Origin: Candidatus Saccharimonadota bacterium
Lineage (GTDB): Bacteria > Patescibacteriota > Saccharimonadia > Saccharimonadales > Saccharimonadaceae
Direction of reading: 5' to 3'
DNA length: 32,000 bases
NCBI GenBank assembly: GCA_000503915.1
Contig: CP006915.1
Coordinates: 270,001 to 302,000, forward strand
The notes under the pieces: model-generated
Told to the model about the DNA's origin: nothing
Databases searched by the model: none
The model's input: only the letters and a program-made list of their open reading frames with translations
Translations under genes and position numbers: made by a program
Shown: positions 1 through 32,000 of the stretch, one piece after another
Position numbering within the stretch: the stretch's first letter is position 1
Layout of the letters: each line of letters begins with the position of its first letter

Positions 1-425
1 TCAAATACCCTTGGATACGGAACCACCTCAAAATATATGTCTACCGTTGGGGAGTCCGTGGACGAGTACACCGCTAGGGTCGTAACCTTTTTGCGCAGCT
101 TCTGTGGTAGCGATGCCACCTTTGCCATAAACCGTTGTCCGCCTCCGTACGCATCATCGACTACAAGAATCTTCTTGGCAACATGTGTCGTCTTGGGAGT
201 TTTACTCCTAATTACTCGATTGCCATGTGTTGTCTCGCTATTATTAACCAGCTCGTCAAACGAACATACCGATATATTCATATCCTGGCCGATGATATGG
301 GCGGGTACCATTCCACTGCGTGGTATACCGACGATTAGATCAAAGCCTTGGTCGGCAATGAGAGGCAGGTAGTCATGTATTGCTTTCGCAAGATCGGCGT
401 AGCTCTTATAGCTCAGGCTGGTCAT
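1..425 (-). CDS. Phosphoribosyltransferase-domain protein (N-terminal part only; the gene runs off the left edge)
   Basis: Absent from the ORF track because no stop lies in the window. My translation of the minus strand from the ATG at 425 (GGAGG 7 nt upstream) gives MTSLSYKSYADLAKAIHDYLPLIADQGFDLIVGIPRSGMVPAHIIG...KKILVVDDAYGGGQRF. That includes the GIPRxG loop and the hydrophobic-DD-xxxG PRPP-binding motif of type I PRTases. It overlaps the 3' end of the upstream ABC ATPase gene by 20 nt, so it is probably in the same operon. Confidence 0.55.
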   Translation of the reverse strand, partial: MTSLSYKSYADLAKAIHDYLPLIADQGFDLIVGIPRSGMVPAHIIGQDMNISVCSFDELVNNSETTHGNRVIRSKTPKTTHVAKKILVVDDAYGGGQRFMAKVASLPQKLRKKVTTLAVYSSTDSPTVDIYFEVVPYPRVF

Positions 426-1632
426 CTTTCCACCTCCCATAATACTTTCCTTCGCGCTTCAATAAAGCATTCCCGCTGAACTTACCAGAGTTTCGTACAA
501 TAACCCTTAGCGAATTCTCGTCATTGGTATACGCTATGCGCTTGTCTGTCTTTTCCTCATCAAGGGTAGCAGTAATGTAAAGATTACTATCATTATAGAG
601 AGAAAGTGGAAACTCATACTCTAGTGAGCTAATGCCTTTTTTTGCGATCGCCTTTACCCCATTCTGAACAAGCGGATAGCCTCCACGCCCCTCATCGATG
701 ATTGAGATCTTTGTGTTTACAGGCGTATCGTCGGTTATCTCATACCTTATTTTAAAATTCAGCGTATCGCTATTTGATAATAGCTTACTGCCTGCTGTTG
801 TAACCTGAAACAATGGAACTCGCTTACTTAGTCCGTCAGGATAGTTGCCGTCTTCTCGAGTTTTTGTATTGCCTTGGCCGCCTAGATTATCAAGCGTGTA
901 TTGATTTGCGATATCTTCCTTAGACCCAATAGCCTTCACGACAGAATCGTGTATAAGCAGTGCTCTGTCACAAAAACGTCGAACAGCATCCATACTATGG
1001 GTTACGAGAATTACTGTCTTTGTTTTGTCTTCCTTCACAGCTTTAAAGTACTCATCACATTTTCGTTGGAAAGCTTCGTCGCCAACGGCTAATACTTCAT
1101 CAAGCACCAGTATGTCTGCTCTGGCACGGGTCGCCACCGAGAAGGCCAACCGTACCTGCATGCCTGAAGAGTAGTTTTTTAGCAACTGATCCATAAATGG
1201 CTCCAGCTCGGCAAACTCTACGATATCATCGTACATTTCATCGATTTCTTTTTCACTAAAGCCATTGAGCGCACCGCTAAGGTATACATTCTCGCGTCCG
1301 GTTAATTCCGGATTAAATCCGACGCCGAGCTCAATGAATGGTACCAGTCGGCCCTTTACACTCACCTCGCCGCTGGTTGGCTGGTAGATCTCCGCCAATA
1401 TTTTTAACAAAGTGCTCTTGCCGCTACCGTTCCGGCCGACGATTCCAAAGAACTCACCCTCTTTAACGTCAAAGCTTATGTCTTTCAGGGCGTGCTGCAC
1501 TTCTATTGTCCTACCGCCACGCATAGCCTGCAATGGACGAACAAAGATATCCTTTATGGATGAGGTTTTTTGGTGAGGTAAGCGAAAATTTTTGGAGACA
1601 TTCTTTACGGAAATAGCTATGGGGTCGCTCAT
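406..1632 (-). CDS. Polysaccharide/teichoic-acid ABC exporter ATP-binding protein (Wzt/TagH family) with a C-terminal extension
   Basis: 408-aa ORF. Motifs: Walker A GRNGSGKST, ABC signature YSSGMQVRLAF (the SGM variant typical of Wzt/TagH), Walker B ILVLDEV, H-loop LVTHS. About 160 aa follow the NBD, as in Wzt proteins that carry a glycan-binding domain. The start overlaps the permease stop (TAATG at 1630-1634). Confidence 0.9.
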   Translation of the reverse strand: MSDPIAISVKNVSKNFRLPHQKTSSIKDIFVRPLQAMRGGRTIEVQHALKDISFDVKEGEFFGIVGRNGSGKSTLLKILAEIYQPTSGEVSVKGRLVPFIELGVGFNPELTGRENVYLSGALNGFSEKEIDEMYDDIVEFAELEPFMDQLLKNYSSGMQVRLAFSVATRARADILVLDEVLAVGDEAFQRKCDEYFKAVKEDKTKTVILVTHSMDAVRRFCDRALLIHDSVVKAIGSKEDIANQYTLDNLGGQGNTKTREDGNYPDGLSKRVPLFQVTTAGSKLLSNSDTLNFKIRYEITDDTPVNTKISIIDEGRGGYPLVQNGVKAIAKKGISSLEYEFPLSLYNDSNLYITATLDEEKTDKRIAYTNDENSLRVIVRNSGKFSGNALLKREGKYYGRWKDDQPEL

Positions 1633-2453
1633 TAGATGTCCTCCGCAAATGATGGCGATTTCCGCCTAAAGTAGACCGCCGATGCGCCTGCGACTAACGC
1701 CACCAGTGCGAAGGGGATGAGCCAATAGGCACTGCCGGCAAAAACGGTATAGACGGTATCTGTCCTGGGGGTCACCAGAGCATACCTGGCATCCTGAATA
1801 ATCTGCGCCATTGGATTGAGTAGTAAAAATTTACCGGCAAACTCCGAGAACTGCTTTACCATCGATAGCGGATAGAGGATTGGCGTAAGATAGAAGCCGG
1901 CCTGCATAAGTACTTCCCATACATAATTGATATCGCGAAAACGAACATAGAGCGCACTGAGTAAAAAGCTCATCCCTAGCGCCAGAACAAATAATTCAAA
2001 AATAATTAAAGGTAGCCACACGATATTCCAAGTAAGATCCACGCCGTTAATAAGCACAAAAGCAACCACCACTAGCAAGTTAATGGCGAGGTTGATAAGC
2101 GCTGATACCGAACCGGCGATAACGACGACATAGCGTGGGAAAGCGAGCTTGCGCATTAAGTCACCCTTCCCCACAATGGACGTGACTCCGTTTACCGTAA
2201 CTTCGACGAAGTAGCTCCACAGCACAACACCCAACAACAAGTATACGGGGTAGTGTGGAATGTCATCACCAAACCGGAGGAAGCTAACAAACACAACATA
2301 CAAGACGGCAAAAAGTGCTAATGGCCGTAGCAATGTCCATAAATAGCCCAGCACCGAGCCTTTATAACGAAGCTTAAAGTCAGTAACAACAAGCTGCTTC
2401 AGGATAATAGCAGAGTAGCGGTAGCGCTGCTTAAGGGTTTGTAGCATATTCAC
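1632..2453 (-). CDS. ABC-2 type polysaccharide exporter permease (Wzm/TagG family)
   Basis: 273-aa ORF with about six hydrophobic helices. Its size and layout fit ABC-2 permeases. It is translationally coupled to the downstream ATPase. Confidence 0.85.
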   Translation of the reverse strand: MNMLQTLKQRYRYSAIILKQLVVTDFKLRYKGSVLGYLWTLLRPLALFAVLYVVFVSFLRFGDDIPHYPVYLLLGVVLWSYFVEVTVNGVTSIVGKGDLMRKLAFPRYVVVIAGSVSALINLAINLLVVVAFVLINGVDLTWNIVWLPLIIFELFVLALGMSFLLSALYVRFRDINYVWEVLMQAGFYLTPILYPLSMVKQFSEFAGKFLLLNPMAQIIQDARYALVTPRTDTVYTVFAGSAYWLIPFALVALVAGASAVYFRRKSPSFAEDI

Positions 2454-2529
2454 AACTTTCTCTATTATAGCCTAATCAGGGCTGTTTCCATAGATAGCTC
2501 GGCAGGCCGTTCTGCTATAATAACGGGGT

Positions 2530-3444
2530 ATGAATATTGTCATCACTGGAGTAAGTGGGTTTGTCGGCAAGCATCTTGTACGTGAGCTTTCTGCCGCAGG
2601 TCACGCTGTTATCGGTATTGGAATGGAAGAGGTAGCCCATCCTGAGATAGCTGATCTATTAACTGAATATGTCAGCTGCGATCTAGCCGAGGCGTGGCCT
2701 AAGATAGCTACTCCTGTCGATTCGATTATCCACTTAGCTGGACTAGCAGCGGTTGGCCCTTCATTCGAAAAGCCACAAGCATATATTAATCTCAATAGCG
2801 CTATGGTTACCAACATGGCAGAAGCTTACCTTCATGAGGAGAAGAAGCCTCGCTTGGTTATTATTAGCAGCGGGGCAATCTATGACTCAAACCAGCCAAT
2901 GCCACTGACAGAAGCGTCAACGATTAGCTTTAGCTCACCTTATACCGTAAGCAAGGTGCTCCTAGAGAACCAAGCCGCCTACTATCGCACCCAGGGACTT
3001 GAATGCATCATCATGCGTCCCTTTAACCACATTGGTCCCGGCCAGCTGCCCGGCTTCCTAGTTCCCGACCTCATCGAAAAGATTTGCACCGCCGAGAATA
3101 CGAGCAGTCTTATCAAAGTAGGAGATTTATCTACAAAGCGTGACTATACAGATGTACGTGATGTCGTTAAAGCGTATGCTTTAGTAGCTACTGCGCCCGA
3201 GACTCCTCACGAAGTCTACAACGTCTGCTCGGGAAAAAGTCTCAGCGGTGAAGAGGTATTAATAACCATCCAGAAAGCTATGGATGCCGAACAAGTAGCC
3301 ACCGAGACCGATCCTAGTCTCATACGCCCCAACGATGCGGCCGATATACGGGGCGACAATAGTCGATTGACGGCTGATTTTAATTGGCGGCCAGTTATTT
3401 CGTTTCGTCAGACGATTCAGGATATACTCAAAGAAGACAAATAG
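2530..3444 (+). CDS. rmd: GDP-4-dehydro-6-deoxy-D-mannose reductase-like SDR (Rmd-like NAD-dependent epimerase/dehydratase)
   Basis: 304-aa ORF. It has the N-terminal Rossmann motif ITGVSGFVGKHL and the catalytic YxxxK (SPYTVSK). The blocks RPFNHIGPGQ, VGDLSTKRDYTDVRDV and VYNVCSG match what I remember of Pseudomonas Rmd. It is convergent with gmd. Confidence 0.7.
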   Translation: MNIVITGVSGFVGKHLVRELSAAGHAVIGIGMEEVAHPEIADLLTEYVSCDLAEAWPKIATPVDSIIHLAGLAAVGPSFEKPQAYINLNSAMVTNMAEAYLHEEKKPRLVIISSGAIYDSNQPMPLTEASTISFSSPYTVSKVLLENQAAYYRTQGLECIIMRPFNHIGPGQLPGFLVPDLIEKICTAENTSSLIKVGDLSTKRDYTDVRDVVKAYALVATAPETPHEVYNVCSGKSLSGEEVLITIQKAMDAEQVATETDPSLIRPNDAADIRGDNSRLTADFNWRPVISFRQTIQDILKEDK

Positions 3445-3449
3445 TTTTG

Positions 3450-3478
3450 AATGACCGGGATGAACCCGGTCATTTTTG
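3450..3478. terminator. Bidirectional intrinsic terminator between the convergent rmd-like and gmd genes
   Basis: A 10-bp perfect stem (aatgaccggg at 3450-3459 / cccggtcatt at 3465-3474) with a 5-nt loop (atgaa), followed by a T-run at 3473-3477. It sits in the 39-nt gap between two convergent stop codons. Confidence 0.7.
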
Positions 3479-3483
3479 TATTT

Positions 3484-4530
3484 TTAGTTCTTTCCTTCTA
3501 GACCAAGGTCATGTTCGACCATCAGTTTTACAAGTCCCGGGAAATCAACTTTACGTCGCCAGCCAAGCTCTTGCTCGGCTTTTGAAGGGTCGCCCAAAAG
3601 TATATCAACTTCCGCTGGACGGAAGAACTCCGGGTTAACGCGTAGTACAACCTTGCCGGTAGCAGTGTCGGTAGCGGTTTCGTCTACTCCTTCACCTTGC
3701 CACGACAGATTGATTCCTACTTCTTTGAAAGCCTGTTCCGCAAAGTCACGGATTGTGCGCGTTTCACCACTTGCTAACACATAATCGCCCGGCTTATCCT
3801 GCTGCAAGATACGCCACATACCTTCGACGTAGTCACCAGCATAGCCCCAATCGCGTTTGCTATCTAGGTTACCAAGCTCCAAGACTTCTTGCTTGCCAAG
3901 CTTAATACGGGCAACTGCTTTGGAAATTTTACGGGTGACAAACTCTGATCCACGACGTTCACCTTCATGGTTAAAGAGAATACCGCTCACAGCATACATG
4001 TCGTAACTCTCACGGTAATTTCGCGTAATCCAGTATCCATAAAGTTTTGCCACTCCATAAGGACTGCGCGGGTGAAATGGCGAGTCTTCATTGTAGCCAC
4101 TACCGGGTCGATTGTAGTCCAGCCCACCAAACATCTCTGAAGTAGAAGCCTGATAAAAGCGCGCAGTTTTCTCTAGACCGGCTATACGGATTGCCTCTAG
4201 TACATTCAATACTCCCTTACCGGTCAGCTCTGCGGTCAGCAGTGGGTCGCGGAATGAGTAGCCGACGTGGCTAATGGCCGCCAGGTTATATATTTCATCA
4301 GGCTTGATCTCTATCATAGCCCGTGCGAGTGCGCTAAGATCCATCATATCTGCCAATACGATATTCACGTATGGCATTTCATCTTTTACCGCTTGGTAGC
4401 GCGGATGGCTTGCCTCCAGCTGTCCTCGGATTGTTCCATATACTTCATACCCTTTTTCATGAAGTAATTTCGCCAGGTGGCCAGCATCCTGACCGGCAAT
4501 ACCAGTAATAAGCGCCCGTTTCGCAGTCAT
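3484..4530 (-). CDS. gmd: GDP-mannose 4,6-dehydratase
   Basis: 348-aa ORF. Motifs: ALITGIAGQDAGHLAKLL (Rossmann), STSEMFG, PRSPYGVAKLYGYW (YxxxK), ILFNHEGERRG and TRKI. All are hallmark Gmd blocks, and the length is typical. Confidence 0.93.
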   Translation of the reverse strand: MTAKRALITGIAGQDAGHLAKLLHEKGYEVYGTIRGQLEASHPRYQAVKDEMPYVNIVLADMMDLSALARAMIEIKPDEIYNLAAISHVGYSFRDPLLTAELTGKGVLNVLEAIRIAGLEKTARFYQASTSEMFGGLDYNRPGSGYNEDSPFHPRSPYGVAKLYGYWITRNYRESYDMYAVSGILFNHEGERRGSEFVTRKISKAVARIKLGKQEVLELGNLDSKRDWGYAGDYVEGMWRILQQDKPGDYVLASGETRTIRDFAEQAFKEVGINLSWQGEGVDETATDTATGKVVLRVNPEFFRPAEVDILLGDPSKAEQELGWRRKVDFPGLVKLMVEHDLGLEGKN

Positions 4531-4569
4531 TATAAAATCTCCCTTTTCACTTCTTTCATTATATACAAA

Positions 4570-5127
4570 TTATCGACGGTAGTCATCCGCAAGACGCACA
4601 ATATCATCCTCGTTAGAAGGATTATCAACATCGGCGTGCTGCCAAATTTCTGCAACTAGGACGATACTGTCTCGGTCACCTTCAAGACGATGACGTTCAC
4701 CTTTCTCAAATTGTACGACTTCACCGGGTTGCGCATCGTAACGTTCACTCTCTTCGTCGGTTTTACTGCGACGATAGCCACCGCTTGTTAAAAAACGCCA
4801 TCTTTCGGCGCGGCGATCGTGATATTGCCAACTAAGTCGTTCACTTCCTGGCTTTACTACTAAAAACTTTGGGCTAAGTTCAGCATCCTTAATACCCATA
4901 CGAGCCTCGTCTGGAGTCAGACCAGGGAAGAATTCTGCCACAAAATCGTCCGCCTGACTGGAGTCGATACGAAAGTAAGCACCCCATGGCTTGGAGGTGC
5001 TTTCCTCTACAACTACGTAGCCACTGTTGATTATCTTTTCTTTAAGCTGAGCAATAAACTCTTCAAAACTTTCTTCTAGTGGTAGTGTTTCAAGGGTCGG
5101 TAATAAATCAGCTTTATGTTCAGTCAT
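4570..5127 (-). CDS. Cupin-domain protein, mannose-6-phosphate isomerase (type II, C-terminal cupin)-like
   Basis: 185-aa ORF. PWGAYFRI...LVVKPGERLSWQYHDRRAERWRFLTG...GERHRL resembles the cupin core of type II PMI/GMP enzymes. It lies directly upstream of gmd in the same orientation. Confidence 0.6.
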   Translation of the reverse strand: MTEHKADLLPTLETLPLEESFEEFIAQLKEKIINSGYVVVEESTSKPWGAYFRIDSSQADDFVAEFFPGLTPDEARMGIKDAELSPKFLVVKPGSERLSWQYHDRRAERWRFLTSGGYRRSKTDEESERYDAQPGEVVQFEKGERHRLEGDRDSIVLVAEIWQHADVDNPSNEDDIVRLADDYRR

Positions 5128-5181
5128 ATATCTCCTCTGTCACCAATAATACTTGGTTCTTTGGATGTTTGCTACACTTAT

Positions 5182-6279
5182 ATGGAGATGCGTATTGCAA
5201 TTGATGCCCGGATTATTAACTCTTCAACTGGACGATATGTCGAGCGGCTACTGCATTATCTTGAAAAGTTGGACACCGAAAACGATTACATCGTGCTGGT
5301 GCGGCGAAAAGACCTTAAGTTTTGGCAATCGTCTAATCCGCGTTTTAGCGTGCAGGTGGCCGAATATGACAACTATTCATTCGCTGAGCAGATTGGCTTC
5401 AAGCGCTTTCTCGACAGGCTCGCTCCCGACCTGGTGCATTTTTGTATGCCGCAGCAGCCAATCCTTTACCGTGGCAAAAAAATCACTACGATACACGACC
5501 TCACGCTCCTAAATACCTATAATTCAGATAAAAACTGGCTCATTTTTCACGCCAAGCAACTCGTCGGCCGTTTTGTTTTTAAACGCGTCGCCCGCTCCAG
5601 CGACCATCTGTTGACACCGACACAGTACGTCAAAGACGATGTGGTGAGGTTTGCTGATGTGCCTGCAGATAAAGTTACCGTCACCTACGAAGCGGCAGAT
5701 GTATCTCACGAAGCCTTAAAAGAGTACGATCACCCCTATAAACGCTTTATTGTCTATGTCGGCCAGCAGTCCGACTACAAGAATATCCGTCGGCTCGGTG
5801 AGGCACACCAAGCACTCATCGGAACTCGCCCCGACCTCGGGCTTATCCTGGTCGGCAGCCTCAATGCCAGCACTCTAAAAAACAAGCGCTATTTTGAGAA
5901 GCAAGGCTTCAGAAACATCCTCTTCACCGGCTTTATCCCTGATGGCCAGAAAGATTGGCTGCTGACTCATGCCGAGGCGTATGCCTTTCCTTCTCTTATG
6001 GAGGGGTTTGGCTTGCCAGCCCTTGAAGCTATGGCGCTCGGTACACCGGTTGTCAGTAGCAACGCCACCTGCCTTCCCGAGGTCTACGGCGACGCCGCGC
6101 ATTATTTTGACCCGATGAATACCCAAGACATCACCCGTGCAGTCGGCCAAGTACTCGACGACAAGACATTACGCGAAGAATTATCGCGGCGCGGCAAGCT
6201 TCAAATCAAGAAATACTCCTGGCAACGTATGGCCGAGCAAACTTTGACCGTTTATCGGCAGATTCTCGAGAAGAATTAA
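5182..6279 (+). CDS. Glycosyltransferase family 4 (GT-B, WbpY/WbpZ-like)
   Basis: The ORF-track frame opens at 5116, but a typical GT4 N-terminus (ME)MRIAIDARI begins at 5182/5188. The C-terminal half carries the GT4 E-x7-E region PSLMEGFGLPALEAMALGTPVVSS. The exact start is uncertain (5116, 5182 or 5188). Confidence 0.85.
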   Translation: MEMRIAIDARIINSSTGRYVERLLHYLEKLDTENDYIVLVRRKDLKFWQSSNPRFSVQVAEYDNYSFAEQIGFKRFLDRLAPDLVHFCMPQQPILYRGKKITTIHDLTLLNTYNSDKNWLIFHAKQLVGRFVFKRVARSSDHLLTPTQYVKDDVVRFADVPADKVTVTYEAADVSHEALKEYDHPYKRFIVYVGQQSDYKNIRRLGEAHQALIGTRPDLGLILVGSLNASTLKNKRYFEKQGFRNILFTGFIPDGQKDWLLTHAEAYAFPSLMEGFGLPALEAMALGTPVVSSNATCLPEVYGDAAHYFDPMNTQDITRAVGQVLDDKTLREELSRRGKLQIKKYSWQRMAEQTLTVYRQILEKN

Positions 6280-6737
6280 GAGCTTTTTTGGGCGATAATA
6301 ATGCGGCGATCGCGACCAATACCCTCAGAAAAGGTTTCGACGTCTTCGTATTCCTGCGCCACCTGGTGGACAACGCGGCGATCGGCAGCATTGAGATTTG
6401 CGACATGCGAATCACCTGTCTCACGCACTGCTTCGATCCACTCACGAGCCTTTTCAGCAATCTTTTCGGCACGCTGCTTCTTGTAGTCGGCGACATCGAT
6501 GTTGACTCGTACCAGCTCGGCACCGTGGTTGCGGAGTGTGGTGGAGACGATATACTGCAGGCTGCGTAGTGTTTCGGCATTCCGGCCGATCAAGATACTG
6601 TTGTCATCACTCGATGGTACGGCAAGTTCGATCACGTCATCACTCACCGAAGCATCCACTTCTATATTGACACCAAAGAAGGTGAGCAGATCCTCGAGAT
6701 ATTTTTTAGCGTATTCAACCGATGCGGTGTGATCCAT
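6276..6737 (-). CDS. jag: Jag/KhpB-like RNA-binding protein (KH + R3H domains)
   Basis: 153-aa ORF. It has a KH-like GxxG segment (LIGRNAETLRSLQYIV) and an R3H motif (ADRRVVHQVAQ). It occupies the conserved position immediately downstream of yidC. Confidence 0.85.
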   Translation of the reverse strand: MDHTASVEYAKKYLEDLLTFFGVNIEVDASVSDDVIELAVPSSDDNSILIGRNAETLRSLQYIVSTTLRNHGAELVRVNIDVADYKKQRAEKIAEKAREWIEAVRETGDSHVANLNAADRRVVHQVAQEYEDVETFSEGIGRDRRIIIAQKSS

Positions 6738-6738
6738 A

Positions 6739-7689
6739 TTATTTCCTCCTCTTACCAGAATCCTTGGCGACGATACGCGTCACAGTCGCCTCACGCGCTG
6801 ACTTCTCACGCTTGGTGGTGGCTGCTGACTTTTTGCTCTTACTCGGTGACTTGACTGGCTCGTCGGCGATTTCTTCGAGCTCTTCTTCGTCTTGCTTGAG
6901 CAGGTAAGCCTGTTGGGCGACGGCCACCAAGTTTGATACGGCGTAGTAAAGGGCAAGTGCACCCGGCACGCTGATCATAACGAAGAACATGAAGATTGGT
7001 AGTATTTTGCTCATACGCGTCATAATAATAGCGTTCATCTCGCTCTGGTCAGCATGCTTTCCATCGGCGGCTTCGGCCATAATGTCGCGGATACGGCGCT
7101 TCGATTTTTGCTGCGGTGCGGTTTGCTTTGACATGACGTATTGGGTATAGGCAGCGAGCAGGGCAAGTAGCACGAGGAAAATCTCCACTCCGCCGTTATG
7201 AAAAGCTGGCTTTGTCAGGTCAACAAAACCAAACAGTTTCTCATTGAAGTTGTGGGGGTTTGCGATCAGGTCTTTAATCGGCCCGAACTGTTCGAGGAAG
7301 TCATAGGTGAATTTGCCGATTTGGTCACGGCTTCGCGTAAAGATATTGATCACCTGGTAGAGGGCAATAAAGATCGGCAGTTGGATGATGAGAATACCAA
7401 TCGAGCGGAACGGATTGACGTTGTGCTTTTTGTAGAGCTCCATCATCTGCATGCTCTCGAGCTGTTTATTGCCTTTGTTGCGTTTCTTGATGGCGGCAAG
7501 CTCTGGCTGCAGTTTGCGCATGGCACGTGACTGATGCAACATACTGCGTGTTAGTGGATACAACAGGACACGTACGAGTACGGTAAATAGAATAATGGCG
7601 ACGCCAAAATCATGTCCCGGGATAATGCTATAAAGCCCAAGCAGCATGTTAAAAATCGGCTGGACAACTATAAGCTCAAAGATGTTCAC
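6739..7689 (-). CDS. yidC: Membrane protein insertase YidC (short, Gram-positive type)
   Basis: 316-aa polytopic ORF between rnpA and jag, with conserved YidC-like helices (LYPLT...QPELAAIKKR...NPF..ILIIQLPIFIALY). It ends in a basic, K/R-rich C-terminal tail. It lacks the large periplasmic P1 domain of diderm YidC. Confidence 0.9.
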   Translation of the reverse strand: MNIFELIVVQPIFNMLLGLYSIIPGHDFGVAIILFTVLVRVLLYPLTRSMLHQSRAMRKLQPELAAIKKRNKGNKQLESMQMMELYKKHNVNPFRSIGILIIQLPIFIALYQVINIFTRSRDQIGKFTYDFLEQFGPIKDLIANPHNFNEKLFGFVDLTKPAFHNGGVEIFLVLLALLAAYTQYVMSKQTAPQQKSKRRIRDIMAEAADGKHADQSEMNAIIMTRMSKILPIFMFFVMISVPGALALYYAVSNLVAVAQQAYLLKQDEEELEEIADEPVKSPSKSKKSAATTKREKSAREATVTRIVAKDSGKRRK

Positions 7690-7739
7690 GTGGCGATGTA
7701 ACTCCGTTCTATCGTCTCTAGGATATTACTGGTAGTATA

Positions 7740-8099
7740 TCAGTTTTTAGCTGATTTGTAGAGACCAGCCTCGCTGAGCAACTGGTCAAGTGCCGTCGTC
7801 AATTCTTCGTAGCTCGTCGTAGCGACCTCTGCCGATCCGACAATACAGACAATGTCGGCATTTGCTGGCAATTGATCTAGGCGCTCTCGGAATGATTCAT
7901 AGAGGCGGCGACGGATGCGATTGCGCACTACCGCGCCTTTGGCAACTTTTTTACTTACAACGACTGCAATACGCGTCTCATGACGGCGCGGATTTGAGGT
8001 CGATTTTATCGTAAATAGTCGCCCACGAACCGGACGGCCGTTGGCGTAGACATAGCGAATACTTCCATGCCCATGGAATCGATTCTTATACGCAAGCAT
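7740..8099 (-). CDS. rnpA: Ribonuclease P protein component
   Basis: 119-aa basic ORF with VSKKVAKGAVVRNRIRRRL (RNR motif). It sits in the conserved rpmH-rnpA-yidC order. Confidence 0.9.
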   Translation of the reverse strand: MLAYKNRFHGHGSIRYVYANGRPVRGRLFTIKSTSNPRRHETRIAVVVSKKVAKGAVVRNRIRRRLYESFRERLDQLPANADIVCIVGSAEVATTSYEELTTALDQLLSEAGLYKSAKN

Positions 8100-8114
8100 G
8101 ACTCTCCTAGTATA

Positions 8115-8252
8115 CTAGACTGTCAGCCGAGCACGCCCTTTGGCGCGACGACGCTTCAAAACCGCGCGTCCAGCTTTGCTGGCAATACGAGCACGGAAGC
8201 CGTGCGTACGAGCACGGTGACGAGTGTGTGGTTGGTGGGTTCTTTTTGGCAT
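8115..8252 (-). CDS. rpmH: 50S ribosomal protein L34
   Basis: Too short for the ORF track. My translation of the minus strand from the ATG at 8252 is [45 protein letters not shown], with a TAG stop at 8115-8117. This is the canonical L34 sequence pattern, and the gene lies upstream of rnpA. Confidence 0.93.
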
Positions 8253-8519
8253 AACTTCCAGCCATTATAGCCTAGTTATCCCTTTTTCTCAAGAGGTATC
8301 CCCTTGCTTTGTAGATGTTTTCTGGTGTAACTATGATTTGCAATCCACAGAAACAGCAAGTTTATCCACAGGTTTCTTAGAGGTGGGCGCCGATTGTGGA
8401 TAACTCTACCTCAATACTGCCCTTTTGGTAAGCAACACTTCTTGTGCTTGTGGAAAACTCCCGACTTGGCTACAATTATGAGTAGTAAAGAGTTAAGATA
8501 ATAGCGATCCAGGGGGTAT
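8253..8519. other. Candidate oriC, left part (DnaA-box cluster between rpmH and dnaA), including the dnaA promoter region
   Basis: Perfect DnaA boxes: TTATCCACA at 8362-8370 (+) and TGTGGATAA at 8395-8403 (-). Near-boxes: CAATCCACA at 8341-8349 and TGTGGAAAA at 8449-8457. An AT-rich stretch at about 8473-8507 lies just before the dnaA start. Confidence 0.75.
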
Positions 8520-9875
8520 ATGAGTCATTCTTTGTGGCAAAGCGTTTTAGGTGAGATTGAGCTCTCGGTTTCGCACGCCACCTACATGACTTGGTTTAAA
8601 AACACCGAACTGGTTAACCAATCAGCTTCTGAAGTTACTATCGCTGTACCAAATATCTTCGCCAAGCGGCAATTCGAAGTAAAGTTCGACGAACAGATCA
8701 GAGGTGTTCTCGCCAAAAACGGCGTCTCGCCAAAAACTGTTAACTATACCGTAAAGACGACCGTTCAACGACCGACGGCATCTAGAGAGACAACAATTAG
8801 CCACGCGGCTGACCGTCTGGTAGCGCCCCGTCAAGTAGAACACTCTGCTCTAACACCAAAAACGACACTTAATCCACGTTATAGTTTCGAGAGTTTCATT
8901 GTCGGATCGAGCAACGACCTCGCCTATAGCGCCTGTCAGGCAGTGGCAAAAAACCCAGGAACCAAATATAATCCCCTCTTCCTTTACGGCGGGGTGGGTT
9001 TGGGTAAAACCCATCTCATCCAGGCGGTTGGTAATGAGATTATCAAACACCAGCCAGAGAAAGTGGTGCTCTATATTAGTTCTGAAACGTTCGTTAATGA
9101 TTTCCTTGAAAGTATCCGCTACAAGAAAAAAGGTTTCGCCGATAAATATCGTAATGTTGATGTATTGATCGTCGACGATATGCAGTTTATCGCCGGCAAG
9201 GAAAAAACTCAGGAAGAATTCTTCCACACCTTTAACGCCCTTCACCAAGCCAATAAGCAAATTATTATTAGCAGCGACAAGCCACCGCGTAATATACCCA
9301 CTCTTACGGAGCGCCTCAGAAGCCGATTTGAATGGGGGATGTCTATTGATATCCAGATGCCTGATTTTGAAACACGCTGTGCTATCCTGGAGGCAAAGTC
9401 AGCGCTGTCGGGCGTGGAAGTCGCCCGGGAGACAATTGAATATCTTGCGAATAACATCAAGACAAATGTGCGCGAACTTGAAGGAGCACTCAATCAACTA
9501 CTCGCCTACGCTGAAATGCGTGGTGTTCCAGCCGATATCTCGACAGCTGAAGGTTTAATCGGCAATGTTCGTCATTCACGCCCTCAACATTTAAATGCTC
9601 GTCAGATTATTGATAAAACCGCTCGTCATTTTAGTTTGAGCGCTCAGGAGATTTGTAGTCCAAAACGCGACAAACATATTGTAACACCGCGCCAAATCGC
9701 CATGTATCTTTTACGTAGCGAGCTTCACCTTAGTTTCCCAAAGATTGCGACTGAACTCGGTCGGAAAGACCACACGACCGCTATTCATTCGGTTGAAAAA
9801 ATCGAGAAGGCTGTTAAATTAGATTTTCTCATTCGTGAACAAGTCGCCGATATACGAGATAAGCTCTATGCGTAG
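8520..9875 (+). CDS. dnaA: Chromosomal replication initiator protein DnaA
   Basis: 451-aa ORF. Motifs: Walker A GGVGLGKTHL, Walker B LIVDDMQF, sensor/box VII region, and the C-terminal DNA-binding signature GRKDHTTAIHSVEKI. Confidence 0.97.
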   Translation: MSHSLWQSVLGEIELSVSHATYMTWFKNTELVNQSASEVTIAVPNIFAKRQFEVKFDEQIRGVLAKNGVSPKTVNYTVKTTVQRPTASRETTISHAADRLVAPRQVEHSALTPKTTLNPRYSFESFIVGSSNDLAYSACQAVAKNPGTKYNPLFLYGGVGLGKTHLIQAVGNEIIKHQPEKVVLYISSETFVNDFLESIRYKKKGFADKYRNVDVLIVDDMQFIAGKEKTQEEFFHTFNALHQANKQIIISSDKPPRNIPTLTERLRSRFEWGMSIDIQMPDFETRCAILEAKSALSGVEVARETIEYLANNIKTNVRELEGALNQLLAYAEMRGVPADISTAEGLIGNVRHSRPQHLNARQIIDKTARHFSLSAQEICSPKRDKHIVTPRQIAMYLLRSELHLSFPKIATELGRKDHTTAIHSVEKIEKAVKLDFLIREQVADIRDKLYA

Positions 9876-10142
9876 AACAATTTTATTATGCGAACAATCT
9901 GTGCAAAACCTGGGTGTTTACGACAGTACAATTTGTGTTCAGTCTTCCACAATAACAATAGCCTCACTATGTGTCTCGTTATGGATAGGGGTAAAACAGC
10001 GCTTTTTGCCCGCCTTTTCCCTCACCAACCACAACATTTCTCCACATAGTAAACTTCGCTATCTACCCCCAATACGAACAAGTGTTTTACACATCTCCAC
10101 ACCTCTTACTATTAAGACGACGAAAGGAATAAAAGAATAATC
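9876..10142. other. Candidate oriC, right part (DnaA-box-like repeats in the dnaA-dnaN spacer)
   Basis: This 267-nt non-coding spacer is unusually long for so compact a window. Three same-orientation DnaA-box-like 9-mers end in TCCACA: TCTTCCACA 9943-9951, TTCTCCACA 10038-10046 and ATCTCCACA 10093-10101. An AT-rich tail at 10108-10142 follows. Confidence 0.5.
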
Positions 10143-11246
10143 ATGGAACTCACAGTAACTCAGGAAAATTTCACAAAAGCGCTTAGTAATGCCAGTCGTG
10201 TAGCTAGCTCAAAAGCAGGACTGCCGATTCTTAGTAATATCCTTTTAAGGACAGATGGCTCAAGACTCCTCGTCGCTGCAACAAACCTTGAAGTAGCTAC
10301 AATGAATGCTATCGGTGCGAAAGTTAGTAAGCCAGGCTCGATCACAATCCCAGCCCGCTTAATTAGTGAGTTTGTACAAAACCTTCCAAAAGAGCAGATT
10401 ACTTTAACGGTAAAAAATAGCAAACTTCACCTATCGTCTGGTGCCTATTCTTCAACAATAAACGGATTGGCCGATGATGAGTTTCCAGAACTCCCCACTA
10501 TCGATACTAAAAGGGCTGTCAGCTATAGCATTACGACCGATGATCTAAAGCAAGCCGTATCACAAACAATCATTGCCTCAAGTAGTGACACTACCCGGCC
10601 GGTATTAACTGGTGTGTTCTGGCATTCCCATAACGGGCACGTCTATCTTGCAGCAACCGATGGCTACCGTCTCACGGAAAGAAAAATCGTCAAAACATCA
10701 AGTGAGCTTGCGGCTATTATTCCCACCTCAAGCCTCCAGGAAGTTTTACGGAGCCTCCGTGATGACATCCACGAGATTGAGATATTATTCGATGAAACTC
10801 AAGCAACGTTTCGTTTCGCGGAAATAGAGATCACCAGCCGCTTAATTGATGGTAGCTTCCCTGACTACCGTCAGCTAATCCCGGCAAAATCAGAAACAGT
10901 ATTCACTTTGAACCGGGAAGAATTTGTCCGCACAATTAAGATAGCTAGTTTGTTTGCGCGTGAGTCTGGCGGCGGTATTACATTAGCGCTCGATACTGAT
11001 AAAAAAACACTTACAATCCACTCTGTCGCATCGGAAGTTGGCGAAAACTCATCAGAGATTAATGTGACTACCACTGGTGCGGGGGGGAATGTTAGTCTCA
11101 ACTCGCGCTACCTACTCGATGCGCTCAGTGTTATGAATAGTGAAAATGTATCGTTTGAGTTTTCTGGTAAACTCGCTCCGTGTATTTTACATAATGACGC
11201 CAAAGAGCTCGACTATAAACATATTATTATGCCACTAAAGAGCTAG
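10143..11246 (+). CDS. dnaN: DNA polymerase III beta sliding clamp
   Basis: 367-aa ORF directly after dnaA. It has a typical DnaN N-terminus (F..AL..V.....K...PIL.NILL) and the three-domain length. Confidence 0.95.
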   Translation: MELTVTQENFTKALSNASRVASSKAGLPILSNILLRTDGSRLLVAATNLEVATMNAIGAKVSKPGSITIPARLISEFVQNLPKEQITLTVKNSKLHLSSGAYSSTINGLADDEFPELPTIDTKRAVSYSITTDDLKQAVSQTIIASSSDTTRPVLTGVFWHSHNGHVYLAATDGYRLTERKIVKTSSELAAIIPTSSLQEVLRSLRDDIHEIEILFDETQATFRFAEIEITSRLIDGSFPDYRQLIPAKSETVFTLNREEFVRTIKIASLFARESGGGITLALDTDKKTLTIHSVASEVGENSSEINVTTTGAGGNVSLNSRYLLDALSVMNSENVSFEFSGKLAPCILHNDAKELDYKHIIMPLKS

Positions 11247-11926
11247 CCGCCGATTATATCGAGATTGAAACTGTACTGATTAGAGTTAAGACCCTTAGAA
11301 GAAAGATATTTCTTCGCTTCAGCGACACGCTGTTTTATGATAGTTGCCTTATTGCCAAGATCGACCCGTGAGAGATACACAGTAAGATCGATCGTCAAAA
11401 GTGTCTCTCCATCCGGTGTGGTAACAAAACTTGGCGCAAGCGCGTATGACAGCGTACTGTACGGAATATAGTACATTATTGGGTCGGTATAGTAGGCTGG
11501 TCGCTCGCCCTCAAGACGCTTAATCTCTTTTTGTTGATCATTTGGAAGATCGTTAAACGATATGTCTCTCGGAGTAAATCGTACAGTACTGTCGTACTTG
11601 AAGCCGTCGTTAGACACGGCCTTAAGGCTAAATAATGCTTCTTTCCCGGCCGATAGGTTGGCGCTATTTAGGTAGAGCTTTATCGTTGACCCTTTCACCG
11701 ATACCTTGTCTTCAAATATCACCCCATTTCCCTCTATCTTCACACTGGAGGATTTAAGTGGTTTATTGAAGTTAAGTTCAAGCGAGGGGGTTTGGTAAGA
11801 TATGGAACCAAGCGATGGGTTGCTTGAGCTGATATAGAGAGTAAAAAAGAAACGAAGCACAAAAAAACCTATAATTATAAGTGGGAGCAACGAGGCAACT
11901 AAGATTATTTTCTTTGTAATTATCAT
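11243..11926 (-). CDS. Membrane-anchored hypothetical protein (N-terminal TM, extracytoplasmic beta-rich/Ig-like segment); last gene of the T4SS-like operon
   Basis: 227-aa ORF with one N-terminal hydrophobic helix (IILVASLLPLIIIGFFVLRFFF). The segment LELNFNKPL...VKIEG...STIKLYLNS...LFSLKAVSNDG has the rhythm of an SbsA/Big-type Ig-like domain. It starts 8 nt after the CHAP hydrolase gene. I recognise no catalytic motif. Confidence 0.5.
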   Translation of the reverse strand: MIITKKIILVASLLPLIIIGFFVLRFFFTLYISSSNPSLGSISYQTPSLELNFNKPLKSSSVKIEGNGVIFEDKVSVKGSTIKLYLNSANLSAGKEALFSLKAVSNDGFKYDSTVRFTPRDISFNDLPNDQQKEIKRLEGERPAYYTDPIMYYIPYSTLSYALAPSFVTTPDGETLLTIDLTVYLSRVDLGNKATIIKQRVAEAKKYLSSKGLNSNQYSFNLDIIGG

Positions 11927-11934
11927 TTTATCCC

Positions 11935-13188
11935 CTACTCTTTCGGTGAAACATAACCAACGATACTATCATTCCAGTCGTCTTTGGTGACGCTTGAGGT
12001 AGACGGTCCACCGTCGCCGGATTGGTTGCCACCAATTTTCATCACAACACCGTTATCGGCTGATACGACGATACTGACATGGCTTACTGAACTTCCCTTT
12101 TGTATTTGTAAGTCACCTGGCTGTGGGGTGTAACCTGCGGCGTTGTGGTAGACGAACTTATCGCCATCCTTGCCTATTTGCGCCACTTCATCCACGGTTG
12201 GGACATTACCCCCATTGCTAGTCTTTAATGGGTAGCCGGCTTGGCTATAGATCCAGCTGACGAAATCAGCACACCAGTTTTCATCACGGCCTTGGCTATA
12301 CTTATGAAAGTCGGTACCGGGCTTTAGCACATCACCTTCCCATAACTGTAACTCTTTCTCAGCCAGTGCCAGTACTCGCTGGCGCACTTCGCCGGATTGG
12401 GCGGTCTGACATGAATCGGTCGAGGAAATGCCAGCCATCGCTCCATAGACAACAAACGCCCCGTAGTCGTCATTAGCTGGATAGACTATACCGCCACCGT
12501 CGGTCTGGATCTGGCCCCAGCCTGTGGGGTTGCGCTCTGGGTCGCGGGGTTCATCAGCAATATTCATAACGTACGGCGAACCTTCATAGGGCTGGTTGAA
12601 GCCAAGTCGGGTAGCTTGCTCGGCGTAGACACTGGCGCGGCCGTTGTAGCTGAATAATGTGTCTTTTATGGCACTAATATCGCCGTTTTTGAGTAGTTCT
12701 GGGCTGGACGAAGCGTTCTTGAGAAAGTCTGCAGCCTCAGAACTTTGCTTGGCAAACGTGACGTCGTCGATGGTTGGAGACGCTGGGTAATTGACCGAAA
12801 GAATCTGGTAAGGACCGTCGCCGTTTACCGGGTTGTAGCGGCGCAAGCCGGTCTCGCGCAGATGGATGACGGCCAGTAGCTGCCAAGGAATACCGGCCTT
12901 GTCTGCCGCCGCTTCGTAAAACGGCTTATTTTCATTAAGCGCTTTTAGTTGGGCATCGGAGAGAATTGGACGGCTACGGTAGTCTTTATTCGTGCCAGTT
13001 CCCGCTATACCACTGAGTGAGCCTTGTTCGCAGACAGCGCCGCTCGCATCAGGGTTGTAATAGATAATATCGTTGCCCGAAAAAAACTGTTCGTCGAATG
13101 CATAGACCGACGAGCTATATAGCATCGATACGGTGAATGCTACCGCTAAAACTTGATACGAAATCCTCTGTTTATTTATCGTGCGCAT
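11935..13188 (-). CDS. Secreted cell-wall hydrolase: lysozyme/SLT-like N-domain plus C-terminal CHAP amidase/peptidase domain (VirB1/PrgK-type T4SS hydrolase)
   Basis: 417-aa ORF with a signal peptide (MRTINKQRISYQVLAVAFTVSMLYSSSVYA). The N-domain IPWQLLAVIHLRETG...NPVNGDGPYQI resembles the ES...GxxGxMQ core of lytic transglycosylases. The C-domain has the CHAP catalytic Cys context NWCADFVSWIY and a downstream His (VSHVSIVV). It overlaps the upstream giant gene by 13 nt. Confidence 0.75.
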   Translation of the reverse strand: MRTINKQRISYQVLAVAFTVSMLYSSSVYAFDEQFFSGNDIIYYNPDASGAVCEQGSLSGIAGTGTNKDYRSRPILSDAQLKALNENKPFYEAAADKAGIPWQLLAVIHLRETGLRRYNPVNGDGPYQILSVNYPASPTIDDVTFAKQSSEAADFLKNASSSPELLKNGDISAIKDTLFSYNGRASVYAEQATRLGFNQPYEGSPYVMNIADEPRDPERNPTGWGQIQTDGGGIVYPANDDYGAFVVYGAMAGISSTDSCQTAQSGEVRQRVLALAEKELQLWEGDVLKPGTDFHKYSQGRDENWCADFVSWIYSQAGYPLKTSNGGNVPTVDEVAQIGKDGDKFVYHNAAGYTPQPGDLQIQKGSSVSHVSIVVSADNGVVMKIGGNQSGDGGPSTSSVTKDDWNDSIVGYVSPKE

Positions 13189-16100
13189 GGAGCTGCCGCC
13201 TTGCGAGTAAATTCCTGGAGGTTTATTGACGTACCGTCCATAGCGAGGAAAACATCCTGAGGGCAGATATGTTTACCATCGAGTGCCATATCAATATGAA
13301 GGTGCGCGCCGTCAACTTTACAGCCAAGCTTACCCAGGCTTAGTATTTGCTGCCCGGCTTTGACGTTGTCGCCGACTTTGAATTTTGGATTAGTGCCGTG
13401 TCCGTACGCAATTTGCAGTTTTCCTTGAGAGGTGTCTGATTCGATTATCATACCATCTCCCAGGCCACAGAGATTTGTTCGCGTGACTATACCGTCGAGC
13501 ATTGAATAAATCGGCGAGCCGAGCGGTGGACTACTTATATCCACGGCTATCCCAATAGCGTAAGGGCTTGTGAAGGTACCGCTTATTAGGGTGTGTGCGT
13601 CGAGGAAATCGCTCCGGTTTGATGTCCACCATTTTTTATTGACCGGCCAGGCAAAACCAGAGGCACTGACCGATCCGGTAGCTCCGAGGCCTGTCGTACT
13701 GGGAATTTCGACATCGCTATATACCATGTTATGGTCTGATCCGTCTTCGTCTTTGCCACCCCTGACGTATCCGTAATTACTAGCACGCATAGAGGTACTG
13801 ATAAATATATGGTCGATCAGATTATTGCCTCTAACGTCGCGTTCGCTTGGGCATTCGCCTGTTTTATTTTGCTGCGCATCAGACACATGCCATAGCAGCT
13901 CGTCTCGTGTCAGGATGCAGTAGGAGAGGTTCTCTCTCTTCCCGTCGAGTGGCTTATTCCCACTTGCTTCGACGGTCATCTTAGAGTTGAAGTCACCGGT
14001 AAATATCACGGGGGCATCGTTCAGCTCGTTTTTGATTAACGCTGCGTACATATCGTTATTATCTTTACGGTCTTGTGGTCCACCCGCAGAGTCGGCTCGT
14101 TTATTGATCGGGTCGTGCGTGTTGAGTACGTAAAATTCTGGTCCATTAGCCCCATTTTCAATATATCGAAGCTTCACAACATTGAGCTTGCGGTTGCCGT
14201 CGTATCTGATTTTCTTCTGTTGAGCGCTGACGAATTCAAACTTCGTTTTATTCCATAACACGACAGAGTCGGGGTTGACGTCTAGGTCTGCTCCGTCTCC
14301 CGGCTTTGTCGGCCACATATCATAGACGTCGGCTCCATACTCGGCACTTTTTAGTGCTACTTGCTGCTTTGGACGTGCCTCCTGGAGTCCGGCGATGTCG
14401 ATATTGTTGTCTTTCAGGGTAGCAATAGAGTCTTTGAGCCTATTATCCCAGGTGAGCGGGTCGTCAGCATGGAGGATATTAAAGGTTGCGACTCTAAACT
14501 GAGCACCAGTGCCGCTGTAGCTACTAGTGAGAGGTTCGTCGTCGCTACCATCAAGAATGTCACTAACCTGCTTGTCGTATTGATAGAGCGATTCGGCCGC
14601 TTTGGTTTTGTTGTCAATCGTGCAGCCACCGACCGACTCCAAATCAGCTTCCGCACAGTCGGCGAGCCGATCAGCGATCTTGCTGTCGTTTTCATCCCAC
14701 ATACCGGTATCTTTATTGATATTGGCGCCTTCCTCCTCGGTAGCGATTTTATATACCTCGTCAACCGACATATTGAGGTATTCTGCCGGTATACCGACAC
14801 ATGGGTAGCCGGCCGGATTGATAGCGATGTCGTCTTCGATATCAAACATACTGGCATGGCTACAACGCGCCTCGGCCGCCGCCGCGTCTTCCTCGGGGGT
14901 GGCGCCAGCCGTCGGCGAGATAATACTACTAGGAGTGCGGAGGAGTAATGAGCCGATCGACGACATGGAGGTGAACAGATTGTTTGATAAAACACCACTG
15001 GTCGATAGGCCGGAGACAATACTTCCCATGAAGGTGTACTTACTGGATATGTCAAACGGGTTTAGGGTGGCAATAGCCTCTTGCCGGTAGTCATTCTCGA
15101 CATCATCCATTGCCTGGTTGAAAGCGACTACCTGGTTTGTCTTTAGTACACCCCCACCACCCGCCAGGCCGCTCATAGAGAAGTAACTGAAAAGCCCCAC
15201 GCCGAGCGCGTCACCCAGTTTTTCGCCCCGCGCTCCCTCGGTGTAGTTATCAACAAAACCAGCAGTAAGCTTAAAGGCTTGATCTGCAACAAAGTTAATA
15301 AGGCCAGACTTGTCGGCAATCGTTATGAAAGCGTCTACTGCACCGATGCCAATAAGAACCTTAGCTACAGCTTTTAAAGTTGCCCATGCAACAAAAGAAA
15401 GGCCAAGCGTTTCTGGACCAGCTGCGGCTGCGACTGATGCATCCACAGCTGTGGCGGCTACAAGAGCTTCTGGACTCATTATCTTGTTACATGCACCATT
15501 AGTTGCTTTATTGAGCTTTCCGGTACCTTGTACGAAAGAGTTCTTATATGCGGCGTAGCCGGGGGCGTATCTTGAGTTAGGGGTTATATTCTTGTTCACT
15601 CCAATGGCACTGAGCAAGATTGCAGAATCAAGCGCTGATTTTCCGTCGACAGTCTCTGTAAGCTTCGACCCAAGCGCTGACACTTCTTCGGAGCTTGCTT
15701 CACCGGCTTTTATCTTCCCGGCAGGTGACAAAACGGCATCGTTAACCAACACAAGAATCTGGGCAAGTTGTATTGCTCGGTATGTTCCGGCAATAAAACC
15801 GGGAAGATTAGATAATACACAATATCCAGTGCCAAGCGTAAGTGATACACTTCCGCCCGATTTCTTAATCCGTTCACCTGATCTTTCTACGAGCGATTTG
15901 AATCTATCATGGAACTTCGCCTTCTTTGCCGTCTCATCAAGGTCGGAGCTGGAAGAATCAAGCTTTTTATCAAGCTCATCATCTACATTGTCGGCGTTAA
16001 GTTTCTTGTCATCCGAGGCGAGGCCACCAGTTTGAGCGAGACCAAACTTGCTGTAGAATACTTTCTTTATGTATTTCCCTGTCCACGCTCGGTAGCGCAT

Positions 16101-16847
16101 ACTGTAGGATTTCTTGAAAGCACTTCGAAGCTCAGGATTTCGTTTATATTCTTTGGCAAGTTCTGAGGCATTTATTGTCCGTTTGCCACCATCGGCCAGT
16201 GTGTCGGGGATTTCATATTTCGCCGGATTCCTGTCGGGATAGCCGGACTCTGAAGCTACTTTTATCTCTTTTCCATCGGCATCGAGCGGTTTGATGCCCT
16301 GGGCACTCATGCGGCTGAGCATTTTATTGGGCATTTTTCCCATATTACACTCATATTTGGACACCTTACAGCCGCTACTGTCGCCGCTACTGGACTTCTT
16401 CTCCAGCCATTTTACGAAGCGGTGATCCATGATGGTGCTGCGGCTATCGAGTGTATCAAGACTGTTGGCTTGGAGACTGGGGAACATACTGAAGCTTCCA
16501 AAAAGTGAGGAAAGGACAATCCCTAGGATCCCGACACCGCCGAATATACCGGTGGTAGCGCCTTTTCGACTTCCAGCGAAGCCGACTACTTTCTGCCGGA
16601 AACTACGGCCATCTCTTGGCTTAGTCTCCGAGGGTTGGTAGTTGTACTGATTCTCGCGGTTTTTGACATCATCGATATTCTGCGAGGCATTCGCTGGGTC
16701 ATTGGCGTAGGCTTCTGCCTGATCGAGACCGCTATTGGCGTAGTCACTGCCCGCTGCTTTTTCGCGTGCTTGAAGATCGGGATGCGTGTCGAACATCTCC
16801 CGTGCTCGTTCATCGATCTTGTCTTCACGTTTTATATTTTGAGCCAT
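13176..16847 (-). CDS. Giant membrane protein with a C-terminal endonuclease/exonuclease/phosphatase (EEP) domain and an M23/LytM-like peptidase domain
   Basis: 1223-aa ORF. The first ~95 aa are polar, followed by a TM (TGIFGGVGILGIVLSSLFGSF). A region of about 650 aa with several hydrophobic/amphipathic stretches has no motif I recognise. The EEP motif set lies at aa ~783-1043 (13719-14501): RVATFNIL, IAGLQEA, FTGDFNS, IDHIF, GSDHNMV. The M23 core lies at about 13230-13640: GSPIYSMLDGIV, AYGHG, GDNVKAGQ, GAHLHID. Confidence 0.8.
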   Translation of the reverse strand: MAQNIKREDKIDERAREMFDTHPDLQAREKAAGSDYANSGLDQAEAYANDPANASQNIDDVKNRENQYNYQPSETKPRDGRSFRQKVVGFAGSRKGATTGIFGGVGILGIVLSSLFGSFSMFPSLQANSLDTLDSRSTIMDHRFVKWLEKKSSSGDSSGCKVSKYECNMGKMPNKMLSRMSAQGIKPLDADGKEIKVASESGYPDRNPAKYEIPDTLADGGKRTINASELAKEYKRNPELRSAFKKSYSMRYRAWTGKYIKKVFYSKFGLAQTGGLASDDKKLNADNVDDELDKKLDSSSSDLDETAKKAKFHDRFKSLVERSGERIKKSGGSVSLTLGTGYCVLSNLPGFIAGTYRAIQLAQILVLVNDAVLSPAGKIKAGEASSEEVSALGSKLTETVDGKSALDSAILLSAIGVNKNITPNSRYAPGYAAYKNSFVQGTGKLNKATNGACNKIMSPEALVAATAVDASVAAAAGPETLGLSFVAWATLKAVAKVLIGIGAVDAFITIADKSGLINFVADQAFKLTAGFVDNYTEGARGEKLGDALGVGLFSYFSMSGLAGGGGVLKTNQVVAFNQAMDDVENDYRQEAIATLNPFDISSKYTFMGSIVSGLSTSGVLSNNLFTSMSSIGSLLLRTPSSIISPTAGATPEEDAAAAEARCSHASMFDIEDDIAINPAGYPCVGIPAEYLNMSVDEVYKIATEEEGANINKDTGMWDENDSKIADRLADCAEADLESVGGCTIDNKTKAAESLYQYDKQVSDILDGSDDEPLTSSYSGTGAQFRVATFNILHADDPLTWDNRLKDSIATLKDNNIDIAGLQEARPKQQVALKSAEYGADVYDMWPTKPGDGADLDVNPDSVVLWNKTKFEFVSAQQKKIRYDGNRKLNVVKLRYIENGANGPEFYVLNTHDPINKRADSAGGPQDRKDNNDMYAALIKNELNDAPVIFTGDFNSKMTVEASGNKPLDGKRENLSYCILTRDELLWHVSDAQQNKTGECPSERDVRGNNLIDHIFISTSMRASNYGYVRGGKDEDGSDHNMVYSDVEIPSTTGLGATGSVSASGFAWPVNKKWWTSNRSDFLDAHTLISGTFTSPYAIGIAVDISSPPLGSPIYSMLDGIVTRTNLCGLGDGMIIESDTSQGKLQIAYGHGTNPKFKVGDNVKAGQQILSLGKLGCKVDGAHLHIDMALDGKHICPQDVFLAMDGTSINLQEFTRKAAAPCAR

Positions 16848-16859
16848 AGCTACCTAAGA

Positions 16860-18767
16860 TTATACGCTGTATTCACCGGGGTTCATATAGCCTGGATTGA
16901 CCACCGGTTGGCCTGGTGTGGGCGCTTGAGGAGGTTGTGGTTCCTGGGGCGCGAACTGTGCGTTGCCGCCGGTCGTAACAAGGCTATGCTCGGTTTCGCT
17001 GGCAACAACCTGGACATGGACGTGGTTTTGGCCGGCAAAGAACAGCCCCTGCCCTACCGGGAAGTTTGCGAGACGCTTTCGTTCTTCTTCGGTGAGTTTA
17101 AAGACGTCACTGAGAACATCGACAGCGCTTGAAGATTGCTTGAGCAGTAGCTGCATTGAGCTGTTGGCGACGATTGCCCGTCCCATCTTGCTACCCATAA
17201 AGTCTTCGACGTCCTGGGTGATGGTTGTGAGACCGAGCTGATATTTACGAGCGCGCTTGGCGAGGCTAAACAGGAAGTTTGCCGAGTCGTCATATTTCAT
17301 CAGTTGCCATGCCTCGTCGACGATCAGCATACGTTTACGCTGGTCGCTACGGGTAATGTTCCAGATATGAGATAGCACAATATACATAGCAACCGGACGG
17401 AGCTCATCCTCCAGGTCGCGAATGTTGAAGACCACCATGTGGTTGTTGATGTCGATATTGCTTTGCTGGGAAAAGATACCGGCAAAGGTGCCGCTAGTGT
17501 ACTTGCGCAGGCGTTGTGCCAGCTGTGGCCCGGTGCCGCCCATATGGAGCAAGGTGTCGTAGAGGTCGGAAATGGTGGGCGGTGTTGAGCGGTGTGTCAG
17601 CGGATCGGAGGTAATACCGGCGCGGGCGTAGGTGTCGATCAAGCCTTGATCGAGGTCGGCTTCTTCGGCTGGTGTTAAGCCGGCCATAATTTGGCCGTTG
17701 GCGGTAGCCTGGGAGCCACCGAGCATGAGGCGGAGCAAGCCGTGCAGGGTGACGAGATTGGCACGCAGCGCATCATCGGCTTCTTCGGTATCGATAACCT
17801 GCGGCAGGTCAAAAGGATTAATGCGGACGTCAGAGTTGAGGCTGAGGCGGATATAGCTTCCTCCGACGGCATCGGACAGTTTCTGATACTCATTTTCCGG
17901 GTCGACGATCAATATATCTGCGCCGATCATCATGCTGCGGATCGCCTCGAGCTTTACGGCAAATGACTTACCGGCACCCGACTTGGCAAAGACGACCATG
18001 TTGGCGTTTTCCAGGGTGAAGCGGTCAAAGATCACCAGGCCGTTGTTGTGCATATTTATACCGTAGAGGATTCCCTTTGAATCAGTTAAGTCGGCCGAAG
18101 TGAATGGAAAACTGGTTGAGATAGCGCCCGTATTCATGTTGCGGCGGATCTGCAATTGGTCGGTCATTTGTGGGACGGTGCTGTTGAGCCCCTGCTCCTG
18201 CTGCGAGCTGGCAACTTTCGAGAAGACAAGTTGCTGGCCAAAGATAGTTTCGATCTTGTGCTGGACGAAGCTGAGCTCGTCGAGGCTGTCGGCGTAGAGC
18301 GTGATGTAGAGGCCGTAGCGGAAAAAGCGCTCCGATCCTACCTGCAATTGGTCACGTAGTTCCTCAGCATCTTGGATAGCGGCTTCGAGTCCAGGATCGC
18401 GCGTACGTCCTTTTTCGCTGTTGATTGCCATACTGGCTTCGAGTTGGGTAACTTTTTTGCGCAGATTGTTGAGCACCACCTGGCTCTCGACTGGGTAAAT
18501 AAACATCGAGATGTCGAGCACTTCATCAATATTGATAATAGAACTCAACCATCCGGTGTAGATCTGGCGTGGATAGCCGTAGACGTAGAGAGTACGGCCG
18601 TACCTTGTGCCGAGGCGGAAGTAGCTGGAGTGGATCTCGAGGCTGCTCGGGGCGATCAGGTCGCGGAGAGTGGTGACGCCTTTTAGGAAGGCCTGCTCGA
18701 CCTCGGCTTGCTCACGGGCACGCTGCTGAGCAGCGATGTCGATCGGGTCAAGTTTTTTAGCTGCCAT
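16860..18767 (-). CDS. VirB4-like T4SS ATPase, middle and C-terminal ATPase portion (split VirB4, part 2)
   Basis: 635-aa ORF. Motifs: Walker A VFAKSGAGKSF near aa 260, Walker B RMLIVDEAW, LTTITQDVEDF. The N-terminal segment LIAPSSLEI...YGRTLYVYGYPRQIYTGWL is typical of the mid-region of Gram-positive VirB4/PrgJ/TcpF proteins. It has a P/Q-rich C-terminal tail. The start shares one base with the stop of the upstream ORF (TAATG at 18765-18769). Confidence 0.88.
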   Translation of the reverse strand: MAAKKLDPIDIAAQQRAREQAEVEQAFLKGVTTLRDLIAPSSLEIHSSYFRLGTRYGRTLYVYGYPRQIYTGWLSSIINIDEVLDISMFIYPVESQVVLNNLRKKVTQLEASMAINSEKGRTRDPGLEAAIQDAEELRDQLQVGSERFFRYGLYITLYADSLDELSFVQHKIETIFGQQLVFSKVASSQQEQGLNSTVPQMTDQLQIRRNMNTGAISTSFPFTSADLTDSKGILYGINMHNNGLVIFDRFTLENANMVVFAKSGAGKSFAVKLEAIRSMMIGADILIVDPENEYQKLSDAVGGSYIRLSLNSDVRINPFDLPQVIDTEEADDALRANLVTLHGLLRLMLGGSQATANGQIMAGLTPAEEADLDQGLIDTYARAGITSDPLTHRSTPPTISDLYDTLLHMGGTGPQLAQRLRKYTSGTFAGIFSQQSNIDINNHMVVFNIRDLEDELRPVAMYIVLSHIWNITRSDQRKRMLIVDEAWQLMKYDDSANFLFSLAKRARKYQLGLTTITQDVEDFMGSKMGRAIVANSSMQLLLKQSSSAVDVLSDVFKLTEEERKRLANFPVGQGLFFAGQNHVHVQVVASETEHSLVTTGGNAQFAPQEPQPPQAPTPGQPVVNPGYMNPGEYSV

Positions 18768-19645
18768 TATGCCCTACCTTTTGTGACGTAGGTGCTGGTC
18801 ACATTGTCAAAGTCACTAAGTGGCTGCCGGACGGCTGTGTCGGGGTTATAGATGTTGTAATACAGCTCGCCTAGCTCTTTGGTGTTCAGCTGGACGCTTT
18901 TGACGCCAAGCTGAAACAGTCCACTCATGACAGCATCGACACGGTTTTTGATCTCATCTTTTGCTTTATCGTAGGCGGCTTGGTCGATCTTGACTGGCTC
19001 GGTGCTTTGCTTGGCGAATAATTTACCGAAGAAGCCTTTTGCCTGATCGCGCAAGTCGGAAAGGTCACCCCCGGGGTAAAACGGCACGATGATAAAAAAG
19101 CTCTTGTCCATAATGTTGGCTTCCTGGCTCAGGACGTCGATAAAGTTGATGTAATCGTCCATCAGGACGCCGAGCAGCATATTGTCTTGGTTGCGCCGCA
19201 AAGTGGCGAGACGGTCGATGTAGGGGCCGATATCGACACGCTGTGAGCGGATAAACACTTGAGCGGGAAAATAGAGCGAGTTCAGAAAGTTCTGGTAGCT
19301 ATACTCTACCCCTTCGCGTTCTTTACTGCTCATGAGGTCGAAGTTGATCGACTTACAGGCGATGACAGCGCGAAAACTACCGTCGCGCATGATCACCATG
19401 CTCTCGCGAATTTCAGAGATCAGCAGAGTGTTCTGAGTCGTGTTGGGGTTTGGTTTTGGCTTGGCTGGTGCCGCCTGGCTTTGTGGCTGAACGGGACTTG
19501 CGGGAGTTACCGAGGGGGCTGGCTGTGGCGCAGCAACGGGAGGCACACTCGAAGAACCGATCGGGACGGTCGGTTGCTGTGGTGGCAGGGCTTGCTGGTT
19601 TGGGGTGTTAGGGGGCATTGCCGAAAAAGAGTTATTCCCACTCAT
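18767..19645 (-). CDS. VirB4-like N-terminal domain protein (split VirB4, part 1) with a P/Q-rich leader
   Basis: 292-aa ORF. The first ~70 aa are low-complexity P/Q/A/S. Then LISEIRESMVIMRDGSFRAVIACKSINFDLMSSKEREGVEYSYQNFLNSLYFPAQVFIRSQRVDIGPYI follows. This matches my memory of the N-terminal block of monoderm VirB4 homologues (I..I.dG.i...dg....v..v..iNf.L.s..E......f..fLn.l....Q). Confidence 0.6.
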   Translation of the reverse strand: MSGNNSFSAMPPNTPNQQALPPQQPTVPIGSSSVPPVAAPQPAPSVTPASPVQPQSQAAPAKPKPNPNTTQNTLLISEIRESMVIMRDGSFRAVIACKSINFDLMSSKEREGVEYSYQNFLNSLYFPAQVFIRSQRVDIGPYIDRLATLRRNQDNMLLGVLMDDYINFIDVLSQEANIMDKSFFIIVPFYPGGDLSDLRDQAKGFFGKLFAKQSTEPVKIDQAAYDKAKDEIKNRVDAVMSGLFQLGVKSVQLNTKELGELYYNIYNPDTAVRQPLSDFDNVTSTYVTKGRA

Positions 19646-19657
19646 TATGCCGATTTT

Positions 19658-20596
19658 CTAGCGAAGCGATATGACCACCTCATTCTCGGAAAGTTTTTCT
19701 TTCTCGTGGATGCGATTCGCTTCCCGCGCGATCGTTTCGACCGATAAATCGGGGTTATTTGCAAGGTTTATTATATCAGCAGACACGCTCTCAACGCTAG
19801 TGCTTTTCTCTGCTGGCTTTTGAGGTGGCGTCGTGTGGTTGACCGGTTCAACAACGGCTTGGTGCATAGTCGGATATGGATTGAAAGTCAGATGGGCGCT
19901 GGTGTCGTCTACTGCAGGCTGAGGGGCGGCGGTCTGAGACAGGTCAATGGTAGACGGTGGAGACTGCTGTATAGGGGCTTGAGCTGGTGCTGCCGCCTGC
20001 TGACGGGCGCGTGCCAGTACTTCCTCGTGATACTTCGTATTAGTTTGTTCGAGACGTGAGCCAAATGCGGTGCCAACGCTGGCGGTACTATCGAGTATAT
20101 CCTCTGTCTGCTGGGCCTCGTAGTACATATCGGAATTCATAGAGCTATCGGGGGTGGGCGCTTGACCGGCGACGCCGCGGACTGCCCAGCCACGTGAATC
20201 GACGATATTAGCCAGATACGACAGGCGCTCTCTGGCCTCATCTTCGGATAAATCTTTTGTTCGCTGTACTTCTACTACTTTCGGTGCGGTAATCTCTACC
20301 AGTGTCTGTATGCCGTCGGGGTTCCACAGGCGTCGGTGCGGCTTTAGGTAAAAAGAGATAAGTGCGGCGAGATAAGTCTCCATCGGCTGGTCTTTTCGTA
20401 GTGGCAAAGCCAGTGCCCCAAAAAAGACGATCACGGGCAGTGGAATGATCATAAGCGGCAGAAAAAGCCGACTCAAAAACCAGGCAATCGTTAGCGCTCC
20501 CGCAACGATAATCAGGTAGATAAACTGACGAAAGCTAAACGGGCCGATGAGCTTGTCATCGGCCTCGACGTCTTGGGGGACTTTATAGACGGCCAT
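19658..20596 (-). CDS. PrgI/VirB3-like T4SS membrane protein with a long C-terminal extension
   Basis: 312-aa ORF. The N-terminus MAVYKVPQDVEADDKLIGPFSFRQFIYLII..., followed by two hydrophobic helices and LRKDQPMETYL...YLKPHRRLW, follows the PrgI-family pattern. It sits immediately upstream of VirB4, as PrgI/VirB3 does. The ~200-aa C-terminal extension includes a P/Q/A-rich segment. Confidence 0.7.
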   Translation of the reverse strand: MAVYKVPQDVEADDKLIGPFSFRQFIYLIIVAGALTIAWFLSRLFLPLMIIPLPVIVFFGALALPLRKDQPMETYLAALISFYLKPHRRLWNPDGIQTLVEITAPKVVEVQRTKDLSEDEARERLSYLANIVDSRGWAVRGVAGQAPTPDSSMNSDMYYEAQQTEDILDSTASVGTAFGSRLEQTNTKYHEEVLARARQQAAAPAQAPIQQSPPSTIDLSQTAAPQPAVDDTSAHLTFNPYPTMHQAVVEPVNHTTPPQKPAEKSTSVESVSADIINLANNPDLSVETIAREANRIHEKEKLSENEVVISLR

Positions 20597-20620
20597 ACTG
20601 CTTATAGTATAGCAAATCGA

Positions 20621-23569
20621 CTAGATATTTGGACCGTAAGTGGCCGCAGCAGCATCCTGCTCGTCCTTAGCTATCTTGTTAAGGATGGCATCGTGTAGAA
20701 CTTTAGCTTCTGGCTTAATGAGGTTATTGATCTGTGGATTAGAACGAGCCTCATTGATGGCTGTCTTCAAGCTAGCCTTTTGCGAGTCATTCAACTCTCC
20801 ATTGAGAGCTGCCTTGTGAATACGCTTCATCTCATCTGGATTCATGCTCGCCAGGCTGGCAGCAGAGAGCTTGGTACCAACTCGTTTGTTAATTTCTTCC
20901 TGCATATCCGTGACGCGTAGCGGGTTACCTTTCGCATCTTTCATGATTTTCCCGTCACTGTCGTGCATGACTTGACCGAGCTTACCTTCAACAAGTTGAC
21001 CAGTAGCCTGGTCGCCTAGTGCCCAAGGTTTATCTTTCATGTCATATGCCATTTGTTTTTGTACACTTGAAAGTGCCTCTACTTCTTTTGAGTTACCGGT
21101 TGTGTCAGCTTCGTTCATGAGTTTTGTAGCAATGTCCAGGGCTCGAATATGTGATTCACGATGGCTTCGAGACATCACCAGTCCTGCCGCTGCGGCTCGC
21201 TGCTCTGAGCTCAACGCAGTGTCACTTATCATGCCTATCAATTGATCATTACTTGCACTGGTCAGGGTCGTTTTAAAAGCACTGACGTCATCATCAAATT
21301 GTTTATGTATTCCTTGAGTAGCGACAGCCGCAGCGCGTACACGAGCCGATTCGTCGGCTTGACTGATAGCACTTCCGCCCGCCGCCGCGTTCTGTAGTTT
21401 TATCGCACGCTCCGTGTAGTTGCCGTTTGCGTCAGTATCCCCGAGTTGGTTGGCCATATAGGTACTTCCGCTTCGCTTCGCTTCACCCTCTCTCGATGCC
21501 AGTAGAGAGTCTCGTCGTGTCTTGTATCGACTATAAGCACCCAGTTTGCTACTTCCAAGCCACCCTTCTTTGTTGTGGGCTGCTATATTCCATCGGTTAC
21601 CTACGTCTTTTTTCATTCGTTCAGCCTGCTCGCTAAATCGCTTCTTATTTCTACTAGCCGCCGCTCCTTGTGCCCTGTCCGCCATACCACTCAACTTTGC
21701 ACCGATAGATCCAGTTGCAGACAAGGCGCTTTTTAGTACGATTGGCACGGCAAAGAGTGGTACTGCCATGACACCGAGCGCGGTGATTTGCAGCATGTAG
21801 TTGCTTTCGTCAGGGTCTCCCCCGGCGTTATTGATGATGCGGGCAGCCAAAGTACTGGCACCAAATATAACGCCGACCACCGGAAATACCAGTAGTAACG
21901 AACTAAACATCTTCCACCACTTCTTGAACCATTTTTCGGTATTTGGCAGCAGGTACGCAACGAAAGCCAAGGGCGAGACGACGACCAGGAGGATCAAAGC
22001 AGCCTTTCGTGCGATCAAGATGAGAATGATAAGAGCGAATGCGAGCAGGGCTGCCGTGCTGATGGTAGTTATGGCAAGCAGGCCAACGACCAGTGCCGCT
22101 GCGCCGACTAGCACGAAGCCTATGACTTTTTTCCAACTTGGCAGATCCGACGCGGTGGCAGAGATGGCGTCTGTTGTCGGCATATCCTTAAAGAATGAGT
22201 AAATGCTACTGCCGAGGATGTTACTCAGGTCGACGGCGATCTGACATACAAAGTACGAAAGGTTGACGAGTACAGCAGCGATGAATAGCCGCGGCAGCAT
22301 GCGTTTAATACCGTAGTTTGAGACACCAGTTCCGGTGATCTGCGAGTAGACAATGATCAGAAAGACAATCACGAATGCCACGTTGGCGATATCACGGAAG
22401 TTACTCCAGGCAGCGCGGGTATCATTATCGGTCAACAGCTTCGGCTCAATCGTGAGAAAGTCAGAGATAAACCCGAAAGCTGCGTCATTGAGCCCTCCCA
22501 TGAAGTTCATGATTGGGCAGATAATCCAGCCTACCCCTTCCACGCTACACGAAGTAGTGGGCTCGGCAGGGGTACATTCCCCAGTGCTATTATTCCAGGT
22601 ACCGCCGTTTTTTTCACATTTTTCTTTTTCCCCTTTTAATCTGTCTCTTTCTTTAGTAGCTTTATCGACGCACTCTTGTCGATCGTTCTTATCCTGCAAG
22701 GCTCTACATGTTTGGTTTATGTATTCATCAGTTGCTTCGGCTGTGATAATCGAATAATTGCCATCGAGTATTCTCGTAGCATTTGCACGAGTCGTACAGG
22801 TTGCTACTGAGATGGAGGGGGAGCTTTTTAGGCACGTAATGATGGATTTGTAGTAATTACACCGCTCAATACTATCTTGGGAACTAGTGGTGCAAACAAT
22901 GGCTGCGTCTGCTTTTTTGATCTGCTCTTTCCTGCGAGCCTTACAGGCGCTATCATCCTTTTTGCAGGTCTCTATCGTGACGCCCATGAAGGTTTCACCG
23001 GTAGGCTCAGAGATGTTGCCAAACGCCACTTGGTTACTGCCCAGCTGCTGGATATCTCTAACCGCCGATGTACAGTCGGAGTCTTCTTTTTGATTATCGA
23101 GGTTGTCGTCACGGCGTACACCTACAAAACTACCGCCAGACCGCGTATTAGCGTCAATCTTAATGGCGACATCACACGAAATGCGCTCACCTTTATCTGT
23201 AACCGCCTCTACTCCATTATTAGTGGCGTACTGTGTGTGGGTAATATATAATTCGTTCTCTCTGGAGTATTTAAAATAAATCTCGGCGGTGTCTTCATTA
23301 TAGTAGTCTTTGTTGTGGCTATTTTCCCCCTCACCAAACACCCACTTATCTCCATCTTTTCTGAACATTGGAATGGATGTGACGTTTGGATCACTAATGA
23401 AACCACCTTTGGCCGAGATAAGACTTTCATAACTCAATGTGTAGGTCGGTTGTGTGCCGTCAGCGTGGACAACTTGACTCGTGTAGAAACTAGCTATAAA
23501 AACCGCTAGGAGTAAGCTCAGGTATAACAGTGGCTTATTTTTTATTTTTATAAGACTAAGCATAATCAT
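20621..23569 (-). CDS. Giant VirB6/TrbL-like polytopic T4SS channel protein, paralogue A (Cys-rich ectodomain, ~7 TM, charged C-terminal tail)
   Basis: 982-aa ORF. It has a signal peptide/anchor (LLYLSLLLAVFIASFYTSQVVHA), an ectodomain of about 300 aa with about 16 Cys, and the conserved junction SCSVEGVGWIICPI. A multi-TM core follows (LPRLFIAAVLVNLSYFVCQIAVDLSNILG; SPLAFVAYLLPNTEKWFKKWW), then a hydrophilic tail of about 340 aa. It is clearly paralogous to 24650-27913. Confidence 0.75.
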   Translation of the reverse strand: MIMLSLIKIKNKPLLYLSLLLAVFIASFYTSQVVHADGTQPTYTLSYESLISAKGGFISDPNVTSIPMFRKDGDKWVFGEGENSHNKDYYNEDTAEIYFKYSRENELYITHTQYATNNGVEAVTDKGERISCDVAIKIDANTRSGGSFVGVRRDDNLDNQKEDSDCTSAVRDIQQLGSNQVAFGNISEPTGETFMGVTIETCKKDDSACKARRKEQIKKADAAIVCTTSSQDSIERCNYYKSIITCLKSSPSISVATCTTRANATRILDGNYSIITAEATDEYINQTCRALQDKNDRQECVDKATKERDRLKGEKEKCEKNGGTWNNSTGECTPAEPTTSCSVEGVGWIICPIMNFMGGLNDAAFGFISDFLTIEPKLLTDNDTRAAWSNFRDIANVAFVIVFLIIVYSQITGTGVSNYGIKRMLPRLFIAAVLVNLSYFVCQIAVDLSNILGSSIYSFFKDMPTTDAISATASDLPSWKKVIGFVLVGAAALVVGLLAITTISTAALLAFALIILILIARKAALILLVVVSPLAFVAYLLPNTEKWFKKWWKMFSSLLLVFPVVGVIFGASTLAARIINNAGGDPDESNYMLQITALGVMAVPLFAVPIVLKSALSATGSIGAKLSGMADRAQGAAASRNKKRFSEQAERMKKDVGNRWNIAAHNKEGWLGSSKLGAYSRYKTRRDSLLASREGEAKRSGSTYMANQLGDTDANGNYTERAIKLQNAAAGGSAISQADESARVRAAAVATQGIHKQFDDDVSAFKTTLTSASNDQLIGMISDTALSSEQRAAAAGLVMSRSHRESHIRALDIATKLMNEADTTGNSKEVEALSSVQKQMAYDMKDKPWALGDQATGQLVEGKLGQVMHDSDGKIMKDAKGNPLRVTDMQEEINKRVGTKLSAASLASMNPDEMKRIHKAALNGELNDSQKASLKTAINEARSNPQINNLIKPEAKVLHDAILNKIAKDEQDAAAATYGPNI

Positions 23570-23578
23570 TTAAGAATG

Positions 23579-23607
23579 ATTATGCCCTAGTTCTATCTAA
23601 ACATCAA
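23579..23607 (-). promoter_or_regulatory. Sigma70-like promoter for VirB6-like paralogue A
   Basis: On the minus strand: TTGATG (23602-23607), a 17-nt spacer, then CATAAT (23579-23584). Only 9 nt separate the -10 element from the ATG at 23569, and there is no SD. This implies a leaderless or near-leaderless mRNA. Confidence 0.4.
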
Positions 23608-23619
23608 TAATAAGAAGAT

Positions 23620-23644
23620 GGCTCGACTTCGGTGGAGTCGAGCC
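23620..23644 (-). terminator. Intrinsic terminator-like hairpin after the 295-aa gene
   Basis: A 9-bp perfect stem (ggctcgact at 23620-23628 / agtcgagcc at 23636-23644) with a 7-nt loop, 8 nt downstream of the stop at 23652. On the minus strand a T-rich tract (TCTTCTTATTATT) follows. Confidence 0.5.
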
Positions 23645-23651
23645 TATACTA

Positions 23652-24539
23652 TTAACCTTCGTTGATCTTTATAGTTCCATCTTTTTGCTGAACCAGCTGG
23701 TAGGGCTGTTCTAGTTTTACGTCGATGGATTTATGTTCTGAGTAATTATTGTCTTGGTCTTGCACCATATATTCGACGCGCAGATAGCTCAAGTCAGGGT
23801 AATTCACTGGATCGTTCACAAATGACGAGTAAACACTACAGCCATAGTCCTGTGGTGCGGTGTCATTTGAAGCGGTAGGACAGACGAATGTGCCGATATC
23901 CTTGACGTCGGGGTTTTCTGCAAGAATTTGTGCGGCAATATCTTTGAGAGAGTTCACGATCTCCGAATCAGGTGTATCGGTAAAGTCGCTCACCGGAATT
24001 TTGTCGACAGGAATGTCGGGGTTTTCTACGAGCACTCCTAAGTACCAGTTGAGGTCTTCACGGATGCTTTTATTGAAAACGCTGCCCCATTCGTCATCGC
24101 TAATACCCTCTAGTATATTCGCATCAAACTGAACGCGATCTTTGTTCTGGAACAGCGCCTCGATTCTTTGATCGAGCGTCTCGGTATCAATTTTAGTTAT
24201 GCCAGGCTCTTTGGTGCCCGGGTCGGCAGACTCGCCGCCACTAGTTGCTACTAATGCGCCGCCAATACCTATAACACTAGTGGCTACCATTCCTGCGATA
24301 GCTCGGCGGTGTCTCCGCATAAAGCTTTCGTTGGATTTCGCTGGGGCTTCTTGCACCACATCGACAGGTTGAGTCAACGGTGTGATGTCTCTAGAACTTT
24401 CGGGAATTTTTAGAGTTGCATCGGCTAGAGGGATGTCAGACTCTTCAAACGGGCGCTCTCCATGATGGACTCCTGAGTGAGGAATTTGTTCCTTGGATCG
24501 ATTACCGTTGCCGAATGTGAATGGTTCTTGGTTGGCCAT
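23652..24539 (-). CDS. Bitopic membrane protein of unknown function (candidate VirB8/TcpC-position T4SS component)
   Basis: 295-aa ORF. It has a polar N-terminus of about 80 aa, one TM (AIAGMVATSVIGIGGALVATSG) and an extracytoplasmic domain of about 190 aa. It is sandwiched between the two VirB6-like genes, with its own predicted promoter and terminator. I recognise no diagnostic motif. Confidence 0.45.
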   Translation of the reverse strand: MANQEPFTFGNGNRSKEQIPHSGVHHGERPFEESDIPLADATLKIPESSRDITPLTQPVDVVQEAPAKSNESFMRRHRRAIAGMVATSVIGIGGALVATSGGESADPGTKEPGITKIDTETLDQRIEALFQNKDRVQFDANILEGISDDEWGSVFNKSIREDLNWYLGVLVENPDIPVDKIPVSDFTDTPDSEIVNSLKDIAAQILAENPDVKDIGTFVCPTASNDTAPQDYGCSVYSSFVNDPVNYPDLSYLRVEYMVQDQDNNYSEHKSIDVKLEQPYQLVQQKDGTIKINEG

Positions 24540-24588
24540 ATGATATGGTTCCCCTGCGCCTAGTACGCTTTACTGATGTATGTTTGCT

Positions 24589-24617
24589 ACTATACACCAA
24601 ATTCACGAAAAATGCAA
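24589..24617 (-). promoter_or_regulatory. Sigma70-like promoter for the 295-aa bitopic protein gene
   Basis: On the minus strand: TTGCAT (24612-24617), a 17-nt spacer, then TATAGT (24589-24594). It lies about 50 nt upstream of the ATG at 24539. Confidence 0.45.
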
Positions 24618-24649
24618 GCGTGTGCTTTTTACGTCAAGGGTTGACAGGA

Positions 24650-27600
24650 TTACAGTTGCCCGTTCGGTCCGCGTCCGTCATCAAAGTCGTGGACACGATC
24701 TGTGCGGAAGACTGTCGGAGCCTTTGTCTTTGCATACGTCTCGTATGCAACCTTAGTCTCCATCGGTATGGTCGAGCGGCGATCGCTTATGTAGTTGCCA
24801 ATGACCTGCATCAACTCGGCCTCACGGTCACCAATACCTGCCCTAACTTGAGGATCGGTAAGCGCGAATTCGATCGTATTAACCAGAGAGACGCGCGCAC
24901 TTTCGTCAATCCTGCCTCGCATATCGTCGTCACGAAGTATCTGAATCGTGCGCTGGAGTTCATCGACATCGGTTTGAGCCAAGCGGCTGGCATTGATCTT
25001 CTTGTCATTGATGTCACGGACAATTGCCTCCTGGCCTTCCAGGAAGAAGGTACCGACTTCAGCGTTGCCTCGGTCTGTGCCCGAGAAGCTTTTGATTGCC
25101 AACTTGCTGTTTTTGGCCGACTCAACGAATAGCTGCTGAATGTCACGACGGCGATCGATCTCTGCTTGATCGGTAATCCGCACACCTTTAAGTGGCTTAC
25201 CTTCGGCATCTTTTTGTATGAAGCCTTGCGCATCACGTACGAGCTCGTAGTAAGCATTGTCGTCCTCGTCATAATTCATACCAAGAGTACTGACGTAATC
25301 TTTTGTCCTCTGGTAGGCCCAGTTGTTACCTTTGGTGAGGAGTATCTCACGCATAGCTGCGTCACGAAGGGCTTCGTTGCTCGATACATCGTTTTCGTCC
25401 CTGTCGTGACCAGTTTGATGAAGCTTAATCAACTCGGCTAAGCTATACTCACTGAGCACGGAGCGAGAGTTCTCGACATCCTCGAGGTAGGCAGAGACAA
25501 TGTCCTTCTTTGCTTTAGCATATATGCGGTTCGAAGCGCTCTCACCGCCAATGCCGCCCGCGTAGGTTCGTAGGGCGTCGTTGGTTTTGAGCTCGTTGGA
25601 CATGTTGGCCTGTTGTACGCGTTTGGCGGCTTCTTGACCCCACTTCTCTACCTCAATATCTTGGCCAAGCTGCTTGATCCTTCCGGCGGCCATTTTATCG
25701 GCGTTGAGCGTGATATTTGGTGCGGAGGCTCCGTCGGCACGGATATTAGCGATCAGCTTGTTCCACTGCTCTTCATACTTGGTGGCAGAATCAGTGGCCT
25801 CCACAGCCTGTAAACGAAGATTGCGAACATGGTCGTCTGTTCGTGAGGTGCGATCAAAGTAGGCATCAGCTCGTTTCTCTAAAATCGTATCAATCGTGCC
25901 GGCCTCCTTTTTCATCGCTTGAGTTTCGTTGTAAAGTCGCCGCAGACCACGTGCTGCTGCAGAACTTCCGGTAAATTCGCTCTTGAACTCTAGCTCCGCT
26001 TCAGTGTCGAGCCGTGCCTTAATCGCCTCGGCATGCTTGGTGTCGACGGTCGCATGAATCTTTCTGTCACGAAGTGCTTGGGTTTGGTTGATCTGAGTTT
26101 GCAAGTCGCGCTCAGCATGAGCTGTGAGTGACTCTTCGTAAATATCGCCCCTTCCCTTGGCGAGGTGTGCCTCGTGGTGGAGTTGGCGACGATAGACATT
26201 CTGTCTGTCGTTACCAGTGGCCATAGCAGTTTTGTAGCCTTCGAAATTGGTACTCTCACCATAGTGCTTCTCTGCTTCGGCATCGTGGGAACGAGTGTAG
26301 ATACGACGTCCGGCTGCAGTCTGCGTAAAGAGTCCTTCGCTCATACTTTCATTGGCGGTCTTCATAGCTTCGCGCTCACGGCGGCGGTAGTCACGGTAGT
26401 AGGCCAGGTTGTTGGGGTTGGTGCGCGCCAAGCCGCGGCGCAGCCTGCTATTATACTGGCGTCGACCGTCCTGGAAGCCCAGTCGTTTTGCTCGCTGATC
26501 TTGCTGCATGCGACCACGAGCCTGCTCTTGCCCGCGGCGCGTGTCAGCCCAGTTCTTGGTGCGGTCAAAGACACCCTTACTCTTATCGTTGGTGATATTG
26601 GCGATTGCGGAAAGCAGACCACCACTCAGCTTAATGAGAAATGGCGTAATAAAGAGCGGGACGATCTGGACGGTCATACCGAGGATGACCACGATGATAC
26701 TGTCGGTATTTTGGATGATAAGCGTCCCCGCCAGCTGGGCACCACCGAAAATGACCGAAAAGGCCGGGAACATGATAAGCATGTTCATGAATAGCTTCCG
26801 CCAGCGTGTGAACCATTCTTCAGTGTTTGGTAGTAGGTAGGCGACGAATGCCAGGGGCGAGATGATGATAAATATCGTGATAAGCGCCTGCCTGGCCGCC
26901 AAGACGGCGACGGCGACGATGGCAGCAAAAATAGCCGGGATTAGCGCGCTCAGGAGCAGCATCGCCAACCCTACGCCTGTACCAGAGGCGATGATCACTG
27001 CCGAAGCGCCGAAAAGTACCGCACCTCCGCCCGCTAATACGCCGGCGCTGACATTTGCCCAAGTTGGTGTGGCGGTATTGGCGGCGGCAGAATTAGGCGC
27101 ACCGGCGATAGCGCGGAGCGACTCGAACATATTCTGAATGGAGAACCCAAGGATATTTGAAAGGTCGACTCCGAGTGCACAGATCCAGTACGAAAGGTTC
27201 ACCAGGATAGCTGCGATGATCAGACGAGGCAAAAGTTTTTTGATTGTGTAGTTACTGAGAAGTCCCCCGGTGATTTGACCATAGATCATGATAAGGAACC
27301 CGACTACGAATAGAACATTAGCGATACTTCGAGCGATGTCCCACATCCGGTACAGGCTGCTGTCGTTGGTGGTGAGGAGAGAAACCTCAAAAAATTTGGT
27401 GATGACACCATAGAGAAAGTCCATCGATTCGGCGATCGCTTTACTGACGGGACAGATAATCCAACCGATACCATCGAGGTCACATGAACTGGTCGGCTCC
27501 TGTATCGGCGGTGCGCGTGGGGTGATGTGGATTGTCTCGGACGTCCCAGGATCAGAAAACTCCGGTAGTCCGTTTTCTCCGCCGGTATATTTTTCGTAGC

Positions 27601-27913
27601 TGATAAATGTTGCCGACTTCGATTCATTGAGGTAGCTTTTACTCTCAGTCGAATCAAAGAAAATGACCGAACCCTTCTTCTGATCCTTTATGAGGTCTAC
27701 GAAAACGATTGACCCATCTGGAACGCCAGGCAGAGTATCTGAGGCTTGTTTGACGATTGGCCCTTGGTAGGTGCGGCCGTCATAAAGAATGGTTTTATCA
27801 TCTTGCCAGGTGGCGTCGCTGGCGGCATACACCGAGGTAGGGCTAAGGAGTAAATACGTGAAGACGACCACCAAAAATGTGGCGAACAGCATGATAAAAT
27901 TCCGCGTGGACAT
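24650..27913 (-). CDS. Giant VirB6/TrbL-like polytopic T4SS channel protein, paralogue B (very long charged C-terminal tail)
   Basis: The ORF-track frame is open to 27949 (1099 aa). I prefer the ATG at 27913 because GAGG lies 4 nt upstream and the product then starts with a clean signal peptide, MSTRNFIMLFATFLVVVFTYLLLSPTSVYA. Blocks shared with paralogue A: SSCDLDGIGWIICPV, LPRLIIAAILVNLSYWICALGVDLSNILG, SPLAFVAYLLPNTEEWFTRWR. An R/E/K/D/Q-rich C-terminal region of about 630 aa follows (about 24650-26539). Confidence 0.75.
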   Translation of the reverse strand: MSTRNFIMLFATFLVVVFTYLLLSPTSVYAASDATWQDDKTILYDGRTYQGPIVKQASDTLPGVPDGSIVFVDLIKDQKKGSVIFFDSTESKSYLNESKSATFISYEKYTGGENGLPEFSDPGTSETIHITPRAPPIQEPTSSCDLDGIGWIICPVSKAIAESMDFLYGVITKFFEVSLLTTNDSSLYRMWDIARSIANVLFVVGFLIMIYGQITGGLLSNYTIKKLLPRLIIAAILVNLSYWICALGVDLSNILGFSIQNMFESLRAIAGAPNSAAANTATPTWANVSAGVLAGGGAVLFGASAVIIASGTGVGLAMLLLSALIPAIFAAIVAVAVLAARQALITIFIIISPLAFVAYLLPNTEEWFTRWRKLFMNMLIMFPAFSVIFGGAQLAGTLIIQNTDSIIVVILGMTVQIVPLFITPFLIKLSGGLLSAIANITNDKSKGVFDRTKNWADTRRGQEQARGRMQQDQRAKRLGFQDGRRQYNSRLRRGLARTNPNNLAYYRDYRRREREAMKTANESMSEGLFTQTAAGRRIYTRSHDAEAEKHYGESTNFEGYKTAMATGNDRQNVYRRQLHHEAHLAKGRGDIYEESLTAHAERDLQTQINQTQALRDRKIHATVDTKHAEAIKARLDTEAELEFKSEFTGSSAAARGLRRLYNETQAMKKEAGTIDTILEKRADAYFDRTSRTDDHVRNLRLQAVEATDSATKYEEQWNKLIANIRADGASAPNITLNADKMAAGRIKQLGQDIEVEKWGQEAAKRVQQANMSNELKTNDALRTYAGGIGGESASNRIYAKAKKDIVSAYLEDVENSRSVLSEYSLAELIKLHQTGHDRDENDVSSNEALRDAAMREILLTKGNNWAYQRTKDYVSTLGMNYDEDDNAYYELVRDAQGFIQKDAEGKPLKGVRITDQAEIDRRRDIQQLFVESAKNSKLAIKSFSGTDRGNAEVGTFFLEGQEAIVRDINDKKINASRLAQTDVDELQRTIQILRDDDMRGRIDESARVSLVNTIEFALTDPQVRAGIGDREAELMQVIGNYISDRRSTIPMETKVAYETYAKTKAPTVFRTDRVHDFDDGRGPNGQL

Positions 27914-27959
27914 TCTACCTCGCGGGAAGCTTAAGACTAACTCCCACATATCGCTTCTA

Positions 27960-27988
27960 ACAGTATCATTTTATAGATGAAAAGTCAA
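27960..27988 (-). promoter_or_regulatory. Possible promoter for VirB6-like paralogue B (divergent from the pilin promoter)
   Basis: On the minus strand: TTGACT (27983-27988), a 17-nt spacer, then TACTGT (27960-27965). The -10 element is weak. Confidence 0.3.
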
Positions 27989-28021
27989 CCACCCGTCTCT
28001 GATAATAGTCACGGAAAATAC

Positions 28022-28050
28022 TTGCGCTCTAGCCACTTTTATCGTATGTT
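28022..28050 (+). promoter_or_regulatory. Possible promoter for the pilin gene array
   Basis: TTGCGC (28022-28027), a 17-nt spacer, then TATGTT (28045-28050). Only 9 nt (aaagaagac, no clear SD) lie before the ATG at 28060. The -10-to-ATG spacing is the same as at 23579-23569. Confidence 0.35.
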
Positions 28051-28059
28051 AAAGAAGAC

Positions 28060-28749
28060 ATGAAATTAAAACAAAAAATTCTAGTAACTGGAGTGTTTAC
28101 GCTTTTCGTTTCACTGTTTAGCCTGGCAGGGTTGGTGTACCCAGCCTACGCTGATCCGGCAGCGACTGGAAAATCGGTGGTATGTAACGACGGTAAAACA
28201 GTCGTAGCACATAAGTATGATGCCCCACCAGTTGAATCTATGGACGACAAAGACTACCAAGTCGCCTGCAAGAAGCATCGTGGCTATACGCATATCGATG
28301 AAACGATCGTCTGTAAAGACGGCAGTTCACAAAATGTCTATAAAAAACTAGCCGATCCCAAGGATAAGTTAGATGACAAAGATAGACAAAAAGCTTGCAA
28401 GGGGCATGGTGGCATTAAACCAGCTTCCTCGGATGACGAGCCTGCAGTCAACGACTGTGGAGGCGTCGACACAGCTATCATCAAATGCGACAGTAGCGGC
28501 ACCGGCCTCGAGAGCAATGCTGTCTGGAAGTTGCTGATCATCGCGATCAACATATTGAGCGCCGGCGTGGGTATCTTGGCGGTCGGCGGCATCATCTATG
28601 CTTCAATCCTCTATACGACGGCCGAAGACAAGCAGGATCAGATCAATAAAGCCAAGGACATCATCCAAAATGTGGTCATTGGACTTGTTGCCTACGCTCT
28701 GATGTGGGCGGGACTTAATTTCTTGATACCAGGAGGATTATTCAGTTGA
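28060..28749 (+). CDS. VirB2/TrbC-like T4SS pilin paralogue 1 (long, with a duplicated Cys-module ectodomain)
   Basis: 229-aa ORF with a signal peptide ending AYA-D. Two modules of about 36 aa share identical Cys spacing. The C-terminal two-helix hairpin (LLIIAINILSAGVGILAVGGIIYASILY ... NVVIGLVAYALMWAGLNFLIP) is shared with the five downstream genes. Confidence 0.65.
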   Translation: MKLKQKILVTGVFTLFVSLFSLAGLVYPAYADPAATGKSVVCNDGKTVVAHKYDAPPVESMDDKDYQVACKKHRGYTHIDETIVCKDGSSQNVYKKLADPKDKLDDKDRQKACKGHGGIKPASSDDEPAVNDCGGVDTAIIKCDSSGTGLESNAVWKLLIIAINILSAGVGILAVGGIIYASILYTTAEDKQDQINKAKDIIQNVVIGLVAYALMWAGLNFLIPGGLFS

Positions 28750-29201
28750 TGAAACGGTTTACTCATTTTGTTATTTCAGGACTCATTGTCATCCTTGGCA
28801 TGGGGGCAATGACACTGACGGTGGCACCAACGAGCTATGCCGCCCCGAAAGCTGACTGTAGTACGTCAAACTTCCTTACTTTTCCTGCCTGGTACAGGGG
28901 GCTTATAAATGAAGATGACTGTACGATGAAGAGCCCGAGCCAGCTTGGTGGCGATGATGAGACGAAACTATCGCGTTATATCTGGCGGATTGTTCTGAAC
29001 GTCCTCGAAATCGCGCTGCAGGTCGTCGGTTACGCGGCGGTCGCATACCTTATCTATGGCGGCTACAAGTACCTGGTGAGCACTGGTAGCCCCGACAAGA
29101 TTACGGCAGCTCGTAAAACGATCCAAAACGCTTTGATTGGCCTGATACTGTCCTTTATGTCGGTGGCGATTGTCGCAACGATTGCTGGAGGGATCAAGTA
29201 G
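28746..29201 (+). CDS. VirB2/TrbC-like T4SS pilin paralogue 2
   Basis: 151-aa ORF. It starts at TTG 28746 (AGGAGG 9 nt upstream) or ATG 28749 and overlaps the stop of paralogue 1. It has a signal peptide (…TVAPTSYA), two Cys in the mature N-region and a C-terminal two-helix hairpin (VVGYAAVAYLIYGGYKYLVSTGSPDKITAARKTIQNALIGLILSF). Confidence 0.65.
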   Translation: MMKRFTHFVISGLIVILGMGAMTLTVAPTSYAAPKADCSTSNFLTFPAWYRGLINEDDCTMKSPSQLGGDDETKLSRYIWRIVLNVLEIALQVVGYAAVAYLIYGGYKYLVSTGSPDKITAARKTIQNALIGLILSFMSVAIVATIAGGIK

Positions 29202-29202
29202 T

Positions 29203-29493
29203 ATGTTTGCTTCTCTGTACACTCTGGCAGCAACGAAGATTAGCGGTAGCGATATTAATATTCCACGAGTAGAGGCCGACAGTGTTCTTGCAAGTGTACT
29301 CAATATTGCCTATTTTGCGGCTGGCATCACCGCGGTTATCGTCGTCATCGTCGGCGGCATCTTCTATGCGATTTCATATGGTGACATGGCAAAGGTCAAG
29401 CGTGGCAAAGATATGATCCTCTACGGGGTGATCGGTCTCGTCTTTGTCATGATTGCTTTTACGGTGACAAACTTTATAGTAGGATGGTTTTAG
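29203..29493 (+). CDS. VirB2/TrbC-like T4SS pilin paralogue 3 (shortest; no obvious cleavable signal peptide)
   Basis: The ORF-track frame opens at 29170 inside paralogue 2. I prefer the ATG at 29203 (GGAGG 11 nt upstream, 1 nt after the upstream stop), giving 96 aa. Hairpin: ITAVIVVIVGGIFYAISYGDMAKVKRGKDMILYGVIGLVFVMIAFTVTNFIVGWF. Confidence 0.6.
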   Translation: MFASLYTLAATKISGSDINIPRVEADSVLASVLNIAYFAAGITAVIVVIVGGIFYAISYGDMAKVKRGKDMILYGVIGLVFVMIAFTVTNFIVGWF

Positions 29494-29495
29494 AT

Positions 29496-29873
29496 ATGAA
29501 GCGAAGATTTACTACCCTCACCCTTGTAGCAGCAATGACGTTTGGCGTAGCGTCAATGGTACCAGCTGCTTCCGCTGGTGCGATAAACGTCTTTGATAGC
29601 TGTAGCACTGGTACAAGCGACAGTGAAATATGTAAAGCAAAGAACGAATCGATCAACCCGGTGGTTCAAAATATCATCAACCTGCTGCTGTGGGCGATCG
29701 GCCTGATCTCGGTCATTATGATCATCATCGGCGGCATCCGTTACACGATGTCAAATGGCGACGCCAATATGGTGCGCGCCGCCAAGGATACGGTGATGTA
29801 CGCGGTGATCGGCTTAGTCGTTGCAATACTGGCCTATGCTATCGTTAATTTTGTCGTTACTTGGTTTAAATAA
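29496..29873 (+). CDS. VirB2/TrbC-like T4SS pilin paralogue 4
   Basis: The preferred start is the ATG at 29496 (MKRRFTTLTLVAAMTFGVASMVPAASA signal peptide). The mature N-region has C-x9-C. The hairpin LLLWAIGLISVIMIIIGGIRYTMSNGDANMVRAAKDTVMYAVIGLVVAILAYAIVNFVV is nearly identical in pattern to paralogues 5 and 6. Confidence 0.75.
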   Translation: MKRRFTTLTLVAAMTFGVASMVPAASAGAINVFDSCSTGTSDSEICKAKNESINPVVQNIINLLLWAIGLISVIMIIIGGIRYTMSNGDANMVRAAKDTVMYAVIGLVVAILAYAIVNFVVTWFK

Positions 29874-29885
29874 AAGGAGAACACT

Positions 29886-30272
29886 ATGACACACAAGCTA
29901 CGTACTCTCATTCTGTCTGGCCTTATGGTACTGGGGCTCAGCGCGGCTCCATTAGTGTTAGCCGGCAATAGCGTTTACGCCACCACTGCAACCGACAATG
30001 TCACCAAGGGCTTGAATGCTACAGGTGCCAGTAATGGTAAGAACCTTCAGAAGAACATTAAGACAGTTGTAAATGTTATCCTCTTCTTGCTCGGTGCGAT
30101 TGCAGTGATCATGATTATCCTTGGTGGCGTGCGCTACGTGCTCTCCAATGGGGAGGCATCACAGGTGACAGCGGCAAAAAATACGATTCTGTACGCGGTG
30201 ATCGGCTTGATCGTTGCCCTACTCGCCTATGCGATTGTCAACTTCGTCGTCGATCAGTTTACAAAGCCTTAA
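29886..30272 (+). CDS. VirB2/TrbC-like T4SS pilin paralogue 5
   Basis: 128-aa ORF with AGGAG 6 nt upstream and a signal peptide (…VLAGNSVYA). Hairpin: ILFLLGAIAVIMIILGGVRYVLSNGEASQVTAAKNTILYAVIGLIVALLAYAIVNFVV. It shares a 19-nt identical run with paralogue 4 (29797-29815 = 30190-30208). Confidence 0.75.
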   Translation: MTHKLRTLILSGLMVLGLSAAPLVLAGNSVYATTATDNVTKGLNATGASNGKNLQKNIKTVVNVILFLLGAIAVIMIILGGVRYVLSNGEASQVTAAKNTILYAVIGLIVALLAYAIVNFVVDQFTKP

Positions 30273-30334
30273 CAAAAGAGGTGGATTCTGCTATAACTAA
30301 AGCAAGTAACATTCGAAGAAAGGAATTAAAACGA

Positions 30335-30757
30335 ATGAAAAATATTTTGAAAAAAGCTGCACGTTCGCTGATGCTCGTACCAGCAATGGCGTTGGCACTG
30401 AGCTTTGCGGCAGTACCGTTTGGCGGTTCCGCGTATGCTGCTGACCCAACTTGTGATGGTACTACTGGCCTCAACGCTACAACCGGAGCAAAATGTGCTA
30501 AAGGAACTGGTACAAGTGATAATCTATTTGGTCAAGGCGGGATCTTCCGAACCATTACCAACGTACTACTCTTCCTAATTGGTGCCGTAGCGGTCATTAT
30601 GCTGATCATCGGCGGTATCCGCTACACGATTTCAGGTGGTGACTCAACTGCCGTCACTGCCGCAAAAAACACGATTCTTTACTCAATCGTCGGAATCATC
30701 GTGGCGCTGCTTGCTTACGCGATTGTCAACTTCGTACTCGATAGCTTTACAGTTTAA
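30335..30757 (+). CDS. VirB2/TrbC-like T4SS pilin paralogue 6
   Basis: The ORF-track frame opens at 30281 on a GTG. I prefer the ATG at 30335 (MKNILKKAARSLMLVPAMALALSFAAVPFGGSAYA signal peptide). The mature N-region has C-x13-C. Hairpin: LLFLIGAVAVIMLIIGGIRYTISGGDSTAVTAAKNTILYSIVGIIVALLAYAIVNFVL. It shares a 17-nt identical run with paralogue 5 (30231-30247 = 30719-30735). Confidence 0.75.
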   Translation: MKNILKKAARSLMLVPAMALALSFAAVPFGGSAYAADPTCDGTTGLNATTGAKCAKGTGTSDNLFGQGGIFRTITNVLLFLIGAVAVIMLIIGGIRYTISGGDSTAVTAAKNTILYSIVGIIVALLAYAIVNFVLDSFTV

Positions 30758-30784
30758 AGCTAATCTTTTGTATAAGCACCAACG

Positions 30785-30813
30785 AAAAACCACCGGTTTG
30801 ACCGGTGGTTTTG
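30785..30813. terminator. Bidirectional intrinsic terminator between the pilin array and hsp20
   Basis: An 11-bp perfect stem (aaaaccaccgg at 30786-30796 / ccggtggtttt at 30802-30812) with the loop tttga. It has an A-run on the left and a T-run on the right, so it can terminate both convergent transcripts. Confidence 0.8.
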
Positions 30814-30831
30814 CTGAATCAGCTATAGGTT

Positions 30832-31305
30832 CTACTGAATCGTAATCTTCTTGGCTTGTTCTTGCTTCACCTTGTTGAAGCTAATCGTTAGAACGCCGTC
30901 TTTCAAGACCGCTTCGACTTCTTCTTCCTTAACGGCGACCGGCAGGGCTACAGTACGGCTAAATTCGCCCCAGTAGCACTCCTGGATGTGCCAGTTGCTG
31001 ACCTCTGAGTCGTCACCGCTTGAGAGCGTGCCGCTGATAGTCAGGATGCCGTCTGAGATACTAACGTCGAGGTCTTCTTTGTTGACACCGGCGGTACGTG
31101 CTTTTACGATCAGCCTGTCTTCTGTCTCATAGACATCGACAGCGAGCTGACCAGGAAAGTCCTCTTCTGCTTCGTCCCAGCTCGCGTCGTCGGCTGGTTG
31201 AGCCGGCGCCTGGACATTATTGGTTTGTGAGAGATCGTCGTCATTCAAGAAGGCTGCTGCGAGCTCGTCTTCAATGAGCAAATCGTCATTTTGTTTACGG
31301 GCCAT
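30832..31305 (-). CDS. Hsp20/alpha-crystallin family small heat-shock protein
   Basis: The frame is open to 31323, but the ATG at 31305 has GGAGG 5 nt upstream. The alpha-crystallin domain is present: AVDVYETEDRLIVKARTAGVNKEDLDVSISDGILTISG...FSRTVALPVAVKEEEVEAVLKDGVLTISFNK. Confidence 0.9.
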   Translation of the reverse strand: MARKQNDDLLIEDELAAAFLNDDDLSQTNNVQAPAQPADDASWDEAEEDFPGQLAVDVYETEDRLIVKARTAGVNKEDLDVSISDGILTISGTLSSGDDSEVSNWHIQECYWGEFSRTVALPVAVKEEEVEAVLKDGVLTISFNKVKQEQAKKITIQ

Positions 31306-31353
31306 GATTTCCTCCACTTCCATCTAAGGCTCTATTGACAGATTGTCCCCTTC

Positions 31354-31382
31354 AGTATAACGAAGCGTTAGCGTATAATCAA
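31354..31382 (-). promoter_or_regulatory. Sigma70-like promoter for hsp20
   Basis: On the minus strand: TTGATT (31377-31382), a 17-nt spacer, then TATACT (31354-31359). It lies about 45 nt upstream of the hsp20 start. On the plus strand a TATAAT (31374-31379) overlaps it and may serve the divergent comF-like gene. Confidence 0.45.
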
Positions 31383-31413
31383 CAGCTAGAAAGTGCAAAA
31401 CGTAAAAAGTACA

Positions 31414-32000
31414 ATGTTTGACCAAGTCCTGCAAATTATCGCTCCTCACCACTGTTACGGATGCGGCAAAATCGGACAACTGCTGTGTGTGAATTGTAAA
31501 TACGACATCGCGAATGAGCAGATTTTGGTCTGCATCGTATGCCAGCGACCTAGCATACATGGCATTTGTCAAATGTGCCGCGTTCCGTATCAAAAGGCCT
31601 GGTGTGTTGGGGAGCGACGTGATGTGCTGGAGCGGTTGATTGACGCCTACAAGTTTGAACACGTAAGAGCAGCTCATATGACACTTGCCGAACTACTCAA
31701 TGCTACTCTGCCAGTTATGCCACCAGGTACCGTTGTTGTGCCTTTACCGACTATCCGCCCGCATATCCGTCAGCGAGGCTATGATCATATGCTGCTCATC
31801 GCTCGGGCTTTTGTACGAATGCGGCATCTACGTATCGATACCAGCCTGCGCCGCACAGGCATCAGTAAGCAGCTCGGTTCATCACGCCGTGAGCGCACTC
31901 AACAGGCTAAATCCGCCTATAGCGTCGCGAAGAAGCTGGACGGCTCACGTCCCTATTTACTTCTCGATGATGTCTTTACGACCGGCGCATCACTTCACTA
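31414..32000 (+). CDS. comF: ComF-family protein / amidophosphoribosyltransferase-like (ComFC-like), 3' end outside the window
   Basis: Absent from the ORF track (no stop in the window). My translation from the ATG at 31414 is MFDQVLQIIAPHHCYGCGKIGQLLCVNCKYDI...VCIVCQRPS..GICQMC. That gives four CxxC pairs (zinc finger). Then VVVPLPT...RQRGYDHMLLIA and the PRTase motif YLLLDDVFTTGASL follow. This is the typical ComFC architecture. Confidence 0.8.
   Translation, partial: MFDQVLQIIAPHHCYGCGKIGQLLCVNCKYDIANEQILVCIVCQRPSIHGICQMCRVPYQKAWCVGERRDVLERLIDAYKFEHVRAAHMTLAELLNATLPVMPPGTVVVPLPTIRPHIRQRGYDHMLLIARAFVRMRHLRIDTSLRRTGISKQLGSSRRERTQQAKSAYSVAKKLDGSRPYLLLDDVFTTGASLH

Follow-up and report, generated by a model that had tools for sequence, protein, structure and literature searches.

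The window, that is the whole stretch of 32,000 nucleotides analyzed here from Candidatus Saccharibacteria bacterium RAAC3_TM7_1, contains at positions 11243-30757 a T4SS cluster of 15 densely arranged genes covering approximately 19.5 kb. A VirB4 ATPase, a TrsD-like protein homologous to the VirB4 N-domain and a PrgI/VirB3 protein are all detected in it by Pfam and NCBIfam, and further genes code for two extended VirB6 paralogues, six VirB2-type pilins, two wall hydrolases and two bitopic proteins. The cluster and its surroundings are organized as follows:

8300-8519, no strand assigned: probable oriC in the rnpA/rpmH-dnaA spacer, with DnaA boxes
8520-11246, plus strand: dnaA and dnaN, abutting the cluster (Pfam Bac_DnaA, E 2.7e-69; DNA_pol3_beta, E 1.4e-35)
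11243-11926, minus strand: bitopic exported protein, 227 aa, one N-terminal TM
11935-13188, minus strand: wall hydrolase, 417 aa, putative lysozyme/SLT-like N-domain and CHAP (residues 302-388, E 2.4e-7)
13176-16847, minus strand: post-VirB4 protein, 1223 aa, N-module, EEP and M23 (Pfam)
16860-18767, minus strand: VirB4 ATPase core, 635 aa, CD1110/MPF-FATA type (NCBIfam NF045971)
18767-19645, minus strand: TrsD-like protein, 292 aa, homologue of the VirB4 N-terminal domain (NCBIfam TrsD, E 1.4e-6)
19658-20596, minus strand: PrgI/VirB3-like membrane protein, 312 aa (Pfam PrgI, E 5e-14)
20621-23569, minus strand: extended VirB6-like protein 1, 982 aa (Pfam TrbL, 27.6 bits against a gathering score of 25.9)
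23652-24539, minus strand: bitopic protein, 295 aa, candidate VirB8-like (NTF2-like), TM at 79-99
24650-27949, minus strand: extended VirB6-like protein 2, 1099 aa, by paralogy to the 982-aa protein
28060-30757, plus strand: six VirB2-type pilin genes of 229, 151, 107, 129, 128 and 158 aa (T4SS_pilin, PF18895)
30832-32000: downstream core flank, hsp20 (minus strand; HSP20, E 1.4e-18) and the 5' part of comF (plus strand, from about 31414; reading frame)

Among the first seven minus-strand genes and inside the pilin array the intergenic gaps or overlaps are 1-32 nt. This dense packing is compatible with the translational coupling described in the original prediction. The gene of the 295-aa protein is flanked by gaps of 82 and 110 nt, and the two operons diverge across a 110-nt spacer. 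The GC content of the cluster (0.50-0.55) lies slightly above that of dnaA/dnaN (0.44).

VirB4 scores 374 bits against the CD1110 model (cut-off 325), covering model positions 172-732 of 752, and both its Walker A (GAGKS) and its Walker B (IVDEAW) motif are intact. It matches the Mbov_0397 VirB4 model at positions 284-891 and the TrsD-like protein aligns to positions 233-280 of the same model, both proteins being jointly colinear with a full-length VirB4 model. The view of a VirB4 in two pieces was therefore essentially right. In the synteny survey, for which 80 loci were fetched, the TrsD-like gene is adjacent to VirB4 in every one; 30 of 31 TrsD-like orthologues match TrsD and 28 of 31 the VirB4 model, and SEML1_0009 is the counterpart in Southlakia epibionticum. 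The separate genes form a conserved TrsD/TrsE-type arrangement and no broken gene. The PrgI/VirB3-like protein possesses two TM segments at 20-68 and a long low-complexity tail.

The 982-aa VirB6-like protein has a Cys-rich ectodomain besides its signal peptide, contains 5-6 TM segments and carries a hydrophilic tail of approximately 360 residues. Its 1099-aa paralogue has no match in Pfam and was assigned by BLASTP (42% identity across 346 aa, E 3e-69), the tails of both being weakly similar (E 7e-6). The 295-aa protein encoded between them is 100% identical to RAAC3_TM7C00001G0323. Its AF2 model has a mean pLDDT of 57, with 70-90 in the C-domain, and the Foldseek matches of this model, all of them weak (E > 0.04), are to NTF2-like folds, with VirB8 of R. 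typhi and of R388 among them. The S. epibionticum counterpart SEML1_0012 has a DPAM NTF2-like match (e4ec6D1) as well, and the 295-aa protein is a tentative candidate for a VirB8-like component.

All six pilins match PF18895, five of them above the gathering score and the first with 22.9 bits compared to 26.6. A C-terminal two-TM hairpin is common to the six, and a leader is found in all except the 107-aa pilin. They further match NF045849, a Mycoplasma ICE pilin-like family, in each case under its cut-off. With the PrgI, TrbL and T4SS_pilin profiles matched, the core components named in the original prediction could be recovered. To our knowledge a pilus has yet to be observed for a T4SS of Patescibacteria.

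The proposed hydrolase set could be confirmed for CHAP, M23 and EEP, spread over two genes. For the N-domain of the 417-aa protein the sole profile match is goose-type lysozyme 3wyh (E 0.38), which together with a Glu invariant within an R-E-T/S motif weakly suggests an SLT-like domain; the S. epibionticum counterpart SEML1_0006 is described as lysozyme-like plus cysteine protease. The neighboring 227-aa protein gives a weak Big_5 match (E 0.07) and no tblastn match among 80 related loci, which marks it as fast-evolving, and its positional counterpart SEML1_0005 is Ig/PEGA-like with an Ig-like fold.

The 1223-aa protein carries Exo_endo_phos at residues 787-1039 (E 1.6e-12) and Peptidase_M23 at 1102-1195 (E 1.9e-10), the latter resembling solved M23 structures (E 1e-7). 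The catalytic residues of the EEP domain are conserved and the set is intact; the closest structural neighbors of a low-confidence model are phosphodiesterases acting on nucleic acids, TDP2 and CCR4 among them. Both domains follow a conserved N-module of about 770 residues with a TM at approximately 97-125 and conserved Cys731 and Cys742. This module is conserved in 48 loci, and no relatives of it were detectable in Pfam, NCBIfam or PDB sequences. The C-terminal domain attached to it varies among 67 orthologues: VanY (24), M23 (17), EEP (5), C39_2 (4), M15_4 (4), CHAP (2) and others. EEP-bearing versions form hundreds of protein clusters, frequently with two or three tandem EEP copies. The end of one sampled EEP-bearing protein reads as a PTP-like loop.

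Upstream the cluster is bordered by rnpA, dnaA and dnaN. Perfect DnaA boxes (TTATCCACA) are located at 8362 (plus strand) and 8395 (minus strand) and a box with one mismatch at 8449 (minus strand), and the cumulative GC skew has its minimum at about 10-11 kb of the window. The downstream order hsp20-comF is the same as that of SEML1_0020-0021, so that core genes lie on both sides as predicted. A relaxase, T4CP, VirB11 or integrase is absent from all ORFs scanned in the window, in which also no tRNA, no Rfam family and no direct repeats bracketing the cluster were found. The approximately 8 kb past the window end carry comF, tRNAs, an orphan pilin, HIT and an aminoacyl-tRNA synthetase, again without integrase, relaxase or T4CP. 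The claim of missing tRNA and mobility genes thus holds for the window, but a tRNA-Ser is located approximately 115 nt beyond its end; no repeat of the 3' end of this tRNA occurs at the opposite cluster border. Similarly, a lack of DNA-transfer genes applies to the window and the 8 kb beyond, while VirD4-like genes are often encoded elsewhere in Patescibacteria genomes, and a VirD4-like coupling protein may be present elsewhere in this one.

Relatives of VirB4 occur in at least 586 species genomes, and the protein shares 88-92% identity with hundreds of VirB4 proteins or clusters from Saccharimonadales. PrgI is adjacent to VirB4 in 75 of the 80 surveyed loci, and dnaA/dnaN lie nearby in 53-57; the flanks, with dnaA/dnaN at one end and hsp20 at the opposite end, recur in dozens of species. 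The locus is conserved across Saccharibacteria. In S. epibionticum ML1 the genes SEML1_0005-0019 are orthologous gene for gene, with order and sizes matching across SEML1_0005-0020. Wang 2023 showed by Tn-seq that the orthologous T4SS is essential for epibiotic growth, all genes of SEML1_0005-0020 but 0012 being essential or growth-defective.

The locus is real and biologically important, and the original observation is borne out on nearly every point, yet the locus is already known, and the original prediction of an undescribed architecture does not stand. The chromosomal T4SS, the six-pilin array, the pair of VirB6-like proteins, the TrsD partner, a cluster lacking relaxase and T4CP, the proximity to dnaA/dnaN and the host-interaction hypothesis have all been published (PMC10633639, PMC12102498, PMC12857230, PMC7427843). 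Surveys spanning the Patescibacteria have covered the descent from monoderm (MPF-FATA) systems, the TrsD partner, the arrays of pilins, the lack of a relaxase and the proximity to dnaA (Quinonero-Coronel 2025; FEMS Rev 2025; McLean 2020). Solely the EEP-bearing hydrolase was without description in the literature searched. The conserved N-module with its swappable C-terminal enzyme and the recurrent EEP version are modest additions made here.

The cluster is a chromosomal Saccharibacteria T4SS next to the replication origin. Gene content, domain identities, conservation, origin-proximal position and the absence of mobility genes are shown here, and overall they are probably best explained by a vertically inherited machine of MPF-FATA-type conjugation ancestry which lost its DNA-transfer role and serves contact with the host.

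A machine mainly delivering effectors or toxins into the host bacterium, analogous to the X-T4SSs that kill bacteria, with the variable post-VirB4 enzymes as host-directed weapons, is an unlikely alternative reading. The exchange of C-terminal enzymes on a conserved module is typical for polymorphic effectors. The many EEP versions with their tandem copies and the one PTP-like loop would also agree with this reading, and the two conserved cysteines at the boundary of the module suggest that it lies outside the cell. However, variable modular hydrolases are equally normal in self-wall remodeling of the VirB1/PrgK type in monoderm T4SSs (literature), the cluster has no T4CP for recruiting cytoplasmic effectors, no obvious immunity gene lies beside the post-VirB4 enzyme, and with its N-terminal TM this protein looks tethered rather than released.

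We consider it quite improbable that the system imports host DNA in the manner of ComB or Ced, aided by the nuclease-like EEP domain and comF. The adjoining comF, generic VirB4 matches to the DNA-import ATPases CedB (E 2e-11) and CedD (E 6e-6), the intact EEP with its TDP2/CCR4-type neighbors and the reported lack of de novo nucleotide synthesis in Saccharibacteria would fit. The Ced matches are much weaker than the conjugative ones, though, and EEP, present in only 5 of 67 sampled orthologues, cannot belong to the core of the machine. Competence of S. epibionticum relies on type IV pili and ComEC according to the literature: deletion of comEC abolishes transformation and leaves growth unharmed, whereas the T4SS is essential.

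McLean 2020 suggested a Ptl-like exporter with the six small Sec-dependent proteins as secreted toxin subunits. Their position beside T4SS genes, the leader in at least five and the lack of a T4CP, a feature shared with the Ptl system of Bordetella, agree with this; the six PF18895 matches, the shared VirB2 two-helix hydrophobic hairpin, a similarity to pertussis toxin S1 of just about 11% (literature) and the reinterpretation as pilins in later papers make it very hard to uphold. A conventional ICE or recent remnant whose relaxase, integrase and coupling protein would be encoded immediately beyond the window, for which the CD1110 family named after conjugative elements, the nearby tRNA-Ser and the slightly raised GC might speak, is effectively refuted by the identical flanks in dozens of species and S. 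epibionticum, the cross-species VirB4 identity of about 90%, the lack of mobility genes in the window and the approximately 8 kb beyond it, the lack of bracketing repeats or a duplicated tRNA 3' end, and the essential orthologues. The domesticated chromosomal machine beside oriC of the original prediction holds up.

For the inherited host-contact machine the following mechanism is the most likely. The VirB4 motor would partner with its TrsD-like N-domain homologue and PrgI/VirB3, seated on a membrane platform of the two extended VirB6 paralogues and possibly the VirB8-like bitopic protein, and could extract Sec-inserted VirB2-type pilins from the membrane into a polymerized pilus or tube. VirB4-driven pilus assembly is independent of the coupling protein. 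The cell wall would be opened by the two hydrolase genes, one lysozyme-like with CHAP, the other a variable peptidase/phosphodiesterase head on the conserved N-module; their targets would certainly include the wall of the epibiont itself and, plausibly, that of the host. Pilus formation, transport direction and substrates we infer. On ancestry and function, published work has drawn the same conclusions. Conservation across Saccharibacteria fits the proposed role in the interaction with a host bacterium, and the filament or channel may provide the means for a contact-dependent exchange with this host which the epibiont needs for growth.

Open reading frame listing and profile scans of the window confirm a compact gene block at 11243-30757, in which nine genes run on the minus strand from 27949 down to 11243 and six pilin genes lie on the plus strand. 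Gaps and overlaps between the genes mostly amount to 1-32 nt. The block consists of the following features:

from 27949, minus strand, gene 1: 1099-aa VirB6-like protein
minus strand, gene 2: 295-aa bitopic protein
minus strand, gene 3: 982-aa VirB6/TrbL protein (TrbL match above the gathering score)
minus strand, gene 4: 312-aa PrgI/VirB3 protein (PrgI, E 5e-14)
minus strand, gene 5: 292-aa TrsD-like protein (NCBIfam TrsD, E 1.4e-6)
minus strand, gene 6: 635-aa VirB4 (CD1110 model, above cut-off)
13176-16847, minus strand, gene 7: 1223-aa protein with an endonuclease/exonuclease/phosphatase (EEP) and an M23 domain (Pfam), the “post-VirB4 protein”
minus strand, gene 8: 417-aa CHAP protein (Pfam)
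down to 11243, minus strand, gene 9: 227-aa bitopic protein
28060-30757, plus strand: six pilin genes, all matching Pfam T4SS_pilin (PF18895)

The hydropathy of the cluster proteins agrees with the topologies given for them. In VirB4 both the Walker A (GAGKS) and the Walker B motif (IVDEAW) are readable. The 1099-aa protein has no Pfam match; it shares 42% identity with the 982-aa protein across a membrane domain of 346 residues (E 3e-69), making the two proteins paralogues. The PrgI/VirB3-like component, the two VirB6/TrbL-like proteins and the six VirB2-type pilins of the original prediction are thereby borne out. The nine-gene operon (11243-27949, minus strand, 16.7 kb) is oriented head-on to forks leaving oriC (~8.3-8.5 kb), as is also the case in Southlakia epibionticum ML1. 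The GC content (window 11000-27000) is 0.48-0.55 in the cluster from 12 kb on versus 0.44 in dnaA/dnaN, and given the deep conservation of the cluster, protein composition is a more likely reason than recent transfer.

A T4SS resembling Gram-positive conjugative systems was described for S. epibionticum by Wang et al. (2023, PMC10633639) as SEML1_0006-0019 (gene numbers of strain ML1); it is essential, including its pilins, and coupling and relaxase proteins were not recognizable. Gene order and orientation of that locus (SEML1_0005/0006-0019) are those of the window, and the protein sizes are similar. Common to both are dnaA-dnaN, an Ig-like exported protein, a lysozyme/Cys-protease hydrolase, the post-VirB4 protein, VirB4, a TrsD-like protein of ~290 aa, PrgI, a VirB6-like protein, a bitopic NTF2-like protein of ~280 aa, a second VirB6-like protein, six pilins on the opposite strand, Hsp20, ComF and tRNA-Ser. 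Unlike S. epibionticum, the window has neither recF nor a counterpart of SEML1_0004 between dnaN and the cluster. At its C-terminus, the post-VirB4 protein carries EEP and M23 domains in the window versus a DD-peptidase (VanY/M15-like) in S. epibionticum, and the second hydrolase is shorter, with one lysozyme-like and one CHAP domain compared to two lysozyme-like domains and a Cys protease.

The wider T4SS clade of Patescibacteria (Quinonero-Coronel et al. 2025, PMC12102498; review PMC12857230) shares with the window an MPF-FATA-related VirB4 with an adjoining TrsD homologue, PrgI/VirB3, VirB6, arrays of 2-11 VirB2-like pilin genes, the absence of a relaxase, and proximity to dnaA, dnaN and rnpA. 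All of these characteristics of the clade were found in the window, and we see no difference at the system level; the VirB4 falls into the clade by sequence identity and genome matches. In the survey relaxases are rare and T4CP genes usually lie elsewhere in the genome (PMC12102498). The region had also been shown for environmental genomes, RAAC3 among those compared (McLean et al. 2020, PMC7427843). The claim of an undescribed architecture therefore does not hold, as every element except the EEP head has already been published.

Among the MPF-FATA systems (pCF10 Prg, pIP501 Tra, pGO1 Trs, CTn2/CD1110) the common ground with the window comprises a CD1110-type VirB4, PrgI together with a polytopic VirB6/PrgH analogue, multi-domain wall hydrolases of the PrgK/TraG kind (LytM, SLT, CHAP), and the lack of an outer-membrane core; as in pGO1, a TrsD-like protein is encoded separately next to the ATPase (PMC12102498). 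Unlike these systems, the cluster contains no relaxase, T4CP or adhesin, possesses VirB2-type pilins and two extended VirB6 paralogues, distributes its hydrolase domains over two genes with EEP added, and has a fixed chromosomal location.

To assess conservation, relatives of VirB4 were collected from one genome per species, and at least 586 were confirmed. VirB4 is 88-92% identical to members of hundreds of distinct Saccharimonadales clusters. RAAC3_TM7C00001G0323 of Candidatus Saccharibacteria bacterium RAAC3_TM7_1, encoded on an 845-kb contig, has the same sequence as the 295-aa protein (100% identity). The best 80 of the at least 586 VirB4 relatives were compared as loci by tblastn; all 80 come from Saccharibacteria-type metagenome-assembled genomes. 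The TrsD-like gene adjoins VirB4 in 80/80 loci, PrgI occurs in 75, each VirB6 paralogue in ~62, dnaN in 57 and dnaA in 53, while pilins and hsp20 were found in these loci wherever the 10-kb flank extends to them. The CHAP protein was matched in just 6 of the 80 loci, and the two bitopic proteins, which are too divergent for tblastn, in none. This conservation, the subject of a survey proposed with the original prediction, rules out strain-specific cargo among the best 80 loci, and by the same comparison the cluster is a vertically inherited core feature. One VirB4 relative (P0043), 88% identical to that of the window, is labelled Streptomyces caniscabiei (contig of 957,675 bp); it probably stems from the genome of a Saccharibacteria epibiont that was deposited as part of a Streptomyces assembly.

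The flanks of the cluster bear on the possibility that it is an integrative and conjugative element (ICE). Upstream, the window contains rnpA, yidC and jag (minus strand), a spacer, and dnaA with dnaN; the spacer 5' of dnaA carries perfect DnaA boxes at 8362 and 8395 and a near-perfect one at 8449, and the cumulative GC skew has its minimum at ~10-11 kb. Downstream, hsp20 and the start of comF (~31414) follow, so that the predicted core-gene flanks were found on both sides. An ORF of 117 aa at 31324-31677 (minus strand), running antisense to the comF frame (~31414, plus strand), is almost certainly no gene. A contig (L081) that matches the window end at 100% identity adds ~8 kb of downstream sequence, with the remaining comF, tRNA-Ser, an orphan seventh pilin, further tRNAs, a HIT protein and an aminoacyl-tRNA synthetase. 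The tRNA-Ser(TGA) and the orphan T4SS_pilin gene lie at L081 7225-7768 (~115-660 nt past the window end), the pilin gene on the opposite strand just past comF, and they mirror SEML1_0022 and SEML1_0024.

Of the parts of a conjugative MPF-FATA system, the FATA-type VirB4, PrgI/VirB3, an analogue of VirB6 and a hydrolase of the VirB1 type are all present (matches to CD1110, PrgI, TrbL, CHAP and M23). The relaxase and T4CP that belong to a conjugation system are absent from both the 32-kb window and the ~8 kb downstream. The entire 32 kb of the window are also free of tRNA genes, Rfam families, bracketing repeats, integrase and VirB11, and the ~8 kb L081 extension is free of mobility genes. As predicted, neither relaxase, T4CP, integrase nor att repeats were thus detected over the window and ~8 kb downstream, nor VirB11 in the window; the predicted absence of a tRNA is correct for the window and does not extend beyond it, with tRNA-Ser located ~115 nt past its end. 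The upstream genes and the downstream extension include no mobility genes, so the refuting case set out with the original prediction, a mobility module directly beyond the window, fails on both sides. We therefore reject the ICE reading: integrase and bracketing repeats are missing from the window, and the 3' end of the nearby tRNA-Ser is not repeated at the dnaN border.

With respect to the ATPase, VirB4 scores above the curated cut-off on the CD1110 model, starting from model position 172 only, and matches the Mycoplasma ICE VirB4 model (Mbov_0397) from position 284, with 261 bits and below the curated cut-off. The 292-aa protein, whose TrsD match is likewise below the curated cut-off, covers positions 233-280 of the Mycoplasma model. 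Of its 31 orthologues, 30 match TrsD and 28 the Mycoplasma VirB4 model, with other VirB4 models matched by 5-6. The TrsD-like/VirB4 connection comes from these NCBIfam models; BLASTP and hhalign detect no similarity between the 292-aa protein and VirB4, as would be anticipated for two proteins that correspond to separate portions of a full-length VirB4, and the profile of the 292-aa family has no match among PDB sequences. Judged by the model matches of both proteins, the pair is colinear with full-length VirB4, and the two-gene VirB4 is a conserved state, not a frameshift. The postulated split VirB4 is thus correct as to the two pieces and not as to novelty: the TrsD arrangement has been described from the pGO1 subclass, and TrsD is the commonest T4SS component in Patescibacteria (PMC12102498).

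The six PF18895 pilins share 22-28% identity with the first one. Their sole T4SS-related NCBIfam match is NF045849, the Mbov_0395 pilin-like family of Mycoplasma ICEs, with 16.9-32.4 bits (cut-off 40) and E values from 5.5e-8 to 3.6e-3. The 982-aa VirB6-like protein also has a weak match to a Mollicutes ICE family, MMCAP2_0566 (E 0.012, below the curated cut-off). The Mollicutes T4SS modules belong to mobile ICEs, according to the NCBIfam family names. All these profile matches are below curated cut-offs. A kinship with the Mollicutes ICE modules is to be regarded as a lead. In a tentative and rather improbable reading, the pilins would descend from a monoderm ancestor of the Mollicutes-ICE kind and would not have been borrowed from diderm systems. 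To our knowledge, monoderm T4SSs are usually stated to have no VirB2-like pilins; contrary to this, the matches hint that such pilins exist in a monoderm T4SS lineage. Pilin 1 (229 aa) has an extra ectodomain with an internally repeated Cys motif, C.DG...DDKD.Q.ACK.H.G, at 28150-28440 (plus strand).

The CHAP, M23 and EEP domains are solid Pfam matches. A PrgK-type protein combines an N-terminal transmembrane segment with subsequent LytM/M23, SLT and CHAP domains in one polypeptide; here, EEP and M23 are found on the 1223-aa protein, and a lysozyme-like domain and CHAP on the 417-aa protein. The predicted distribution over two genes therefore stands for M23, CHAP and EEP, and the SLT-like domain is weakly supported: the N-domain of the 417-aa protein has conserved motifs including an invariant Glu, and its profile gives a single weak match, to goose-type lysozyme (E 0.38). 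The S. epibionticum counterpart was assigned lysozyme-like folds (PMC10633639). The M23 domain (13260-13540, minus strand) aligns with solved M23 enzymes (E 1e-7) and retains the HxH motif and the middle His. Direct reading of its HxxxD motif gives GIAVD, without the first zinc-binding His in its canonical place. With one zinc ligand missing its activity is uncertain, and the domain may be degenerate or regulatory. In the closest EEP-bearing relatives, too, the HxxxD site deviates, the sequence there being A-A-D-I or S-A-D-I.

The post-VirB4 protein is conserved across loci over its first ~770 residues only. Its gene is located at about 11.8-16.6 kb in those of the 80 loci that have full flanks. 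Two Cys residues at the boundary of this N-module are invariant, and the module itself has no detectable relative in Pfam (E <= 10), in NCBIfam, or by profile among PDB sequences. Behind it, the Pfam domains of 67 orthologues differ: VanY (24), M23 (17), EEP (5), C39_2 (4), M15_4 (4), CHAP (2), and BSP, C70 and NlpC/P60 (one each). These types could not be told apart cleanly when the C-terminal tails were clustered by BLAST. The EEP domain of the window (13719-14540, minus strand; Pfam E 1.6e-12) possesses the catalytic motifs of the superfamily, and N, E, H, GDFN, D and SDH are kept between it and an EEP-bearing relative, P0128. A full HMMER scan with this domain yielded 384 representative proteins at E <= 1e-3, of which 196 also pass E <= 1e-10, compared to just 2 from a word-indexed search. 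Most of them measure 1200-1700 aa, with EEP around residues ~800-1100, and many contain EEP in two or three stretches; the N-module profile matched 8 of 17 sampled EEP proteins, each of which belongs to the 10 that exceed 1200 aa. Another EEP-bearing relative, P0250, also ends in a PTP-like loop (HCQGGRDRTG). An AlphaFold2 model of the domain from a two-sequence alignment has a pLDDT of 47.6; its TDP2/CCR4 matches confirm the EEP fold only and are no more than indicative.

Neither the EEP domain nor an exchangeable C-terminus on a conserved N-module is reported in the survey of Quinonero-Coronel et al. (PMC12102498), and in the literature searched we found no paper linking EEP domains to Saccharibacteria. 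We consider the exchangeable head with its EEP variant a modest new observation, the rest of the finding being published. A tentative and rather improbable reading is that the post-VirB4 protein is a T4SS-tethered polymorphic enzyme, docked by the ~770-aa N-module that ends in the conserved Cys pair, whose head (VanY/M15, M23, C39-like, CHAP, NlpC/P60, one to three EEP, once a PTP-like loop) is exchanged between lineages to suit the envelope of the host or to gather material from it. If true, the head would be a determinant of host range or nutrient acquisition, and the EEP head of the RAAC3 lineage would cleave, where the cells touch, either nucleic acid of the host or wall or lipid polymers that are joined by phosphodiester bonds.

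In the 295-aa bitopic protein, the N-terminus (24450-24539, minus strand), MANQEPFTFGNGNR..EQ.PHSG.HH.ERP, has 25 of 30 residues identical in six homologues, and beyond the first ~30 residues identity falls to 29-33%. This near-invariant stretch among otherwise divergent homologues may represent a cytoplasmic docking peptide. An AlphaFold2 model of this candidate VirB8-like protein (6 homologues in the alignment) has a mean pLDDT of 57, with 70-90 in the C-domain; Foldseek gives weak matches for the model, the best with E 0.048, all of them NTF2-like folds, with VirB8 entries at E 0.45-0.6. The positional counterpart SEML1_0012, non-essential in Tn-seq, was assigned an NTF2-like domain (DPAM/ECOD e4ec6D1, 4ec6; Table S2 of PMC10633639), whereas the survey states that S. 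epibionticum has no structural homologue of VirB8 (PMC12102498).

The best-supported model is that the cluster would encode a VirB4-driven, T4CP-independent pilus or channel machine for the obligate interaction with a host bacterium. The gene content, the conservation and the non-mobility are observed; pilus assembly, substrates and direction of transport we infer. The essentiality was shown in a relative, S. epibionticum, by Tn-seq of the orthologues, which are required for epibiotic growth (PMC10633639), and a pilus-or-conduit hypothesis is presented in a 2025 review (PMC12857230). Among the rivals, only host-directed delivery of effectors, which partly coincides with the main model, retains a probability worth noting. 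A toxin exporter of the Ptl kind is of little probability. Bordetella Ptl and Brucella VirB likewise work without a dedicated coupling protein (PMC12102498); unlike the window they are diderm systems with VirB7/9/10 cores and unrelated gene order, and are not essential for growth. A machine for DNA uptake was weighed and has no appreciable probability either. The biology of the original interpretation, a contact-dependent interaction with a host bacterium, is supported, and the underlying observation is confirmed.

We know of no other T4SS that is essential for the growth of the bacterium bearing it. The system probably plays a central part in the way in which ultrasmall CPR epibionts exploit their hosts. 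As this importance is already recognized in the literature, the window adds another orthologous copy and not a discovery. The exchangeable head, including the unreported EEP variant, and the unexplained N-module provide handles on the action of the machine on the host envelope.

Follow-up and report, generated by a model that had tools for sequence, protein, structure and literature searches.

The locus raises the question of what an EEP (endonuclease/exonuclease/phosphatase-fold) domain is doing in a protein of a T4SS operon, and on what kind of substrate it might act. The window, a stretch of 32,000 nucleotides from a Candidatus Saccharimonadota genome (CP006915.1:270001-302000), contains one gene in which such a domain is combined with a large N-terminal scaffold and a C-terminal M23 peptidase. 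The original prediction placed this gene between VirB4 and a CHAP hydrolase, and its surroundings, given here in coordinates of the window, agree:
11243..11926, minus strand: 227-aa protein, in the place of the PEGA-domain exported protein of relatives (by position)
11935..13188, minus strand: second hydrolase, 417 aa, with a C-terminal CHAP, immediately downstream (Pfam)
13176..16847, minus strand: T4SS-associated gene for the scaffold, EEP and M23 protein, 1223 aa (ORF list and translation)
16860..18767, minus strand: VirB4-like ATPase, immediately upstream in the operon (NCBIfam conju_CD1110, E 1e-111; Pfam TraG P-loop)
18767..27949, minus strand: rest of the T4SS operon (Pfam and NCBIfam; order as in Southlakia SEML1_0009-0013 and in locus L083), made up of the next five entries
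18767-19645, minus strand: TrsD/TraC-like (Pfam/NCBIfam)
19658-20596, minus strand: PrgI/VirB3 (Pfam/NCBIfam)
20621-23569, minus strand: VirB6/TrbL (Pfam/NCBIfam)
23652-24539, minus strand: 295-aa protein
24650-27949, minus strand: 1099-aa polytopic protein
28060..30757, plus strand: six divergently transcribed genes for small proteins, all of which have a signal peptide and two hydrophobic segments (ORF translations)

The gene begins 12 nucleotides beyond the stop of virB4, and its last 13 nucleotides are shared with the next gene; it belongs to the oriC-proximal T4SS cluster of Saccharibacteria, and the gene order around it is kept in three related loci (L011, L083, and L084). In the 417-aa next gene, CHAP was the sole module detected by Pfam, with no lysozyme or SLT, and across 72 loci the same position is occupied by lysozyme, SLT, CHAP, C39, GH43, GDPD, or EEP modules (as in L013, L005, L008, and L083). 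The 227-aa protein matched no Pfam family; its equivalent in L011 bears PEGA, and the PEGA protein of Southlakia, SEML1_0005, is essential (PMC10633639). The six small divergently encoded proteins are taken to be VirB2-like pilins solely from where they lie and from the shape of their sequences: their position is that of the essential Southlakia pilin array SEML1_0014-0019, and it matches that of the VirB2 arrays described in PMC12102498.

Within the 1223-aa protein, the following parts can be distinguished, running from the N-terminus to the C-terminus:
16548..16847, minus strand: N-terminal ~100 aa, predicted to be cytoplasmic, without Cys and with basic residues shortly before the TM (RSFRQKVVGFAGSRKG) (read from the sequence; flank charges)
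16491..16547, minus strand: membrane anchor, the one strong hydrophobic segment, aa 101-119 (IFGGVGILGIVLSSLFGSF) (Kyte-Doolittle average of 1.96 across 19 aa)
14523..16490, minus strand: conserved helical scaffold, aa ~120-775 (~650 aa) (alignments and AF2)
13719..14501, minus strand: EEP domain, aa 783-1043 (Pfam, AF2 model, and Foldseek)
13851..13919, minus strand: conserved Cys pair within the EEP, C977 (YCILT) and C999 (ECP) (homologue scan)
13263..13544, minus strand: Peptidase_M23 module, aa 1102-1195 (Pfam E 1.9e-10; PDB M23 matches)

The EEP domain is complete, as had been proposed from the sequence. Pfam Exo_endo_phos (PF03372) matched aa 787-1039 over its whole profile (1-225 of 225; E 1.6e-12, 48.1 bits against a cut-off of 24.5), and the AlphaFold2 (AF2) model of the domain (pLDDT 80.3, pTM 0.86) has the four-layer alpha/beta-sandwich fold predicted for an EEP. 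A Foldseek search with this model gave 152 PDB matches at E<=0.001 (top E 2e-15, TM 0.6-0.7), the best 50 of which are all EEP proteins. The five motifs that had been read directly were all found on translation, namely RVATFNIL (aa 785-792, 14472-14495), IAGLQEA (aa 818-824, 14376-14396), FTGDFNS (aa 949-955, 13983-14003), LIDHIF (aa 1010-1015, 13803-13820), and GSDHNMV (aa 1036-1042, 13722-13742), and a sixth, LNTHD, lies at aa 908-912. The catalytic and metal-binding residues are all there (N790, E823, N909/H911, D952/N954, D1012, and D1038/H1039). Their integrity was one of the points on which the original prediction had staked itself: all eight catalytic residues are present here and are kept in 130 of the 136 scaffold-fused EEP copies, which come from clusters less than 50% identical, and in tandem EEP pairs both copies keep them (34/37 and 33/36). 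Given these intact residues, the EEP is predicted to be an active metal-dependent phosphoesterase. Residues specific to its subfamily are R927, Y976, C977, and D990. The pattern (Y/F/H/W)-C-(I/V/L/M)-(L/M) occurs in 117 of 200 homologous domains scanned, with a second Cys ~22 residues downstream in 115 of the 117, and exactly two Cys are present in 118 of the 200; C977 and C999 thus probably form a disulfide.

The EEP is most probably extracytoplasmic, as first proposed, because the flanks of the anchor follow the positive-inside rule (five K/R in the 20 residues before it, one after), all 14 Cys of the protein come after the TM with an even number per module, the EEP has its Cys pair, and the C-terminal peptidases must reach the wall. 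The N-terminal ~100 residues are a low-confidence region of the AF2 model, and the modules are joined by linkers rich in Ser, Thr, Gly, and Asp. The M23 module directly follows the EEP, which was also part of the original description. It has the HxH (AHLHID), but the canonical His of HxxxD is replaced (AIGIAVD), the residue being Gly in its subgroup in the family alignment; a conserved FLDAH lies upstream in that alignment and might substitute for the lost His.

The ~650 residues between anchor and EEP had been set aside as a region with hydrophobic stretches and no placeable motif. This stands in that no Pfam, NCBIfam, or PHROG family was matched and the AF2 scaffold model (pLDDT 64.7, almost all-helical) gave no Foldseek match at E<0.1, but this orphan region, though without a known family, recurs: 126 relatives were found among species-representative genomes, across Saccharibacteria, and it is better described as a conserved scaffold. 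The helices at aa 350-376 and at aa 483-511 are conserved and hydrophobic and might span the membrane, as far as topology can be predicted. The scaffold contains eight Cys, most of their columns being invariant or nearly so in the alignments, and several disulfides are likely. Identity among scaffold relatives is 25-42%, whereas the neighboring VirB4 proteins are 84-91% identical in the top 30 of the 78 Saccharibacteria loci; this difference suggests that the scaffold evolves fast, in a manner consistent with host-facing evolution.

The combination of scaffold and EEP is not a one-off; it recurs in at least 99 protein clusters (50% identity). The scaffold gene immediately follows virB4 in 61 of the 78 related loci, and the C-terminus of its product is a swappable slot, filled by VanY, C39, M23, NlpC/P60, CHAP, or one to three copies of EEP. 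Among 72 species, VanY is the commonest tail (39), followed by C39_2 (8), M23 (7), NlpC/P60 (4), and EEP (2). The same slot sometimes adds Y_phosphatase3, a PF04185 phosphoesterase (PLC/AcpA-type), GDPD, or GH43. Of the EEP-bearing proteins, 57 have an M23-like and 19 a CHAP-like tail past the last EEP, and in one locus (L013), the EEP has moved to the neighboring CHAP gene; the association of the EEP with T4SS wall hydrolases is therefore a fixed one. The EEP itself is missing from most Saccharibacteria orthologues of the 72-species sample, cultivated Nanosynbacter strains included. The claim that no T4SS wall-remodeling protein with an EEP was known survives in the literature, where our search turned up no account of an EEP within a T4SS wall hydrolase, but the architecture is not confined to this genome.

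The domain also occurs outside Saccharibacteria. Proteins of actinobacterial plasmids, among them Nocardioides pCHL and Pimelobacter pA-N39, contain an EEP of the same subfamily (EEP profile E 3e-37), with the Cys pair kept. They are unannotated or mis-annotated ORFs of 1039-1048 aa:
Nocardioides sp. QY071 pCHL, NZ_CP124682.1, ~62377-65493
Pimelobacter simplex pA-N39, NZ_CP097985.1
Pimelobacter simplex, a further plasmid, NZ_CP096277.1

Each has a signal/TM anchor, a divergent EEP, a muramidase (8b2e-like, E 4e-8), the EEP of the same subfamily, and M23, together with a 9flh-like domain, and each is encoded directly downstream of a VirB4-like ATPase. The anchor, the succession of EEP and M23, and the place 3' of the ATPase gene are thus shared with the window protein, whereas the Saccharibacteria scaffold is lacking (E>1), the divergent N-terminal EEP, the muramidase, and the 9flh-like domain are additional, and the plasmid M23 keeps a canonical HxGxD that the M23 of the window does not. 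The plasmids encode a conjugation apparatus with a T4CP, and in pA-N39 also a MobF relaxase; the system in the window, by contrast, is chromosomal and relaxase-less.

Multidomain wall hydrolases are familiar from Gram-positive conjugative T4SSs, in which PrgK (pCF10), TraG (pIP501), and CwlT (ICEBs1) are VirB1-like (PMC12102498). Like the window protein, these are encoded in a T4SS operon next to virB4, have an N-terminal anchor and several extracytoplasmic hydrolase modules on one polypeptide, and are thought to open the wall for the secretion channel. Unlike it, they lack a ~650-aa helical scaffold, and their modules comprise only a glycosidase (SLT/muramidase) and a peptidase (CHAP/NlpC-P60/LytM); we found no phosphoesterase described in any of them. 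Pfam detected no glycosidase (SLT/muramidase) module in the window protein, and in its relatives, again unlike PrgK, TraG, and CwlT, the glycosidase (lysozyme/SLT) is in a separate neighboring gene. The positional equivalent in Southlakia epibionticum ML1 is SEML1_0007, a large gene that immediately follows virB4 in a T4SS cluster of the same order, likewise near oriC. Its product is of comparable size (1113 aa) and also ends in a wall-peptidase fold, but this is a Hedgehog/DD-peptidase (VanY-like), and there is no EEP; judging by its place in the order and by the VanY-type orthologues that other cultivated Saccharibacteria have, we infer that its N-terminus is homologous to the scaffold. By Tn-seq, epibiotic growth requires SEML1_0007 (Wang et al. 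2023, PMC10633639, supplementary tables), which by analogy points to the importance of this gene position. Before the Patescibacteria T4SS, which is without a relaxase, no T4SS had been shown to be essential to the organism that has it.

The fold search that had been recommended was run both with Foldseek and with a profile of the EEP domain built from 9 sequences and compared with solved structures to E<=10. The closest structures are secreted Bacteroides EEPs, BVU_0621 (PDB 3g6s, E 1e-23) and BT3783 (3mpr/4c1r, E 1e-16), which are the best profile matches and also the best Foldseek matches (best 50 of the 152); all other solved EEPs were matched at E 4e-7 or weaker. BT3783 is a Mg2+-bound phosphatase of a yeast-mannan utilization locus that acts on phosphorylated cell-wall mannan/N-glycan (PMC4978465). 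However, both are single-domain proteins of ~270 aa from polysaccharide-utilization loci, linked neither to a secretion system nor to peptidoglycan hydrolases, and their identity to the window EEP is 18-19%, which is too low for substrate specificity to be transferred.

The most likely reading, in our view, is that the EEP is an extracytoplasmic phosphoesterase of a T4SS wall-breaching protein, acting on the phosphate-rich wall of actinobacterial type and not on nucleic acids; we put the probability of this reading at about 0.45, somewhat short of even. The gene product would be a cargo-bearing, wall-breaching component of an oriC-proximal Saccharibacteria T4SS of Gram-positive (MPF-FATA-like) type, in which an N-in/C-out anchor would hold the scaffold and a string of extracytoplasmic enzyme modules, here one EEP and then a variant M23. 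The metal-dependent EEP would attack phosphate-containing envelope material beyond the reach of peptidoglycan hydrolases; candidate substrates are wall polymers of teichoic-acid or sugar-phosphate type, or the phosphodiester bond that joins such polymers to peptidoglycan. With the M23 and the lysozyme/CHAP product of the neighboring gene as partners, the EEP would open an actinobacterial-type wall so that the T4SS channel or pilus can pass; the wall attacked may be that of the host, the epibiont's own, or both. The modules that co-occur with the EEP (GDPD, PF04185, Y_phosphatase3, and GH43) act on envelope polymers or small phosphoesters, and no nuclease family is among them. To our knowledge, cleavage of teichoic acids or of wall linkage units is not known for any EEP enzyme. 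PF04185 and Y_phosphatase3 would also fit a route from nuclease to nucleotide to nucleoside, and this, the loss of the canonical HxxxD His from the M23 partner, and the activities of the more distant solved relatives, taken up next, count against the wall-polymer reading.

The original prediction included a nuclease that harvests host nucleic acids, a reading that we regard as unlikely. The EEP would degrade host or environmental DNA or RNA on contact, at the interface between epibiont and host, and accessory phosphatases would finish the breakdown and supply nucleotides. The second tier of profile matches, TDP2 (4e-7), CCR4 (1e-6), and ExoIII (1e-5), and also ANGEL2 and Nocturnin, does consist of enzymes acting on nucleic acids or nucleotides, and tandem EEPs followed by PF04185 or Y_phosphatase3 would suit a stepwise breakdown. 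The model behind this idea is the cell-surface EEP nucleases, such as Mycoplasma MnuA, Streptococcus SpnA, and Vibrio Xds, found in reduced or Gram-positive bacteria among others; they are extracytoplasmic, as the window EEP probably is, and occur in organisms that scavenge nucleic acids, but they have nucleic-acid-binding accessory domains and neither a wall-hydrolase fusion nor a T4SS link. The window protein has no nucleic-acid-binding accessory domain. Patescibacteria lack nucleotide synthesis, and one parasite has been reported to feed on host RNA with the involvement of T4SS-like tubes (bioRxiv 10.64898/2026.06.21.733656). The top-tier relatives, however, are glycan-directed secreted EEPs, and DNase I/CdtB-type EEPs were absent both from the profile search at E<=10 and from the best 50 of the 152 Foldseek matches. 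Moreover, the EEP is always fused to or adjoining wall hydrolases, co-occurs with GDPD and GH43, and is lacking from most Saccharibacteria orthologues of the 72-species sample. Members of this subfamily also form part of a wall hydrolase encoded by conjugative plasmids, which transfer DNA; there, harvesting of nutrients plays no part, and a free DNase would work against the transfer. As the fusion recurs and the subfamily is found on such ordinary plasmids, an explanation by nutrient harvesting specific to epibionts is unneeded. The acidic pI of 5.1-5.3 is uninformative in this respect.

A lipid-directed phosphodiesterase or phosphatase, of sphingomyelinase/PLC or phosphoinositide-phosphatase type, which would attack host phospholipids or lipid-anchored glycans and so open the membrane or harvest lipids, is doubtful. 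Both activities had been suggested at the outset, and both are among the least supported. The only sphingomyelinase/PLC-type match was human nSMase2, at a non-significant E of 0.41, and bacterial sphingomyelinases were absent at E<=10, as were inositol polyphosphate 5-phosphatases. The signatures of the latter are GDxN(F/Y)R and P(A/S)W(C/T)DR(I/V)L, whereas the protein reads GDFNSK and NLIDHIFIS. GDPD, PF04185 (which includes phospholipase C and AcpA), and Y_phosphatase3 all have relatives that act on lipid head groups, Patescibacteria, which have no fatty-acid or phospholipid synthesis, seem to obtain lipids from their hosts, and the hydrophobic scaffold helices could approach a membrane; yet the EEP is tethered beside peptidoglycan peptidases and not beside membrane-binding modules.

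The scaffold family resembles polymorphic toxins in its conserved N-terminal part and variable C-terminal enzymes, and the scaffold might be a delivery vehicle (cf. evolved VgrG, Rhs/CDI) from which cleavage frees the enzymes for delivery, to the surface or the interior of the host cell, as toxins or host-manipulating effectors. The flexible low-complexity linkers, the very fast evolution of the scaffold beside a near-frozen VirB4, the discordance between module and scaffold phylogeny (33% identity to protein P0002 in the EEP, 59% in the scaffold), and the match of the Y_phosphatase3 tail to a polymorphic-toxin phosphatase family as well would all agree with this. We nevertheless think it improbable. 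No small variable immunity-like gene lies next to the scaffold gene in the window or in the syntenic loci inspected, in all of which the downstream genes are the second hydrolase and then the PEGA-type exported protein; the protein is held in the membrane by its single N-terminal TM; most of the cargo consists of ordinary peptidoglycan hydrolases typical of VirB1-like assembly factors; and the plasmid counterpart has the same enzymes without the scaffold. That the EEP has decayed into a non-catalytic binding or spacer domain is very improbable: the loss of the HxxxD His in the adjoining M23 subgroup means that modules of this protein can drift, but the catalytic residues are intact here and in nearly all fused copies, and the EEP is 91% identical to that of protein P0001 while the scaffold is 81% identical, which indicates a stronger constraint on the EEP.

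On the preferred reading, a phosphoesterase module on a T4SS wall hydrolase points to an undescribed wall-breaching activity and not to a feeding nuclease, and it suggests that in monoderms a T4SS may have to dispose of phosphate-linked secondary wall polymers besides peptidoglycan. The EEP and M23 also occur together on actinobacterial conjugative plasmids, which are far more manipulable, and the wall-polymer idea is therefore testable there. A large uncharacterized EEP subfamily is at the same time defined, with 517 cluster representatives at E<1e-30. A wider proposal is more tentative: the protein encoded after virB4 could be a fast-evolving, cargo-swapping display platform of the essential Saccharibacteria T4SS, and its EEP, GDPD, PLC-type, PTP-type, and GH43 modules could be the first non-peptidoglycan envelope-degrading activities assigned to any T4SS, teichoicase-like and stripping anionic phosphate-linked wall polymers from actinobacterial envelopes. 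The set of cargo modules might in that case follow the wall chemotype of the host and the host range, and could serve to predict them, and modules appear to have been exchanged between the epibionts and conjugative plasmids of the host phylum. The rapidly diversifying hydrolase carrier that follows virB4 provides assayable candidates for how epibionts breach, and perhaps select, their actinobacterial hosts.

The open reading frame at 13176-16847 encodes a protein of 1223 aa. The five motifs from which the original prediction had recognized an EEP (endonuclease/exonuclease/phosphatase-fold) domain at 13719-14501 (aa 783-1043) were all found, at aa 785-792, 818-824, 949-955, 1010-1015, and 1036-1042; aa 908-912 read LNTHD, a further motif. 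The domain is indeed complete: the Pfam Exo_endo_phos profile aligns over its full length (1-225/225) with aa 787-1039 (E 1.6e-12; 48 bits vs. a threshold of 24.5), and when the suggested fold search was run, the domain as modeled by AlphaFold2 (pLDDT 80.3, pTM 0.86) matched EEP crystal structures in Foldseek at E 2e-15. NCBIfam holds no EEP subfamily model for it. In A3, our nine-sequence alignment of the domain, N909, H911, D952, N954, D1012, D1038, and H1039 are invariant, and N790 and E823 are absent only from one truncated sequence; the EEP is a predicted catalytically competent phosphoesterase. Pfam and NCBIfam matches also placed the gene as described, between VirB4 upstream and a CHAP protein downstream.

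Features in and around the target gene (window coordinates)
13176-16847, minus strand: target gene
13263-13544, within the target gene: M23 module (Pfam), HxH retained and upstream FL(D/G)xH conserved
15315-15401, within the scaffold: conserved hydrophobic helix, aa 483-511
15720-15800, within the scaffold: conserved hydrophobic helix, aa 350-376
16860-18767, minus strand: VirB4
28060-30757, plus strand: six small pilin-like ORFs, divergent from the T4SS operon

The Peptidase_M23 match covers aa 1102-1195. In the window's subgroup, the canonical His of the HxxxD zinc motif is missing, the family alignment having AIGIAVD where other members have HxGxD, and this module may be either an active variant or a degenerate, EnvC-like one. 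Two ORFs in other frames cross the scaffold/EEP junction (14361-14948, plus strand, 195 aa; 14414-15055, minus strand, 213 aa) and most likely only shadow the target gene, without coding for protein themselves. One strong transmembrane segment spans aa 101-119; the 20 residues ahead of it hold five K/R, against one behind it. All 14 cysteines lie past this segment (scaffold 8, EEP 2, M23 region 4), several of those in the scaffold being invariant among relatives. The EEP is most probably extracytoplasmic.

The ~650 aa ahead of the EEP had been described as a region in which no motif could be placed. It is not an orphan of this protein, being a conserved Saccharibacteria scaffold, but the lack of an assignable family stood: no Pfam, NCBIfam, or PHROG family matched it, a PDB sequence search matched nothing outside the M23 part, and its AlphaFold2 model (pLDDT 64.7, almost entirely helical) had no Foldseek match at E<0.1. 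Residues 1-775 are common to 15 full-length relatives whose C-termini differ. A genome scan retrieved relatives with an alignment-based query and none with the single protein, and a pattern scan, taking one genome per species, yielded 126, nearly all from Saccharibacteria, Nanosynbacter, or TM7; virB4 is directly upstream in 61/78 loci, and dnaA lies within 10 kb in 64/80. Scaffold identity to the genome-scan relatives is 25-42%, whereas VirB4, encoded next to it, stands at 84-91% across the top 30 of 78 Saccharibacteria loci; judged by these sequence identities, the scaffold is evolving fast. The two hydrophobic helices may cross the membrane as additional spans or may insert into a target membrane; that at aa 350-376 is among the best-conserved stretches of the scaffold (IAGTYRAIQLAQIL..D..LSPAGK.KAG). 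An analogy with phage tape-measure proteins, which are long and helical, contain hydrophobic stretches, and end in lysins, was weighed but has no support.

Working along the cluster, the gene order is a 1099-aa polytopic protein, a 295-aa protein, VirB6/TrbL, PrgI, a TrsD/TraC-like protein, and VirB4 (NCBIfam CD1110-family, E 1e-111), followed by the target, the CHAP protein, and a small exported protein. Because the window also carries yidC, jag/khpB, dnaA, and dnaN, the cluster adjoins the chromosomal origin. The pilin-like ORFs (229, 151, 107, 129, 128, and 158 aa, in order, several overlapping by a few codons) each have a signal peptide and two C-terminal hydrophobic segments, and they occupy the position of the essential VirB2-like pilin array SEML1_0014-0019 of Southlakia epibionticum. 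Overall, the cluster agrees gene for gene with the essential T4SS of that organism (SEML1_0005-0019), in which SEML1_0007, directly after virB4, encodes 1113 aa ending in a DD-peptidase fold and was classed as essential for epibiotic growth. It also agrees with the description of Patescibacteria T4SSs as MPF-FATA-like, dnaA-proximal, and without a relaxase (PMC12102498). NCBI lists an identical C-terminal fragment of the target under the name hypothetical protein DHU97_00315, from a Candidatus Saccharibacteria bacterium. Elsewhere in the window, 406-6279 is a gene cluster whose products make and export surface glycan (an ABC-2 permease, an ATPase with a C-terminal extension, GDP-mannose 4,6-dehydratase, two NAD-dependent epimerase/dehydratase-family proteins, a cupin-type mannose-6-phosphate isomerase C-terminal domain, and a GT4 glycosyltransferase), and the epibiont therefore presumably makes its own wall- or surface-associated glycopolymer.

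The scaffold carries exchangeable C-terminal modules. Among 72 species-level orthologues, the tails were VanY (39), Peptidase_C39_2 (8), M23 (7), NlpC/P60 (4), M15_4 (3), EEP (2), and C70 (1), but this sample was drawn with one peptide pattern and is probably not representative. The EEP would from these counts be a rare insertion (2/72), and a word-indexed search with the EEP alone likewise gave few matches; searching exhaustively with a profile built from the EEP alignment overturned that view, as 11,993 proteins scored E<=1e-3 and 517 reached E<=1e-30. In 99 of the best 150 representatives the EEP lies beyond residue 600, and all 99 have the same N-terminal scaffold by iterated HMM, 98 of them full-length (E 1e-78 to 1e-223) and one, P0046, partial (E 1e-17). 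One EEP copy is present in 59, a tandem pair in 39, and three copies in one. The last EEP is followed by an M23-like domain in 57, CHAP in 19 (as also in the tail of the relative P0003), and Y_phosphatase3 in 6, and more rarely by PF04185 phosphoesterase (2), GH43 (2), GDPD (1), a further divergent EEP (1), or M15-like tails. Scaffold proteins with two or three tandem EEPs thus occur, as do ones with Y_phosphatase3, PF04185 (PLC/AcpA-type), GDPD, or GH43 tails and no peptidoglycan hydrolase; P0022, P0043, P0044, P0111, and P0123 are examples among P0022-P0165. The next gene varies similarly (Phage_lysozyme2 18, C39_2 8, CHAP 6, SLT 4, and GH43, GDPD, and EEP 1 each), and the P0004 locus, fully syntenic with the window as far as dnaN, dnaA, and yidC, has GH43+lysozyme+CHAP as its second gene.

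Relatives' loci close to the window by VirB4 identity
L011, VirB4 91%: EEP+M23, then lysozyme gene
L005, VirB4 90%: EEP+M23, then GH43+lysozyme+CHAP
L013, VirB4 89%: scaffold with M23 alone; EEP+CHAP in next gene
L008, VirB4 86%: EEP+M23, then GDPD+CHAP

All eight core catalytic residues are kept in 130/136 scaffold-fused EEP copies, and both members of tandem pairs keep them (34/37 and 33/36); by this conservation, the modules are predicted to be enzymes under selection. R927, Y976, C977, and D990 are conserved specifically in the subfamily, and the C977/C999 pair is found repeatedly, the two cysteines a median of 22 residues apart. Relative to P0001, the target's EEP is 91% identical and its scaffold 81%; relative to P0002, the EEP (13698-14522) is only 33% identical and the scaffold 59%. 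This reversal of order suggests that the EEP cassette was replaced rather than that it simply drifted.

No EEP relative was found in the phage database, whereas tblastn against 72,556 plasmids matched three, all actinobacterial. Long ORFs of EEP-muramidase-EEP-M23 layout were mapped on pCHL and pA-N39.

Plasmid ORFs of EEP-muramidase-EEP-M23 layout
L088 (NZ_CP124682.1), 12399-15515: Nocardioides pCHL
L085 (NZ_CP097985.1), 10459-13605: Pimelobacter pA-N39

The intact 1039-aa ORF of pCHL directly follows a VirB4-like "ATP-binding protein" (23% identity to the window VirB4 over 317 aa, E 3e-9), itself preceded by an "SCO6880 family protein" and a "type IV secretion system protein", and a T4CP lies two genes downstream. 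The protein has no homology to the Saccharibacteria scaffold; it comprises a signal/TM anchor, a divergent but motif-complete EEP (which the divergent EEP tail of P0023 resembles), a muramidase (8b2e, E 4e-8), a second EEP of the target's subfamily (profile E 3e-37, HC...PC pair retained), a 9flh-like domain, and a canonical M23. In pA-N39, an island of IS256, metal-resistance, and integrase genes parts the ORF from the VirB4 cluster, and a T4CP and a MobF relaxase are nearby. Both are under-annotated, the PLSDB gene table giving only the C-terminal 170 aa for pCHL, as M23 peptidase, and the plasmid gene table 501 aa for pA-N39. Several metagenomic representatives (about 780-1055 aa) share the muramidase-EEP-M23 layout.

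The nearest solved relatives were ranked with profile A3 against all PDB sequences.

PDB matches of profile A3, listed to E<=10
BVU_0621 (3g6s), E 1e-23
BT3783 (3mpr/4c1r), E 1e-16
TDP2, E 4e-7
CCR4/CNOT6, E 1e-6
ExoIII, E 1e-5
Nocturnin, E 3e-4
PDE12, E 0.06
nSMase2, E 0.41, not significant

Among the top matches only BT3783 has been characterized, as a Mg2+-bound phosphatase whose substrates are phosphorylated yeast-wall mannan and N-glycan (PMC4978465). No DNase I, CdtB, bacterial sphingomyelinase, or inositol 5-phosphatase appears in the list, even at E<=10. Foldseek gave the same EEP groups (TM 0.6-0.7) and no finer discrimination. Stand-alone relatives offer weak context: P0016 (L081 2737-4101), membrane-anchored and of the same subfamily, neighbors two polysaccharide deacetylases, a sortase, and a GT2 glycosyltransferase in a cell-envelope setting without a T4SS, and P0018 adjoins a PD-(D/E)XK protein and a seryl-tRNA synthetase.

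We tentatively favor, at a probability of roughly 0.45, the reading that the EEP acts on wall polymers that carry phosphate, or on their linkage units, because the nearest solved relatives are glycan-directed, because the neighboring modules are peptidoglycan peptidases and glycosidases, GH43, GDPD, and other phosphoesterases, with no nuclease family among them, and because a plasmid system that transfers DNA has the domain too. These points weigh against a nuclease, as first guessed, which the second-tier solved relatives and Patescibacteria biology would accommodate but which we consider unlikely; domain pI was uninformative as a nuclease indicator (family median 6.1, range 5 to 9.3). The guess of a sphingomyelinase- or inositol-phosphatase-like activity fared poorly, nSMase2 being the only such match, and attack on lipids is distinctly improbable. 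Release of the EEP as an effector, rather than action on the wall, seems a poor prospect, and that modules so regularly retaining their catalytic residues are inactive is hardly credible. For the wall-polymer substrate, fast scaffold divergence and cargo swapping hint that the wall attacked is the host's; it may also be the epibiont's own, or both.

Some members are already auto-annotated as "EEP family metal-dependent hydrolase". The claim of novelty held: the Patescibacteria T4SS literature searched, supplementary tables included, has no mention of EEP, no EEP/Exo_endo_phos was found tied to Patescibacteria or to T4SS hydrolases, and the papers searched (PMC12102498) describe Patescibacteria VirB1-like proteins solely with wall-metabolism domains, e.g., M23 and LysM. 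The target is a putative VirB1-like T4SS hydrolase with a module class unprecedented in that literature, on an orphan scaffold. The EEP would belong to the wall-breaching toolkit of monoderm T4SSs acting on actinobacterial-type envelopes, and it offers testable enzymology for an essential, functionally unexplained secretion system.

Follow-up and report, generated by a model that had tools for sequence, protein, structure and literature searches.

Six tandem VirB2-like pilin genes in a Saccharibacteria T4SS locus appear to form an ancient, positionally fixed set

Saccharibacteria are ultrasmall bacteria, and their T4SS is essential to an epibiotic way of life (PMC11665869). An array of signal-peptide proteins was already described in the literature of 2018, and Nanosynbacter lyticus TM7x carries the same array (McLean et al., 10.1101/258137), for which the early papers used the names 'Sec secreted array' and 'six putative effector genes'; in TM7x, three genes out of the six show raised expression in stable symbiosis (10.1101/2022.03.25.485537). 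The orthologous array has been annotated and discussed as pilins (PMC10633639, PMC12102498, PMC12857230). In Southlakia epibionticum ML1, Wang et al. 2023 (PMC10633639) reported that all six pilins, SEML1_0014-0019, are essential by Tn-seq, which polar effects within the operon could partly explain. On a broader scale, Quinonero-Coronel et al. 2025 (PMC12102498) have described 441 arrays of VirB2-like pilins, with 2-11 genes each, in 383 Patescibacteria assemblies. A filament made of these proteins is unobserved in any Patescibacterium, and reviews treat the pilus as a possibility (PMC12857230).

The window analysed here is a stretch of 32,000 nt from a Saccharibacteria (TM7, class Saccharimonadia) bacterium (GCA_000503915.1, CP006915.1:270001-302000), in which the six plus-strand genes at 28060-30757 (p1 to p6, Table 1) are confirmed as a genuine tandem set of VirB2-like T4SS pilins, orthologous gene for gene to SEML1_0014-0019. 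The six are those of the published class-wide T4SS operon of Saccharibacteria, and the window holds a further copy of that array and not a new kind of system; their identification is a confirmation rather than a discovery. What is new here is that the array looks like a fixed and old gene set, that it bears no sign of gene conversion between paralogues, that its third gene is leaderless and that the N-domain of p1 has been swapped between strains. A text search of PMC12102498 found no mention of positional orthology, of a leaderless third gene, of p2-p3 fusions or of strain-level replacement of the p1 N-domain. The array is probably the operon that encodes the pilins of this bacterium's chromosomal, origin-proximal T4SS. 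It adjoins dnaA/dnaN and is divergent from genes for VirB4, a TrsD-like protein, PrgI/VirB3 and two VirB6-like proteins, the T4SS core (16860-24539) giving Pfam scores of 100.9 bits for P-loop_TraG, 53 for PrgI and 27.6 for TrbL. The window copy of the 1099-aa VirB6-like protein has no Pfam match, and its orthologues match TrbL_3 (PF19590). The same T4SS layout is found in relatives, the loci L003-L005 among them; no VirB5, VirB7, VirB9, VirB10, relaxase or coupling protein was found in the window.

Table 1. Features of the pilin array and of the adjacent T4SS genes, with positions counted from the first nucleotide of the window
Feature	Position	Strand	Description
VirB4 ATPase	16860-18767	-	T4SS core gene
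TrsD-like	18767-19645	-	Weak NCBIfam TrsD match
PrgI/VirB3	19658-20596	-	T4SS core gene
TrbL/VirB6	20621-23569	-	T4SS core gene
295-aa protein	23652-24539	-	Among the remaining T4SS core genes
VirB6-like polytopic protein	24650-27949	-	1099 aa; SEML1_0013 orthologue, by synteny with S. epibionticum ML1
Presumed promoter region	27950-28059		Intergenic; separates p1 (+) from the divergently oriented gene of the 1099-aa VirB6-like protein (-)
p1	28060-28749	+	229 aa; signal peptide at about aa 1-31, Cys-rich N-domain, conserved CGGVDTAIIKC motif, two-helix hairpin
p2	28749-29201	+	150 aa from ATG; leader, C..FLTFPAWY.GL...C motif, hairpin
p3	29203-29493	+	96 aa; leaderless, 26-aa N-tail followed by hairpin
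p4	29496-29873	+	125 aa; leader (ASA|GA), AINVF..C...(I/V)CKA disulfide motif (EICKA in the window), hairpin
p5	29886-30272	+	128 aa; leader, Cys-free N-region, hairpin
p6	30335-30757	+	140 aa, ATG start; leader, 2-Cys N-region, hairpin
Bidirectional intrinsic terminator	30786-30812		Between convergent p6 and hsp20; 12-bp stem AAAACCACCGGT / ACCGGTGGTTTT

The tight packing of the six genes reported in an earlier note, which was made from this DNA alone, is borne out, with gaps of -1, 1, 2, 12 and 62 nt; the 4-nt overlap that it gave for p1 and p2 corresponds to an alternative TTG start of p2 at 28746, with which the first gap becomes -4. A gene caller applied independently to two further assemblies of this strain returned these six products as well. 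A GTG start of p6 at 30281 appears unlikely, given that the independent 140-aa call and a median orthologue ORF of 136 aa favour the ATG. The strong bidirectional terminator of the earlier note was likewise recovered, with a dG of -23.6 kcal/mol (z = -3.5), an A-run 5' of the stem and a T-run 3'. A promoter scan gave one weak sigma-70-like match (27977-28006) and nothing above chance. The six genes would form a single transcription unit running from the divergent intergenic region to this terminator.

With regard to family membership, five of the six proteins score above the Pfam gathering threshold of PF18895 (T4SS_pilin, 26.6 bits), namely p2 (35.4), p3 (29.2), p4 (47.4), p5 (44.1) and p6 (43.3). 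The p1 protein lies under this cut-off at 22.9 bits; an HMM of the family made for this analysis gives it 80 bits, and its orthologues elsewhere do match PF18895. Since the T4SS_pilin E-values span 2e-12 to 9e-5 and p4 alone retrieved 2,332 homologues from the database, the family match is not a chance one. The scores for PF04956 (TrbC/VirB2) are all below its threshold of 27.9 bits, the highest being those of p4 (23.5, E = 6.4e-5), p5 (20.6) and p3 (16.1), while many homologues carry a precomputed PF04956 match; a VirB2/TrbC relationship of these six proteins, as judged from profiles, is plausible but not established. All six also gave weak matches to NCBIfam NF045849 (Mycoplasma ICE pilin-like), with E-values of 5.5e-8 to 3.6e-3 and 17-32 bits against a cut-off of 40 bits. 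The VirB2/TrbC-like pilin identity that the earlier note had put forward is thus supported by PF18895 in p2 to p6, by the weak TrbC/VirB2 matches of p3 to p5, by the adjacent genes for VirB4, PrgI/VirB3 and TrbL/VirB6 and by the published treatment of the orthologous array as pilins.

By hydropathy, all six proteins end in a pair of hydrophobic helices around a short polar loop, as they do in 32 species, and the Kyte-Doolittle means of these helices in 19-residue windows are about 1.9-3.1. An AlphaFold2 model of p4 predicts helices at residues 54-85 and 90-123, with a pLDDT of 84-92 over the hairpin. No pilin emerged from a profile search of PDB sequences, which gave MacB transmembrane noise only, and a Foldseek search of the PDB with the p4 model yielded helical hairpins below significance and nothing at E <= 0.001; the best pilus match, 8dfu (the Aeropyrum conjugation pilus), ranked third with an E-value of 3.8 and a TM-score of 0.39-0.54. 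As a helical hairpin is a poorly discriminating fold, these searches speak neither for nor against a VirB2 fold. The topology previously attributed to all six, a leader followed by two helices, holds for five genes and fails for p3, in which the two helices are the sole hydrophobic segments. The absence of a cleavable signal peptide in p3 had in fact been suspected, and all 31 orthologues examined have, like the window copy, two hydrophobic segments and no leader. Furthermore, natural in-frame fusions of p2 and p3 were found at seven loci, and the p3 protein aligns colinearly with their C-terminal half. The third gene is one half of a p2-p3 unit that has been split, and the fusions are topologically consistent with a p3 whose N-terminus lies outside.

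The paralogues differ in their cysteine content (6, 2, 0, 2, 0 and 2 from p1 to p6), as anticipated, and share 24-53% pairwise identity, with p5 at 46-53% to p4 and p6. The motif common to p4, p5 and p6 and the exact nucleotide runs described for them are also present, one of 19 nt between p4 and p5 (29797-29815 = 30190-30208) and one of 17 nt between p5 and p6 (30231-30247 = 30719-30735). Among 64 complete arrays surveyed, six genes are the modal size (36 arrays), and orthology was assessed in 37 six-gene arrays from 37 species, comprising 222 genes. The best cross-genome match occupies the same array position for 207 of these genes, and for 218 it outscores the best paralogue of the same genome. 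The six pilins therefore appear, from these comparisons, to be an ancient and fixed gene set with positional orthology throughout the class. The closest relatives of p4 in GTDB species representatives, among the matches listed, have 41-65% identity over the best aligned segment and at most about 57% across most of its length.

The N-regions, which the earlier note had called hypervariable, do differ between paralogues, and those of p1, p5 and p6 are strongly divergent between close strains; this does not extend to p2 and p4, which retain class-specific motifs across the whole class, that of p2 (Table 1) being kept in 32 species and C36 and C46 of p4 being invariant in 27 orthologues. Because the N-regions are short and divergent, dS between close relatives is there either undefined or saturated, and positive selection is for this reason not claimed. 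Strain-level variation is concentrated in the N-domain of p1 and in a block comprising parts of VirB6 and the 295-aa protein (22550-24500). The Cys-rich N-domain of p1 is made of two repeats of about 38 aa (at about 28153-28449; the internal repeat scores 91, and shuffled sequences reach at most 46), and this domain, a block at about 28095-28450, is wholly replaced between strains with 90-100% identical flanks. Because the array holds no donor copy for the replaced domain, this variation points to exchange between strains and not between paralogues. The modular N-domain of p1 would be the best candidate for a host-facing or otherwise selected surface, and the idea of host-specific variants, one of four hypotheses offered earlier, fits p1 in particular.

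We favour the reading in which the six are non-interchangeable subunits of a single T4SS pilus or conduit, and not alternative variants; a heteromeric assembly, or one with major and minor subunits, is the best fit among the four earlier hypotheses. In such an assembly p1, p2, p4, p5 and p6 would enter the membrane via Sec and have their leaders cut by signal peptidase at AxA-type sites, while p3, which has no cleavable leader, may insert as a partner to p2. The mature proteins would be two-helix hairpins, with the short polar loop in the cytoplasm and the N-terminal segment outside. By analogy with Gram-negative VirB2, the VirB4 ATPase, together with a platform of VirB6 and VirB3, may draw these hairpins out of the membrane and build them into a single heteromeric structure, either a pilus or a conduit across the wall, that would reach the host bacterium. 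A more elaborate form of this reading, which we put forward tentatively and consider rather unlikely as a whole, is that six obligate distinct subunits make up the first heteromeric monoderm VirB2-type pilus or conduit, with p2 and p3 as a fixed pair (fused in some lineages) and p1 as a modular host-recognition or tip subunit whose N-domain is swapped between strains by recombination at the conserved CGGVDTAIIKC junction, in step with the second block (the N-terminal third of VirB6 and the 295-aa protein). If this were true, the co-exchanged modules would set the host range or evade recognition by host or phage.

It is conceivable, albeit doubtful, that the six proteins are instead integral membrane parts of the T4SS channel, for instance of a short stalk or of a translocon-lining ring, which never form an extended pilus, 'pilin' being merely the name of the family. 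Both helices combine strong hydrophobicity with high conservation, six conserved classes in a fixed set are more suggestive of a defined complex than of a homopolymer, the PDB searches described above gave neither a fold nor a sequence match to solved pilus subunits, and a pilus is normally absent from Gram-positive-type (MPF-FATA) systems (PMC12102498). However, the predicted cleavable leaders of five of the six proteins, together with exposed N-regions that diverge fast between strains, lead one to expect a surface at the cell exterior and not buried channel parts, and the PF18895/PF04956 relationship, as far as it goes, indicates VirB2.

Very improbable, by comparison, is a system of antigenic or host-range variation, in which the conserved 3' halves would provide the homology for recombination or gene conversion among paralogues and new exposed N-regions would arise, a mechanism put forward for the virB2/trwL amplifications of Anaplasma and Bartonella. 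The sharp divergence of the p1, p5 and p6 N-regions between close strains would suit it, and so would the exact nucleotide runs, as that of p4/p5 was equalled or exceeded in 2 of 300 codon-resampled simulations and that of p5/p6 in 11 of 300. Yet the replaced N-domain of p1 has no donor in the array, and where paralogues agree in an amino acid they use the same codon 38-40% of the time, a value for which codon usage predicts 31-33%, so that synonymous sites between them are close to saturated. The 19-nt run is hence nominally unusual, but near-random synonymous similarity and the cross-genome orthology, with position kept throughout the class, argue against gene conversion and represent the opposite of concerted evolution. 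The recombination between paralogues envisaged in the earlier note is accordingly unsupported, and the paralogue-exchange version of a variation system is largely refuted. Finally, the suggestion that the six are Sec-secreted effectors delivered to the host, for which signal peptides in five of them and the upregulation of three genes in TM7x could speak, is highly improbable and was rejected on account of the two long, conserved transmembrane helices, which would retain each protein in a membrane or polymer, as well as of T4SS_pilin family membership and the lack of a signal peptide in p3.

The comparative results narrow the hypotheses towards an ancient, fixed pilin set and away from a pool of interchangeable or recombining variants. 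They also indicate which parts are probably host-facing, which should be useful for the design of knock-down, antibody and cryo-ET experiments in cultivable strains.

Compared with known systems, the proteins of this array resemble the Mbov_0395 family of the Mycoplasma ICE (NF045849) in being small two-helix proteins of a monoderm MPF-FATA-type T4SS, but the latter is encoded by a single gene in a mobile element and the scores here are under the NCBIfam cut-off. With the Gram-negative VirB2/TraA/TrbC pilins they have in common the leader, the two hydrophobic helices with a short loop, the association with VirB3, VirB4 and VirB6 and a weak profile similarity; they differ in their monoderm host, in having six subunit classes instead of one and in sub-threshold PF04956 scores. 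The amplified virB2/trwL genes of Bartonella Trw and Anaplasma phagocytophilum likewise encode, in tandem, several VirB2-like proteins whose exposed parts vary, and this variation, in the studies as cited in PMC12102498, is interpreted as surface variation for host interaction. Unlike those genes, the copies here appear ancient and are positionally orthologous throughout the class, each is reported as essential in ML1, and the codon sharing described above bears no trace of gene conversion or of a recent duplication. The Patescibacteria arrays of PMC12102498 are closer, as they too consist of tandem divergent PF18895/PF04956 genes near virB4 and the replication origin, and their within-array identity (mean 25%, maximum 54%) matches that found here. 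The closest system is that of S. epibionticum ML1, in which dnaA/dnaN, VirB4, a TrsD-like protein, PrgI, VirB6, a small protein and a VirB6-like protein of about 1100 aa are likewise encoded on one strand, and six T4SS_pilin genes on the opposite strand are followed by a convergent Hsp20. ML1 is a different species, and it is solely there that essentiality was tested (by Tn-seq). The p1 protein of the window has a longer, repeat-containing N-domain, with array sizes of 229/150/96/125/128/140 aa here and 132/185/103/126/127/138 aa in ML1, and the third gene is short in both.

The six tandem VirB2-like T4SS pilin genes (p1–p6) are present on the plus strand as the earlier note had described them, and identical calls were made by an independent gene caller in two other assemblies that are 99.99–100% identical to the window. 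The genes are spaced by -1 (or -4), 1, 2, 12 and 62 nt; the 4-nt overlap claimed for p1 and p2 holds with TTG at 28746 as the p2 start, while the ATG start gives -1. Both exact nucleotide runs between paralogues and the motif common to p4–p6 are correct, and the proteins contain, from p1 to p6, 6, 2, 0, 2, 0 and 2 cysteines. By hydropathy, p1, p2, p4, p5 and p6 have an N-terminal leader and two hydrophobic helices, and p3, as had been suspected, has the two helices only. The terminator proposed after the array is borne out by a dG of -23.6 kcal/mol and a z-score of -3.5. The observation is confirmed and its interpretation supported, the feature itself being already known.

Features of the pilin array and of related loci (L numbers, loci of relatives, each in its own coordinates); identity is that of N-region nucleotides in L086 and L092 versus the window
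Feature	Position	Strand	Length	Class signature	Identity	Remark
p1	28060-28749	+	229 aa	CGG..T.II.C		
p1 N-domain	about 28095-28450				12-55%	60-nt windows; no detectable similarity
p2	28749-29201	+	150 aa	C..LTFPAWY.GL...C	65-80%	from ATG start
p3	29203-29493	+	96 aa			
p4	29496-29873	+	125 aa	A.AI.VF..C...VCKA	70-78%	two invariant Cys
p5	29886-30272	+	128 aa		42-68%	
p6	30335-30757	+	140 aa		52-70%	
Terminator	30786-30812					between p6 and convergent Hsp20 gene; 12-bp stem, A-run and T-run flanks
p2-p3 fusion, L003	7196-7993					
p2-p3 fusion, L006	6196-6993					
p2-p3 fusion, L012	6404-7129					
p2-p3 fusion, L017	6272-6997					
p2-p3 fusion, L019	6398-7183					
p2-p3 fusion, L027	1243-1947					
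p2-p3 fusion, L043	6269-6976					
Orphan pilin, L003	11447-11893	-				
Orphan pilin, L004	11899-12306	-				
Orphan pilin, L005	11267-11677	-				

The T4SS pilin assignment was upheld by profile searches, in which p2–p6 exceed the gathering score of Pfam PF18895. p1 falls just under it (22.9 vs 26.6 bits), scores 80 bits with an HMM made here from the hairpin domains (two hydrophobic helices and a short polar loop) of the family, and has orthologues of which some carry PF18895 in precomputed annotation. Matches to TrbC/VirB2 (PF04956) are sub-threshold (p4, 23.5 bits vs a cut-off of 27.9), as are weak matches of all six to NF045849, the Mycoplasma ICE 'pilin-like conjugal transfer protein'. An AlphaFold2 model of p4 gives a confident helical hairpin (helices 54–85 and 90–123, pLDDT 84–92), for which Foldseek returned no significant match in the PDB (Aeropyrum conjugation pilus 8dfu at E = 3.8); a profile search found no pilin among PDB sequences. 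The PF18895 profile and genomic context, not fold matching, are thus the basis for placing the genes in this family. The p4 homologues number 2,332, and those named among the matches listed are Saccharibacteria/Saccharimonadia. We regard p1–p6 as very probably VirB2-like membrane subunits of the Saccharibacteria T4SS.

The window also holds rnpA, yidC, jag, dnaA and dnaN, adjoined on the minus strand by genes for a CHAP-domain protein, a 1223-aa protein and a VirB4-type ATPase, then a TrsD-like protein, PrgI/VirB3, a 982-aa TrbL/VirB6, a 295-aa protein and a 1099-aa VirB6-like protein, from whose gene the pilin operon diverges. Between dnaN and VirB4 (11935–16847, minus strand), the CHAP-domain protein (417 aa) and the 1223-aa protein, which combines endonuclease/exonuclease/phosphatase and M23 peptidase domains, may be candidate cell-wall hydrolases (a VirB1-like role) and nuclease for the T4SS locus. 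Positions 1–8100, with an ABC-2 transporter pair, GDP-mannose dehydratase and epimerase genes and a GT4 glycosyltransferase followed by jag/yidC/rnpA beside dnaA, show the usual arrangement of an origin region together with a surface-polysaccharide cluster.

The array was surveyed in 80 loci from different GTDB species representatives plus several metagenomic contigs. Among 64 complete arrays, six genes were found in 36, seven in 13 and five in 9. When 37 complete six-gene arrays (222 genes) were compared, the best match in any other genome lay at the same array position for 207 genes, and for 218 it scored above the best paralogue of the gene's own genome. Each positional class also has its own signature in the N-region, the exposed part before the hairpin, kept across species. 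By these comparisons, the six genes encode an ancient, fixed set of distinct subunits. Ten seven- or eight-gene arrays (L020, L024, L025, L041, L044, L049, L051, L055, L060 and L080) begin with two p1-class genes, one of them very long (344–502 aa), so that no other class varies nearly as much in length. An additional orphan pilin, p6-like and ~135 aa long, is found in many relatives 1.5–5 kb past Hsp20, encoded on the other strand, and corresponds to the non-essential 'pilin' SEML1_0024 of Southlakia epibionticum ML1; this observation rests on relatives, as the window stops at 32000.

The p3 orthologues of the survey have two hydrophobic segments only (31 of 31; 94–111 aa), and other classes nearly always have three. 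In seven loci from several Saccharibacteria lineages, p2 and p3 form one in-frame ORF of 234–265 aa, colinear with p2 plus p3 of the window and encoding a two-domain, four-helix protein with two pilin domains. The second hairpin of this fusion would start outside the membrane, which fits an N-out, leaderless p3, and the gene-fusion (Rosetta-stone) argument suggests that p2 and p3 work as a pair. A 318-aa pilin gene lies at the fusion position in L091.

Positional orthology, the fusion and the ML1 Tn-seq result make it likely that p1–p6 are non-redundant parts of one assembly, probably a heteromeric one in the form of either an extended pilus or a short conduit. That they are purely membrane-embedded seems rather unlikely. 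Recombination between paralogues, which the earlier note had entertained, is highly improbable: the 17–19-nt runs are only marginally unusual (reached in 2/300 and 11/300 simulations), the window paralogues share codons at identical residues near chance (38–40% vs 31–33% predicted from codon usage), and orthology is positional across genomes. A role as secreted effectors is equally far-fetched.

The close relatives L086 and L092 match the window at 90–100% identity in Hsp20, the 1099-aa gene and the segments that code for hairpins, whereas the segments coding for N-regions diverge; p3 is almost invariant. Among p1 homologues, unrelated N-domains are joined to C-terminal parts, made up of the CGG motif and the hairpin, that are identical to the window's at 97–98 of 98 positions (P0137, P0138, L086), and window-type N-domains to parts identical at just 51–63 of 98 (P0125, P0126, P0132); lineages have thus exchanged the N-domain as a module. 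The exchange point appears to be the conserved NDCGGVDTAIIKC junction. Within this domain (28153–28449, aa 32–131) lies a tandem repeat of a ~38-aa, Lys/Asp-rich unit with paired Cys (VC.DG...Y...DDKD.Q.ACK.H.G), with a local alignment score of 91 vs a maximum of 46 in 1,000 shuffles. A faint PF12587 (DUF3761) match to p1 appears in the source annotation. A second replaced module of the T4SS locus is 22550–24500 (minus strand), spanning the N-terminal third of the 982-aa VirB6 gene (20621–23569) and the whole 295-aa gene (23652–24539), a 2-kb block with sharp edges and 32–52% nucleotide identity to L092 between flanks of 88–99%. The 295-aa gene corresponds to SEML1_0012, which alone among the genes of the ML1 cluster is non-essential (PMC10633639).

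An array related to VirB2 beside VirB4 and VirB6 has been described in Saccharibacteria (10.1101/258137), and Quinonero-Coronel et al. (2025, PMC12102498) have reported 441 VirB2 arrays of 2–11 genes in 383 assemblies, with a mean identity of 25% (maximum 54%) within arrays, and remarked on their location near dnaA. Positional orthology, the p2–p3 fusion and the replaceable p1 N-domain were not found in the cited literature on this array; these comparative details are a refinement of a published system, not the definition of a new one. In ML1, the orthologous SEML1_0014–0019 are six PF18895 genes (132, 185, 103, 126, 127 and 138 aa), all classed as essential, preceded by a 1088-aa VirB6-like gene and followed by Hsp20 (Wang et al., PMC10633639). 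Because gene lengths differ, the window species is not ML1, but the layout is the same, and the two arrays are one and the same system.
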